Part shown: positions 1 through 64,000 of the stretch, piece after piece
Layout of the letters: each line of letters starts with the position of its first letter
Position numbering within the stretch: position 1 is the stretch's first letter
Source of the DNA: Malacoraja senta
Lineage: Eukaryota
DNA length: 64,000 bases
Direction: 5' to 3'
Assembly: GCA_038087875.1 (NCBI GenBank)
Contig: CM075988.1
Span: forward strand, 8,558,001-8,622,000
Translations under genes and position numbers: made by a program
The notes under the pieces: model-generated
What the model saw: the letters and a program-made list of their open reading frames with translations, nothing else
Database searches by the model: none
Told to the model about the DNA's origin: nothing

Positions 1-547
1 TTGGAAAGCTATTTGTATTTGCTGAGATTCTGGCTAATATTTATTCTGCAATCAACATCAATGAAATAGCAATGAACTGACTATTATCTCAACACAGTTT
101 CAATGATCTTTCTTGCACAAATTCACTGCCACATTACAATAATGATTAAGTTACTTATCGGCTATCGTGGGATGCCCAGAGGTACTGAGAGTATTGTAAC
201 TCTTTACAAAGCCTTTAACAAAGAGCAGATCATTGAATGCATCCAAATGTACATCACTGGTGGCAAACATTGCAAATTCTGCCAAGTAACTCTCAGTGCA
301 CCTCGCAAACAACAGTTTTCAAAATTGTTAATTGTTCCCTTTCTGACAGACAACGTTACAGAACTAATTTAGTTATAGAGTCATAGTCAAGAGTCAAGAG
401 TCAAGAGTGTTTTATTGTCATGTGTCCCAGATAGAACAATGAAATTCTTACTTGCTGCAGCACAACAGAATATGTAAACATAGTAAACAATATGATAAAC
501 AAGAGGGAAAAAAAGTACAGTGTGTATATGTTTAAGAAAGAACTGCA
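1..547 (+). repeat. Near-identical duplicate of 12590-13136
   Basis: Constant offset 12589 (ORF 103..372 equals 12692..12961 except N/K). About five substitutions seen by eye. Confidence 0.95.
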
Positions 548-665
548 GATGCTGGAAAAATCGAAGGTAGACAAAACTGCTGGAGAAACTCAGCGGGTGA
601 GGCAGCATCTATGAAGAGAAAGAATAGGTGACGTTTCGGGTCGAGACCCTTCTTCAGACTCTATT
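530..665 (-). mobile_element. Solo PLE terminal repeat (pLTR) with hammerhead core
   Basis: Matches the 3' end of the PLE at 55200-55334 in reverse. Flanked by 12-bp direct repeat CAGTGTGTATAT (518-529, 666-677). Confidence 0.8.
630..657 (-). ncRNA. Minimal type I hammerhead ribozyme core (PLE-associated)
   Basis: Minus strand reads CTGAAGA-A-GGGTC-TC-GACCC-GAAAC-GTC: CUGANGA box, stem II, GAAA box and GUC triplet with palindromic ACGT stem III. Confidence 0.7.
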
Positions 666-684
666 CAGTGTGTATATATATACA

Positions 685-884
685 NNNNNNNNNNNNNNNN
701 NNNNNNNNNNNNNNNNNNNNNNNNNNNNNNNNNNNNNNNNNNNNNNNNNNNNNNNNNNNNNNNNNNNNNNNNNNNNNNNNNNNNNNNNNNNNNNNNNNNN
801 NNNNNNNNNNNNNNNNNNNNNNNNNNNNNNNNNNNNNNNNNNNNNNNNNNNNNNNNNNNNNNNNNNNNNNNNNNNNNNNNNNNN
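685..884. other. Assembly gap (200 N)
   Basis: Run of exactly 200 N. The round length indicates a scaffolding spacer rather than an estimated gap size. Confidence 0.99.
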
Positions 885-3800
885 GAGACAACAATGGGCC
901 ACTAATTGTTCAAATACTGTCTGGGTCTTTTAGACCCACAAGGGCTATGATGATATACATACTGTAAGCATGAACCATTTAGTCTTGATCCTTATTATCA
1001 TATACATCCCTTGTCCGGCTAGGGCTGCTATTATGGTACGGTAAATTTAACACATACTGGAGTGTAATCTGATTGAAGTCAACAGTTTACCTTTCAATTT
1101 TTAATGGTGGAATTAGTAGTTGTGAAGTGCAAGCTTAGTTTGTTAAATGGCCAAAAACTCAAGGGATGAAGGAGATTACATCCCGAGCACATGCAATAGA
1201 ATTCACAAACGCTATGTGAACACAAAGCTGAGAAAAATCAGCCCATATCAAACACCATCCATAGTTCCCTAAGTCCTGAACAAATAGGCACTAACTGGAG
1301 AATAAACTAACAATTAGCATTTTCTGTGAAGGACATTAACTAAGTAAACAAGCCCGATGCAGATCTCCTTTACATCCTGTTTACTTGATTATGCCCTGAT
1401 GGTGCTGGGTGGTGGGTTTAGGTCAGACAGAACAGTGGGCTGTAGAAAGCTCCTCCGAGCACAAATAAACCCTGTAACACACAATCATAAGGGGAAACAA
1501 AAGGATGGGGAATCGATCAAAGGAAATCAGAAGCTAAGACAGAGTCACACAAGTTCAACTGTGCAAGATTGAACCCCCAGCATCGAAACTATCTCAAATG
1601 TTGATCTCAGGTTATGCTGCAGCTTGTTCCACATCGAGAAAAAGTGAAAATATTTACAACAGACTTTTCTTAAGATCAGGGTATCTAAATCAGTCAGTCA
1701 GCAGACAGTCAAGTACTTTTGAAATGTACTCCCTCTCCTTCAGGTAGGAATCACAGTGGCCAATTTGCAAAGTTGGATTCTACAACGAACAATGAAATAA
1801 GTAAACCGGTCATTTGTTTTCGGTGTTGGAAGGAACTAAATCCAGGAATAAATTAACAGTTCGCCTGGGGTTCCAAAACAATCAGTCAATGATCAAATCA
1901 CTTTCTTTAATGTTCCTGTCTCACAGAGTCATCGAGCATGGAAACAGGCCCTTCAGCCAATGCCAACCAAGATGCCCCCTAAGCTATTCCCATTTGCCCA
2001 TGCCTGGCCCATATCCCTCTAAACTTTTCATATCCATGTACCTGTTCAAATAACTTTTAAATGTTATTATTGTACCTGAGTTAATTACTTTATTTGGCTA
2101 TCTTGATTGATTTGAACCAAATCTTTATTTAGTTAATGTGAAGGAAGGAGCAGCAGATGGTGGTTTATTCCAAAGATAGACACAAAGTGCAGGAGTAACT
2201 CAGCGGATTAGGCAGCATCTCATTCTCCTTCCATTTCTCCAAAGATGCTGCCTGACCTGCTGAGTTACTCCAGCGCTTTGTTAGTATGGGTGTCAGAGGT
2301 TATCTTGATTAGTACAGGTGTCAGAGGTTATGGGGAGAAGGCAGGAGAATGGTATTAGGAGGGATAGATAGATCATCCATGATTGAATGGCAGAGTGGAC
2401 TTGATGGGCCGAATGGCCTAATTCTGCTCACATCACTTATGATCTTATGATCTATCTTCTGAATCCTGGCCCCTGGCCTTTTTCTCCCAACGTTGTTGTT
2501 TTGACTTCTCTATGCTGTTGCCCTCCCTTCAAAACCTAAACAGATAATTACAGGACAATCAACTTCAGTCCTGCAGACGCCGAGAGAAAATAAGAGAGTC
2601 AGTCTGGTTGAAAACAAGCAGAATTGCTTCTGAAATTCTCTGAGATTGTTTGCGAATCCTGACCGCCATTTTGCGATCTTCCAGCTGAGCCAATTTCAGC
2701 GTGTTGTCAGTAATTATTTGGGAAATCAGAGAGAGGGGATAACTGCACAAAGCGTGGTAGTGTGTTGAAGTCCCGCCACTCTCTCATTTGTAGGGAGTGA
2801 ATTGTCATCAAATATGAGAGCAGTGAAACTAATAAAAACCTATGATAATGCCTGCTTCCATGAGCACATTTATTCGGTTTCTATAATAAACTAGCAGTGA
2901 AGCAAAGCGTGTCCCTGAGCGTCTCATTTACTACCTCTGACAATCCCTGCTCTCTCAATGAAAGCAGTCTAGCAGTGAGCCAGGTTTCTGGGAATTATAT
3001 TCATCTTTTCCTCACACATGAATAGTGAAACTTCCAATATATCGTGAGGGATTTCCATTTCTATTTGGGGCAATTTTCAATCTAATTTTTGTTCTGTGTG
3101 AGGTCGAAGATATTATTAAGGCATGGATATTGGAGTTCTGCGGGAACTATATCAAAAATTACAAACTCATTTGATCAATACCATGAGCCCTAACAGAAGG
3201 CATCTGACAACTAGCAGTTTGTCTACACGTCAAGATAGATTGCATTTCAAAGTGTCCAGTGTATGAAGCATTTGGAATGTTACTGTGTCCCTGATTTGTT
3301 CAATAGTAAGGCCATTACTGAAGCTGAGAAGAATAACACCATGATTTGATATGAAATCTGATCCCTATGAAGCATTCCTAAGCCGACAGCACATAAGGAT
3401 GAGTGAAAGGCGATGTTAAGATAGGTGACTTGATGACTGCTCAAAGGAGGTAAAGTTTTTCGAAAGCTCTTAAAAAAGGAGTGGGAGATGGAAACGGAGA
3501 TGAATTAGGAAGGGAATTGTATCACAGGTGGCTTAAGAAATCAGACCGATATTCTTTGGAGTACAGGAGAAGAGGGGCTACCTTATTGTAACATTTACAA
3601 TCCTTAGGGAGCATGACAGAATAGATGTCAAAATGTTTCCAGCAGTGGGGGAATCTCAAATGAGGGTCATAGCTACAAGATTAAGGGGTGACCATTTAAA
3701 ATTGAAGCGTATAGATCATTTTTACAAAGGATGGTGAAATTCAGGAGCCAGAATGGTGTGGAGAAAGGGATGTTTATAGAGGAAGTAGAAAGATCAGGAT

Positions 3801-4532
3801 ATTGAGGGGTCAAGGAGAACTGGAGATGAGACTTGGGTCTGATAAGCATGGTGTAGGAAAGAACTGCAGATGCTGGTTTAAACCGAAGATAGAGACAAAA
3901 TGCTGTAGTAACTCAGCGAGACAGGCAGCATCTCTGCAGAGAAGGAATGGGTGACGTTTCGGGTTGAGATCCTTCTTCAGACTGATAAGCCTTGATGATA
4001 TTGAATGGTGGGGCAGGCTTCAGCGGTCGAGTGGCCTTATTCTACTACTATTTTCCTGTGTTTCTATAGATGGACCCAGGGCACCATTGATATTGCACAC
4101 ATTTTCAGTGTTAGAGATCTGAAGATTTCAGGTATGTCAGTAACTGGAGTAAATTTAAGAGATGAAGATGAACAAGGTCACAAGAAGGCGAGAAATGAGG
4201 TGTAGAAAGATGGGAATTCACGCAGGGGTGGAGTTGCTGCCTTACAGGGCCAGAGACCCGGGTTCCATGGTGCATGGAGTTTGTACACTCTTCCTGTGAC
4301 CACGTGGATTTTCTCCAGTGGCTCCAGTTTCCTCCCACACTCCAAAGACGTACAGGTTTGTAGGTCAATTGGCTTTGGTAAAATTATATATTGTCCCTTG
4401 TGTGTAGGATGCTGTTACTGTATGGGACGATCACTGGTCGGCGCATATTGGGTGGGCCGAAGGAACAGTTTCTGAGCTTATCTCTAGTCTAAAGTCTAAG
4501 TTCAACGTCATCTAGTGAAGTTCCATGTATAT

Positions 4533-4725
4533 AGACACAAAATGCTGGAGTAACTCCGGGGGACAGGCAGCATCTCTGGAGAGAAAGAATAGTCAGTTTG
4601 AAGAAGGGTCTCGATCCGAAATGTCACCCATTCCTTCTCTACAGAGATGCTGCCTGTCCCGCTGAGTTACTCCAGCATTTTGTGCCTATCTTCAGTTTAA
4701 TATCAGCATCTGCAGTTACTTCCTA
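4533..4725. mobile_element. Fold-back (inverted) pair of PLE pLTR fragments
   Basis: GACACAAAATGCTGGAGTAACTC...GGCAGCATCTCTG is followed by its reverse complement, with a decayed hammerhead core between the arms. Confidence 0.8.
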
Positions 4726-6659
4726 CGAGGCTCCATGTAATGTGGACATATCTGAGATATTAACCGGACATTAAGCGAAATTCAGTTGGGGAAAGGAACT
4801 TGCAGGTCCCAGAGTTAGGAACATTTAACCACATCCCCTTTTCCTTTGAGTAAAATGAAAGGATATGTCCATCAGTGGGCTGCTTGCAAGAATGCAGAAC
4901 GTCACAGGGTGTACACAACAACTCATTCAGCAAGTGCCTGTTGGTGTCGAGTCTCAGGCAGTGGGAATGGTTTAAGTTGTGGGTGGAGGTAGCCAGATGA
5001 GAACCAAAGGAAGTGTGTAGGATGGAACTGCAGATGCTGGTTTACAATACGATACGATACAATACGATATGATAGAACTTTATTCATCCCCGGAGGGAAA
5101 TTGGTCTGCCAACAGTCACAACACACAACAAGGTACACGAAAACTTGAAATTAAAATAAAAGTTAGAAAAAAAAGAAAAAGACAAGCGACTGTTGTCTGG
5201 CTGCCTTGTGCACAGCGCCTAAAATGGAATGAACGAATAAACAAACAAACAAACACAGACGTGTCCCCTGGGCAGAGGATTTAAAAACTAGAGTGCCCAA
5301 CCTTCCCCACACCGAGCCCCCCTTTGTTCTCCCACCGTCCCTCACGGCGGTCTCCCCATGCCGGGTCCTCCATTGTTCATCACGGCGGTCCTCCCACACA
5401 GACCAATTGTCTTCCCCTCCCCCCTCACGCTCATCGAACGCTGATCAAGGGTCGATCACGAGCGCCCATCGCCGAAAGTAAACACAAAATGCTGGAGTAA
5501 CTCAGCGGGAGAGGCAGCAACTCTGGAGAGAAGGAATAGGTGACATTTTTCGGGTTGAAGCTAAAGCAGGGTCTTGACCTAAAAAGTCACCCATTCCTTC
5601 TCTCCAGAGATGCTGCCTGTCCCACTGAGTTACTCCAGCATTTTGTGTCTTCCTTCGATGAGAACCAAAGGAAAATGAGCTTGTGTGCTCCTCCCAGTGG
5701 CTGCCTCAAGAACTGTCTACTGGAATTTGTTCCAAATTGGGGGGGGGGATAATTTTTTTTTAAATAATTGATTTTTAAATGAAACACCAGATTGTAAGCC
5801 AAGGCTATTTCAGAAATACACGGCAATGAGTAAATCTGTGGCAGATTTATTATTTGACAATCTTTTTCAAAGATCTCAATCAATCCTTTTACATTTCTAG
5901 CAACGTTGTTGCTATGGACTTGTGGCTACAATCAATTTTGATAAACTTGACTGTCAATCTCTTCTCCCGTTCCCTCCTCACCCTCCCCCCACTCCATTTA
6001 CATGCAGAGAAATATCTGGTCACCTCACAAGTTTTCTGCATGATAATACCCTTTTGAACACACATGATGGAGTTTCTCTCTCTCTCTCTGGTTTAATATC
6101 GCAGGTTGGAGTTTGATTGCATTAGTCAGGACAGGTTCATTTATTTCTGCAGAGTCTCCTGAGATTGGTGGCCTTTGTGAGTCGGTCAGGTGACTGACAC
6201 ATTGGTTATAGGCATGGCCAGTTCTGAAGAGAACTATTCAGGAGCGGTTTCGTTTCAATCAGCTGAGAAATGTTGATTAATTTTTCGAAAAAGTGAATTG
6301 GAGAGATCTTCTAAGATAGTTGGAGGGGAGATGGAGCAAATGTGTTCTACCACACTTTCCTCTCCTGTCCTGAAGGTGCGGAATCTTTCGGGGACAGGAC
6401 CTAGAATCAAAAGTCCGCCCGCTATTTCAGGTGGATGTAAATAATCCCAGAGCATCATTTAAAAAGGATTTCTCTAAGGTGTGCGAGCCATCGATTCAAT
6501 CTTCGATCACAACCTTTGAAGTAGATTATTTGATCAGTGTCATGTAGCCTTTTGTAAGACTATGCTGTACATTGGCTGCTGTGCTTTCTAGAAAATGCAA
6601 AGAGCAGGGGAGGTACAGTCAAGGTGGCTTAAATGTTGTGAGTAATGAGCACTTTGACC

Positions 6660-6870
6660 ACCAGCATTATCAAGGACCAGCCTCACCCACCTTCTTCTCC
6701 CCTCTCCCATCAGGCAAGAGGTACAGAAGTGTGAAAACACACACATCTCCTGATTCAGGGACAGTTTCTTCCCAGCCATTATAAGGCAACTGAACCGTCC
6801 TCTCAACAAATAGAGAGCTGTCCTGAGCTACCATCTACCTCACTGGAGACCCTTGGGCTATCTTTAATAG
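6660..6870 (+). mobile_element. Rex1/Babar-like LINE 3' fragment
   Basis: Translates with frameshifts to SIIKD..HP..FSPLPSGKRYRSVKTHT..FRDSFFPAIIRQLN, typical of the C-terminus of this group's ORF. Confidence 0.65.
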
Positions 6871-8095
6871 GGCGTGGATGAGAAAGTAGAACGAGTATGA
6901 ACAGATGATCGATGGTCAGCATGTACTTAGTGGGCCGAAGGGCCAGTTTACATGCTGCATTTCCAAACTAAACTAAAGTATTCTTCTCTTAAAATCTAGA
7001 TTTTGTTTCACATGGTGAAGTACCTAATAATGTACCTACAAGCCCAGAGCTAATGGTGAGGATGGAGAAACTTGAGGGTTAAAAAACACTTGTGGTCAAT
7101 GTTCAGTATTGTTTCACTCCCCCGACGTAAAATCCAGATGACGTGATAAAGTAACAGTTTCATTTTGCATCCATTGTTATCTTTGCTGGCAATTGAACAA
7201 AGCAAAGGTAAAAGTCAATGGATGTGTGCAACCATGAGGAAATAACTGGTGCCAACTACCATTTCCTCAGAGGCTGTTATAACTGTACAAACTGAAGATA
7301 GACACAATTAGCTGGAGTAACTCAGCAGATCAGAGACGATCAATTCGAGACCCGAAACGTCACCTATTCCTTTCCTCGAGTGATGCTGTCTGACCTGCTG
7401 AGTTACTCCAGCTTTTTGTGTCTATCGTCGGTTTGAACCAGCGTCCGCAGTTCCTTCCTACACGTAACTGTACAAACACCCTCCGACCTACGATAGACGT
7501 AGATCGGCAGAAGGATGCACGCCATAGAAAGTGTCCCAATAGTGAGACGGAACTCAAGCCAGCAATGGTGGCAGTGCTTACCCAGAAGGCTGTGCGCCGC
7601 AGAAAGTGCTCTGGACATAGCCTGGTGCTGCTGAATTATTTAATACTCTCAGTGAGGCTTTTCGGGAAGGGGATGGAGATGGTGTTTCCGACTTAAGTAA
7701 AATCTGACTTACATAACCCTGACAGAATGTAACCCTGACATAAGTCGGGAAGTGCCTGTATTGTGGATCAGACCTTGTATGTCCCCAATGTCTTCCAGTC
7801 CTTCACCCAACCCTGATCTTTGCTCAGTTTCATCACATATCACTAGTAGATGTCCCCTCGGCTGCCAAGACAACAAGACATAATATAGAACTTTATTTAT
7901 CCCAGAAGGGAAATTGGTCTAAATAAAGTTCTATCGTATTGTATCGTATCGTTATCGTAGTCAATAAGTTCTTCACCTTCCCACCACTCTTTCCTTTTTT
8001 ATATTCCACGAAACTTAGATGGGCACAAATAGCTGGAGTAATTCAGCGGGACAGGTAGCATCTCTGGAGAGAAGGAATGGGTGACGTTTCGGGTT

Positions 8096-8625
8096 ACATA
8101 GATACATAGAAAATAGGTGCAGGAGTAGGCCATTCGGCCCTTCGAGCCTGCACCGCCATTCAATATGATCATGGCTGATCATCCAACTCAGTATCCCGTA
8201 CCTGCCTTCTCTCCATACCCCCTGATCCCTTTAGCCACAAGGGCCACATCTAACTCCCTCTTAAATATAGCCAATGAACTGGCGTCAACTACCCTCTGTG
8301 GCAGAGAGTTCCAGAGATTCACCACTCTCTGTGTGAAAAAGTTTTTCCTCATCTCGGTCTTAAAGGATTTCCCCCTTATCCTTAAGCTGTGACCCCTTGT
8401 CCTGGATTCCCCAACATCGGGAACAATCTTCCTGCATTTAGCCTGTCCAACCCCATAAGAATTTTGTACGTTTCTATAAGATCCCCTCTCAATCTCCTAA
8501 ATTCTAGCGAGTATAAGCCAAGTCTATCCAGTCTTTCTTCATATGAAAGTCCTGACATCCCAGGAATCAGTCTGGTCAACCTTCTCTGCACTCCCTCTAT
8601 GGCTATAATGTCCTTCCTCAGATTT
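8096..8625 (-). mobile_element. CR1-clade (HER1-like) LINE 3' fragment inserted in a pLTR
   Basis: ORF 8382..8657 contains LRKDIIAIEGVQRRLTRLIPGMSGLSYEERLDRLGLYSLEFRRLRGDLIETYKI. CR1-type 3' tail at 8096-8150. It splits GTTTCGGGTT|GAGAC of the host pLTR. Confidence 0.9.
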
Positions 8626-9035
8626 GGTTGAGACACTTCTTCATCCCACAACCACAAAACTTAGACCACTGACAAGCATTTGATCATCTGTGTAGGAAGG
8701 AACTGCAGATGCTGGTTAAATCGAAGATAGACACAAAAAGCTGGCAGCATCTCTCTACACCATCGTCTATATCTCCCGTTTCCCTTTCCCGTGACTTTCA
8801 GTCTGAAGAAAGGTCTTGACCCGAAACGTCACCCGTTCCTTCTCTCCAGAGATGCTGCCTGTCCCGCTGAGTTACTCCAGCTTTTTGTGTCTATACTGTA
8901 TTTGATCATCTCGTTCATTATTTTGTGTTCTGTGTCAAATTTTGCTGGGTAAAGTTCCCACGAAACACATTGTTTAATTTACAGTGCTCAGAGGTGCTAT
9001 GCAAGTTATTGCTACCATACTAACCAACCACCAGT

Positions 9036-9064
9036 CTGAAGAAGGGTTTCGGCCCGAAACGTTA
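9036..9064 (+). ncRNA. Minimal hammerhead core in solo pLTR (9033-9128)
   Basis: CTGAAGA-A-GGGTTTCGGCCC-GAAAC-GTTA, the same variant as the core ending the long PLE at 55207. Confidence 0.6.
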
Positions 9065-12000
9065 CCTATTTCCTTCGCTCCATAGATGCTGCTGCACCCG
9101 CTGAGTTTCTCCAGCATTTTTGTGTACCAGTCTGGACTAAGCTGTCCAGGAATATTAAAGCTTAAAATGGATAGCCACGGTTAATTTCCCAAGCGCGTGC
9201 CTGCAATAAGATGTCTAGCCTGTTAAAGTGGAACCACAAACCGCATCTGCCAGTCTCTTTCCACAGCAAGCCAGATATCACAAACAGTGTCCTTAAAACT
9301 CCTCAACTTAAATAAAAGCCCACTAAATCTGTTCTGTCCATGTACCTGTCTAAATGTTTCTTAAACGCTATGATAATACCTACTTCAACTACCTCCTCAA
9401 GCAGCTCATTCCATACACTCGCCACACTTTGTATAAAAAAGTTACCCCTCAGGTTCCTATTATATCTTTCTCCCCCTTACCTTAAACATATATCCTTTGA
9501 TTCTCAATTCCCCTACACTAGGCAAAAGAGTACTCTAGGCATGTGTCTACTCAAACTATTCCTCTCATGATCTCATCTATTCCCCCTATTCCTTTCAGTA
9601 AGATTTTCAATCATCACCATACAATGATCACCTCATGACCTTGCACCCTCTTCTGCCTCATACGAGCGTTATCTCAGGCTGGGAAGATGGTGTTTATTGC
9701 AGATAGACCTATCCTTAAAGGCATTTGTATGTTCCTGGGGCTCTTTTCCTGAAGTGGAGTTATGCAGTGTACACAAACTGCGCTGTACTTTGGCAACCAT
9801 GCCTTAAGCAGGCTGTTTACAGACAGGACTCAGCTGGAAGCCCCTTAAGACCTCTTATCCTCGGAGTCCGCTCCTTCCTTTCTTTTGTGAATGTATCATC
9901 CTGCGAACAATGGCAAGAGACAGACGTGGTAAATTGGCGTGTGATCAGTGACACTCCTACTGATTGTCTCCCTTTACCTCCAATATCATGGACCCAGATG
10001 GCTTAATACATAATGTAAGAGTAGGCTGGGGGTTTATAATTGGTTTCCATTGTTTCACAGCCAGTCATGGCCACCCCATCTCTCTCATCCCCTATTAACT
10101 CCGGCACAAACACTCCTTCTACTTAATTAAGCTCAGCTTTGATGGTCTCCTTCGCAATGAGCTTCCGTCCCCAAACCTGCCACACACACATGGGCTTCTA
10201 CCTGTTACCCGTTCTCCCCTCGCTCCTCATTCACCTCCCACTGGGGTGGCAGCTGCCAGCGAGCGTGGGCCCCGGAGGGAGAAAGTGATATATGTTGTTG
10301 GGAAACAGTCTTTTAAAAGATGCGCAATGGGATCTTAATACACCCCAACTGCTAATCTGTTTTTTCGCACGTGCGGCCTCTCCATTGTTTAAGCCATTTC
10401 TGATGGTTTTTTGCTTTCACTTTTCGCCGGGCTGTAACTTGCAGTCCCTCTGTTTGTGTTAGCAAGCAGCTGCATCCGAACATATGTTTTAGTTATTGTA
10501 ACCTCTGCTGACCTGCCAGTTATAATTAGAGGCTTCTGCTTCTCCCCATTGTTGGGGAGTACTTGCAGTGTTGTTTTTATTTGTTCTCTTGCTGTTTGGC
10601 TGACAATTATTTGAACATCTTGGCTCAATTATATGATAAAAAAAAGAGCTGGATTTGACGTGCCTCTTTAACAGTCATTTTCATCGACTGAACTCTTTTA
10701 ATAGTACATTTCACCCCGAGTATTCTTTTCATTGTGGAATCTTGTCACGGGAACTTTTCAATACTGATTCACCGCTTGAATTCCTGTGATGCAGAATCAC
10801 CATTCAAACTGCTTTTGACACTTAATCATAATGACAATACCTTTTCATATTGAAGCTCTTCGTAGGGTAAAATTTTTAATATTGCATCACTATTGTGGCT
10901 ATCTTTTATACTAGAAGTCTCATTTATTTTGGGGAAGTACTAGGGAGATTCTTTTTGTTAATCGATGGACTATTCTTCCCACACTCTCATTGTTCATGCA
11001 AGAAGTGACTGGAGGATTTTTGGATCACTAAGGATGGGACGATGGGTGCTTGGATATTTTTTGAAGAGCTGGGTTTATTAAAGGGGGCGCGTCACTTCTA
11101 TGAGAAGCAAGAATAGACAAAGAGAAGCAAGGAACTGCAGATATCGGCTTACAAAAAAAAAAGACTCCTGCTACAGATACACACAACATGCTGGAGTAAC
11201 TCAGCGGGAAAAACATGCATCTCTGGAGAGAAGGAATGGGTGATGTTTTGGGTCGAGACCCTTCTTCAGACTGGTCCTTTAGTCTGAAGGTGGGTCTTGA
11301 CCTGAGACATCACCCTTTCCTTCTCTCCAGAGATGCTGCCTGACCTGCCGAGTTACTCCAGTATTTTGTGTCTATCTTCGGGGTCAACCAGCATCTGCTG
11401 TTCGTTATTAAACGTTATGTATCCATGTTCTCCAGAGATGCTGCCTGACCCACTGAATTACTCCAGCACTTTGTGTCTTCTTTTTGCACGGAGCGAGTAG
11501 CACTGAGAGGAGGGAACCCATTAAGTGTCATTGGCGATGATACTCGTTGAAAATGCACCCAAAGGTTTTAACCAGCAGGAGGGGGTTGCTGCAGTAACAC
11601 ATGCCAACAACTGCTCATCCTCCTTAACCTGAAATATTCTCCATCATCACCTGAGTACCAGGGAAGCTCATATACACAATGCAAGACCTTTGCGAACAAT
11701 CACACCTCACCAGAATTCTAAACTTCCATCTGAAGTCCATCCTGGCACATAAAGCAAATAAGAGTACAGGCCATTCAGATCCTTTAGTATCTTCCAGCAA
11801 AGCAACAGCTTTAGCATCGCTATCTATTGAGAAGCACAGCTGGGGGAGAGGCGGTTATAATGCGAACCCAAATAAAAATAAGGGGACGTTTCACAGGGAA
11901 CTGGGTGACAAGCAAAGAAATTGGAACTTTGACTTTGAAAATGGCAGCAAAACATGGTGGCGCCAGCATGTGTAAATATGCAAAAAGAATAAGAATAAAT

Positions 12001-13135
12001 AAAAACAAAGAACCATTGAACGATTGAAAAATGAAGTGGGCAGGTTTGCCTTATCATTTGTATTGCCAGCATCTTAAGCGTTCGCAATGGTTCAATGGTA
12101 CTTTTTGGTCACATGTATCGAGGTACAGTGAAATTTCTTATTTTTGCATACAGGTATTAAATCATCCTTACATTCACATTTAAATCATCCTTACATTCAG
12201 ATATTATTTATTCGAGATCAAATATTTCTGCGTAAATAGTTAAACCAGTACTTCCAGTAGATTTATACAATGCTCTTTCCACGTTGTACTAATGATTCAT
12301 CAGCGTAAAACTTAAATCATCAAAAGTGACCATCTTTACAATTCTAAAACAGCAACATGGAAAAATAAGATGTGCTGTATAGATAGACACAAAAAACTGG
12401 ACTAACTCAGCAGGTCAGACAGCATCTCCGGATAAAGGGTCTGAAGAAAGGTCTTGACCCTAAACATCACCTATTCCTTTTCTCCAGAGACGCTGGCTGA
12501 CCCGCTGAGTTACTCCGGCTTTTTGTGAATATCTTTGGTTTAAAGCAGCATCCACAGTTCGTCCCTACACATGTACTGTATTGGGTCCTTTGGAAAGCTA
12601 TTTGTATTTGCTGAGATTCTGGCTAATATTTATTCTGCAATCAACATCAATGAAATAGCAATGAACTGACTATTATCTCAACACAATTTCAATGATCTTT
12701 CTTGCACAAATTCACTGTCACATTACAATAATGATTAAGTTACTTATCGGCTATCGTGGGATGCCCAGAGGTACTGAGAGTATTGTAACTCTTTACAAAG
12801 CCTTTAACAAAGAGCAGATCATTGAATGCATCCAAATGTACATCACTGGTGGCAAACATTGCAAATTCTGCCAAGTAACTCTCAGTGCACCTCGCAAACA
12901 ACAGTTTTCAAAATTGTTAATTGTTCCCTTTCTGACAGACAAAGTTACAGAACTAATTTAGTTATAGAGTCATAGTCAAGAGTCAAGAGTCAAGAGTGTT
13001 TTATTGTCATGTGTCCCAGATAGAACAATGACATTCTTACTTGCTGCAGCACAACAGAATATGTAAACATAGTAAACAATATGATAAACAAGAGGAAAAA
13101 AAAGTACAGTGTGTATATGTTTAAGAAAGAACTGC

Positions 13136-13315
<180 letters not shown>

Positions 13316-16267
13316 TCCCATACACACCTACTCAAAAAACAAACAATATTAGTGCAATAATAAAAATAATAATAATAATAAGTCTATTGTAGTTCAGAGC
13401 TAATTTGAGGTTGTTGTGTTTAGTAGCCTGATAGCTAGAATCATACATCACAGAAATAGGCTTTTGACCTAACTCGTCCATGCCGACCAAGTGCCCATTT
13501 ATCCACATTTGACCCATATCCTTGTAAATCTTTCCTATCTATATACCTGTCCAAATGTCCTTTAAATGTTGTCATTGCACCTGTCTCCCCAATTATCTAC
13601 TATCTTCTGAAATGTATTTTTCCAATCCGCTTTTGCCCAATCTACCAGCTACTTTTACAATTGTACTTTGAGTTGAAGACATATACGTTTCATATCGGTT
13701 TCTCGCTTAAACAAAAGATGACATTTAAGATGCAAGTTAAACAGAATAAGAGATATGTTATGATCGCTCTTGCCAAAAGAACCCTTTATTGTGGGGTAAA
13801 TAAATCCTGTTTCATTACACATGACTAGCTCCCTGGAACATAGAAACTATCCTGAAGTTCAAATTCAAGTTTATTATAATTTGCACGAGTATGGTAAGCT
13901 ACTGTTACTATTAAAAATCATCCTTGCAACAGCATCATAGATACATAGATTCTGACAAACACACAAAAACAGATTAGATATGCATTACACTTACAATTCT
14001 AAAAGAAAGAAGACTGTGCAAAAAAAACAACAAGACCTAAGCCTATAAACATAATTAGAAAATAAAAGTCCATAGTTGGGCAGCACAGTGACGCAGCAGT
14101 AGGGCTCCTGCCATACAACACCAGAGACCCAGGTTCCTCTTTTCTGCCTCATAATTCAGCAAATATATATATGAGCCTTGCGGTAGGACTGAAGCCCATT
14201 TTGTGTAGTTGCATTGCTACTGAAGTGAAAAAATATTTACAAGAACACACCTTTCACATTGAAGGTTGAAAGTTATACCACACCCTGGACACTGATGAAT
14301 GGATTTTTCTGTGCACAGGCCTGCTATTCGTTAGTACATGTGATTAGATGTGTAATATAGAGATCCAGTAAACTATTATGTAGGAAGGAACTGCAATTGC
14401 TGCTTTACACCGAAGATAGACACAAATTGCTGGACTAAGTCAGCGGGTCAGGCAGCATCACTGGCAAATAGGAATAGGTGACATTTTGGGTCAAAACCCT
14501 TTTTCAGACCAGGAGTCGGGGGGGAAGGGACACTAGAGCTGTGTAATCACTATATCCCTGTTTGCTGATGTACTCTTGTCTCTTCAGTGGTCTTGAATGT
14601 GACATTACACTCATGTACATATCTCTCAGGGATGCCTACTGGGCTTGACTGCCTTGTAAATAGCATTAAGCAGTGCTAAAGGTTAGGGCCAGGGTTGGGA
14701 TTAGTATCACACATCGTCTATTTGCTATGTCAGCATTAAAGTCAAGTTCAGGGTCATAGTATTTGCTTCTGTTTTCTGCAGGAGATTGTGTGAAATTGAA
14801 GTAAAGTTATTAAGAAATCGTTTAACGACAAATTCCACACGTACTTGACATGACAATAAGACTTGTAATAAAAAAGTGTCATTTTATAATCCCTTAAGTA
14901 TTAAATATTGTAATCCCTTAAGTATCCCTTAAAAATGTTAGGTTTCAAAGAGGACTCAAGATATATCTCACTCATTTTGCTCATGCACAATGATACCACT
15001 ACAACAAAAGATAATTCCCGATGAAACAAGCCATATGGTCCACCTTAGGACATCAATTCAAAGAAATCATAGAGTCCTGCCATTATAACATACAATTTAA
15101 AAAATAATAGTTCTGGTGCTTTTTATTCTACATCTCTAAGACAACCCCATGCCCTTGTTACAAAGAAGGACTTTGGTATGCAATCTTTGCTGTTTGAAGT
15201 TAACACAGTTTAGTTGTTAAGTGTTGTGTTTGATAGAGCAAATCTCCATCTGCTGTGATCCATGGGGACTCCACTGGTCACTAATTGCTGTTAGATGGAG
15301 CATTTAAGCACTTTCCAGCAAACAGGGAACAGTGTGATGATTATATGACAGCCAACATCAAACTTTATTCACCAACTAATCTTTTTCAAGGTTTGGCAGC
15401 GTACTAAAAGATGACTGTATCGCATCTTAAAAGCCGTAGCTTTGCAAATGACCCGATAGTAAAAACAGATCACTAGCTCCGTGCAATTCAGTCAATCCTA
15501 GTCGAGAAGCCTGAAACTGGTGCATGTAAAACTAATACAACATTCAAGAGTACTAGAGAGACACATACAGAGAACGACAGTGATTAGTGTACGTGAGTGA
15601 TTGTGTGATGTTCACCCCATCCCGTTTTAACAGCAGTGTTACCACTTGCAAGGTGGATATTCAGTTAACATTATGGACAGAGAAGTGCCTTGTCAGCACT
15701 TCATTGCTGGTGTAAATGGTGGGGGGGTGTTTCTTTGACGAACATGCTGCGGTAGAACTGAAGCAGAGTCCAATGGTGAAGTCATCAAAGATGGGCAGAC
15801 CCACTGCGTGGTGCTACTAGAGATATGGAAATGTTGGGCAAGGACAGCAGGACAGAACTAAATTACAGAGATAAAAAGATAGTTTATTCAACGGTTTATC
15901 TGATTTATTAAAGGGGAGTCAGAAAATTTCATTCAGGTTGTTAAATCAAAAGCCTCACTTCTCTGCACTTGAGTGGCAAGTTGGATATTGACTCCACTCC
16001 ATTTACACTGTGATGGCAGCTTGAAGTGCAACTACTTTTTTTCTGCATCGATTCCCCTGGTCCATCTCATCAGGAAATGTCTGCTCACCCCAGAGCAATA
16101 AGTGTCCCTGTGATATGAATGTACCCCTAGATATTCCTCTGACAATTGAAGAGGAAGCACACAACTGTGAGAGAATAGCTTGCTGGATTTCTCCTGATTC
16201 AGAAATTTGAATCACTTGTGATCCAGCGATGATATGATGGGTGGGGATGAAATATTTTGTTCACATC

Positions 16268-16690
16268 CACATAGTATAGTATAGTATAGTATTTTAATGA
16301 CCACACAGCCAAGCTGGTGGAATTTTTGGGTTGTCAGCAGCGATACAATAATAAAGAACACACAACCACAATAAAAAAAAATGTAACACAAACATCCACC
16401 ACAGCATTCAACACTGTGGTGGAAGGCACAAAAATTTGGCCAATCCTCCTCCATTTCCCCTCCGTGGACAGGACCAGAGTCCAGAGTCAGTCCAGGATCG
16501 GCTCTTCCTCACCGGAGACCGCGGCTTTAAGTTGTTGTAGGCCGCAGGTTTAAAGTCGGGATTTAAAGTCTCCGCCGCAGCCAGAAGCACCGTAGACTGC
16601 AGGGCCGGCGGTCGACGCTCCCCTGCAGGGGTGTTGGTAAGTCCATGCCGGCCCCGCGGTAGAAGTTGGCTGCGGGCCTGCAGTGATCCC
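16268..16690 (-). mobile_element. GC-rich non-autonomous retroposon, 3' part
   Basis: Shares the TGCCTTCCA-hairpin-GGATG module with 38221, 43861 and 45648. Ends in a (TATAC)n tail on the minus strand. Confidence 0.6.
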
Positions 16691-19292
16691 AGTTCATCAG
16701 TGCTCCTGACTCACGTTGACTGCCACCCTGCTGAATCTGAGGTATGAAAATATTTGTTTATTTCAGAGCAAACAAATATTACAGGTTAAAGTGGACGAAC
16801 TTAGAGCCGAGATTAGTGCAGGCAGTTACGATGTTGCGGCTCTTGGATGAGAGAAGGGCAGGACTGGCAGCTCAATATTCCAGGGTTTCACACGCAATAG
16901 AGAGGGATGTAAAACCCTTGCACGTGATAGAGAGCGATTGTGTAGTAGCTACATGGACAGCTTGGACAAACTTGGATTGTTTTCTTTAGAATGTCAGAGG
17001 CTGAGGGGTGAGAAGTATATAAAATATGAGAGGCAGCGATAGGGTCAGGTTAGGGTTAGGGTAGATAGTCAGAGTCTTTTTCCCAGGTGAAAATGTCTAA
17101 TATTACAGACTATAGATACATGGTGAGGGAGGGAGAGTTTAAAGGAGATTCGTGAGGCAAGTATTTTTACAGAGAGTGGTAGGTTCCTAGATCTCGCTGC
17201 TGGTGGGGGTGGTTACAATAGTAACATTTAACAAGCATTTAACCAGATACATGAACAGGCAGAGAATGGAGAGATATAGACCATGAGAAGCAGATGGAAT
17301 TAGTTGAAATTGATATTATAGTCAGCATAGACATCGTGGGCTGAAGGGCCTATTCCTGTGTTGTACTATGTTATGTTCTATGTACAAAACACTCCCAGCA
17401 GAGAAAGGTGCCCATATTCTTCATCATTAAATCAAGTATACTGCCGTACAATTCCTTCAGGAGCTACGAGAGAAACTCGAGCTAAAGCAATTTGATGCCA
17501 TGGCATTCATTTGCTTGTAATATTCATGTTAATGTTTTAGAAAGAGGTGGGGGAATGTCACACAATCACTCACACTAACAAAATTACACCCTGTAAATGC
17601 TAAGCTCTAAATATAAATTCTCTGAATAATAATGCCAGAGAATTGATTATTAATTCCGAGGCAAAGCGCCCAGCAAGGCTTCAAGTGAAACATTGCAACC
17701 GTATCAAAATTGTGACTAGGAATCAAAATTAGATAGTATGACGGGAAAAGGGGACATACAGGACAAAGAGGATTGAAGACATGAGTGTGGGGGAGGTGGG
17801 CTGAAAGTGGAACACGGCTTGGGAAGAGAGGCCCAGAGTGTGAGAACAAATGTCTCTTCAGATTAAAATTGCCAGGCATTTTAAGTCAAATTGAGTTTAA
17901 TGCCACATGCACAAGTATGGTGAGGTATACTTACTATGAAAAGCTTGCTTGCAGCAGCATGTCGGGCTTGTGGACTCAGGCAACACGTAAAGCAAAGCTA
18001 TTTGGACAGGTGCATGGGTCGGATAGGTTTAGAGGGATATGGGCCAAACGCACGCTGTTGGAACTAGTGGAGATGGGGCATCTTGGTCGGCATGGGCAAG
18101 TTGGGCCGAAGGGTCTGTTTCCATGCTGTGTGACTCTATGTCTAGCATAACATGTACTTAAATTAGACAAGCATGCAAATCAATACCCCCCTCCCCCCCC
18201 CATCACAATCTGTCTGAAGAAGGGACCCAACCCAAAACGTTCCATCAGGTGGCGCAGCGGTAGAGTTGCTGCCTCACAGCACCAGGGACCCGGGTTCGAT
18301 CCTGACTACGGGTGCTGTCTGTACAGAGTTGAATGAATTAATAAATACTTTATTGTCACATGTGACAAGTCAGTGAAATTCTTTGCTTGCATACCCAAGG
18401 TACGCAATAAGTCGCCACATAAAGCGCGCTAACAAAGTTACAAAGTATCCGTGCCGGGTCCTCCTTTGCTCCCCCCCTCCCTCATGATGGTCCCCCCACG
18501 CCGGGTCCACTTTTGTTCCTTCCCTCGGCAGAGGCGTCCATCCCCACTCCCATGTGGTACGTCCTCCTCCATCGGTCCACGCCATCATCAACCGACCCGC
18601 AGGGCTCCTCCGACCTGCAAAGCCCGGGCTCTGACCCACGAAACTCCGGTCTCAGAATTTGTACATTTTCCCTGTGACTGCATGAGTTTTCTCTGGGACT
18701 TCCAGTCTCCTCCCACATTCTAAAGGTTTGTAGGTTAATAGGCTTTGGTAAAATTGTAAATTGTCCCTCGTGCTGTATCTCACAACTAAACTAAACTAAA
18801 GGTCAATGGCCATCTTCACAGCACTCCCTGACTTTCCATTACAAAGTGGAAAGTGAAGTCAGATCCAGCTAAAGTCAAGGCAATGAAGGTGATGCCGAAC
18901 TTGATGGATGCTGCAGGCAATCAATGTTTTCTGTGGCTTATCAAGAACAGAAACAAATTCCTGTGCCATCGGTGTTAAACATGTGAGCCACTCACTGACC
19001 GAAAGTCATGTAGGGAGCAGTGCTGATTCAGTTCCTAAGAACGATTGATCGTAAATGTCAAGGAGCTGCAGCAGAGCTCATTTGATGACAAAAAGGAGGT
19101 ATTAGAGGACTATGAACCGAGATTTCAGCAAGGGAGAAATGACCTTGCAAGAGGATCAGCTAATAGCACATTTGTACTTGCCAGCTATGACAGACTCCGA
19201 GACACACGATGAATACATCAAGGCGTTGCTTGTTTTCATAACTGGTCTGAAGAAGCTACACCATATGGGATCACTGTACATATTCACAGTGA

Positions 19293-19611
19293 TCTTGACC
19301 CGCCCATTCCTTCTCACAAGAGATGCTGTGTCCTGCTGAGTTAAGGGCCTGTCCCACTTGGGCGTCATCTGCGCGTCATTTACGCGACATCATTTACGCG
19401 TCACGACGCATGGCGCGCGCATCATGACGCGCATGTGATGCGCGCATGGTGCGTATTACACGCGCATGGTGCGTGGTGACATAGGCAGTGACGCGCGGTT
19501 GCGCGCGGCGCCCCAGGATTTTGGAATGTACAAAATCTTTGCGTGCCATCTGCGTGACGCGCAAATAACGCCCAAGTGGGACAGGCCATTTACTCCAGCA
19601 TTTTGTGTCTT
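19293..19611 (+). mobile_element. pLTR fragment with 12-bp TSD
   Basis: TATTCACAGTGA at 19281-19292 and 19612-19623 flanks pLTR sequence. Confidence 0.8.
19344..19589. mobile_element. PIF/Harbinger-type MITE (246 bp)
   Basis: Terminal inverted repeats AGGGCCTGTCCCACTTGGGCGT / ACGCCCAAGTGGGACAGGCCAT. TTA duplicated at 19341-19343 and 19590-19592. CpG-rich ACGCGCA internal repeats. Confidence 0.85.
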
Positions 19612-20884
19612 TATTCACAGTGACTGCACCCCACTTGTGATCAATGGTCTAAAGAACCTCCATGAACCGTCAAAGATGTTGCAAAGAATGTTTGCGAGGA
19701 CGTGACATGCCATATAATGGTTTGGTACGAGCTGAGTTAATACATGCATGTACCTGACATGTATATCTGAGCATCACTTTCCATGGAGTACTAGAAACTC
19801 AGAGAGTGCTGCCTAGATGGCCAGTGAACTGTTGGAAATGGCTGAATCCAAACCCTATCTGTGCATCCCAGCCTGCTATGTCCTAATCCATGGAGAGAAT
19901 CATGAGTTCACAAGTAGAGCTCCACTCCTGGAAAGTTAAATAAAGATGCTAGAACCAGATGTCTAAAGATTATCATAGGTCCACAGGAGACAACCAAAAG
20001 AAGGCAGTCACTGACCAAAGATCACAAGATCATTCTTTTTATCTACCTCAATGGAGCACCAAAGAGGAGATACAGTATGAATGATGCCCACATCAGATTG
20101 ACATCAAATGTAACTGTGGTAATCCAATGCAGATAGTAAAAGATTATGGAAGGTAGACACAAAAGGATAGAGTGACTCAGCAGATCAGGCAGCATCTCTG
20201 CAGAAAAGGAATAGGTGACGTTTCCGGTCGAGACCCTTATAAGATCACTATTCAGGAGGTGCAACCTCGTAATGTCCATTTTTTTAAATAAAAGCAAAAT
20301 AAACTTTATTCAGAGTGATAAAATATAAAAAACTGGTACTGTGTAAAAATTCACCTGACATTCTCGGAGGCTATACTATTCAATGCGTTGTGATGTAGTG
20401 TTTTGCAATTCAAAATAAACTTTATTCGGTGTAAAAAGATGGAGTTTGTTTGACTGCTGATGGAGTTAATGGAGGCTACATCCCTTCACTGCCAAGTGTG
20501 GACTCCACAACTACACAATAGGCCCAGGGAAACCTATAGCCAGTTAGGATTAGACATGTCAATCTAAATATTGTGAGGACTTTGTGCCAAAATATTGTCC
20601 TGCTCCTTTCTTTCATTATTAAAGAAGGTGTAACATGTCTGTCAGCTGCAATATCAGTCAGCAGGAATAATTACTCCCTCAATGCTGTCCCTACCTTTAA
20701 AATATTTTCCTGTGATTAACAGTGACAATTGTTGCTTCAGGGCTCGGTGACGAAGAATCCAAAAGGAGATTGTTTCAAAAGAAAACAAACTGTAAGGGCG
20801 GCAGCTGGCGCTACATGAATAGTACGTTTGTTGATTGATTCAGTCACTGTTTCCAGTACTGTGGCAAGAGGCCTGGATGGGTTT

Positions 20885-21272
20885 CAATCTTATAGAGGTG
20901 TATAAAATCACGAGGGGATAATAGATCGGGTAGAGGCACCGAGTCTCTCGCCCAGAGTAGATGAATCGAGGACCAGAGGACCAAGGTTTAATGTGAAGGG
21001 GAAAAGATTGAATGGGAATCTGAGGGGTGACCTTTTCACACAACGGGTGGTGGGTGTATGGAACAAGCTGCCAGAGGAGGTAGTTAAGGCTGGGACTATC
21101 CCAACATTTAAGAATCGGTTAGAGAGGTACATGGATAGGACAGATTTTGATGGATATGGACCAAACACAGGCAGGTGGGACTAGTGTAGATGGGACATGT
21201 TGGTCGGTGTGGGAAAGTTGGGCCAAAGGGCCTGTTTCCATACTGTATCACTCTATGATTCTATGACTATGA
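20885..21272 (+). mobile_element. CR1-clade LINE 3' fragment
   Basis: ORF 20993..21184 contains FTQRVVGVWNKLPEEVV...FKNRLERYMD, followed by GGGCCTGTTTCC and a (CTATGA) tail. Confidence 0.85.
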
Positions 21273-21596
21273 TAGAGTGAATGCGGAGAGGATGTTTCCA
21301 CTAGTGGTTCTAAGACCATAGGGCATATCCTCAGAATAAAAGGATGGTCCATTAGAAAGGAGATGAGAAGGAATTTATTCAGTCAAAGTGTGGTGAACCT
21401 GTGAAATTCATTGCCACAGATGGTTATGGCCAATGGATATTTTTAAGGCGGAGATTGACACATTCTTGATTAGTAAGGATGTCAGGGGCTATGGGGCGAA
21501 GACAGGAGAATGGGGTTGAGAGGGAAAGATAGATCAGCCATGATTGAATGGTGGAGTTGACTTCATGTCCTCATTCTGTTCCGAGAACCTATGAAC

Positions 21597-22052
21597 TTTT
21601 ACTTTAAACCAACCCCCACCAACCATTTGCAGTGCTTTTACTTCAAACCAACCACATTTTCATTTTCAAACCACATTAAGGGCACTCAAGGTCAGTAAAA
21701 CCACACTCACAGTTTAGTAGACATGTGTTCTGTGTTATTCACAGCTCAGACTGAGGGACGTGACCCTCTCACTTCCTCCATCTTGCAGAGACTGACTGAG
21801 GCACAACACTTCCGGGTTTTATAGTCCCTCCCCCCTCCCACGAGCAGGGGCAGCAGAGAAAATCTCAACATTTTAAAAACATTAATAACACTTTTATTTT
21901 TCATCGATGGGAAAAATCCTCTTGTCCTGCGCAGCGGAGGGGGACTCTGAGTAAGATGGCCAAATATCACAGCTGTAAGTGGCATCGTTTTTTCTAAAAT
22001 CATGAAACAGAAAAACAGGAAGTGGTCAAGATCAGACTTTTAGTAATATAGA
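21597..22052 (-). mobile_element. Helitron-like non-autonomous element, 5' portion
   Basis: Minus strand begins A^TCTATATTACTAAAAGTCTG, the TC-start, AT-rich 5' end typical of animal non-autonomous Helitrons. No 3' hairpin or CTAG found. Confidence 0.45.
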
Positions 22053-22127
22053 TAAATGGGTGATTGCTGGTCGGTTTGGACTGAGAGGGCCGAAGGGCCT
22101 GGTTCCGTTCAATCAATCAATCAATCA

Positions 22128-22457
22128 GTTTAGTTTGCTTTAGTTTCGAGATACAGCATAGAAAAAGGCCCTTCAGCCCATCGAGTTCACACCGACCAGC
22201 GATCACCCGTACACCTGATCTATACTACACACCAAGCTTCGCGCCAACCGGCGATCACCCTTTCTACCCTACACAATAGGGACAATTTACTGAGGCTAAT
22301 TAACCTACACGTCTTTGGAATGTGGGAGGAATCCGTAACACCAGGAGGAAACCCACGCGGTCACAGGCAGAACATACAAACTCCTACAGGCAGCACCCGT
22401 AGTCAGGATCGAACCCGGGTCACTGGCGCTGTAAGCAACTCTACCGCTGTACCACCC
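22128..22457 (-). mobile_element. HE1-like tRNA-derived V-SINE
   Basis: B box GGTTCGATCC and V-domain-like segment on the minus strand, with a CR1-type tail. Confidence 0.8.
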
Positions 22458-24699
22458 TAATCAAACTGAAGAAGGGTCCTGACCCAAAATGTCGACTGTC
22501 CATTCCCTCCACAGATGCTGCCTGACCCGCTACATTCCTCCAGCACATTGAGTTTTGCTCAAGATTCCAGCATCTGCAGTTAGCCAATTAACCTACCCAC
22601 CAGTACATCCGTGGGATGAGGTAGTAACTGGAGCACCTGGAGGAATCCCATACGGTCCACTGGGAGAATGTACAAAGTTCACACGCACACCGCCTGAAGT
22701 CGGGATTGAACCGGGTTGCTGGAGCATACAGGCAGCAGCTCCACAAGCTGTGACACTTGCTGCACCGGGGATAAAGCAGGGTGAGCTGCATGGTCAGAAT
22801 GGAGGGCAATGAAACAATTCAATCGCTCAGTGACAAAGGCACAAACGAAAGCTCAACAGCTGAAAGAGACAGGAATGTTCAGTGCAGGGAATGGAGTAGG
22901 CAGATGTACCCCCACTCTTTTCTGTGTACCACCTGGATTTGCACTCATTTCATCCCCTTCCCCCTTCCTCTGTGCCCTTCCACCTATAGTCTGTCCTCTG
23001 GCTTCACATTTTGCACCTCTTCTATCCCTATCTCACACTATTTGTCTCTTCATTGCAGGCCTTTGTCCAACCATCTACCCATCAAAAGCACTCCCTCATG
23101 CACCCATCACTTGTCTGGCATTGTCAAGTTCCCACCTCTCTTCCAGCTTTCTCATCCCCCCCACACCCCACCACCACCCTGCCTCCCCCTCTACCACTAT
23201 TTGTCTAAAGAAGGGTCGCGACCCATAAAGTCACCTATCCATCTTCTCCAGAGGTGCTGCCTGTCCAGTTGAGTTACTCCAGCGTGTTGCATCTTTATTT
23301 TTCATAAACTAGCATCTGCAGTTCCTCGTGTCTCCATTTATCACTCATAACATTGTTCGGCACACACATTGTGGGCCAAAGGGCCTGCTCCTGTGCTGTA
23401 CTTTTCTGTACTCTATGTTCTGTGTTGCAAAAAGCAGATGTGGATAACTGTGACCACGTGGCTTGGGACTAGTGGAACAACCAAGATGATATGTAGCTGT
23501 TCAAGGCTCCTCAATACTGGTGCCCGAGGGCAAGTGGTCATCAGAGATGGCACTTGACCTGTGACCTATTCAACCTAGTGTAGTTTAATGCTGACACAGA
23601 ACAAAAAGTGGCAATTACTTACACTCACTTAGAGCTTTAAACATTACCACATGGGACGGCTCACATCGTTTAGGTGTGGTTCAGATAAGCTGAATACTGC
23701 TTGCCAAATCTTTGATATGTTAATAATGAATACATAATGTTAGATTTATCCTCTCTTGTGCAGTATTGATATAACTAAATCAACTGCTCCCTATTCTGTT
23801 TGAACAATCGCCATTAACATGTTATGCGCCAACTTTTCAAATATTGAAGATTACTCTGTTATTCTCTTTTGTGCACATATCAAAGTTCAGGGATGGTAGT
23901 GCCTTGTATTCAAAGAATTAGAAACCCCCAGGATCTGTCAGACTCTGAGCTCGTTGTTATTCACTAACACACAGACTGAATATTGCTGCGGTGCAACTCA
24001 CATAAAATCAGCATCGGATTAAGAAAAATATCGATATTTTCAAGAGATTTTACATTGAATCTCCTTTCTCTCATTTATTAATATTATTATTCCTTCCCGG
24101 TCGCAGATTTTATTTGATCCTGCACAGAAAACATTGTGAGTGTAACTTGTTAAGTTTGGCGTTGTTTGTGTGCGGATATGGAGGTTAGATGTTTATTGTT
24201 ACGGGGGTGTAGGGAGCTATGGGTTAAAGTTGAAGCAGATAGTGCACTTACGCAACTGCCTAAGAATTGAGTAGGAAGGAACTGCAGAGGCTGGTTTACA
24301 CCAAAGATGGACACTCAGAAACTCAGTGGGACAGTCAGCATCTCGGGTGAGAAGGAATGGGTGACCTTTTGGGACGAGACCCTTCTTCAGACTGAAGATT
24401 CAGAGAGGGGGAAACTAGAGATACAGAAAGGTACAAAGAGAATGTAAGGTCTGAAAATGACCGTTCAAAGCAGACGATGATCAAGGAGATGCAGAATGGC
24501 GAGTCCGGGTTAAAACATGGTTGTAGAGCTGGAGAGCAGGAGGAATCACAGAGGGGGAGCACGTTTCCATAGCTCTAGTTTCTCTCTCCCCTGACTCTCA
24601 GTCTGAAGAAGGGTCTTGACTCAAAACGTCACCCATTCCTTCTCTCCAGAGATGCTGCCTGTCCGGCTGCGTTACTTCAGCATTTTGTGTCTGCTCAGG

Positions 24700-24980
24700 A
24701 ATTGGATTGTGCAGCACTGCATGGACTTTACAAAGCAGGGTGGAGTACACATCCCAGTGCCGATCAATGGTGCTGAAGTGGACTTGGTTGAAAGCATCAA
24801 GTTCTAAGTGTAAATATCAGCAACAATTTATTCTGGACCAACCACGTTGATGTTACATCCAAGAAAACACACCAGTGCTCTACTTGCTCAGAAGGCTAAC
24901 AAAATTTTGCATGTTGCCAATGACGCAATAACTTCTTCAGATGCACCATTGGAAGTATCCTATCTGAATGCATCATTGTT
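24700..24980 (+). mobile_element. Rex1/Babar-like LINE RT fragment
   Basis: HIPVPINGAEVDLVESIKF, then (frameshifted) NISNNLFWTNHVDVTSKK, matching the post-RT pattern I.G..VE.V.SFKFLGV.I...L.W..H.....KK. Confidence 0.65.
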
Positions 24981-26175
24981 GGGTATTTTCACACAGAGAG
25001 TTGTGAGTCTGTGGAATTCTCTGCCTCAGAGGGCGGTGGAGGCCGGTTCTCTGGATACTTTCAAGAGAGAGCTAGATAGGGCTCTTAAAGATAGCGACGT
25101 CAGGGGATATGGGGAGAAGGCAGGAACAGGGTACTGATTGGGGATGATCAGCCATGATCACGTTGAATGGCGGTGCTGGCTCGAAGGGCCGAATGGCCTA
25201 CTCCTGCACCTATTGTCTATTGTATACTAACACTATCCTAAACACTAGGGATAATTTTACAACTTGCCAAAGGCAATTAACCTACAAATATGTACGTCTT
25301 TGGAATGTGGAAGGAAACCTGAGCACCCAGAGAAAGCCCACGTGGTTACGGGACGAATGTATAAACTCCATACAGGCAGCACCCATTGTCAGGATTGAAC
25401 CCGGGTCTCTGGCAGCAACATTACCGTTGCGCCACTGTCATACAGCACAGAAACAGGTCCTTTGGCCCAACTCCCTCATGCCATCCCATCCAAGCTATTT
25501 CCATGTGCCTGCGTTTGGCTGATAACTCTGTAAACGTTTCCACATATCTAAAACTGATTGGGGATGATCAGCCATGATCACATTGAATGGTGGTGCTGGC
25601 TCGAAGGGACGATTGGCCTACTGCACCTATTGTCTATAGTCTATTGAAACTATTCCGCTCAGAAACATCACATTCATCATAAAGCCCAAGACAGTCAACA
25701 ATCATTGAAGAAAGATTTGTGGGTGAATTTTACATACATTTCAGGAGAGAAGTAAATAGAAATAAAGGAGAATTAATTGAGATCAATATATATTTCCAAC
25801 TAATTACTGAGTCACAGAATATTACGGAGGTAAATAATAGGGCACCAGGCATTAGTGTAGTTATAATTTCACTATTATTCATCCTGAGTTTAATAATTTT
25901 TCCCATGATGCAGAGTATGGCTATGCTGGAGGTCACTTACCTGTCAGTAAAATGTAATTATGTTTACTTGCACCATTTGCATGAAGATTGCAAGCTTGGG
26001 CATTTACTGTCCTGCAACTGTCCTGTTCTGTTTTTTTAAATTTAATGCTAGCAATGGCCAGCATTGTACAAGATCACGAGAGGAATAGATCGGGTAGACG
26101 CACAGAATCTCTTGCCCATATATTGGTATACGTCATGACATAATACATTTATCATAGTCAATTAGTCATAGAGTC

Positions 26176-26758
26176 TGTTAGGCGCTTCCCCCCCTGGTGA
26201 ATGCTATGTACTTACCTTTCTCTGTTTCTCGCCCGAGTGCAGGCCTTGTGGCTGTGAGTCTGGAATCAAGGGGTTAAAAGGCTCCTGTACCTGATTGGCC
26301 AAGCTGCATCAGGTGACGGGTGACTCATCTGAAGCTTAAATACCAGAGTCTCCCAGGATTCTCTCTCTTCTTCGTCGACCCTGACTTGTGAGCTGACTGC
26401 TGGAGTGAGCTGCGGAAGGCCTGGCCACCTGGCATAGAACTTTGTGTACTTTCACCATTACTTATTAACAAATATTGAATTGGGACGGATAAGGGCTGAC
26501 CTTAGTGTTTTCGTGTATTTTGTTTCAGGGTTATATCTCTTTAGGCAGGTTTTAGAGTCTCCGGTTCGACGGTCCATCACGTGGCTGGCTGGAGCACTGT
26601 TAAAGTGTTTGTTAGTCCATCCATATCCCTGACTGGGTTGTTTGAATCAGGTTTGGGTTTTGTGTTCCATTGAATAATTAAAACTACTTTTGAACTTGAA
26701 CCTGTTTTTTGAATTATGTTACGCGGCTCTGAAGTACCTGCATTCGGGAGTCATAACA
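26176..26758 (+). repeat. 5' LTR (LTR1, 583 bp)
   Basis: TGTTAGGCGC...TCATAACA, followed by the PBS. Confidence 0.95.
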
Positions 26759-26761
26759 AAA

Positions 26762-26779
26762 TGGGGACTCGTCCGGGAT
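26762..26779 (+). promoter_or_regulatory. Primer-binding site, tRNA-Pro
   Basis: TGGGGACTCGTCCGGGAT matches the canonical tRNA-Pro PBS TGGGGGCTCGTCCGGGAT at 17/18 positions, 3 nt after the LTR. Confidence 0.9.
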
Positions 26780-27030
26780 TTTGAGGACCCTAGACATTTT
26801 GGTTTTTTTTTTTTGGTAGGCTTCTGGTGACTGAGGAAGTCTGTGTTGTGAGGGAAATTTTTCTTGCCTGTTTGTGGTAGCATTGGAGGACAGGCATATC
26901 CATGGCAAGGATAATGTCTTGGCTGATGCCTTGTCGCGCCAGTAGAGTTTTAGCTCCTGAATAGTTTCTGGGATTTGGTGGTGTTTTTTCTCTCTTCTTC
27001 CAAAACTTATTCAGTATCTTTGGGTGGGGG

Positions 27031-27480
27031 TGTTAGGCGCTTTCCCCCCTGGTGAATGCTATGTATTTACCTTTCTCTGTTTCTCTCCCGAGTGCAGGCC
27101 TTGTGGCTGTGAGTCTGGAATCAAGGGGTTAAAAGGCTCCTGTACCCGATTGGCCAAGCTGCATCAGGTGACGGGTGACTCATCTGAAGCTTAAATACCA
27201 GAGTCTCCCAGGATTATCGCTTTTCTTCGTCGACCCTGACTTGTGAGCTGACTGCTGGAGTGAGCTGCGGAAGGCCTGGCCACATGGCATAGAACTTTGT
27301 GTACTTTCACCATTACTTATTAACAAATATTGAATTGAGACGGATAAGGGCTGACCTTAGTGTTTTCGTGTATTTTGTTTCAGGGTTATATCTCTTTAGG
27401 CAGGTTTTAGAGTCTCCGGTTCGACGGTCCATCACGTGGCTGGCTGGAGCACTGTTAAATTGTTTGTTAGTCCATCCATA
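27031..27480 (+). repeat. Internal 3'-truncated LTR (LTR2)
   Basis: Preceded by polypurine tract GGGTGGGGG. Matches LTR1 up to TCCATCCATA, then switches abruptly to gag-region sequence. Confidence 0.93.
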
Positions 27481-27526
27481 ACCGAATGGGAACTGTCCCA
27501 CACCTTCTGTTCAGCCTGGTCAGGAC

Positions 27527-30500
27527 ATGGAGGCAGTCATTAGGTTGAAGGATTTAGAGCTGGCAATGAAAGAGGAGGAGACCAAAAGAGCAGAGGAGGA
27601 GACCAAAAGAGTCTCCCAAGAGGAGGAGACCAAAAGAGCAGAGATTCAGCTGCGTGGGGCTGAGGAGGAAACCAAGAGGGCAGAGATTAGGCTGCGGGAG
27701 AAGGAATTGGATGCCTCCCGGGTTTCTTCTAGGGAACGGGAGTTTGATATGAGCAAGAACATCCGCCTGGTTCCCCCCTTTAGTGAGAAGGATGTAGACA
27801 AGTTTTTCACAGTGTTTGAACGGGTGGCTTTGTCCTTGAAGTGGCCTAGGGACGTGTGGACCTTGCTATTGCAGTGTGTCCTTGTGGGTAAAGCACGGGA
27901 GGTGTACTCGTCTTTGTCTGTAGAAAGCAGTCTGGACTATGAGTGTGTGAAGTCTACAGTATTAAGGGCTTATGAATTAGTTCCAGAGGCGTACCGGCAG
28001 AAATTCCGGCGCTTTAGGAAGTTTGATAGTCAGACTTATGTGGAGTTTGTTAGGGAGAAGGAGGCACATTTTGACAGGTGGTGCGCTTCTCAAGGAGTGA
28101 AGGATATTGGGCAACTGCGGGCCTTGATGATTATGGAAGACTTTAAGAACTGTCTCCCTGAGAGGGTTACTACTTACCTTAATGAGCAGAAGGTGAATGA
28201 GGTGTCTAAAGCTGCGGTGTTGGCAGATGAGTATGTATTGACTCATAAAACAGATTTTGTTGGGCGCTCCTATAGTTTTGGTGGACGGCCGGTTGATCGT
28301 GGTGGTGTCGCCGGTGGCAGTGTCAAAGGTGTTTCTGTGCCTGCAAGTGGCAGCACGTTGATACATGAGGAGGTCCGAGCTGATAAGGTTGACGGAAATT
28401 TGAGGACTAACGAAGGTCCTATGTGCTACTATTGTAGAGGGAGAGGGCACATGTTAAACGCGTGTCCCGTTCTGAAGCAGAAAAATGCAAAGCCTGTGGC
28501 TTTGGTGGGTACACAGAAGGCACCTGTGGTACCTGAGGTGCCTGAGTCTGATGAGTGTAGGAATTATTCTGCGTTCATCATGAATGGTTTTGTTTCTCTG
28601 GAGGATGGGGGTGATAGAGTTCCAGTATCCATCTTGCGTGATACTGGTGCTACTCAGTCCTTTATATTGGAGAGTGTACTGATGTTTTCTGGGGAATCAT
28701 CCGTTGGGTCAAGTGTCCCCGTGGTAGGATTCGGGATGGATGGCATGGTAGTGCCTTTGCATACCATAAGTCTCGAGTCTGAGTTGGTTTCAGGCCGGGT
28801 AACTGTTGGGTTACGGCCGTGTTTTCCCGTTGAGGGAGTTTCAGTAATTTTGGGGAATGACTTGGCAGGAGGTAGAGTTTTAGTTACTCCTGAGGTGACG
28901 GCTGTTCCGATGGTGCAGAGTCCTGATAGATTGGCTATGCAGCATCCGAGGGTTTTCGCAGCTTGTGCTGTCACGAGGGCTATGGCTAAGAGCCAGGCGA
29001 AGTTTGGGGATGTAGTGGACCTGAGTGAGAGCATTTTTGGGGATCAGGATGATGGATCCTGTGTTGTGAAGGGTGTTTCTACATCTCAAGATGGGATAAT
29101 GTCTGGAAATGGGCCGGTGTCGCTGTCACGTGACCGGCTGGTTGAGGAGCAAAAGAGTGATCCAGGTTTATCTGATCTGTTCGACTGCGCGGTGCCTGAG
29201 GGGGATATGGAGTCCACAGCAAAGGGGTATTTTCTAAGGGAGGGCTTACTGATGCGATAGTGGTCTCCCTTGGATATATCTGGGCATGATGATTGGAGCG
29301 TGGTTGATCAGATTGTGATACCTCGTCGGTATAGGGACGAGATACTCTGTTTGGCTCATGATGGTCCTCTGGGTGGACATTTGGGGGTCAATAAGACGTA
29401 TGACCGGATCTAACGGAATTTTTTTTGGCCAGGGTTGAAAAAGGACGTGAAACAGCAGTGCAGGTGTTGTCACATTTGCCAGGTGGCAGGAAAGCCGAAC
29501 CAATCGATTGTTCCTGCACCTTTATATCCAATCCCTGTGGTCGGTGAGCCGTTTGAGCGGATTTTAGTTGATTGTGTGGGTCCTCTACCTCGGACAAGGG
29601 TGGGTAACAAGTTTTTATTGACAATTATGTGTGCGTCTACCCGCTTTCCGGAGGTGGTCCCTTTGCGTAGAATTACTGCCCCTACCATTGTGAAGTCTCT
29701 CACTAAGTTTTTTTTGTTGTTCGGTTTGACCAAGGTTGTGCAGAGTGACCAAGGTTCCAACTTCATGTCGAAGGTTTTTGGTCAGGTAATGAAGTTGTTA
29801 GATATTAAGCATTGTTACTCCAGTGCGTATCACCCTGAGAGCCATGGAGCTCTCGAGAGGTTTCACCAGACTTTGAAATCTATGTTGAGGACTTACTGCC
29901 TGGAGTTTGAAAAAGACTGGGATGAAGGGGTTCATCTAGTTATGTTTGCGGTGCGTGAGGTCGTGCAGGAGTCTTTAGGGTTCAGTCCTGCTGACCTGGT
30001 GTTCGCGCATACTGTACGTGGTCCGTTGAGGGTCCTAAAGGAGAAATGGTTGCAGGAGGATACAAAACGTAGTATTTTAGACCACGTCTGTACCTTTCGG
30101 TCTAGACTAAAGAGGGCATGCGAACTGGCAATGGGTAATCTTGCTTCTGCTCAGTCTAGGATGAAGGGGTGGTTCGACAGGAAGGCTTCTAGTAGGAATT
30201 TTTCTCCAGGTGACAAGGTCCTGGTGTTGTTGCCTATTCCTGGTTCCAGTCTGCAGGCTCGGTATAGCGGTCTCTATCAGGTGGTTAAGAAGGTTGGTGA
30301 AAGGGATTATGTTATTGGTACCCCTGATCGAAGGCGTAAGACTCAGCTCTGTCATGTCAACATGATGAAGCAGTACCATGAGCAGGAGCCTGTGGAGGTT
30401 GATGGGGAGGTGCTGTGTCCTTTGGTTTTGTCTAAGCCTGTTTTGGCTGCAGTGGTGCTGCCCCCTGACACGGGTGGTGATGTGGGTGAGGCACGGTTGT

Positions 30501-31920
30501 CTGTGGCAGTGACGCAGGGAAGGCTGTGTAACTCTGAGGCTTTGGAGTCGCTTCCCTTGTGGTTGTCTCATTTGACTGAAAGTCAGCGGGGTGATCTGCT
30601 TGATTTGGTGGAGTCAAATGGGTCACTGTTCTCGGATGTGCCTTCTCAGACGTCTGTGCTGCAGCATGACATTGACGTGGCCGGTGCTGCGCCAATTAAA
30701 CAGCATCCGTATCGGGTCAACCCTGACTGGCGTCTTCGTCTAGGGAGTCAGGTTGACTATATGCTGCGGCATGGCATTGCTGAACCTAGTTGTAGTCCGT
30801 GGAGTTCTCCGTGTCTACTGGCTACGAAGGCTAATGGGGAGGACAGGTTTTGCATGGACTTTCGGAAAGTGAATGGTTTAACTAAGCCGGATTGCTATCC
30901 TCTCCCACGAATGGATTGCGTGGATCGTGTGGGAAGTGCACCTTTTGTGTCCAAATTGGACTTGTTAAAAGGGTATTGGCAAGTTCCTTTGACTAGGCGG
31001 GTGAGGGAGATCTCTGCGTTCGTTACGCCTGATAACTTTCTTCAGTACACAGTAATGGCATTTGGGATGCGCAATGCGCCGGCAACCTTCCAACGGTTGG
31101 TGAACATTGTATTGTCTGGTTTGTCCTTCTGTGAGGCAAACCTTGATGATTTGGTTGTGTGCTCCAGGTCGTGGATCGAACACATCTGAAGGAGGTATTT
31201 CATCGTCTAGTGGAGGCAAAACTAACGATCAATCTGGAGAAGTGTGAGTTTGGCCAGGCCACGGTAACGTATCTGGGTAAGGTGGTGGGCCGGGGTCAGG
31301 TTCGCACTCTCAAGGAAAAGGTGGGGCATATTGTCGCATTTCCTGCTCCAACCTCGAGGACTGAACTCTGTAGGTATCTGGCTATGGTTGGGTACTATAG
31401 AGGATTCTGTCCAAACTTCTCTGCGACGAATTTGCTGAGTCCGAAGGTAGCTTTTGTGTGGTCCGCAGAGTGTCAACAAGCCTTTGATCATGCTAAAAGT
31501 CTTCTGGTGCGCGCACCTGTGCTTGCGGCACCTGATTTTGAGCGTCCATTTAAGCTGGCAGTGGATGCTAGTGATCGTGGGGTTGGGGGAGTTCTTCTAC
31601 AGGATGATTCAGATGGGGTGGAGCATCCAGTTTCGTACTTCTCTAAGAAGTTTAATCGTCATCAGAAGTGGTACTCCACCATTGAGAAAGAAGCCCTTGC
31701 TATTTTAATGTCTCTGAATCATTTCGAGGTTTATGTTGGCTCCTCGAATGTCCCTGTCATCGTACTCACGGATCATAATCCGTTGGTATTTTTGAAAAGT
31801 ATGAAGAATAAGAGCCGGAGGTTAATGAGCTGGAGTTTGCAGCTGCAAGACTACAATCTGGAGGTCAGGCATATCCGTGGCAAGGATAATGTCTTGGCTG
31901 ACGCTTTGTCGAGCCAGTAG
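27527..31920 (+). pseudogene. Disrupted gag-pol polyprotein (SCAN-like capsid, CCHC, protease, integrase, RT, RNase H)
   Basis: Motifs in order: CYYCRGRGHMLNAC; LRDTGATQS; AHDGPLGGH...CHIC; VDCVGP / SDQGSNF / ALERFHQ; SKLDLLKGYWQ / FGMRNAPATFQ / NLDD; VDASD / EKEAL / TDHNPL / LADALS. In-frame stops at 29258 and 29411 and a frameshift near 31180. Confidence 0.93.
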
Positions 31921-31997
31921 AGTATTAGCTCCTGAATAGTTTCTGGGATTTGGTGGTGTTTTTTTCTCTCTTCTTCCGAAACTTATTCAGTATCTTT

Positions 31998-32006
31998 GGG
32001 TGGGGG
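31998..32006 (+). promoter_or_regulatory. Polypurine tract
   Basis: GGGTGGGGG immediately before LTR3. An identical copy lies at 27022-27030. Confidence 0.8.
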
Positions 32007-32575
32007 TGTTAGGCGCTTCCCCCCCTGGTGAATGCTATGTACTTACCTTTCTCTGTTTCTCTCCTTGTGGCTGTGTCTGGAATCAAGGGGTTAAAAGGCT
32101 CCTGTACCCGATTGGCCAAGCTGCGTCAGGTGACGGGTGACTCATCTGAAGCTTAAATACCAGAGTCTCCCAGGATTCTCTCTCTTCTTCATCGACCCTG
32201 ACTTGTGAGCTGACTGCTGGAGTGAGCTGCGGAAGGCATGGCCACCTGGCATAGAACTTTGTGTACTTTCACCATTACTTATTAACAAATATTGAATTGG
32301 GACGGATAAGGGCTGACCTTAGTGTTTTTGTGTATTTTGTTTCAGGGTTATATCTCTTTAGGCAGGTTTTAGAGTCTCTGGTTCGACGGTCCATCACGTG
32401 GCTGGCTGAAGCACTGTTAAATTGTTTGTTAGTCCATCCATATCCCTGACTGGGTTGTTTGAATCAGGTTTGGGTTTTGTGTTCCATTGAATGATTAAAA
32501 CTACTTTTGAACTTGAACCTGGTTTTTGAATAATGTTACGCGGCTCTGAAGTACCTGCATTCGGGAGTCGTAACA
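32007..32575 (+). repeat. 3' LTR (LTR3, 569 bp)
   Basis: Copy of LTR1 with small deletions near its 5' end. Ends TAACA before the TSD. Confidence 0.95.
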
Positions 32576-33099
32576 GAGTCTTACAACGTAGAAACAGGCC
32601 CAAATTGGAATCGAAAACCAGAGGACACAGGTTTGAGGTGAGGAGGAGAAAGTATTAATAGGGGTAACTTTTTCATGCAAAGGGTGGTAAGTGTATGGAA
32701 GTAGTTGGAAGTAGTTAAGGCAGGTACTATGAGAACGGTTATGAAACATTTAGAGAGGTACATGGATAGGACAGGTTTAGACGGAAATGGGCCAAATGCA
32801 GGCAAGGTGGGTCTAGTGTAAATGGGACATGTTGCCCGATGTGGGCAAGCTGGGCCAAAGGCTTGTTTCCACACTGTAAGACTCTATGACTAATTGTCTA
32901 TGATAAATTTATTATTTCGTGACGTATACCAATATATGTGCAACTTACACGTAAATACTCTACCTTGATCTTCTTTTTGCCTTATCAATTCCGCACTAAA
33001 CCAATCTTATGACAAGAGAGATCCCTGGCCCAATCTCCCACCCTGAATCCATCTCCAATCTGATCGGTGAGATTCCTGAGTAGTGGAGGGACTTTCAAA

Positions 33100-33506
33100 G
33101 TGTCGGGTACTTTTCGACGCTGCCGTTCCGGCGCCGCCGATTCGGCGCTGCCGTTTTGGCGCCGCTGTTTCGTCGCCTCCGTTTATAATATCTGTACTCA
33201 TCAGAACCCTAACCCTAACCTCTGTAAATACCTCCAGATAAATAAAAGTGTTCCATGCGTCACAATACTCCGGGATAGTGAATTCCAGAGATTCATCACC
33301 CTCTGCAAGAAGTTCCTATGCCAAGGATATTGCAAGTGAGATCAGCTTTATGTTAACAAGTTTGGAAATCATTTTCCACTGGCCCACCGCTGTGGCACCC
33401 TAACCCTAACCCATACCCTAACCCATACCCTAACCCTAACTCTAACACAAAACAGCGGTGCCCAAACGGCAGCGCCGAAATGGCGGCGCCGAATGGTACC
33501 ATTCTG
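33100..33506. mobile_element. Non-autonomous DNA transposon with 8-bp TSD and internal (CCCTAA)n tracts
   Basis: CTTTCAAA at 33092-33099 and 33507-33514. GC-rich subterminal inverted repeats. Telomere-like tracts at 33205-33220 and 33397-33446. Confidence 0.7.
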
Positions 33507-34659
33507 CTTTCAAATGTAGGCAGCAGTCTCCACACCAGAATTGCTTTAATAGCTGGATAAACCTCACCTTAAGTTTATCAAACAGATTTTTTTTTTTGAA
33601 TGACTCTGACATTCACATTCAAAACAATTATAAAACCAAAATGTAATACAAACAAAATCACTGGAAAAAATATAATTACACTTCAATTAAACAAATTAAA
33701 CATAAAGAATATAAATGTAAGTTGCACCTCAAATACTTCCACACAGTTTTTTTTTCCATTCAAATGAATTAACTCACTGGATATATTCCAGATCTACTTT
33801 ATTTCGTAAGTTCATGTCAGAATTAGGCCATTCAGCCCATCGAGTCTACTCCGCCATTCAATCCCGGCTGATCTATCTTTTCCCACTCAACCCCATTCTC
33901 CTGTCTTCTCCCCATAACCTTTGACACCCTCACTAAACAAAAGCCTGCCAATCTCTGCTTAAAAAATACCCAAAGACTCGGCCTCCACAGCTGCCTGTGG
34001 CAATGAATTCCACAGATTCACTCCAATCTGGCAAAAGAAAGTCCTCCTTCTCTCCTTTCTAAAGGTACATCTAGAGCTCTAGTGGTTAGTGGAGTCAAGG
34101 GATATGGGGAGAAGGCAGGCACGGGTTACTGATAGGGGACGATCAGCCATGATCACAATGAATGGCGGTGCTGGCTCGAAGGGCCAAATGGCCTCCTGCA
34201 CCTATTTTCTATGTTTCGATGTTTCTATGTTTCTACATCCTTTGATTCTGAGTACAGATTATGAATGCATTTTTCCCCAAAAACATGATTCAGACATTCA
34301 CGTGCCCTGACTGGACTGACCTTCAACAAATGCACAGTCAGAGTCCTCAGCATGGGAGTTTCAAGCTCCTGTAACCATGATTGAACTGCGGAGTAGACTC
34401 GATGGGCCGAATGGCTTAATTTTGCTCCTAAGGCTTATGAACTAATAGCTGGCAGTTCCATGCAAAAACGCCAGACATTTTAAGGACAGATTCAGCAATA
34501 GCTTAAGATTTAAATGTTTTACAGAATTTGTCTTTCCAGAATAAAATGCAACTGAAACCGACACAAATTTAGAGTTAAAGATTGTTGGAATTAACTTGCG
34601 ATAGAGCTATTAAATGGGCCAGACCATTTTTAGTGCGAATGTATTAAATTAAGTGTTAT

Positions 34660-34960
34660 AGTTTAGTTTAGAGATACAGCACGGTTACAGGTACTTCTGT
34701 CCACCGAGTCCGCGCTGACCAGCGATCCCTGCACACGAATGCTATCCCACACACACTAGGGACAATTTACAATTATACCAAGCCTATTAACCAACAAGAC
34801 TGCACGTCTTTGAAGTGTGGGAGGAAACCAAAGATCCCGGAGAAAACCCACGCAGGTCACGGGGATATTGTGTGCAAACTCTGTACAGACAAGCAACCAT
34901 AGTCAGGATCGAACCCGGGTCTCTGGCGCTGTAAGGCAGCAACTCTACCACTGCGCCACC
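34660..34960 (-). mobile_element. HE1-like V-SINE
   Basis: A box (TGGCGCAGTGG), B box (GGTTCGATCC), V domain and CR1-like tail on the minus strand. Confidence 0.85.
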
Positions 34961-37551
34961 GCGCCGCTTACAAAGATGAGGCAGGGGGGATTCGGTATGG
35001 CTGGGCGTTCCCCTTGGACAAGGGAAGAGGGGAGGCCTCTTTGGCTCAGAGTTTGTTTTCCGAGCTGAGTGTGGAGCCCCGCCAGTCGAGACAAGGAGAC
35101 GGACAGCGACGGACAGGGCAGAGTGGCTACGTGCGGCCTTCAGCCAAAGGACACAGGAGCAGGAAAAGAACTCACTCATGAAATGGGTTGCAATTGTCCC
35201 AGAATGACAATGTGAAATAGCAGATGGTGTTCAGGTCCACAGAACGATAATGTTTGCAGAGAGAACTGTGAATCCAAATAATCACGCAGTCTATTAATTC
35301 CCTGTCAGCCCGCGCAGACCTATCTGGAATTCCCAACGCATAGCTCACTGACAGCTCCAATTGCCACACTGATTTAGAAAAGAAGAGATTTTTCCATTTA
35401 CATAGTACTTGGGGGACTCATCATGTATTGAAATTACTTTCTTGTTCTCTTTTTTGTCTGTTCATCAAGGTGAGAGGGCGGCAATGCTGGGGACCAGAAC
35501 TCTTTGTGTCAGGGCGAGTCAGAAATAATTTTTTTCTTTCTGCTGTCCTCTTGATTTCTTTTGCACAGCCCCCGAACAATGCCATTCTAACTGAAATTGA
35601 TTTTCCTTTTAGTATTTTACTCCATAACTGCCTTTCTGTTAAGGCAGTCAGTCTGAGGTGGTGAAACCTGAGAATAATGTCAAGTCGCCCTTTGTGCTTG
35701 CTCAGTCAGTGGCCGGCTGTGGATCTGACTGCGTTAAGATGCGAGAAGAAAATACATGACTCTTTAACCCTTCACCTGTTCATGAGGCAGAAGTGGTGAA
35801 ATATTAAGGACCTAATGCTGCTAACTTTTGTATGAAGTCTCTTGGCTTTAGCAGCGAGAGTCTTTTAGTTCAGTATAGTTTAGAGGTACAGCGCGTAAAC
35901 AGGCCCTTCAACGATCAGCGATCCCCGCACATTAATATTATACTACACACACTAGGGACAATTTACACGTATACCAAGCCACTTGACCTACTAATCTATA
36001 CGTCTTTGGAGTTTGGGAGGAAATCGAAGATCTTGGAGAAAACCCACGCGGTCATGGGGAGAACGTACAAACCCTGCACAGTACAGCACCCGTAGTCGGG
36101 ATCGAACCCGGGTCTCCTGCACTGCCAGCGCTGTAAGGCAGCAACTTTACCGCTGCGCCACCGTGTCACCATGTCTTGTGCCCAGAGTACGTGCATCGGG
36201 AACCAGAGGACATAGGTTTAAGGTGAGGGGGGAAATATTTAATAGGTACCTTTTTACACAAAGGGTGGTGGGTATACGGAATGAGCTGCCGCGGGAGGTA
36301 GTTGAGGAAGGTACTATAACAACGTTTAAGAGACATTTGGACAGGTACATGGACAGGATAGGTTTAGAGGTATATGGGCCAAGCACGGGCAGGTGGGTCT
36401 AGTTCCGATAGGGCATGTTGATCGGTGAGAGCAAGTTGGGCCAAAGGGCCAGTTTCTACACTGTATGACTCTATGACTGATTTGATACACATGAGCCACA
36501 AATCCAGTTGTGACTATCTGTAGCTTTTATTTATCCCTCCCTTCCCTCTTTATTTCCTCTTTCTCTCTGTTCTCCATTATATATGGAGTCAAGCAACATA
36601 GAAACATACCCTGCAGCTCTCCGAGTCTGCACCGAGCATCATAGCTACTAATCTCATTTATTTCTCCCCATGTTCCCTTAAGCTGCCCCACTCATTCTGA
36701 CACACTCGGTGTAGTTTAAAGTGGCCAATTAACCTTACCAATTAACCACACATCTTTGGGATGTGGGAAGAAACTGGAGCAGCGGTAGGAAACCCATGCC
36801 GCCACAGGAAGAACGTGCAAACTTCACACAGACAGCACCAGAGATCAGGTCAGTGGATACGTTTACATAACACCACACTCCAGCTTCTGTCCTGATTTGC
36901 TTTCCCTGCCTGGGTAGATTGTTAAATATTCTGTTGGGGAGGATTTGAGAACCTTGAATTTAGAAGAAAGCAAATGAGGAAATCCAGAAGCAAACACCTC
37001 TTTGTTTAAAGCATCCCCAAAACTATGTGATATAGGGGGCCAACAAAACCTTTGTGGTACATGGTTCAGAGAGGATATTAAGATTTATTTTTTGCACTTA
37101 CATTCCCAGGATGTAGCTGTTAAGTGTCACTGGAAAGGTCAGTGTTTCCTACCCTTCCTTAATGTCCATCGGTGAGATGCAAGGGAAGCCACCTTCATGG
37201 ATATCAGCAGCAATTCTAGAGAAGGTGCTTGATAATGCTGTTGGATGGGTAGTTCTTGGATTTTACGTTTGAAATACAGCATGGAAACAGATCCTTCAGC
37301 TCACCCAGTCTACACCAGCCATCGACCATCCGTTCACACTAGTGTGTAGGAAGTAACAGCAGATGCTGGTTTACACCAAAAATACACACAAAATGCTGGA
37401 GTAATTTTTCCAGAGATGCTGCCTGACCTGCTGAGTTGTTCACACTAGTTACATGTTATCTCACTTTCTCATCCACTCTCCACACACGGAAGACAATTTT
37501 GTAAAGGTTAATTAACCTACAAACCCGCACGGCCTTGGGATGTGGGAGGAA

Positions 37552-38390
37552 CAGAAGCAGAGGTGAAGGGGGACAAGATGGTGGCGCCTGTCGGCAGCGG
37601 CCTCTGCAGTCCGTCTGTCTTTTTTAATTTTTTGTCTTGTTAAGTGGATGTCTTGGTTTTAGTTTGTATATTATTTTTAGCTGTGTATATGTGGGGGACG
37701 GGGGTGGGGTGGGGGGAAACTTTTAATCTCTTCCTGTACTGGGACCCGACTTTTCCTTGTCGAGTCTCCATTGTCGTTGGGCCTAACATCGTGGAGCCTG
37801 CGGCGTCCAACCGGAATCGACCTGGGGCTCCAGTCGCAGAGCCTGTGGACTCACCATCGCGGAGCTGGCCGACTTCGGAGTGCGGAGCGCTGTGGTGGCA
37901 CGCGGCTGTGACCCGACTTCGGAGCTCGGAGGCTTCGGCTGCAGGCCCTGTGGACGGTAACATCGGGTGCTCGCGGGTCCCTGGTAGGAGACCGCTTTTC
38001 GGAGATCCCGCAACGGCAAACTTCGCCCGCCCAATCGAGGGGTTTAAATCGACCCGGAGCGGGGTCTTACATCGCCCGGCGCGGCTTAAACGGCCGCGGG
38101 ACTTACCATCGCCCGCCGGGGGGGGAGCTCTAACATTTAACATCAGGAGCCTCGATCGGCTCGATGCAGCAGTTTGGCTGCTTGACTGCGGGAGAGGAGA
38201 ACGGGGAAGAGATAAGACTTTTGCCTTCCATCACAGTGAGGAGGTGTTTGGGGATTCACTGTGATGGATGTTTTGTGTGTAATTGTGTAATTGTGTGTTT
38301 TGGTTTTTTTGTTTGATGATGACTGCAGAAACATAATTTCGTTTGAACTTATGTTTAAATGACAATAAACGATTCTGATTCTGATTCTGA
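37552..38390 (+). mobile_element. GC-rich non-autonomous retroposon, apparently full length, nested in a V-SINE
   Basis: 5' CAAGATGGTGGCG, GC-rich body, 13-bp hairpin at 38227-38268, AATAAA plus (GATTCT)n tail. It interrupts GTGGGAGGA|AACCTGAGCA of a minus-strand SINE. Confidence 0.7.
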
Positions 38391-38783
38391 AACCTGAGCA
38401 GCCGCGGGAAACCCACGTGGTCACAGGGAGAATATGCAAACTCCGCGCAGACAGCACCCGAGGTCAGAATCGAACCCAGGTCTCGGGCGCTGTGAGGCAG
38501 CTACACTACCAGCTGTGCTGCTGTACCACCATTTAACATCCATTTTGAGTCGTTGTTGATTATAAGATCATAAGGTCATAAGTGACAGGAGCTGAATTAG
38601 GCCATTCGGCCCATCAAGTCCTACTCCGCCATTCAATCATGGCTAATCAATCTCTCCATCCTAACCCCGTTCTCCTGCCTTCTCCACATCTCTGACACCT
38701 GTACGAATCAATAGTGATCAATGATAGAGGAAAGGTGATTACTGTGGGTGTGACCTGAAGGGGAACCTAAACCTAATCTAAAC

Positions 38784-39085
38784 GGGCGGCCATGGTGGCC
38801 CAGCTGTTGAGTTGCTGCCTTACAGCGCTGGAGACCCGGGTTCGATCCCGACTACGGGTGGTGTCTGTATGGCATTTGTACGTTCTCCCTGTGACCACGT
38901 GGGTTTTCTTCGAGATCTTCGGTTTCCTCCCTGTTCCAAAGAAGTACAGGATTGTAGGTTAATTGGCTTGGTTTAAATGTAAAAATGGTCCCTAGTGTGT
39001 GTAGGGTAGTGTTAATGTCGGTGCGGACTCGGTGGGCCGGAGGGCCTGTTTCCGTGCTGTATCTCTAAACTAAAAACTAAACTAA
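38784..39085 (+). mobile_element. HE1-like V-SINE
   Basis: tRNA-like head, CGTTCTCCCTGTGACCACGTGGGTTTTC V domain, and GGGCCTGTTTCC...(CTAAA)n tail. Confidence 0.85.
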
Positions 39086-42000
39086 AGCAATAATAACCAG
39101 ACTTGCCAGGGAACACCCTACCAGTTTATTGTATCTCCATGTGTGGACATTTATCCCCAATAGCTTCGTATGTGAAGTTTCCTGTTCCTGATCTGCTTTT
39201 CCCCACTGTTCCCACAGTGCGAGCAGTGAGTGTGCTGACTCATAGATCCAAGGTTTGGGATCACGAGGTCTCAGTCAAAGCTTCATTTCTGCTGGGACAT
39301 TGGGGCTACATTGGTCTGCCATTTTTTTTAAACTTTCCTGACTCTTTAGTGACCCACTGCTTCTTTATTACTCCATGCAGACTGCTCTGAAGATTCGCAA
39401 AGGACTACGATAAACCATTAAAAAGGAAGAGGCACACTATTTATATGTTACTGTTCAGAATCTCAGAATGTCCCAATGCACTTTACAATCTAATTAAGTG
39501 CTTCTGAAGTGTAGTCACAGTTTTAATGTAAAAAAATACGCAGCTAATGAGCACACAGCTTCTTTCCACAAATAACAATATATTATTGCAGAGATAATCG
39601 GTTTATCAGTGATGGTGTGCTGATGGTATAGATCGGGGCCATGCCCTCTGGTAAGTGAGTGAACCTTGATATGCAATCACAGTCAGGTACAAATATGTGT
39701 GTCCCAGTGGGGTTGGTTACCTAACTCTAGATTTGTCCTGTTTGTAGGTTAATTTGCTTCTGACAAAAAAAAAAGAAAATTGCCCCTAATGTTTAGGGAG
39801 CAAATGAGAAAATGGGATGACATAGAACTATAGTGAACGGGTGATCGATGGCCAGCGGAGACTCAGTGGGCATAATGCTTGTTTCCATGCTGTATCTCTA
39901 AACTAAACTCTGGATGCTCTGGAGTAACTCAGCGGGTCAGGGAGCATCTCTGGAGAACAGGATAGGCGACGTTTCAGATCAGGACCCTTCTTCAGACATT
40001 GGAGTAGGGAAGCAAATGATGGAAGTGAGGTCGGAACAGGACAAAGCCTGGCACGCGAAAGGGGGATAGACACAAAGTGCTGGAGTAACTCAGCGGGTTA
40101 GGCAGCAGCTCCCTATATATGATGCTTGGTGAGATGCTGCCTGACCCACTGAGTTACTCCAGCACTTTGTGTCTAGCTTCGGTATATACCAGCATCTGCA
40201 GTTCCTTTCCACGCAAGTGATAGGGGGGATACAGGTGAGGGTTTTTTAGGTTGGCAGAAGGGTGGACAAAGGCTAGAGATGGAAAGAAGACAAAAGACTG
40301 TGAGGTAAGGAGTGAAGAGCAGCAAAACATGAAGCCAGAGGAAGAGAAATAAGTGGAAGGGGATGGGTAAGGGGAAAGGGGGGGCAGGATAGTGGGTGAA
40401 ATGAGTGTACATCCAGGCAGGACTTGCGGAAGCGTGGGGGAAGATAACGAGGGGGCAGGTGTTGTTGGTGGGTTACCTAAAATTGGAGAATTCAATGTTC
40501 TTACTGCTGGGTTGTAAGGTATCCAAGCTGAATATAAGGTAAACTAGCATCTGCAGTCTGAAGAAGGGTCTCGACCCAAAACATCACCCAGTCCTTCTCT
40601 CTACAGATGCTGCCTGTCCTGCTGAGATATTCCAGCTTTTTGTGTCAATCTGCAGTTCCTTGTGTCTATTTTATGAAAGGCTCGCTGGCCCTTGCCTTCT
40701 CTTGCTTCACCTCACTCGTGCTGCTCCTTCAAGTACTCTCTCATCTGGGACAAGTAACATATATTAGCACCGGTTGTGTGCAGCTGATGGTAGTTAAGGA
40801 AGTTTAATGGGTACGAGAATGAGGGATGGTATCAAGTCAGTACTTATTCACTGACTATTGAGCACTAGTCAGAAGGTGAAGTGTGGGAAAAGAATACCCT
40901 TGAAGAAGTAAAGAAAATTTTATTACTTTGAAGGCAAGCGTCGAAGGAAGATGAAACACTGCGGTTGTCTGGCTCCCCATCAAAGTAAATTTTGTGAAGG
41001 TAGATGTACCTGCAGATGCTGGTTTACAAAATAAGACACATAATGCTGGACTATCGCAGCGAGTCAGGCAGCATCTCTTGAGAACATGGGGAGGTGGAGT
41101 TTCATGTCAGGGTCTTTGTCTGAAGAAGGGTCCTGACCCAAAACATGTTCTCTGGAGATGCAGCCTGACCCGCAGTAAGTTTTTGCTGATTTTACACACT
41201 GTTTTCTCCTTTGTAAGAACAAATTGTGGCCAAAGGGCCTGTTCCTGTGCTGTACCTTTCCATGTTCTTTGTTTTTTGATCTATGCAACAGTAATTTCTT
41301 CAAAAAGTTGAAATAAAAGAAACCATTTATAGAAAGCTTTGGGAAAAACCCAGCAGAGATTAAATCTACTGGGATATTCTTTTATGAAGCCAGCAAGCAT
41401 TCTAAACCATTTAGGAGATCACATTCACTAAGTATTACTGGCAAACTCGGAGACTGCTGTGGCAAGACCGACCCCACAACGCCGCCATGACAACGGGCCT
41501 TCATGGTCAGGTCAAGAACCTTGCACTTACAAACTGAGACTTGAAAATGGCGCAAAAACTGGCAGATCTGTTTACTGTCTCAGTGTCCTAGTTCTATACA
41601 CTTGTATTGTATGTGAGATGCTTATCTAAGATGTGTAGTGATGCTTATGTGTAGTGATATTTGAACTGAATTCTATACAAAAATGAATTTCACTGTACCT
41701 CAGTACATGCGACAAATAAAGTACTCCTGTAACCATTATAATTACCCAAAACCTTAAGATGGGAAGTTGAAAGTGAATACTGTATAACTGATGCAGAATA
41801 TAAAGTCTGTACCTCAAAGCACTTTTCTCTGAATTAATGTAGTTAATACCAAAAGTACTCATTCTGGTCTTGGAACAGCATGTTAGGTGGACCCTGTACC
41901 TAAGGATTGGATAGTAGGAAGAGTGTTCTGTACAGTGAAGGATCAGTGACTTGGGAAAATGAGGACAAAGAGCGAATCTCAGGTTAAGACCCATTTTTAA

Positions 42001-43754
42001 ATGATGCTCACTGATGCAATTCTTCAAACAGAATGTGAAAGATCGGATGTTAAAGTCGCAAAGAGTGTGCGATGAATTCAGATTCTGTTTAGCTGATGCA
42101 TGACAAATAGTGGCCTTTTAAGATGTCAGAAACAGGTCGGATAGAATAATGAATTTTACTAAACAGGACAGGGAAGCACAGAGTGCAGTAGCGTGGCTAG
42201 CCCTGACAAGTTTATTATAGAGTGTTTGTCATGTGGTCTATCGATCACTGTTCCGCACCTGGGACTCTACAACAGGGGATGTTGGGCAGAGAGAGGAGGC
42301 ATCAGCTGCTGTCACCCACCGGGAACATAACTACTTGAAACTAGCCCGACCCATAACATATTAAGAACTAATAAGGACAAACACCGAGCCCAGCAACTGA
42401 CAGGAAATTGCCAGTCTTTCTCTTCTAAACTGAGCATGACTGACAGGATTCAGGCTGCAAAGTTAATGGTACAGTTATCATCCTTGTTCATAGTTACCAG
42501 TTACACACTCCCCACTTCCCATTGCGGTGAGCTTTAAGCATAAAATGATGACAAACAGACTGATTTCTATTCGTAACACTAACAGTGGATGTTTTCCAGC
42601 AAGTGCACAGAGGCTATGAATGCATTAAAAAGACACAAAGTGCTGGAGTAAGTCAGTGGGTCAGGAAGCATTTCTGGAGAACATGGATAGGTGACGTTTC
42701 GGGTCTGGACCCTTCTGCAGACTCAAAGTCTGCAGAAGCGTCCCGACTCCAAATGTTGTCCGTCCATTCCCTCCACAGATGCTTCCTGACCCGCTGACTT
42801 ACTCCAGCACTTTGGTTTTTTTTATTTTGGGGTCTTCTTTTCTCTGAATTCATTAATTCAGAGGAAAGAACCAGCATCTGAAGTTCTTTGGGTCTTTAAG
42901 AATACATAATCCTGTCACACCAGATGGGATGAAAAATGAAAATGCCTTCAAACACATGAAGCCTTCGAATTATGTTCATGAGCTCAGAATTGCTCGGGGT
43001 ACTTGATGGACAACAAAACACTTTTGAATTTAGATTCATCATTGAAATGCAGCAGACTAATTTGCCATTGCAAGATCCCCCATGTAATAATGACAAGACA
43101 ACCAGTTACTGTGCCGATTTAGTTTAGCGGGAACAGGTTGGAAACGGCCCCTTCAGCCCACCGAGTCCAAGTCGATCATCGATCACACTTTCACTCACAA
43201 GTTCTATGTTATCCCACTTTCTCACCCACTCCCTACACTCTTGGAGTAATTAACAGAGGCCAACTAACCTACAAACCCGCATAACTTTGGGATGTGCGAG
43301 GAAACGGGAGCACCTGGAGGAAACCTCACAGGGAGAACTTGCGAACTCCGCCCAGACAGTCGAGGCCAGGTCTCTGGCGTTGCAGCTTTACCAGTTGCGC
43401 CAATGTACCACCACAAGGACGTCGGCCTTGAATCTGGTTCTGTCAGGGCAGGCAAATGGGAGAGAGTACATAGATGTCCTGCTATAGACACAAAATGCTG
43501 GAGTAACTCAGCGGGACAGGCAGCATCTTTGGAGAGAAGGAATGGGTGATGTTGCAGGTCGAGACCCTTCTTCAGACTCAACGTTTTGGGTGTCATCCCG
43601 AAGCGTCACCCATTCCTTCTCTGCAGTGATGCTGCCTGTCCCGCTGAGTTACTCCAGCATTTTGTGTCTATCTTTGGTTTAAACCAGCATCTGCAGTTCC
43701 TTCATACACATAGATGTTTTGCTATTGTGCTTTTCAATTCAATTTATGTGTCTT

Positions 43755-44245
43755 TTGGACAAATTTGTCATTTGGACCCCTTGAGGTCCAAACGAAATGT
43801 CGTTTCTGCAGCCATACAATACAAAACGAAGAAGACCCGAGACACAACACAATTTACACATACATCCATCACAACGCTGTGATGGAAGGCAAAAAAAAAA
43901 AACGTATCTCTCCACTGCACTCCCCCCCCCCCCGATGTCAGAGTCAAAGTCAAAGCCCCCGGCGGGCGATGGTGATTATCCCGCTGCCATTAAAGCCACG
44001 CCGGGTGATGCAAGGTCGCGCACCGGTTCTTGGTGTTAGAGCCCCGGCGCGCGCCCGCAAAGTTCGGCGGCCATTCCAAGCCGCGCGGGGGGATAAAGCC
44101 CCACTCCAGGTGCTCTTCAACCCCGCAACTCGTGCGGGAGAAGTCGTCGCTGCGGAAGCCCCGAAAAGCGGTCTCCCACCAGGGACCCGCGGGCTTCCAG
44201 TGTTGCAGTCCTCCAGACCCGCGGTTGTAGCCTCCGAATCCGCAT
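43755..44245 (-). mobile_element. GC-rich non-autonomous retroposon fragment
   Basis: Body similar to the reverse complement of 37920-38120. Hairpin at 43865-43886. Confidence 0.65.
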
Positions 44246-44929
44246 GTGTTGAATGAGTTGACGTTTTCCTTTCCTGCACATGAAATCCAATTCATTATTC
44301 TACAATATGTCCTTTCAAGATTCCTTAAACAGGAAAGTACGCATCAATAAACTAGCAAAGGGAAGGGAGAGCTATCTGATATTCAAAGTGCGCTATGCAA
44401 CACTAGTTAACACAAATGTGTTCCATGCTGTGACTCCACTATACTTTATTGCGTGCAAGAAATGCAGGGCAGCCTTTGAAGAGACTTAATAAAATGGAGT
44501 GCTAATTTATTATTGAATCCTTTGATGTTCAATTCACGGAGTGCATTCAATGGGAAACATTAAAGTAATCAAAAAAGCAATTTAATTTCTATCATAAAAT
44601 ATTCCTTAATATTGCACTGCTTGGTGGTTTGAAGTTTCATGTGGGAAGGTGGAGAATCAACAGCCCATGAATCATAATGTAAAAACAAAATGGTACACTT
44701 GCTAGAAATCTGAAATAGTATCAGAAAATTCTGGAAATACTGATGGGTCAGGCACCAATAGTCGGGAAATGAACCAAGATTTAATGTTTCATGCTATTAA
44801 GTGTTCATCGGAACAGGGGCAGAGCCATTTCTCATAAGTTTAACAATGCAGTCTTACGTTATTTAATTAAGATTTTTCAGATCTTAAGATGTTTACAATA
44901 GTGTTTAGGAAGGAACTGCAGATGCTGGT

Positions 44930-45755
44930 CGGTGGGGGCGTGTGAGCCAGTTTTTCCTACTTTTTTTGTTTTTTTGGCATGTGTGTTTTTTTTTTAAATG
45001 TTTCTCAGTGTGTCTTGTGTGGGGGGTGGTGTGGGGGATAAGGGGGAAACCGCTTCGGTCGCCTCCTCCACGGAGAAGCGACTTTTTCCATGTCGCCTCC
45101 CTTGCGGCCTAACACGAGGATCGGTGCGGCCTTTCCCGGAGACGCGCCCGGGGCTTCTGCGGCGTGCGCAGCGTAGACTTTTTCATCGAGGAGCGGGCGA
45201 GCCCTCACCGGGGGTCGCCGGAAGGGAGCGCTCCGTTCGCTGGCCCGCGGCAGCCTGAAGCCGCGGTCTGCGGAGCTCTAGCTGGCGCGGCGTCCGGAGC
45301 CTGGGATCCCTCGTTGGGGACCCCGGAGGACAAGAGCTCCGACCGCCGGCCCGCGGCCTACTTCTAACCGCGGGCGTGGCGGGGTCTTACCATCCAGAGT
45401 GGGATCCCTCGCCGGGGATCCCTGGAGAAGAGCTCGGACCGCCGGCCCTGCAGTCTGCGGTGCTTCTAACTGCAGCACGGCGGGGACTTTAGATCTTCGA
45501 CCTATACCATCTTGAAGCCGCGGTCTCCGGTAGGGAAGCACCGATTCAGGACTTACTTGGCTACACATCTGGCCGCCTGCAGCGGCGACTGCGGAGGGCT
45601 GTGGTCCCGACCACGGGGGAAAATGGAGGAAGACTGACTAAACTTTGTGCCTTCCACCACAGTGATGAATGCTGAGGTGGATGTTTGTTTTAAATTTTTA
45701 TTGTGTATTGTGTGTTCTTTTTTTCATTTTACCACTGCTGGCAAGTTCGTTTCAG
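44930..45755 (+). mobile_element. GC-rich non-autonomous retroposon, related subfamily
   Basis: Same architecture as 37552-38390 (T-rich, G-rich GGGGGAAAC, GC body, hairpin 45653-45681), with pLTR pieces on both sides. Confidence 0.6.
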
Positions 45756-48325
45756 GCCAGAACCTTTCTTCAGACCCTTGCAACCTGAAACGTCACCCAT
45801 CCTTTTCCTCCAGAGATGCTGCCTGACCCGCGGAGTTACTCCAGCACTTTGAGTCTATCATCGGAATTTACAATACTGTTCATTATCCACTGGGGATCAG
45901 CATGTCCTACGTTCTGCAGCCACTTTTCTTTGACTTTGGTCTCTACCCAAGCATCATTAAGAACAAGGTCTTTAGTGACTTTCTGTTCCTCTCTAGAAAC
46001 CCCTCCTGAGCGCCTGGAAACTTTCTGCTTTTGAAAACAAGAACATCTATATGTTCAACATGCTGTTCAAAGTAGCACATAAACAGGAGAGAACATCTAA
46101 CCAAACATGGCACGATGAACTCCACTATTAGGAGTGATACACTATTAAAACATTACTGAAACATTACCAATATCTGAAAACAGGTCCCGACCCGAAACAT
46201 TACTTACCCATGTTCTCCAGGGATGCTGCCTGACCCGCTAAGTCACTCCAGCACTTTGTGCTCCACCCACATCTAAAACATATGCTTGTTGGAAGGGCAA
46301 TTGACAACTGTAAATGACACCTGTGTAGGTAGGTGGTTGGAGAATCAATGGAGTGCTGATTAGCATGTTAATAGAAAATAATTTGCAGGGATATATATGG
46401 AACAATGCGAGCTGTCAAATGACCTTCCTGTGTCTTAAAAGAACATGAGAAATGAATGGGTGGCATGTAGAGTTGCTGCCTTGCAGCTCCCAAGACCTGG
46501 GTTCGATCCTGACTACGGGTGCTTGTCAGTATGGAGTTTGTACATTCTCTCTGTGACTGCGTGGGTTTTCTCTGGGTGCTTCAGTTTCCTTCCACATTCC
46601 ACATTCCACAAACGTACAGGTTTATAGGTTCATTGGCTTTGGTAACAATTGTAAATTATAGGCAGTGTATGGGGTCAGCGTGGACTCGGTGGACCAAAGA
46701 GCCTGTTTCCATGCTGTATCTCTAAAGTCTAAAGTCTACAAATCTCAGGATTGAGATTAATTGATTTTTGTTTTTTTGGATTTTAAAGTATACATTTAAA
46801 CAAATGTTTAATACAATTCTGGCAGTAATCTAACTGAAGGGCAGAACAAGCCCGAGAGGTTGTTATCACAAAGGGTTTTGCATGGCTTAAGAGTTTAGTT
46901 TAGTTTAGAGATACAGCATGGAAACAGGCCCTTCTAGGTGAGTCCATGGTGACTATCGATCACCAAGGGTCTCGAACCGAAACGTCACCCATTCCTTCTC
47001 TCTAGAGATGCTGCCTGTCCCGCTGAGTAACTCCAGCGTTTTGCATCTATCTACCCGTTCAGACTAGTTCTATGTTATAGCAATGACATCCACTTCCTGC
47101 ACACTAGGGGGAATTTTACAGTAGCCAATTAACCTACGAACTCGCACGTCTTTGGGATGAGGGGGAAAAGCGGAGCACCCGGAGGAAACCTATGTGGGCA
47201 CAGGGAGAATGTGCAAACTCCACACAGACAGCACCGAGGTCAGGATCGAACCTGGGTCTCTGGCGCTATGAGGCAGTGACTCGACCGATTTGCGCCACTG
47301 TGCCGCCTTAGATAACAGTGGTTATTGAAGCTATCTGCGCTGCAGGTGGCACAAGGGGTTAACAGTTCCTTCATCATAACGTGCAGTAAAATCCAACCCT
47401 TAAAAAAATAAATTGAAGTGTCATCTCTCTGCTGGATGTCATGGCACTACATGAATTGAATTGAGACTTCCCAACCCAAGTTACTGGCAGGCAAAGTGCA
47501 AGCTTTTGCCAATGCTCACTGTGAACGGTGCGTTAATATCTGGGACAACTCATTTACCAATGTCTCTTGTCACTGCATGAAAGCAGCTCACTTCTGTTTA
47601 GCTTCTTCCCATAATGGCTGCAATGGGATTTGGGGATTACCACGTGGACAATCACAGGCCTGAGCCCAGCTTCAATCCCCAGCCATCCACTGATAAATCA
47701 AACCTTGCGCCACCCAGCAAACCATCTCTCAAACCAAGCATTTGTCTTGTGAACGGAGAACAAAAAAGTACCCTGGCTGAGTCAGGCCCCCGCTGTTGTT
47801 TCCTCTCTTGCCGGCAGCCCTTCACCTCCACATGAACCCTATTCAGTTCTCCCAAATGCTACGAACAAGCTGTTCCATGGTTAGCCTGCAGCACATTCAA
47901 TAAACAGCTGCTAACTATAAGAGGCAAGGGCAAGAATAGTCAATGCTCTTGGTTGCCTGCTAGCTTGCTGTTGGCTAAACTGGGAGTATGCTGGGAAAAG
48001 GTGTGAGATTTAGTTGTCATGTATCAGTGAGGCGGTTATTGTGTAGGAAGGAACTGCAGAGGCTGGTTTACACAGAATAAAGACACAAAATGCTGGAATA
48101 ACTCAGCGGGACAGACAGCATCTCTGGAGAGAAGGAATGAGTGACTTGCGGTCGAGACCCTTCATCGGACTGGTTGTTATTATTTAGTTGTTGATAACAT
48201 ATAAAAATTCAATCATGGGATGGATGTAGAGTTAAGCAACAAAGTCCAAACATGTTTGCTAAGTTTCTCCTTCTACTTCATAGCGACTGCAGCTACATGC
48301 TTCACCTCCGCTTTCCCTCATATTT

Positions 48326-49990
48326 AGTCACTCTACACCTCCATCCCCCACCAGGAAGGCTTTAAAGCCCTCCGTTTCTGCCTTGACCAAAGAACCATCC
48401 AATTTCCATCTACTAACACTCTACACCGCCTAGCGGAGTCCTAGCGGAGGGAGCTGGTCCTCACCCTCAACAACTCCTTTGACTCCTCCCATTTCCTCCG
48501 TCCAAGGGGTAGCTATGGGAACCCGCATGGGCCCCAGCTATGCCTGCCTCTTTGTAGGGTACGTTGAAGAATCCCTGTTCCAGGCGTACACTGGCCCTAT
48601 CCCCGAACTCCGTTACATTGATGACTGCATCGATGCTACCTCCTGCACCCATGCAGAACTCATGGACTTCATCAACTTCCCCACCAATTTTCATCCTGCA
48701 CTCAAATTTACTTGGACCATCTCCGACACCTCCCTCCCCTTTCTTGATCTTACTGTCTCCATCACAAGAAATAGACTATTGAATGACATCTATTATAAAC
48801 CCACTGACTCCCACAACTATCTCGACTACACTTCTTCCCACCCTGCTTCCTGCAAAGACTCTATCCCCTACTTCCAATTCCTCCGTCTACGCTGCATCTG
48901 ATGAGGTGTTCCATACTAGAACATCCGAGATGTCCTCATTCTTTAGGGAACGGCGGTTCCCCTCTCCCATCATAGATGAAGCCCTCACTCGTGTCTCCTC
49001 GGTACCCCGCAATTCTGCCCTTGCTCCCCCTCCCCCTACTCGCAACAGAGACAGAGTCCCCCTGGTCCTTACCTTCCACCCCATCAGCCGTCGCATACAA
49101 CACATAATCCTCCAAATTTTCAGCCACCTCCAACAGGATCCCACCACTAGCCACAGTTTCCCATCTCCACTCCTTTCCGCCTTCCGCAGAAACCGTTCCC
49201 TCCGCAACTCCCTGGTTAACTCATCCCTTCCCACCCAAACCACCCCCTCCTCAGGTACCTTCCCGTGTAACCGCAGAAGATGCAACACCTGTCGCTATAC
49301 CTCCTCCCTCGACTCTGTCCAGGGATCCCGGCAGTCCTTTCAGGTTAGGCAGAGGTTCACTTGCACCTCCTCCAACCTCATCTACTGTATCCGTTGTTCA
49401 AGATATGGACTCTTATACATCGGCGAGGGAAAATGCAGACTGGTCGATCATTTCGCGGAACACCTTCGCTCAGCCCACATGAGCCAACCTGATCTCCCGG
49501 TTACTGGACACTTTAATTCTCCTTCCCATTCCTACACAGGCCTTTCAGTCCTCCGTCTCCTCCATTGTCAGAGTGAGGCTAAATGCAAATTGGAGGAACA
49601 GCATTTCATATTTCGCTTGGGCAGCTTACAGCCCAGTGGTATGAATATTGATTTGTCTCACTTCAGGTAGCCCCGGCATTCCCTCTCTCTCTACCCCTCC
49701 CCCACTCAAGTCACACTAGCTTCTCGTTTTCACCCTACAAACAGCTTACAATGGCCTATTTCCTTTATCATTGTTACTTTTTTGCATATCTTTCATTCAT
49801 TGTTCTTTATCTCTCCACATCACCAACTATATCTCTCGTCTCCTTTATCCCTAACCAGTCTGAAGAAGGGTCTCGACCCGAAACATCACCCATTCCTTCT
49901 CTCCAGAGATGCTGTCTGTCCCGCTGAGTTATTCCGGCTTTTTGTTTTTATCTCCAGTTTAAACCAGCATCTGTAGTTCCTTCTTACAAA
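48326..49990 (+). mobile_element. Decayed, 5'-truncated PLE (RT C-terminal half, GIY-YIG, pLTR)
   Basis: QGVAMGTRMGPSYACLF, RYIDD, LPFLDL, YKPTDSHNYLDYTSSHP and NLIYCIRC...YIGE...FAEH, with several frameshifts. pLTR at 49856-49990. Confidence 0.92.
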
Positions 49991-51904
49991 CTCTGCTGCA
50001 CGGCTGACTTACATTGAATGTACCAGCCGAATCTGCATGGGAGATAAGGACTTAATGTTAATTACTTCTTGTAATTAACTTTTAATAACGTGTAGAATTG
50101 TTAATTCCTGCCAATCAACCAATCACACGAAAAATATAACTAAGTATGCCGTCTCAGGTTTTTAACTAAGGATTGATTTTTGGGTACACAGGAGACACAA
50201 GGAACTGTAGATGCTAGTTTACAAAAAAAGACACAAAGTGCTGGAGTAACTCACCGGGTCAGGCAGCATCTCTGGAGAACATGGATAGGTGACACAAAAA
50301 TCTGGAGTAACACAGCGGGTGAGACAGCATCTATGGAGAGAAGAAGTCCCTTCTTCATTATGAAGAAGGGACTCGACCCGAAACGTTGCCCATTCCTTCT
50401 CTCCAGAGACGTTGCCTCACCCGCTGTGTTACTCCAGCTTTTTGTGTCTACCTTCGATTTAAACCAGCATCTGCAGTTCTTTCTTGCACATGGATAGGTG
50501 ACATTTCAGTGAGAGGCACTCTCACAGGTACCACTATTTTCAAAGTAGTAAACTACCTCTTCTTACACCTTCTGTTTTTTCATCTCTGGCTTTTGTCCAA
50601 CCATCGGCCTATTACCCACCCTCCCATCCCCCTCCCTTTTACCTGCATCCACCTTTACCTGCGAGGTTTGTCCTGCCCTTCCAGCTTTCTTGCTTCTCCT
50701 TTTCACCCACAATCAGTCCAAAGAAGTGTTCCGGCCTGTAACATCACCTATCCATGTTCTCTAGATATGCTACATGAATAGTACTTTGTGTTACTCCAGC
50801 ACCCTGTAATGTTTTTTGAGAATTTGAAAATTGCCAAGATTGAAAATTTAATACATTGCTCTAGTTTTTTTTCACTCTTAATCCAGCCTTTCGTTTCACA
50901 TATTCCTCTTTCTACACCTGCTGGACACAGAATTCACCCACTCTAATTGCAACTTCTCCAGTTAATTTCTCAGTCTTTCACTTGGAGGTTAGACACAAAA
51001 TGCTGGAGTAACTCAGTGGGACAGGCAGCATCTCTGGAGAGAAGGAATGGGTGACGTTTCGGGTCGAGACCCTTCTCCAGTCTCAATCCATCAGTAGGGC
51101 CATTTTGAAATATTATTATTTGAAGCAATCAGCTAATAATTAGTCAACTGAAAATGGTTAAGCATAAATTTCAACTTAAATTGTACTTGGAAGTTCTCTC
51201 CTTTGTAACTGTGTCTGAATGGTGGGGCAGGCTTGAGGGGCCGAATGGCCTACTCCTGCTGTTATAACAAGAGCTTCATTGGCTGGGGAATGCACTGTTG
51301 TTCTTGAAAGCATGTAGATAAATGAAAGTTTTGCTGCTCAGACACTGGTTGTGATTAATGAACACTAGCATGTCACTGTGTAATTGAAAGAGTTGATTAA
51401 TTTTATCTGGTTAGATGCTGCTGGGGTACAAAAAGATGGATGAAACCAGTCATCCATAGCTTTTCCAGAAAGAAAAGTCTCGTAGCTAAACACCAGTGGT
51501 CTTTTGTGGTTCAGTTTGATCAGCACTCCTGCCCCTCAGTGAGCAGGCTGGGACTCGTATCCATTCTAAAGATTTGGATATCAACTTCTAAGTTTACGCC
51601 CCAGTGTAGAGGGAGTGTTTCTTTATACTTTAAACTTTAGAGATACAATGGAGAAACAGGTCCTTCGGCCCACTGACAAACCCGTACACTAACATTATCC
51701 TACACACACGAGGAACAATTTGCAATTTTTACCGAAGCCAAGAAGATCCACCTCTTCAATAAAAGATTCCTGGCCCACCTCAACTCCACCAAGGACCTTA
51801 AATTAGCCCGCCTCCAGGCCGCTCCCGCCGCCGACTCTCCGCGACTCGACCGCCCGCTGGCTCCGGGCCCCAACTCCGGCCCGCATCGCCTGCCCCGGTC
51901 CCGC

Positions 51905-52114
51905 GACGCCATCTTGTCCACGGGGAGCGACTCCAGTACTCACCAGGACGCCATCTTGTCCACGGGGAGCGCCTCCAGTACTCACCAGGACGCCATCTTG
52001 TCCACGGGGAGCGCCTCCAGTACTCACCAGGACGCCATCTTGTCCACGGGGAGCGCCTCCAGTACTCACCAGGACGCCATCTTGTCCACGGGGAGCGCCT
52101 CCAGTACTCACCAG
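51905..52114 (+). repeat. Five tandem 42-bp units in the PLE N-terminal linker
   Basis: GACGCCATCTTGTCCACGGGGAGCGCCTCCAGTACTCACCAG x5; one substitution in unit 1. In frame (DAILSTGSASSTHQ). Confidence 0.97.
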
Positions 52115-52736
52115 GAAGTCGCCTTCACCGACCTCCACGTCAATGCTGCCGCCGACCTTCACCTGCCTACCGATGACGCCCAGGCTCGCCGCTTCTACGG
52201 TAACTCGGACTTCCTTCCCCTCGCCGATTCCTCCGAACCTCGCCGCCCCCCGGGACCTCCCAGCATCGCCGCCGGACCGGGCCCATCCAGCATCGCCGCC
52301 GGACCGGGCCCACTCTACACGGCCGCCGGACCGGGGATCCACGAACTTGGCCGCCGCACCGCACCCTATTCACCCCGTCGCCTCACCGGACTGGTCGAAC
52401 CGCGCCGCCCCACCGACCATCCGCCTACCGGGACCTCCCACGCATCGCCCGTGGACCCCGACTCTACTGCCCACCTACCCCGACCATCGGGTGCGCCGAC
52501 CCTCGCCACTGCAACGCCCTCCAGCCCCACCGACCCCGACTACACTGCCCACGGACCCCGACCGTCGGGTCCGCTGACCCTCGCCACTGCACCTCCCTCC
52601 AGCAGCCCGCAGCCGTCGCCTTACCTGCAAACTGGACTCTGTACTGGGCCTGAAGCCTCCACGCTGTTCACTCCCACTCTCCTGGGTTTGACTCCACTGG
52701 GTCCTAGCGCTAGTCTGCCTAGCCCTGGTTATCTCA

Positions 52737-55090
52737 GTGGCAGTTCCACTGATTCTTCCCCATCCCTCTCCAACTATGGGACCACTTCTCTTCCACACCC
52801 ACACCACTGCCCTCTCACCCCCCCACCCCCTGACCACCCACCACACATCGCCTCGTCCCCATTACACCCACCTGCCTTCCTCCGGCCCCAACCCCCATCC
52901 CTGCCGGGTGTTCACCATCCCCCCCGACCTCCCCCTCTCCGACATCGAACGGTCTGTCCTCAGCAGAGATCTTACCTTTGTCCCCCTCCGTCCCCATCTC
53001 AATGAGTTCCGTGCCCTCCATGACTTGGAACGCTTCTACCGTCGCCTCCGCCTCACAGCTCACTTCCATGGGAAGCAGTCCTCGCTCCCCACTGATGACC
53101 CCTTTTCCCGTCTCCAACGCACCCCATCCTCATGGAACCCCCCTCGCAGCCTTCCGGCTTTAGAACTCTTTATTAAAAACTGCCGCCGTGACATCAACCG
53201 CCTCAACTTCTCCACTCCCCTGTCTCACTCCAATCTCTCCCCCCTTGAACGCACTGCCATCGACTCACTCCGCAACAACCTAGATTGGGTTATCAAACCC
53301 GCCGACAAGGGAGGTGCCGTGGTAGTCTGGCGCGTCGACCTCTACAAAGCTGAGGCCACGCGCCAACTCTCGGACACCTCTTCCTACTTACCCCTGGACC
53401 ATGACCCCACTGACGAGCACCAGGCCACCATCTCCAGCACCATCACCAACTTCATCCACTCCCACGCCCTGCCCGAACGAGCCTCCAACCTCATCGTTCC
53501 CCAGCCCCGCACAGCCCGCTTTTACCTTCTCCCCAAAATCCACAAACCTGACTGTCCCGGTAGACCCATTGTCTCTGCCTGTTCTTGCCCCACCGAACTC
53601 ATCTCCACCTACCTCGAATCCATACTATCCCCCTTGGTTAAATCCCTCCCCACCTATGTTCAAGACACCTCAGACACTCTCCGTCATCTCCGCGCATTCC
53701 ACTCTCTAGGCCCTCACCCCCTCATCTTCACCATGGACGTCCAGTCACTGTACACCTCCATCCCCCACCAGGATGGTCTCAAAGCCCTCCGTTTTTTCCT
53801 CGACCGTAGAAGCAATCTATACCCGGCCACTGACACCCTCCTCCGCCTAGCGGAGCTGGTACTTACACTTAATAACTTTTCATTTGACTCCTCCCATTTC
53901 CTCCAAATACAAGGCGTAGCTATGGGCACACGCATGGGCCCCAGCTACGCCTGCCTCTTTGTCGGGTACGTAGAACAATCCCTGTTCAATGCGTACCAGG
54001 GCCCCATCCCCGACCTCTACCTCCGCTACATCGATGATTGTTTTGGTGCCACATCCTGCACCCACACACAACTGACTGACTTCATCCGCTTCACCACCAA
54101 CTTCCATCCGGCACTCAAATACACCTGGACCATTTCCGACACTTCCCTACCATTCCTTGACCTCACTATCTCCATCGCAGGTGATAGACTCCTTACCGAC
54201 ATCCACTACAAACCTACCGACTCCCATGGCTATCTGGACTACACTTCTTCCCACCCTGCTTCCTGTAAGGACTCCATCCCCCACTCCCAATTCCTCCGTC
54301 TACGCCGCATCTGCTCCCAGGATGAGGCGTTCCACACCAGGGCATCTGAAATGTCCTCATTCTTCAGGGAACGGGGGTTCCCCTCCTCCACCATAGATGA
54401 GGCTCGCACCAGGGTCTCTGCCATACCCCGCAACACTGCTCTCTCTCCCCATCCCCCCACTCACAACAAAGGCAGAGTCCCCCTAGTCCTCACCTTTCAC
54501 CCCACCAGCCGTCACATACAACAAGTGATCCTCCGTCAGTTTCGCCACCTCCAACGTGACCCCACCACTCGCCACATCTTCCCATCTCCCCCTATGTCTG
54601 CCTTCCGCAAAGACCGCTCCCTCCGTAACTCCCTTGTCAATTCTTCCCTTCCCTCCCATACCACCCCCTCCCCTGGTACTTTCCCTTGCAACCGCAAGAG
54701 ATGCAACACTTGTCCCTTCACTTCCCCCTCCACTCCATTCCAGGACCCAAGCAGTCGTTCCAGGTGCGACAGAGGTTCACCTGCATCTCCTCCAACCTCA
54801 TCTATTGCATTCGCTGCTCTAGATGCCAGCTGATCTACATCGGTGAGACCAAGCGGAGGCTTGGCGATCGTTTCGCCGAACACCTCCGGTCGGTCCGCAA
54901 TAACCAACCTGAACTCCCGGTGGCTCAGCACTTCAACTCCCCCTCCCATTCCGTATCTGACCTCTCTGTCCTGGGTCTCCTCCATGGCCACAGCGAGCAA
55001 CACCGTAAATTGGAGGAAATGCACCTCATATTCCGCTTGGGCAGTCTACATCCTGGTGGCCTGAACGTTGAATTCTCCCAATTCTGCTAG
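52737..55090 (+). pseudogene. PLE reverse transcriptase plus GIY-YIG endonuclease, frameshifted near 54725
   Basis: IKPADKGG, YLLPKIHK, GRPIVS, MDVQSLYTSIP, GVAMG and YLRYIDD in ORF 52737..54833. LIYCIRC-x-YIGET-RF.EH-HF-E in ORF 54686..55090. Confidence 0.92.
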
Positions 55091-55206
55091 CCCTGGCTGT
55101 CCCCTCCCCTTCATCAGCCATCTGGTTGTCTCCTCCCCTCCCCCAGCCCTCGGGCTCCTCCTCCGCCTTTTCCTTTTTTCCTTTCTTCTCCCCACCCCCT
55201 ATCAGT

Positions 55207-55235
55207 CTGAAGAAGGGTTTCGGCCCGAAACGTTA
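55207..55235 (+). ncRNA. Minimal hammerhead core in the pLTR of the long PLE
   Basis: CTGAAGA-A-GGGTTTCGGCCC-GAAAC-GTTA, about 115 nt downstream of the ORF stop on the sense strand. Confidence 0.65.
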
Positions 55236-56574
55236 CCTATTTCCTTCGCTCCATAGATGCTGCTGCACCCGCTGAGTTTCTCCAGCATTTTTGTGTACCT
55301 TCGATTTTCCAGCATCTGCAGTTCCTTCTTTAACAACCGACATCTTTGGAGTGTGTGAGGAAACCGGAACACCCGGAGAAAACCCACGCAGTCACATGGA
55401 GAACGTACAAACTCCGTACAGACAGCACCTGTGGTCAGGATAAAACCCGGGTCTCTGGTGCAGTAAGACAGCGATTCTACTGCTGCGTCACTGTGCCGAC
55501 CCACATCTCTTTTGAAAACATAGAACATACAACAGTACAGCACAGGAACAGGCCCTTCGGACAACAATGATCGTGCCGAACATGATGTCTGAAGAAGGGT
55601 CTCGACCCAAAACGTCACCCATTTCTTCTCTCCAGAGATGCTGCCTGTCCTGCTGAGTTACTCCAGCATTTTGTGGCTATGCAAACATAAACTAATCTCC
55701 TCTGCCTGCACATGATCCATATGCCTCAATTCCTTGCATATCCATGTACCCATCCAAAAGGCACTTAAATGCCACTATCACATCTACCTCACCATTGGTG
55801 GAAAACCCGGGGGGGAGGGGGGCAGGGGGGACGTGTCCCCTCCATGTTTTCAGAGGTGGGGAACGGTCCCCCTCACGTTACAAGCTTTAAATCTGTGGTA
55901 CAGATCTGCAGTAATTGACTCATTCTAACGGTAACGGCCCCGTAGTAAAAGCATCCACGTCGCGGGGCTGGAAACTGGAAGAATCCCGAGCTAATTACCG
56001 TTCACAGGGCGCACGGCTGAAGCTTCCGATGCCTCGCATGTGTGTGTGAGTGTGCGCACGGAGGGGACCGGGGGACAGAGTGTCCCCCCTGTCCCCCGGT
56101 CCCCTCCATGTTTTGAAAGCAGTTTCCTCACCACCACCCTTGACACTCTTGGCCGCTGTAAGCATCAGTAGTACCAGGGCTGGAGCTGATGGCAATGTGA
56201 GGAGAATAGAGATTAGTGTAGATTTAGTGTAATCAAGTGCTTGATGGTCGGTGTGGACTCAGCGCACCAAAAGGCCATCTGATTCTTGACCTGTGACCTA
56301 TGCACTCTATCGCTTCTTCAATAGCCATCATGAGGTCAGGAAAGGTGTTAAACAAGTGCAACCCTTTTTAATTACATCTTGAAAAGAGGCAACAAAAAAA
56401 TCCAATGCATGTGATCAGAAAGATGCAGCTGGAAATGTTCTAATGACTGGTGATGTCACTACAATTGGTCCCAGTGCCTTGGGCAAGGAAGGGGCAAGAA
56501 ATCACACAGTCACGTTCCCTGGTCTTTATTGCAGACATGAAGAAAAGTGTATTCTGACTTAGATCTGAAGAAGG

Positions 56575-56880
56575 GGGCGGCTAATGGCGCAGCGGTACAG
56601 TTGCTGCCTTTACAGCACCAGAGACCCGAGTTCGATCCTAACTACGGGTGCTGTCTGCACGGAGTTTGTACCTTCTCCCCGTGACCACATGGATTTTCTC
56701 CAGGTGCTCCGGTTTCCTCCCACATCCCAAAGATGTACAGGTTTGTAGATTAATTGGTTCGATAAAAATTGTAAATTGTTCCCAGTGTGTAGGATAATGC
56801 TAGTGTACGGGGAATCACTGGTTGTCGCAGACTCGGTGGGCTGAAGGGCCTGTTTCCACACTGTATCTCTAAAGTCTAAA
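56575..56880 (+). mobile_element. HE1-like V-SINE
   Basis: A box TGGCGCAGCGG, B box AGTTCGATCC, V domain GGTGCTCCGGTTTCCTCCCACATCCCAAAGA, CR1-type tail. Confidence 0.88.
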
Positions 56881-57681
56881 CGTCTAAAGATGATTACTGT
56901 CCATGCTAGCAGGATGCTAGTTTCCACGCTGTATCTCTAAAGTCTAAAGGGTTTTGACGGGAAACATTGTCTATCCATGTTCTCCAGGGATGCTGCCTGG
57001 CCCGCTGAGTTACTCCAGCACTTTGGGTCCTGTTGCTTTCTGACATAATTAGCTGGTGCAGTATGTTGCCTGGGCTCCAGGAATCCACAAGTCTTTACTT
57101 TCCTGATGGACATGGGAAGAACATGGGAAGAATATAATAAGAGTGATCTGAACAGAAACCATTTATTCGTCACCGGTATCAGGAATGGGCACAGAAATGA
57201 AAGACAAATTCCAGCCGAGTGCCATTTTGTGATAAGCATGCTAAGTCTGGCTGTGGAAGCAACCCAGTAAAGAGGAAGGTTAAACTTCATCTGTGGAGAG
57301 CAGACCCATTCTATAGCTCTCCCCCTGGAGGCCGTGTATCAAAGCACTGCCAGACTGTCAAAGCCCTTAACTTACTTAAAGTTTAATATCTAATAACTCT
57401 TTGGCAATTTAGAGAAAATTAAGTAGGTATTCATTACTCTAATTAAATATGAATGACACTAACTAGTAAAGTGTCCAAATTGATGAAGTGATTGTTAGTA
57501 ATTCAATATCCATTATACACGGTCTTCATTAGAGATCCATTGTATGCACAAATGTGATTAGTTGTAGATTAGTGGAGATGGCGCTCTCTTAGTTAGTCAA
57601 ACACTGAATCAGGCACAAACAGCAGGAGATGTAAGGAACTGCAGATGTTGGTTCACTACAAAACACACATAGTGCTAGAGT

Positions 57682-58570
57682 AAGCTTGCAGATGACATTA
57701 AAGTGGGTGGTATTGTAGATAGGGAAGATGGTCGTCAAACATTGCAGCCAGTTCATGATCGGTTGGGCAGGTAGGCTGAGGAATGTTTTGATGGAGTTTA
57801 ATGTGCGTGGTGTTGCATTTTGGGATGTCTAACCAGGGCAGGACCTACATGGTGAATGGCAGGGCTCTAGGGAGTGTTGTAAAGCAGAGGGTTCTGCAAT
57901 GCAGGTAGATATTTCCTTGAATGTGGCATCTCAGACAGATGGGGTGGTCAAGAAGGCTTTCGGCCCATTGGCCTTCATCAGTCAGAGTATTGATTATAGA
58001 AGTTATCTTACAGTTGTACAAGACATTTGCACAGTCACATTTGTGTTCAGTTTTGGTCACCCTGTTATAGGAAAGATGTTGTTACGATGGAAAGGGTGCA
58101 GAGAAGTTTTATGAGGATGCTGCCAGGACTCGAGGGCCTGAGCTCTAAGGAGAGGTTGAGCAGGCTAGGACTTTATTCTTTGGAGAGCAGGAAGATGAGG
58201 GGTAAACATATAGAGGTGTTTAAGATCATGAGAGGAATATATAGGGTAAATGCACAGTCTTTTACCCAGAATAGGGAATCAAGAACCAGGGGACATAGGT
58301 TTAAGGTAAGGGGGGAAAGATTCAATAGGAACCTGAGGGGCAACGTTTTTACACAAAGGGTGATTGGTATATGGAAAGAACTGCGAGAAAAGGTCGTTGA
58401 GGCAGGTACTATCACAACATTTAAAAAACATTTGGACAGGTACATGGAAAGGATAGATTTGGAAGGATGAGGGCCAAACGCAGGGAGGTGGGACTAGTGT
58501 AGATGGGGCATGTTGGTCGGTGTGCGCAAGTTGGGCCAAGGCGCCTGATTCCACGCTGTATGACTGTATA
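57682..58570 (+). mobile_element. CR1-clade LINE, ~0.9-kb 3' fragment
   Basis: Starts near a decayed (F)ADD motif (GCAGATGAC). CVQFWSPCYRKDV...ERVQRSFMRMLPGL...FTQRVIGIWKEL, then the 3' tail. Confidence 0.9.
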
Positions 58571-59987
58571 ACTCAGCTTGTAAGGCGGCATCTCTGGAGA
58601 ACAAGGATAGGTGATGTGTTTTGCACTATTATTGTTTGTTTGTTTTTATGTGTATGTATATGTGTGTATATATGTGGTGTCAAGGAAAGAGCGTTCACGT
58701 CGTGGCCCTGTTTCCACCAATCTTTCCACCATCACGCACAAGAAGCACAAGAAGCGACAAGACAGGCACCATTCAGCTCTGGCAGAACAACTTCTAACCT
58801 TGTGTGTGGACTCGATAAGAAGAAGTTTTCTGTTGTGCTGCTGCAAATAATAATTTCATTGTTCTGTTTGGGACTTACGACACTAAAACACTCTTGACTC
58901 TTGATCAATCATCAAGTACTCTCAAGGCTAAGATAGGCGATTCGAAGATATCAGGTAATGTGGATGAAGCAGAGACTCAGCACGATCGTTGAGCAACGGG
59001 GCAAGCTTGTGGCTGAAGAGACTGCACTTTCTTCATTTCCTTTTGCTCCTATTTCTCCGCACAGTCTGCTGCACTGACAATCGAAGGAAATATTCCTTTA
59101 AACATAAAAGAATCCCATCATCGGTATACATGTTAATAAGGATATTGAGAGAAGGTTTCCCATTACGAATCACAAATCCAATCCCGTATTCTGAGATAAG
59201 TATTTGTGAGATTATTACGTTTGTCAGAATACTTAGAGGTTTTGTTTGATAGAGCCTATAAATTGAAAGTGTAAATTCAGTTACTCACATCCATTTACCT
59301 TTCACGATGGTACAATCTATCACTGAATGAAGAAAATTGATACCGGAAAAAACGTAAGTTATAAAAGACCGTGCAATATGGTCTGGCATCTGCAGCCTAT
59401 TTTGGCTTTGGACAATAAATCCTACCGACTCTGGGATTTCATTAAATGCAGTATTTATAGGAAGGAACTGCAGATGCTGGATGTACATCGAAGAACGACG
59501 CAAAATGCTGGAGTACCTCAACGGGACAGGCGGCATCTCAGGAGAGAAGGAATCGGTGACGTTTTGGGTCGAGACCTTTCTTCACACGTGTCTATCTTGA
59601 TTAGATGCAGGTTGCTCATTGTGTAGGAGAGTCATAAAGCACAGAAACAGGCTCTTTGGCACAACTTGTCGATGCTGACCAAGTGGCCCATCTACAATAG
59701 TCCATTTGCTTGTGTTTGACCCATATCCTTCTAAACCATTCCTACCCATATACCTGTTCAAGTGGCATTTAAATTGTTATTGTAGCTGACACAACCATAT
59801 CCTCTGGCAGCTTGTACCATATACGTACCACCCTCTGTGTGAAAAGATTGCCCATTACCATCCTATTAAATCTTTCCCCTCTCACTTTAAACATATACTC
59901 TCAACTTCTTGATTTCCCTACTCTGGGAATAAGATGGTGTGCACTTACCCTATCTAATCCCCTCATGATTTTATACACCTCTATATA

Positions 59988-60338
59988 CACCCAATGGTAT
60001 GAATATTGATTTATCTAACTTCAAGTAACCCTTACATCCCCTTTCCATTCCTCCCTCACCCAAGTAATTGTACTAGTTTTCAAAGTCATCATCTTGAGTC
60101 TCATTGTCTGTAACTCATTTTCACCTAGCCCACAGCTAATAATGGCCTGTTTCCTTTTTAATCATTACTTTTTTGCATATCTTTCATTTATTTGTTCTAT
60201 ACCTCTCTATATCACCACTTATATCTCTCCTTTCCCTTTCCCCTGACTCTCAGTCTGAAGAGGATTCTCAACCTGAAACGTCACCTATTCCTTTTCTCCG
60301 CTGACCCGCTGAGTTATTCCAGCTTTTTGTGTCTACCT
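59988..60338 (+). mobile_element. PLE 3' fragment (end of GIY-YIG, 3' UTR, pLTR)
   Basis: Collinear with 49632-49950 (GGTATGAATATTGATTT...CAGTCTGAAGA). Confidence 0.8.
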
Positions 60339-62121
60339 CTTATCCACCTCAGCCTCCTGTGCTCCTCCTGACAACATCTTCCCTGCACTCTTTCCAGCTT
60401 AACACTATCCTTTCTATAGCAGAGTGACCCGAACTAAACACAATACTCCGAATGCGGCCTTTGCAACATCTTATACAGTACACCTGCAATAATATATTCA
60501 ACGTCGATACTTAATGCTCTGACTAATGAAGACCATTGTGCCGTAAGTATCCTCCCCCTCCCACCTATATCACTTTTCTGGCTTTACATTTTGCTCCACT
60601 TCTCTCCTTATCTGACACCTTTTTGTCAATTTCTTAAACTCCAGCCTTTGTCACTGACTCCACTCATCTGCAAATCAAACACTCCCTCACCTGTACCCAG
60701 CTATCATTTGCTAGGCTTTCTCCCGACCCCAGCTATCTCTTTCCCTATTACAATCAGTCTGAAGAAGGGTCCTGCTCCTAAGACATCTGTCCATTCCCTT
60801 CACGGACACTGCCTGACCTGCTAAGTTACTCTCGCACTTTGTGTTTTGCCAAAAGTAGATATTTATGGGAATGGTCTCTGCAACGTCTTCCCACTGAAGC
60901 TGCCTTGCCGCCAGCCTTTTCCGCATTTTCTGTTTTATATCAGTGTTCACTGTGGTTGATTTAGGTTTCAGTGAGCTAGCAAGAACAAAACTGTTAGAAG
61001 AAATGAAGTGCCAGGTCTACCGTGATTTATCTTTCCCATTTCGCACTTTAAGCCAGACTTTGATCCAGATGACCTTGACCAGTACAGCCCAGTACTGCTG
61101 TTTTCATCTTTCCACCAGCATGTAGTCAGAAGTCAATCACCAGCAGTACACTTCAAAGGATCCTCAGCTTCCTGCAGTTATGACATTGGGTTGCCTGAAG
61201 ACATCTTTTCTTCAGATTTCTAATTATTTTCAGACTTTCCACCACTGATTATCTGAAAATGTTTTCAATGGGAACACAAGCTTGTTAGCAGGCATAGCTG
61301 GAAGAGCTATTCTTGAAATCTGGCTGCAGTGCAATGATCTGACGAGAGCTGCCAAGGTAAATCACCTTACATTTGCAAGTAATACATGACTTGGTTGATG
61401 AAGGTGTATATGTGTCGGCTCCACTCTAACAGGAGACAGAGCAGAAGCCAGAAGAGGAAGAAGCAAGCAGAGGGACATCTGCAACAAATGCAGGGGCTGC
61501 AAATAATCACCGCAGCATTCGTCCACAAGGTGGCTATTTTTTCTGGCCGCTTTATTAAGTGTGCATGATGAATGAAAGATACAGAAACGTCAGATATTCA
61601 ATGATTCGGTGATTCACTGATACTTTATGGTCACATCTACCTAGGTACAGTGAAATATTTTGCATACAATCTGGTAAAATCATACAGCAGACTTCACCTA
61701 GGCAGTACACCAAGAGTCGCCACATTTCTGGCAACGACAAAGTTTCAAGTTCGAAGTACAGTCCTATCTTCTCGCAGCAATGAACCAGGCCTGCCATCGC
61801 ACATGGCCACCGGTAAGTTTAGTTTATTGTCACGTGCACCATGAACAGTGAGGTACAGTGAAAAGCTTTTGTTGCGTGCTAACCAGTCAGCAGAAAGACA
61901 ATACGTGATTACAATCGAGCCATTCACAGTGTACAGATACAGGATATAGGTATTAACGTGAATAATGTTTAGTGCAAGATAAAGCCAGTAAAGTCCGATC
62001 AAAGATAGTCCAAGCGTCTCCAATCAGGTAGATAGTCGTTCAGGACTGCTCTCTAGTTGTAGTAGGATGGTTCAGTTGCCTGATAACAGCTGGGAAGATA
62101 CTGCCCCTGAATCTGGAGGTG

Positions 62122-62408
62122 TCAAGTCAAGTCACTTTTATTTCCATAGCAAATTTAAAAAAAAACTCTCGTTGGCCAAAGTGCTTTACATTGGTGGAGG
62201 TACTAACGCTATGCAACAGTGGTTCATAGATTAAGTACATACATAAATACATACATATAGCCCTCCCTCAGAGGACGTCAAGAAAGGCTTGAGAGTAAAG
62301 ATGAGTTTTAAGTCTCGACTTAAAGGAGTCAATGGAGGGGGCAGTTCTGATGGGAAGAGGGATGCTGTTCCACAGTCTAGGAGCTGCAACCGCAAAGGCT
62401 CGGTCGCC
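62122..62408 (-). mobile_element. L2-clade LINE 3' end
   Basis: Minus strand encodes GDRAFAVAAPRLWNSIP...FKSRLKT, then TGTAAAGCACTTTG...AATAAAA and a (GACTT)n tail. Confidence 0.8.
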
Positions 62409-63259
62409 TTTTCACACTTCTATACATTTTTCCTGATGGGAGAGAGGAGAAGAGTGAGTGGCCAGGGTGAGACTCATCCTTGATAAAGTAGGAGGAAACA
62501 TGGGCATACGGAGGAAATCCATGCACTCAGAGAGAAAACTTGCAAACTCCACACAGACAGCACCTGAAGACACGATCAATACTGGGTCTCTGCACTGAGA
62601 GACTGATAACAGATGGTAGATAACATACCTTTTTCCTAATGGGAGAGTGGAGATGAGGGGAGTGGCCAGGGTGCCTGCAAGGTCCCTCTTTGCTCTTGGC
62701 AGCCCGTCCGCTGGGTTGGTCTCGGCGGCCCGTCCAGCGTTCAGCTCCGCGGCACATCCCGGGAGACATGAGTGAGTATTGAGGGGGTGATGAAAACATT
62801 GAATTGGGGCAAAGAAGCAAGTGCAGTGAAATATTTAACGTGCAGGAGCGCAACAGAAAATTAGTTGGGGAGAAAAAGTTTGATATGCTAAAATTAAAGT
62901 GTACTCGGAATTGGCTATTCCCCGTACATGGAACAGATGGAGATGCATCAAAGAACATGTGATATCACCAAAGTCCCAAGAGAAGACTCAAACAGAACAA
63001 CCTGACCACAAGCAGAAAAAGAAAGGTGATATTATGACTAATGGTAGGTCCAAAGATGTAAGTTATTTGTCATTCATTTTCAAACAAGAACATAACATGC
63101 ATATCATTGTGATGTGTATGGACATGAATGATTAGATCAATCTTGGCTCAAGCATTCCTTCCACACAGGTTTCAGAGGTGTAGCAATGCTGTAGCATCAG
63201 TGGTTCTTGATTTTCGAGGTTCTCTTTACATCTTTGGTTCCTCCATTGAGTCATAGAGT

Positions 63260-63653
63260 CACCTTCTCTGTGGATTGTCACCTTGTCATGGTGGAGAAGC
63301 TTGTGTGGTCCTGAGATCTAGAGAGTAATGTAGTCTGGAGCTTTGCCACCCATGGCGGTAAGGACGAGGGGGAGGTCTCTGACAAAGAGCAATCCAACCA
63401 AGACCTCAACGGTAGAACAGGCGGAGGATGATGACTGGCTTTAGTGGAGCCTCACAACGGCTGGGAAGGCGGATGAAGGCTGCAACAGGAAAGGGTCCCC
63501 GGTCGTATTGGACTCCATGCCACTCGCTCCTGACCCAGATCTGTCAAGGACAGTGTGGTGGCTGTCTGTGCACCAGTCTCCCCACGTTAAACAAAGTCAT
63601 GTACAGGTGTCCTCAGGAGAGGACAGTCATACTCGTTTTGAGTGACCGCCGAT
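63260..63653 (+). mobile_element. RTE-clade (Rex3/Expander/BovB-like) 5'-UTR-derived short element
   Basis: GTCACCTTGTCATGGTGGAG...CACCCATGGC...GACAAAGAGCAATCC recalls the RTE 5' UTR. Bounded by TGAGTCATA repeats. Family call is from memory only. Confidence 0.45.
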
Positions 63654-64000
63654 GAGTCATACAGTCATATAGTATGGCTATATGACTCTATGACTCTAGG
63701 AAACAGGCTCTTCGGCCCAACTAGACCATGCCAACTAAAATGGCCCATCTACACTAGTCCCATATCCCTCTAAACCTTTCCTATCCATGTAGGAAATGTC
63801 CAAATGTCTTTTAAATGTTGTTACAGTACATGTCCCAACTACCTCCTCTGGCAGCTCATTTCATATACCCACCACCCTCTGTGGAAAGAAGACCCATTCT
63901 AGCTTCCTCTCATGAATGAGCACCACTTTTAATGTGGCCATGCCAAACAGGACAATCCAATGCTTGTTGTTCCCAGTGTGTGTGACAACTTTGAAACTCT

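Follow-up and report, generated by a model that had tools for sequence, protein, structure and literature searches.

Dispersed minimal hammerhead ribozymes from truncated Penelope-like elements (PLEs) have been known since 2014, when thousands of single motifs per genome were described and ascribed to such elements (Cervera and de la Pena 2014, PMC4209133), and a further set of copies carries little weight as a ribozyme finding. For the Poseidon element PAc of Anolis carolinensis, both target strands were found to be cut and extended, while the ribozyme is dispensable for insertion and inactive without protein (Frangieh et al. 2024, PMC11167929). A study of non-LTR retrozymes in animals, whose supplements may list shark or ray motifs, included a single chondrichthyan and reported them there too (Li, Clavereau and Pollet 2026, bioRxiv 10.64898/2026.07.22.740005). 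The 64,000-nt stretch of DNA analyzed here (the window) is of modest value for PLE biology, touching on the origin of pseudo-LTRs, inverted ends and tails and on the role of the hammerhead; its abundant copy ends allow an in vivo test of the 2024 in vitro model.

An HMM of the repeat unit, trained on 16 copies from the window and scanned against the window and the reversed window, identified 60 copies at 45 loci in the former and none in the latter. The copies occupy 5852 bases (9.1% of the window), about one copy per kb, and 34 of the 60 span the ribozyme core; a preliminary description had counted about 35 loci, which is near the number of core-covering copies but too low for the loci themselves. 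Its example motifs (630-657 on the minus strand; 8803-8830, 9036-9063 and 55207-55234 on the plus strand) all hold. Two unit lengths are found, about 95 bp without and about 135 bp with a tail. The unit has no long open frame, and 56 of the 60 copies are detached from any ORF end, the other four joining one. Read depth over the unit was 4-9 times that of the best ORF bin in three runs, a ratio that gives no copy number. Representative solo copies, with their target-site duplications (TSDs), are as follows.

529..660, minus strand: solo long unit (ribozyme, body and tail); motif 657-630 intact in sequence; TSD 518-529 / 666-677
3851..3984, minus strand: solo long unit; core intact, three of four stem II pairs; 9-bp TSD 3839-3847 / 3982-3990 overlapping the first bases of the unit
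9030..9134, plus strand: solo short unit; motif 9036-9063; 9-bp TSD 9030-9038 / 9126-9134 overlapping the 5' end of the unit

As noted before, the unit ends both coding elements (49857-49989 and 55204-55335), and it also ends two further ORF remnants.

48268..49670, plus strand: PLE-A coding region, 5'-truncated and broken; RT-linker-GIY-YIG; 77% DNA identity to PLE-B
49671..49989, plus strand: PLE-A pyrimidine-rich 3' UTR and terminal unit (49857-49989)
51677..55090, plus strand: PLE-B coding region, 5'-truncated, three overlapping frames; RT, CX4CxxC linker, GIY-YIG
55091..55203, plus strand: PLE-B 3' UTR, rich in pyrimidines up to the CAG preceding the ribozyme
55207..55234, plus strand: PLE-B minimal type I hammerhead; core with the extra A, stem II of 4 bp capped by a tetraloop, palindromic stem III lacking a loop
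59986..60367, plus strand: PLE-A-type ORF end, UTR and unit; core intact, two of four stem II pairs
39888..40544, minus strand: what is left of another PLE family; piece of an ORF end at 40544-40479 (weak tblastn match, E=0.005), leader 40362-40213, nested inverted pair 40065-40214, intact-core unit 39998-39888

The RT domain (PF00078, E=2e-06, just under the curated cut-off) precedes the GIY-YIG domain (PF01541, E=1e-04), and this order, with the endonuclease at the C-terminus, is the EN+ PLE architecture (homologues, n=2093). The nearest named relatives of PLE-B are cartilaginous-fish proteins (64-73%). Both PLE-A and PLE-B carry a CX4CxxC linker between RT and endonuclease, which fits the CX2-5CxxC of Neptune/Nematis. 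Both are 5'-truncated, and no full-length element with a 5' pseudo-LTR lies within the window. Among the viral contigs searched, no relative of the PLE RT was found, and the exact 25-nt motif was absent from the viral and metagenome contigs searched. Judged by sequence, several endonuclease-bearing PLE families with a Neptune-type linker, from a cartilaginous fish, have this unit as the final 95-135 bp of their pseudo-LTR. Several subfamilies occur among the copies. Within the 64 kb, a solo unit can be tied to a coding end in one case, a young copy (9032-9128) that shows 100% identity with the PLE-B terminus (55203-55299) across 97 bp.

By the order and pairing of its letters, the first 30 nt of the unit is the published minimal type I PLE hammerhead in its standard form. 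CUGANGA, GAAA and UH follow in order, with the majority base at each core column, and the intact copies include PLE-B. An extra nucleotide follows A9 (A in 31/34 copies), and the G10.1-C11.1 pair is kept (G in 32/36 and C in 32/43 copies), an arrangement also seen in relatives; in copy 8803-8830 this pair is an A-C mismatch. The loopless stem III is palindromic: ACGU is the majority, and the palindrome is present in 14 of 15 aligned sequences, with one compensatory change, while CpG decay has disrupted it in many window copies. In PLE-A the core letters are intact and the palindrome is lost (G16.2 to A). A hairpin loop of 2 nt cannot form. Stem II, originally drawn as 5 bp closed by such a loop, must therefore be corrected to 4 bp with a 4-nt loop. 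Stem I measures 2 bp, as stated earlier, in all seven window copies scored, against a median of 4 in 15 relatives. The predicted cut in PLE-B lies between 55234 and 55235, and the cleavage triplet of this family is GUU, not GUC.

Among 80 loci retrieved, homologous PLE loci carry the same motif 419-828 nt 3' of the RT match; the distance from ORF start to ribozyme in seven relatives ranges from 3 to about 990 nt and is uninformative. Across 15 chosen sequences, 90.5% of cells pair compared with 66.7% in shuffles (0/500), with 37 two-sided changes. The position of the unit at PLE ends and these covarying helices bear out the earlier assignment to a minimal hammerhead of a PLE pseudo-LTR with a loopless stem III. 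No hammerhead was among the 20 matches to Rfam covariance models (E up to 5).

Most copies are nevertheless broken, and judging from predicted folds they are unlikely to cut RNA. The core is intact in 8 of the 34 copies that cover it, leaving 52 of all 60 without one, and core and helices together are intact in five; G12 is changed in 17/42. The preliminary description had rightly noted CpG decay but had proposed a very high density of potential self-cleaving sites, which is not supported given the five intact copies, none in consecutive tandem, and a core without excess conservation. In the test of this last point, one that the preliminary description had itself named as refuting (31 copies, three deleted or chimeric alignments dropped, subfamily-diagnostic columns set aside), change rates were 21/306 (6.9%) in the core and 103/1315 (7.8%) at non-diagnostic positions (p=0.63; tree-based p=0.13). 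A raw comparison of core and body had favoured the core (6.3% against 10.8%, p=0.008); it was rejected because the comparison columns contain subfamily differences, and the excess disappeared once diagnostic columns were removed. Predicted stem II probability is at most 0.05 in seven window copies, while its median in 15 relatives is near 0.9; folding also predicts a competing hairpin in which the core is buried. The predicted dimer fold is less stable than the best fold by a median of 26.8 kcal/mol (14.5 in relatives; p=0.001), and the window holds no tandem arrays of units. No RNA on record was listed as containing the stretch. The unit is present on both strands in an RNA run. At no site in this run, the cut site included, did many molecules start or stop, so that the expected read ends past the cleavage triplet did not appear; the run is from another organism and about 6% of it was read, and cuts in under a fifth of molecules would go unlisted.

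The ends of the copies indicate that copying took place on uncleaved RNA, and they suggest that the 5' boundary is fixed at the ribozyme edge. Among 48 5' ends within the unit, 21 fall at model positions 5-10 (p=2e-14 against uniform), that is, at this edge, whereas one lies within 2 nt of the cleavage site, where 1.3 are expected. The 3' ends form two groups, 23 of 60 at model positions 94-107 and 23 at 131-139.

55204..55205, plus strand: favoured 5' boundary of short copies; the A lies 3 nt and the G 2 nt ahead of C3
55297..55335, plus strand: optional tail, about 35-40 nt long, separating the two 3'-end groups

The unit HMM starts near the 5' boundary and stops at the tail. Because these limits coincide with the boundaries, both pile-ups rest on inspection of flanks and on loose read ends. 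Three runs contained loose ends before 55204/55205 with flanks of low agreement (0.32-0.36), X23 with 526 and 587 such reads; other loose ends, with unrelated flanks, lie after 55335 in X23 and X16 and after 55291 and 55300 in X16. X16 may be RNA, X1 is possibly the window's own source and not independent, and X21, with only 4 reads, is uninformative. The context of 55204-55205 is both initiator-like and splice-acceptor-like, with A at model position 6 in 22/26 copies and G at position 7 in 28/30. Twelve of 34 copies extend upstream into UTR-like sequence, and every subfamily has such copies; longer templates therefore exist. No pile-up of RNA starts at 55204 was listed in the RNA run. A second NUH just before the boundary was discarded on inspection (helices I and III cannot form), as was a DPE, which is 3 nt off the Drosophila spacing. 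No description of a fixed 5' boundary at the ribozyme edge was found in the PLE literature searched.

Among the 45 loci, 13 are head-to-head arrangements and none is tail-to-tail.

8689..8905, both strands: head-to-head pair, tailed on the minus arm; the plus arm is tailless and carries a piece of 3' UTR; motif 8803-8830, first stem II pair mismatched
11123..11483, both strands: head-to-head pair; both arms begin at the ribozyme 5' edge and neither core is intact; then comes a third, partial copy
42609..42890, both strands: head-to-head pair; both arms begin at the ribozyme 5' edge; seven shared non-consensus bases including a core mutation (A6)
2137-2286, 4527-4727, 5471-5667, 7268-7464, 12380-12571, both strands: other head-to-head loci, 1-5 of 10
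37343-37441, 40065-40214, 41005-41182, 43480-43710, 50196-50490, both strands: other head-to-head loci, 6-10 of 10

MicroRNA-like Rfam matches at 5496-5633, 7296-7427 and 40076-40166 proved to be inverted pairs. The two arms of a pair are on average more alike than other copies (mean percentile 0.83, 13 of the 14 pairs being testable, p=0.0002); later gene conversion may account for part of this likeness. The pattern of one long and one short arm is missing in three of 13 pairs by hand count. Of the 37 loci measuring 85 bp or more, 11 are flanked by direct repeats of 8-12 bp, compared with 5.9% of 438 mismatched control pairs, and six of these 11 TSDs enclose a whole pair. The pair at 8689-8905 lies within a single 12-bp TSD (8678-8689 / 8900-8911), and a TSD of 8-12 bp is present at five of the ten other head-to-head loci. 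The 12-bp TSDs mentioned in the preliminary description do exist, at 518/666, 8678/8900 and 37332/37438. No strong microsatellite targeting was seen.

The dispersed copies probably arose as short cDNAs when the PLE carried out its own target-primed reverse transcription on an uncleaved RNA template. The PLE protein would nick both target strands about 8-12 bp apart, the spacing displayed by the TSDs. By analogy with PAc (Frangieh et al. 2024, PMC11167929), and in keeping with the two groups of 3' ends, cDNA would be primed inside the RNA at either of two sites bounding the tail, and copying of the uncleaved RNA would run back through the ribozyme. One-strand cDNA would give a solo unit, and cDNA on both strands a head-to-head pair within one TSD. 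Many cDNAs would end 2-3 nt short of the core; the simplest cause would be a template RNA whose 5' end lies at that point, presumably at a Pol II start in the initiator-like context. Inserted copies would then decay neutrally, CpG fastest and the general base G12 included. The ribozyme would be kept only in source elements, where it is predicted to be off unless refolded by protein.

A more specific version is put forward tentatively, with rather less than even confidence: the ribozyme may lie at the very 5' end of an RNA initiated in the pseudo-LTR, with priming about 95 or 135 nt downstream, the short copies being integrated run-off cDNAs and each pair a single event with its two target strands primed at different tail sites. 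If this is true, the short copies are the PLE counterpart of retroviral strong-stop DNA, full-length transposition would require a template jump or a read-through tandem RNA, the hammerhead fold would be a protein-gated 5' element rather than a cutter, and these genomes would preserve, on a very large scale, how the PLE reaction has run in vivo.

It is unlikely that the short units are instead a dedicated SINE- or MITE-like non-autonomous family, whose solo copies would be transcribed from an internal start or through read-through and would rely on PLE protein for movement in trans. The sharp common 5' end, the TSDs of the units, their several subfamilies, their number and depth relative to coding sequence, and unit RNA on both strands would all suit such a family. 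On the other hand, the solo copy at 9032-9128 matches the coding PLE-B end exactly, UTR-like leaders occur in every subfamily, four copies join ORF ends, and no tRNA gene was found in the window. Mobilization in trans had earlier been deduced from the units' own TSDs, which does not follow: TSDs are blind to cis and trans because a short cDNA from the coding element's own RNA also gains one. All that separates this family from the short-product reading is the set of loci providing the RNA, and the two may act side by side.

That the 5' boundary is made at integration, where an endonuclease or microhomology annealing would settle the 5' junction at a site favoured within the pseudo-LTR of the element itself, is improbable. 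Three TSDs do overlap the first 3-7 bases of the unit (3982, 9030 and 40549), and endonuclease-mediated resolution has been proposed for the tail (PMC8557442), but microhomology is expected at any 5' junction, and at 11123-11483 and 42609-42890 both arms end at the boundary in a junction without target DNA.

Splicing is a quite improbable source of the boundary. The CAG before the ribozyme would be a 3' splice site, as in D. virilis Penelope (PMC4209133), and spliced RNA with varied upstream exons, or arrest at a splicing intermediate, would set the 5' end; splicing could also exchange the strand on the 5' side of stem I and activate the ribozyme, which would suit an unspliced stem I of 2 bp. 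A pyrimidine tract followed by CAG does occur in both coding elements and in UTR-bearing copies, and the A and G at model positions 6 and 7 also match exon-end bias. Against this, no upstream exon is shared by window copies or by loose ends (agreement 0.32-0.36), five solo copies have TSDs no more than 12 nt away from the unit, no joint into 55206 is among the 15 listed of 415, seven GT(A/G) sites in 3' parts include none that lengthens stem I, and YAG is missing in 15 of 17 scored invertebrate relatives.

Finally, it is highly improbable that the copies are active ribozymes cutting host transcripts at high density, or retrozyme-like units spreading via circular RNA: five copies are intact in sequence, the close same-strand pairs 8803/9036 and 55207/55589 could in principle form a double hammerhead, and PLE hammerheads cut weakly as dimers or with protein (PMC4209133, PMC11167929, PMC6765202), but the broken cores, the missing tandem arrays, the unfavourable predicted folds and a cut site without excess of copy or RNA ends argue against it, and no circular-RNA joint with read support is among the 15 listed of 415 in the RNA run.

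In comparison with the PLE hammerheads of Cervera and de la Pena (2014, PMC4209133), the core boxes, the extra nucleotide after A9, G10.1-C11.1 and the loopless palindromic stem III are shared, as are close opposite-strand pairs and the small number of copies in full elements. Stem II is shorter here (4 bp against 7-8 in S. mansoni families), and so is stem I (2 bp against 4-5 in typical families), although the D. virilis variant also has 2. The results and discussion of that paper name no cartilaginous fishes, and its supplementary alignments may list shark or ray motifs; the pile-up of 5' ends at the ribozyme edge seen here is not described in those sections. In D. virilis Penelope (Schostak et al. 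2008, PMC2377424), the pseudo-LTR can likewise act as an internal Pol II promoter and AG stands just before the ribozyme; there, however, transcription starts about 120 nt upstream, and an intron that ends at the ribozyme has this AG as its proven splice acceptor, whereas here start and acceptor are only putative. The D. virilis start position counts against a start at the ribozyme edge.

The animal non-LTR retrozymes (Li, Clavereau and Pollet 2026, bioRxiv 10.64898/2026.07.22.740005) are also hammerhead-bearing non-coding units from pseudo-LTRs, with many monomers, but their definition calls for two or more tandem units in succession, each with a complete hammerhead; there are none here, where pairs are inverted. 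With the EN+ PLEs of Neptune/Nematis type (Craig et al. 2021, PMC8557442), the elements share RT plus GIY-YIG at the C-terminus with the CX2-5CxxC linker, heavy 5' truncation, an inverted 5'-truncated copy at the 5' end, a 30-40 bp tail often at one end only, and a pseudo-LTR hammerhead. Unlike those PLEs, they show clear 8-12 bp TSDs and no strong microsatellite targeting; their linker is of the Neptune type. PAc (Frangieh et al. 2024, PMC11167929) belongs to a different clade and its ORF starts at stem II, whereas the unit here has no long frame; the main text of that paper does not discuss short run-off copies or their 5' boundary. PAc RNA-seq shows no reads ending at the cut site, and the RNA run used here shows no excess of ends there; in PAc, as is proposed here, two internal RT start sites bound the tail.

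Scanning with an HMM built from 16 window copies of the unit, the last ~95-135 bp of the pseudo-LTR of Penelope-like elements (PLEs), recovered 60 copies in 45 loci (5852 bases, 9.1% of the window) and none in the reversed window. A strict scan for the hammerhead motif that opens the unit recovered all four example sites of a preliminary description, whose observation was largely right, except that its copy count was too low and its stem II needed correcting. The unit lies directly 3' of the 3' UTR in two 5'-truncated coding elements, PLE-A (48268-49989, plus strand) and PLE-B (51677-55335, plus strand), which share 77% identity and carry RT, CX4CxxC linker and GIY-YIG domain; it also lies 3' of two small ORF-end remnants. 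The closest named proteins come from bamboo shark and devil ray (64-73%), which places the host among cartilaginous fishes, and by linker motif the elements would fit the Neptune/Nematis type (definition in PMC8557442, in part). The proline-rich N-terminal linker of PLE-B contains in-frame tandem repeats (51905-52116, 52260-52335 and 52454-52603) with units of 42 bp (five copies at 99%), 27 bp and 78 bp.

The 3' ends are bimodal, with 23 of 60 copies ending at model positions 94-107 and 23 at 131-139, and both groups are backed by loose ends in other sequencing runs. The stretch between them is the PLE tail (described in PMC8557442, in part). In Anolis, the tail is bounded by two internal RT start sites, and both target strands are cut and extended (PMC11167929, in part). 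CCAGCAT occurs twice per unit (55257-55330 and equivalents), each time 12-25 nt upstream of one 3'-end group; each copy is able to pair with the same upstream segment, and the tail pairing is present in a predicted fold. The two motif copies may define the two RT start sites.

Target-site duplications (TSDs) of 8-12 bp surround 11 of 37 loci, versus 5.9% of controls. Thirteen loci are head-to-head pairs and none is tail-to-tail; one TSD encloses the whole pair in six cases, and the pair is therefore a single insertion. The arms of a pair resemble each other more than random copies do. A long and a short arm are joined in 10 of 13 pairs by hand count, a weak excess over the half or so expected if arms were independent. 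At 40549-40656 one unit interrupts the tail of an older one and has a TSD of 9 bp, and at 39999-40362 an inverted pair lies within a unit leader. An assembly gap (685-884, 200 N) lies 8 bases past the first unit's TSD.

Twelve copies continue beyond the unit's 5' edge into pyrimidine-rich, UTR-like sequence, 21 end at model positions 5-10 with unrelated flank (assigned by hand) and 27 end at scattered positions within the unit. The 21 among 48 5' ends fall within 6 of 108 positions, far above uniform. Loose ends before 55204 and 55205, with low-agreement flanks, are among the best-supported rows in sequencing runs X23, X1 (possibly the window's own source) and X16 (18 of 3581 rows listed), and in two pairs this boundary is the stop of each arm. 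Near the cleavage site there is one 5' end versus 1.3 expected; cleaved RNA is therefore not detectable as a template.

The simplest cause of the pile-up would be an RNA beginning at the A of the boundary, whose context matches what we take to be the vertebrate initiator consensus. A solo unit would then be the entire cDNA from a tail start to the 5' end of the RNA. Internal promoter activity has been described for the Penelope pseudo-LTR (PMC2377424, in part). The boundary might instead arise by resolution during integration. A splice acceptor at the CAG before the ribozyme, for which a precedent is reported (PMC4209133, in part), is disfavoured, since the copies have no upstream exon in common and TSDs directly adjoin five solo units. 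TSDs do not separate coding elements from solo units as the RNA source; the one solo copy that is young matches the PLE-B end without a difference. That short copies are integrated run-off cDNAs from RNA starting at the ribozyme edge is a tentative reading, which we consider somewhat likelier to be wrong than right. In X23, RNA from the PLE coding region (53000-55130) is strand-biased (~2-4:1, first mate on plus) and the unit is unbiased; in most stranded libraries, a first mate on plus denotes antisense RNA.

The very high density of potential cutters proposed in the preliminary description was not borne out. The core is covered by 34 of 60 copies, all core letters are kept in 8 and the helices are kept too in 5.

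Copies with core and helices kept (from sequence)
529-662, unit copy
3851-3988, unit copy
9029-9127, unit copy
39888-39998, unit copy
55200-55335, unit copy ending PLE-B

G12, the general base of the hammerhead (PMC6155905, in part), sits within a CpG and is altered in 17 of 42 copies. Nearest-neighbour folding gave a stem II probability of ≤0.05 in 7 intact-core copies versus a median of ~0.9 in 15 relatives, because the segment past the cut site base-pairs to the core and to the 5' strand of stem II. The double-hammerhead fold lies a median of 26.8 kcal/mol over the best fold versus 14.5 in relatives (p=0.001). Both sets of folding models leave out magnesium, tertiary contacts and protein. 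Most copies are unlikely to be cutters. Nor is the core conserved beyond its flanks, a test set in the preliminary description: the raw mismatch rate is lower in the non-CpG core (23/367) than in the body (204/1883, p=0.008), a comparison confounded by body columns carrying most subfamily differences, and with these removed no excess remains (21/306 versus 103/1315, p=0.63). Tree-based counts gave p=0.13 (31 copies, 3 dropped). Constraint therefore acted on source elements, and dispersed copies decay neutrally. Nowhere in the window are units arrayed in tandem. One run of polyA RNA from a related organism gave unit reads about equally from both strands, and no site of many RNA starts or ends was listed at ~6% sampling and a threshold of a fifth of depth; given these settings, low-level cutting is compatible with the run.

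Elsewhere, 27482-31920 (plus strand, LTR-like to ~32580) is an LTR retroelement broken across three frames; its gag contains a SCAN domain, and its integrase lies upstream of RT and RNase H, an order we take to mark the Gmr1-like Gypsy lineage. The segment 33112-33493, with short interstitial telomere-like CCCTAA runs (33204-33222, 33397-33446) adjoined by inverted 14-bp GC-rich tandem repeats, is possibly a small non-autonomous element. A short SINE-like repeat and CR1/L2-like LINE 3' ends recur many times (34787-35230, 35995-36402, 55340-55500, 58000-58470) and presumably resemble elasmobranch HE1 SINE and HER1 LINE.

An Rfam scan of the window gave no hammerhead match. In anatomy and in homology the motif is a hammerhead. 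C3-U4-G5-A6-N7-G8-A9 is followed in order by one extra A, a 4-bp stem II capped by a tetraloop, G12-A13-A14, stem III (ACGU, without a loop), H17 and a stem I of 2 bp. Among 80 metagenome loci with homologous RTs there are 38 motif matches, a clear group of them on the coding strand 419-828 nt downstream of the RT match; in some loci the motif recurs upstream as an inverted copy. In 15 sequences (4 window, 11 relatives) hand-chosen for presence of stem II, 90.5% of cells pair versus 66.7% in shuffles, 37 cells show two-sided changes and slid controls drop to 23-44%. Since selection was on stem II, stem I is the unbiased part of the test, and it shows two-sided changes at all four pairs. Three related loci (L048:1875, L056:1370, L065:19) carry a variant with another stem III sequence, ~990 nt 5' of the ORF start. 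The PLE hammerhead at L059:3268 has a 6-nt palindromic stem III and a 5-bp stem I; folding predicts the double hammerhead as its lowest-energy dimer, which makes it well suited as a positive control when cleavage is assayed.

Our literature searches, limited to openly accessible papers and excluding repeat databases and a number of supplements, returned no account of this PLE family in cartilaginous fishes and no description of the 5' pile-up at the ribozyme edge. The identity of the unit was already known. A truncated-PLE origin of dispersed single motifs and opposite-strand pairs was described in 2014 (PMC4209133, in part), inverted ends and tails are standard PLE features (PMC8557442, PMC8969392, both in part), and ribozyme units derived from pseudo-LTRs were surveyed across vertebrates in 2026 (bioRxiv 10.64898/2026.07.22.740005, in part). 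The window motif matches the trait list of the minimal PLE hammerheads (PMC4209133, in part).

What the first reader, a model, noticed from the sequence alone, without database searches (positions are those of the whole stretch)
26176..32575. Three-LTR chimera: a mini deleted element fused to a second element within one TSD
Seen: the order is LTR1, PBS, ~100 bp leader, last 147 bp of the internal region (26884-27030, a copy of 31859-32006), PPT, LTR2 truncated at 27480, gag (start apparently lost), pol, PPT, LTR3. One GAGTC duplication surrounds everything. The two pol-end copies differ at about eight positions, including synonymous GAT/GAC and GCC/GCT. Inference: the left part is a TRIM-like non-autonomous unit with all cis signals (only ~270 bp between LTRs). 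It was joined to a related but distinct template, probably by template switching during reverse transcription, and then integrated once.
Basis: partly seen in the sequence, partly recalled or inferred. Interest (0 to 1): 0.7.

Follow-up and report, generated by a model that had tools for sequence, protein, structure and literature searches.

The report
One-off three-LTR retrotransposon copying slip
This is a single dead copy of a common jumping gene in which about 230 bases near its start are replaced by a 600-base copy of the family's tail end, likely through a slip during reverse transcription; neither new joint occurs anywhere else in the assembly, so it is not a mobile mini-element family.

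Summary
The structure is real as described: three LTRs of a Gmr1-like Gypsy element inside one GAGTC target duplication. A mirror repeat in the flank confirms the duplication. The simplest reading is one replacement, not two fused elements. About 232 nt of leader and gag start are missing. In their place sit 594 nt copied from a 3' end (pol end, PPT, LTR bases 1-450) and a 14-nt filler. Both junctions occur once in the 1.94-Gb assembly, so no TRIM-like subfamily is seen. All three LTRs share a rare marker pair, so the donor was very close kin. LTR2 still differs at three template-type sites, weakly favouring a sibling template. The insert shares none of 11 changes private to the copy's own 3' end, so it is about as old as the insertion. 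Non-homologous template switching during reverse transcription is most likely (about 55%). Three-LTR, single-TSD elements are published, and 2 of 58 other mapped copies of this family have the form. Read support was inconclusive. No earlier scan note held all my search words. Ordinary; low interest.

The parts
26171..26175 (+). left target-site duplication GAGTC
   Evidence: mirror arm carries it once
26176..26758 (+). LTR1, complete, 583 nt, TG...CA; TATA-like box near 26336, conserved ATTAAA near 26678
   Evidence: ATTAAA about 80 nt from the LTR end in 98 of 101 sequences
26762..26779 (+). primer-binding site, 18-nt complement of the tRNA-Pro 3' end with one mismatch
   Evidence: ARAGORN tRNA-Pro genes end in the matching motif
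26759..26886 (+). leader, cut about 40 nt before the gag ATG of normal copies
26887..27030 (+). inserted copy of the last 144 nt of the internal region, PPT at 27021-27030; 3-nt microhomology at 26884-26886
27031..27480 (+). LTR2, bases 1-450 only (predicted U3 plus part of R); lacks ATTAAA and the U5 end
27481..27494 (+). 14-nt filler of undetermined origin
   Evidence: only chance-level 7-8 nt matches in the element
27495..31920 (+). gag (SCAN domain, start missing), protease region, integrase, RT, RNase H; broken by stops at 29258 and 29411 and a frameshift near 31150-31190
   Evidence: the protease label is from a motif seen by eye, with no Pfam hit
31997..32006 (+). 3' polypurine tract
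32007..32575 (+). LTR3, 569 nt, with private 12-nt and 2-nt deletions
32576..32580 (+). right target-site duplication GAGTC
32880..32943 (-). intact mirror arm of the host inverted repeat into which the element inserted (92% to 26112-26175)

Best explanation
This is a single, dead Gmr1-like Gypsy copy whose leader end and gag start (about 232 nt) are replaced by a 594-nt copy of the family's 3' end, likely through two non-homologous template switches during one round of reverse transcription. Inferred path: minus-strand synthesis ran normally down to gag, added or scrambled 14 nt, and jumped into R at the 3' end of a co-packaged, closely related RNA. It then copied R, U3, the PPT and 144 nt of pol, and jumped back to the leader at a 3-nt microhomology. 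The product had normal outer LTRs and integrated once. Shown: the anatomy, single TSD, unique junctions, shared markers and matching ages. Inferred: the RNA stage, the U3/R/U5 limits and the second template.
For: One TSD, checked against the mirror arm. LTR1-LTR3 differ at 13/569, LTR1-LTR2 at 10/450 and LTR2-LTR3 at 13/436, all within the range of 32 LTR pairs of single elements (mean 2.4%, 0.7-4.7%). The insert carries none of 11 changes private to the copy's own 3' end (8 substitutions, 3 indels), so it did not arise late from LTR3. All three LTRs share a marker seen in 34 exact matches against 335 for the common state. Only 1 of 29 other marker-bearing loci examined also has their state at LTR1 position 26349, so a random genomic donor is unlikely. 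LTR2 differs from LTR1=LTR3 at 3 sites where both states are inherited variants. Only 1 of 32 within-element pairs reaches 3, against 77 of 90 between-element comparisons. The insert stops before the conserved ATTAAA and holds no U5, so it would fit inside an RNA 3' end. Template switches giving deletions with insertions are known for retroviruses (PMC3187697, passages).
Against: No test here separates an RNA template from a DNA one. Family copies are star-like: the insert is 20/580 from its own 3' end, and 10 of 67 other 3' ends are closer (best 17/593). The three template-type sites include two beside alignment gaps, in a 7-nt cluster found nowhere else in the genome, so no donor was found. 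LTR1 and LTR2 share one derived CpG change that LTR3 lacks, which the model does not predict. Non-homologous switches are at least 1000-fold rarer than homologous ones in retroviruses (PMC3187697), and two are needed. Filler plus microhomology also fits DNA break repair (own knowledge).
Confidence: 0.55

Rival explanations
1. After integration, a break in the leader/gag region was repaired by copying 594 nt from the element's own 3' end (sister chromatid) or from a close relative, with filler and microhomology at the joints.
For: Filler and 3-nt microhomology are typical of templated end-joining (own knowledge). Post-insertion rearrangements are common in this family: deletions, inserts, and a local duplication that copied flank DNA in L109/L182.
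Against: A self-copy must predate all 11 private changes of the 3' end and must also gain three template-type changes (1 of 32 pairs). A random donor would rarely carry the shared marker pair.
Confidence: 0.2
2. One reading: a pre-existing mini-element (LTR, PBS, leader, pol end, PPT, LTR) was transcribed and co-packaged, and one switch from gag into its R region fused the two before integration.
For: It needs only one aberrant switch in this cycle. LTR2 looks slightly different at template-type sites. The family does amplify deletion derivatives: shared internal deletions recur in L066, L079 and L098, and in L078, L116, L137, L141 and L142.
Against: Junction 1 occurs once (pattern with 1 mismatch; only the self hit spans it among 40 scored of 612 candidates). 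None of the 50 of 100 sampled copies with a detectable PPT-LTR has an internal region under 1313 nt.
Confidence: 0.12
3. A head-to-tail dimer (LTR-internal-LTR-internal-LTR) integrated or formed by recombination, then suffered two independent deletions.
For: Dimers with one TSD are published (PMC1950507, whole text; 10.1101/452573, first half). The C4 copy L180/L128 has three LTRs in one TSD with one deletion-like joint.
Against: It needs a 4.6-kb and a 0.5-kb deletion whose breakpoints happen to lie 232 nt apart on the normal map and leave almost no duplicated internal sequence.
Confidence: 0.1
4. Assembly artefact joining reads from different copies.
For: No listed contig piece from six public runs bridged either junction, but only the longest pieces are shown and contigs drop rare variants.
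Against: The TSD matches on both sides, each LTR has its own private changes, and the joints lie at non-homologous places with a filler.
Confidence: 0.03

Closest known systems
Template-switching complexes: three-LTR retrotransposons within one TSD (Sabot and Schulman 2007, PMC1950507, whole text read; rice complexes, 10.1101/452573, first of two parts read)
   Same: Three LTRs, one TSD, similar outer LTRs, proposed origin before integration.
   Different: Those have a whole middle LTR and two complete internal regions joined through R homology. Here the middle LTR is cut, there is no second PBS, and both joints are non-homologous.
Retroviral deletion-with-insertion products of RT template switching (reviewed in PMC3187697, passages; Pathak and Temin 1990 seen only as a reference entry)
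   Same: A stretch is lost and replaced by sequence from elsewhere in the genome, at joints with little homology.
   Different: Seen here as a genomic fossil of a Gypsy element; the inserted piece happens to carry a PPT and most of an LTR.
TRIMs and multi-LTR Cassandra elements (PMC4079214 and PMC7215508, passages)
   Same: Short non-coding stretch (272 nt) between LTRs, with PBS and PPT.
   Different: TRIMs are multi-copy with complete short LTRs, and each internal Cassandra LTR is flanked by PBS and PPT. Here there is one copy, the LTRs are 583 nt and the second is incomplete.
Gmr1 clade of Gypsy elements (PMC8220671, PMC4131045, PMC11117352, passages)
   Same: Integrase upstream of RT, SCAN domain in gag, about 6 kb, gag and pol in one frame.
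   Different: Nothing at family level; this copy is rearranged and dead.

Membership tests
Gmr1-like Gypsy | integrase upstream of RT and RNase H | tested here: met
   Pfam order rve, RVT_1, RT_RNaseH; feature as stated in PMC8220671
Gmr1-like Gypsy | SCAN domain in gag | tested here: met
   PF02023, E 1.3e-14; found in over half of Gmr elements and only in them, per PMC4131045
Gmr1-like Gypsy | RT tree placement within the Gmr1 clade | not tested
   no tree with reference elements was built
TRIM | short non-coding internal region with PBS and PPT | tested here: met
   272 nt between LTR1 and LTR2
TRIM | two complete terminal repeats | tested here: not met
   LTR2 ends at base 450 of 583 and lacks ATTAAA and the terminal CA end
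TRIM | independent copies with their own TSDs | tested here: not met
   junction 1 found once; the left unit has no TSD of its own
Template-switching complex (Sabot and Schulman) | flanking TSD and similar outer LTRs | tested here: met
   GAGTC; 13/569 differences
Template-switching complex (Sabot and Schulman) | complete internal LTR and two complete core regions | tested here: not met
   cut LTR2, no second PBS, 272-nt first core
RT deletion-with-insertion product | formed during reverse transcription from an RNA template | tested here: inconclusive
   age and marker tests are compatible but do not exclude early DNA repair

The most novel reading that the evidence does not exclude
The copy is a frozen step in the birth of a TRIM. 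One replacement put a PPT, U3 and part of R just behind the PBS. A first strand transfer onto that inner R would yield a complete mini-element with a 272-nt core. Alternatively, the left part is the only fossil of such a vertebrate Gmr1-derived mini-element that was once co-packaged.
Probability: 0.12. Interest if true: 0.45.

Novelty: new member of a known kind. Interest (0 to 1): 0.2.

Why it matters
As it stands it matters little: one dead, rearranged copy in a family with at least 222 exact LTR-PBS junctions. Three-LTR, single-TSD elements are described in plants and recur in this family. It is a tidy example of how a likely reverse-transcription slip can mimic a mini-element fused to a full element. 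It would matter more if junction 1 turned up as independent insertions, since that would show a one-step route from an autonomous Gypsy element to a TRIM.

Tried and rejected
Read support: no RNA holder was listed and only Logan contigs were offered. Six runs were laid. No listed piece or joint bridged either junction or the empty site, but most pieces were not shown and contigs drop rare variants, so this is no evidence either way. Donor search: the best other 3' end is 97% identical (40 scored of 962 candidates), and the LTR2-specific cluster occurs only here. Filler origin: only 7-8 nt matches, chance level. The idea that LTR2 ends at the poly(A) site was rejected, because the conserved ATTAAA lies about 50 nt further on. 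LTR trees were unresolved; LTR1+LTR2 grouped at 89/72 in one tree and not in the other. Excess divergence of the pol-end copies is marginal (binomial p 0.048, Fisher p 0.15). One search used a faulty internal ruler and a wrong column limit; they were redone. ARAGORN did not call tRNA-Pro at the first three motif loci but did at two others. Rows dropped: L063 (duplicate of the L062 insertion) from pair counts; 42 of the 100 fetched copies whose 5' LTR was under 88% identical or not mapped to the expected end, from the structure survey; L112 from LTR pairs. Paper searches listed no report of this exact form in a Gmr1 element, but none was aimed at that, so I make no claim of absence. Two look-ups in earlier scan notes returned notes on other reverse-transcription slips; none changed my reading.

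Full report
What is there. The window holds one LTR element at 26176-32575 between two GAGTC 5-mers. Pfam finds SCAN in gag, then integrase ahead of RT and RNase H. That order marks the Gmr1 clade of Gypsy elements (PMC8220671 and PMC4131045, passages); I built no reference tree. The PBS matches the 3' end of tRNA-Pro genes of this genome. The reading frame is broken by two stops and a frameshift. The family is large: 222 exact LTR-PBS junctions. The element inserted into one arm of an inverted repeat, and the mirror arm shows the 5-mer once, which confirms the TSD.

Observation. The pol-end copies differ at 7 substitutions and one indel.

One replacement, not two elements. Normal copies run on from the leader for about 232 nt (230-232 in 38 of 53 copies with both anchors), through the gag ATG, to the place where the window's gag resumes at 27495. 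In the window that stretch is replaced by 594 contiguous nt of 3'-end sequence and a 14-nt filler. The first joint has 3 nt of microhomology; the second has none. The two breakpoints are neighbours on the normal map, as expected of a single deletion with insertion.

No mobile mini-element. Junction 1 has one match in the assembly at up to 1 mismatch and junction 2 one match at up to 2. DNA searches gave only the self hit across each junction among 40 scored candidates of 612 and 734. I fetched 100 of the 222 PBS-anchored copies. In 50 a PPT-LTR lay within 6.8 kb, and the shortest internal region was 1313 nt. The family does show amplified deletion derivatives, with recurring shared deletions, so a mobile form could have been visible. 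LTR2 lacks the ATTAAA conserved in 98 of 101 LTRs and the terminal end, so the left part does not have all cis signals.

Age. LTR1-LTR3 differ at 13/569; over the shared part the three pairs differ at 9/436, 10/450 and 13/436. Thirty-two LTR pairs of single elements average 2.4% (0.7-4.7%), while the median distance to 84 other LTRs is about 5%. The copy's own 3' end has 11 private changes in the duplicated interval, and the insert has none of them. A late local duplication is therefore excluded; the event falls at or soon after insertion.

Donor. The LTRs say more, in both directions. All three share a state found in 34 exact matches against 335 for the common one, and only 1 of 29 other carriers examined also has their state at 26349. 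The donor was thus the same lineage. Yet LTR2 differs from LTR1=LTR3 at three sites where both states are inherited variants; 1 of 32 true pairs reaches three, against 77 of 90 comparisons between the ten closest elements. Two of these sites lie by alignment gaps in a hypervariable patch after the TATA-like box, and the LTR2 form of the patch is unique in the genome. This is weak support for a sibling template. By distance alone the source cannot be told: 10 of 67 other 3' ends are closer to the insert than the copy's own. One CpG change shared by LTR1 and LTR2 but not LTR3 is unexplained.

Mechanism. The most likely path (inferred, 0.55) is two non-homologous switches during minus-strand synthesis: from gag into R of a second RNA, then from the pol end back to the leader. 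Normal outer LTRs then allowed one integration. Such events are known for retroviruses, though rare (PMC3187697, passages). Early templated DNA repair (0.2), a lost mini-element template (0.12), a dimer with two deletions (0.1) and an artefact (0.03) remain. Public contigs could not test the structure.

How unusual. Among 58 other copies mapped, two more have three LTRs in one TSD. The C4 copy (L180/L128, TSD CCAAT) has an extra piece 10/1057 from its own 3' end and at least 2.3% from 36 others. L112 (TSD CTGTA) has an inner LTR of another subfamily, best read as nesting plus recombination. Three-LTR single-TSD complexes are described in Triticeae, rice and maize (PMC1950507, whole text; 10.1101/452573, first half) and in Cassandra TRIMs (PMC4079214, passages). 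I read no supplements. The window copy differs from these in its cut middle LTR and non-homologous joints, but it is one dead copy.

Verdict. Observation confirmed; interpretation partly supported. A new member of a known kind, interest 0.2.

Noticed in passing
window 26762-26779: The PBS here matches tRNA-Pro over 18 nt, while most copies match only about 13 (1 of 100 sampled has the long form). Only 2 places in the genome fit the long pattern, and the other copy is not close kin. It is likely a fixed copy of the tRNA primer.
   Followed up: partly
L180:7774-9801 with L128 (G000:C4:53810274-53817944): Second three-LTR copy in one TSD (CCAAT): LTR bases 1-167 joined to the last 1.06 kb of pol, then a whole element. 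The extra piece is self-derived and as old as the insertion.
   Followed up: yes
L112 and L181 (G000:C2, about 156.726-156.739 Mb): Three LTRs in one TSD (CTGTA) with an inner LTR of a 10% diverged subfamily; likely nesting followed by recombination.
   Followed up: partly
L109 and L182 (G000:C2, about 140.88 Mb): 323 nt of the 5' flank plus a whole LTR are duplicated inside the 3' LTR, a post-insertion local duplication.
   Followed up: partly
L066, L079, L098; L078, L116, L137, L141, L142: Shared internal deletions across dispersed copies suggest non-autonomous lineages amplified in trans.
   Followed up: no
LTR1 about 26337-26370: Variants shared by both LTRs of an element peak just after the TATA-like box (76 paired against 14 discordant changes), as expected of errors made at reverse transcription near the U3/R border.
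   Followed up: partly
window 33112-33494: GC-rich inverted repeat arms about 270-300 nt apart, MITE-like.
   Followed up: no
window 52001-56000: GC-rich (0.54-0.62) stretch with strong C skew.
   Followed up: no
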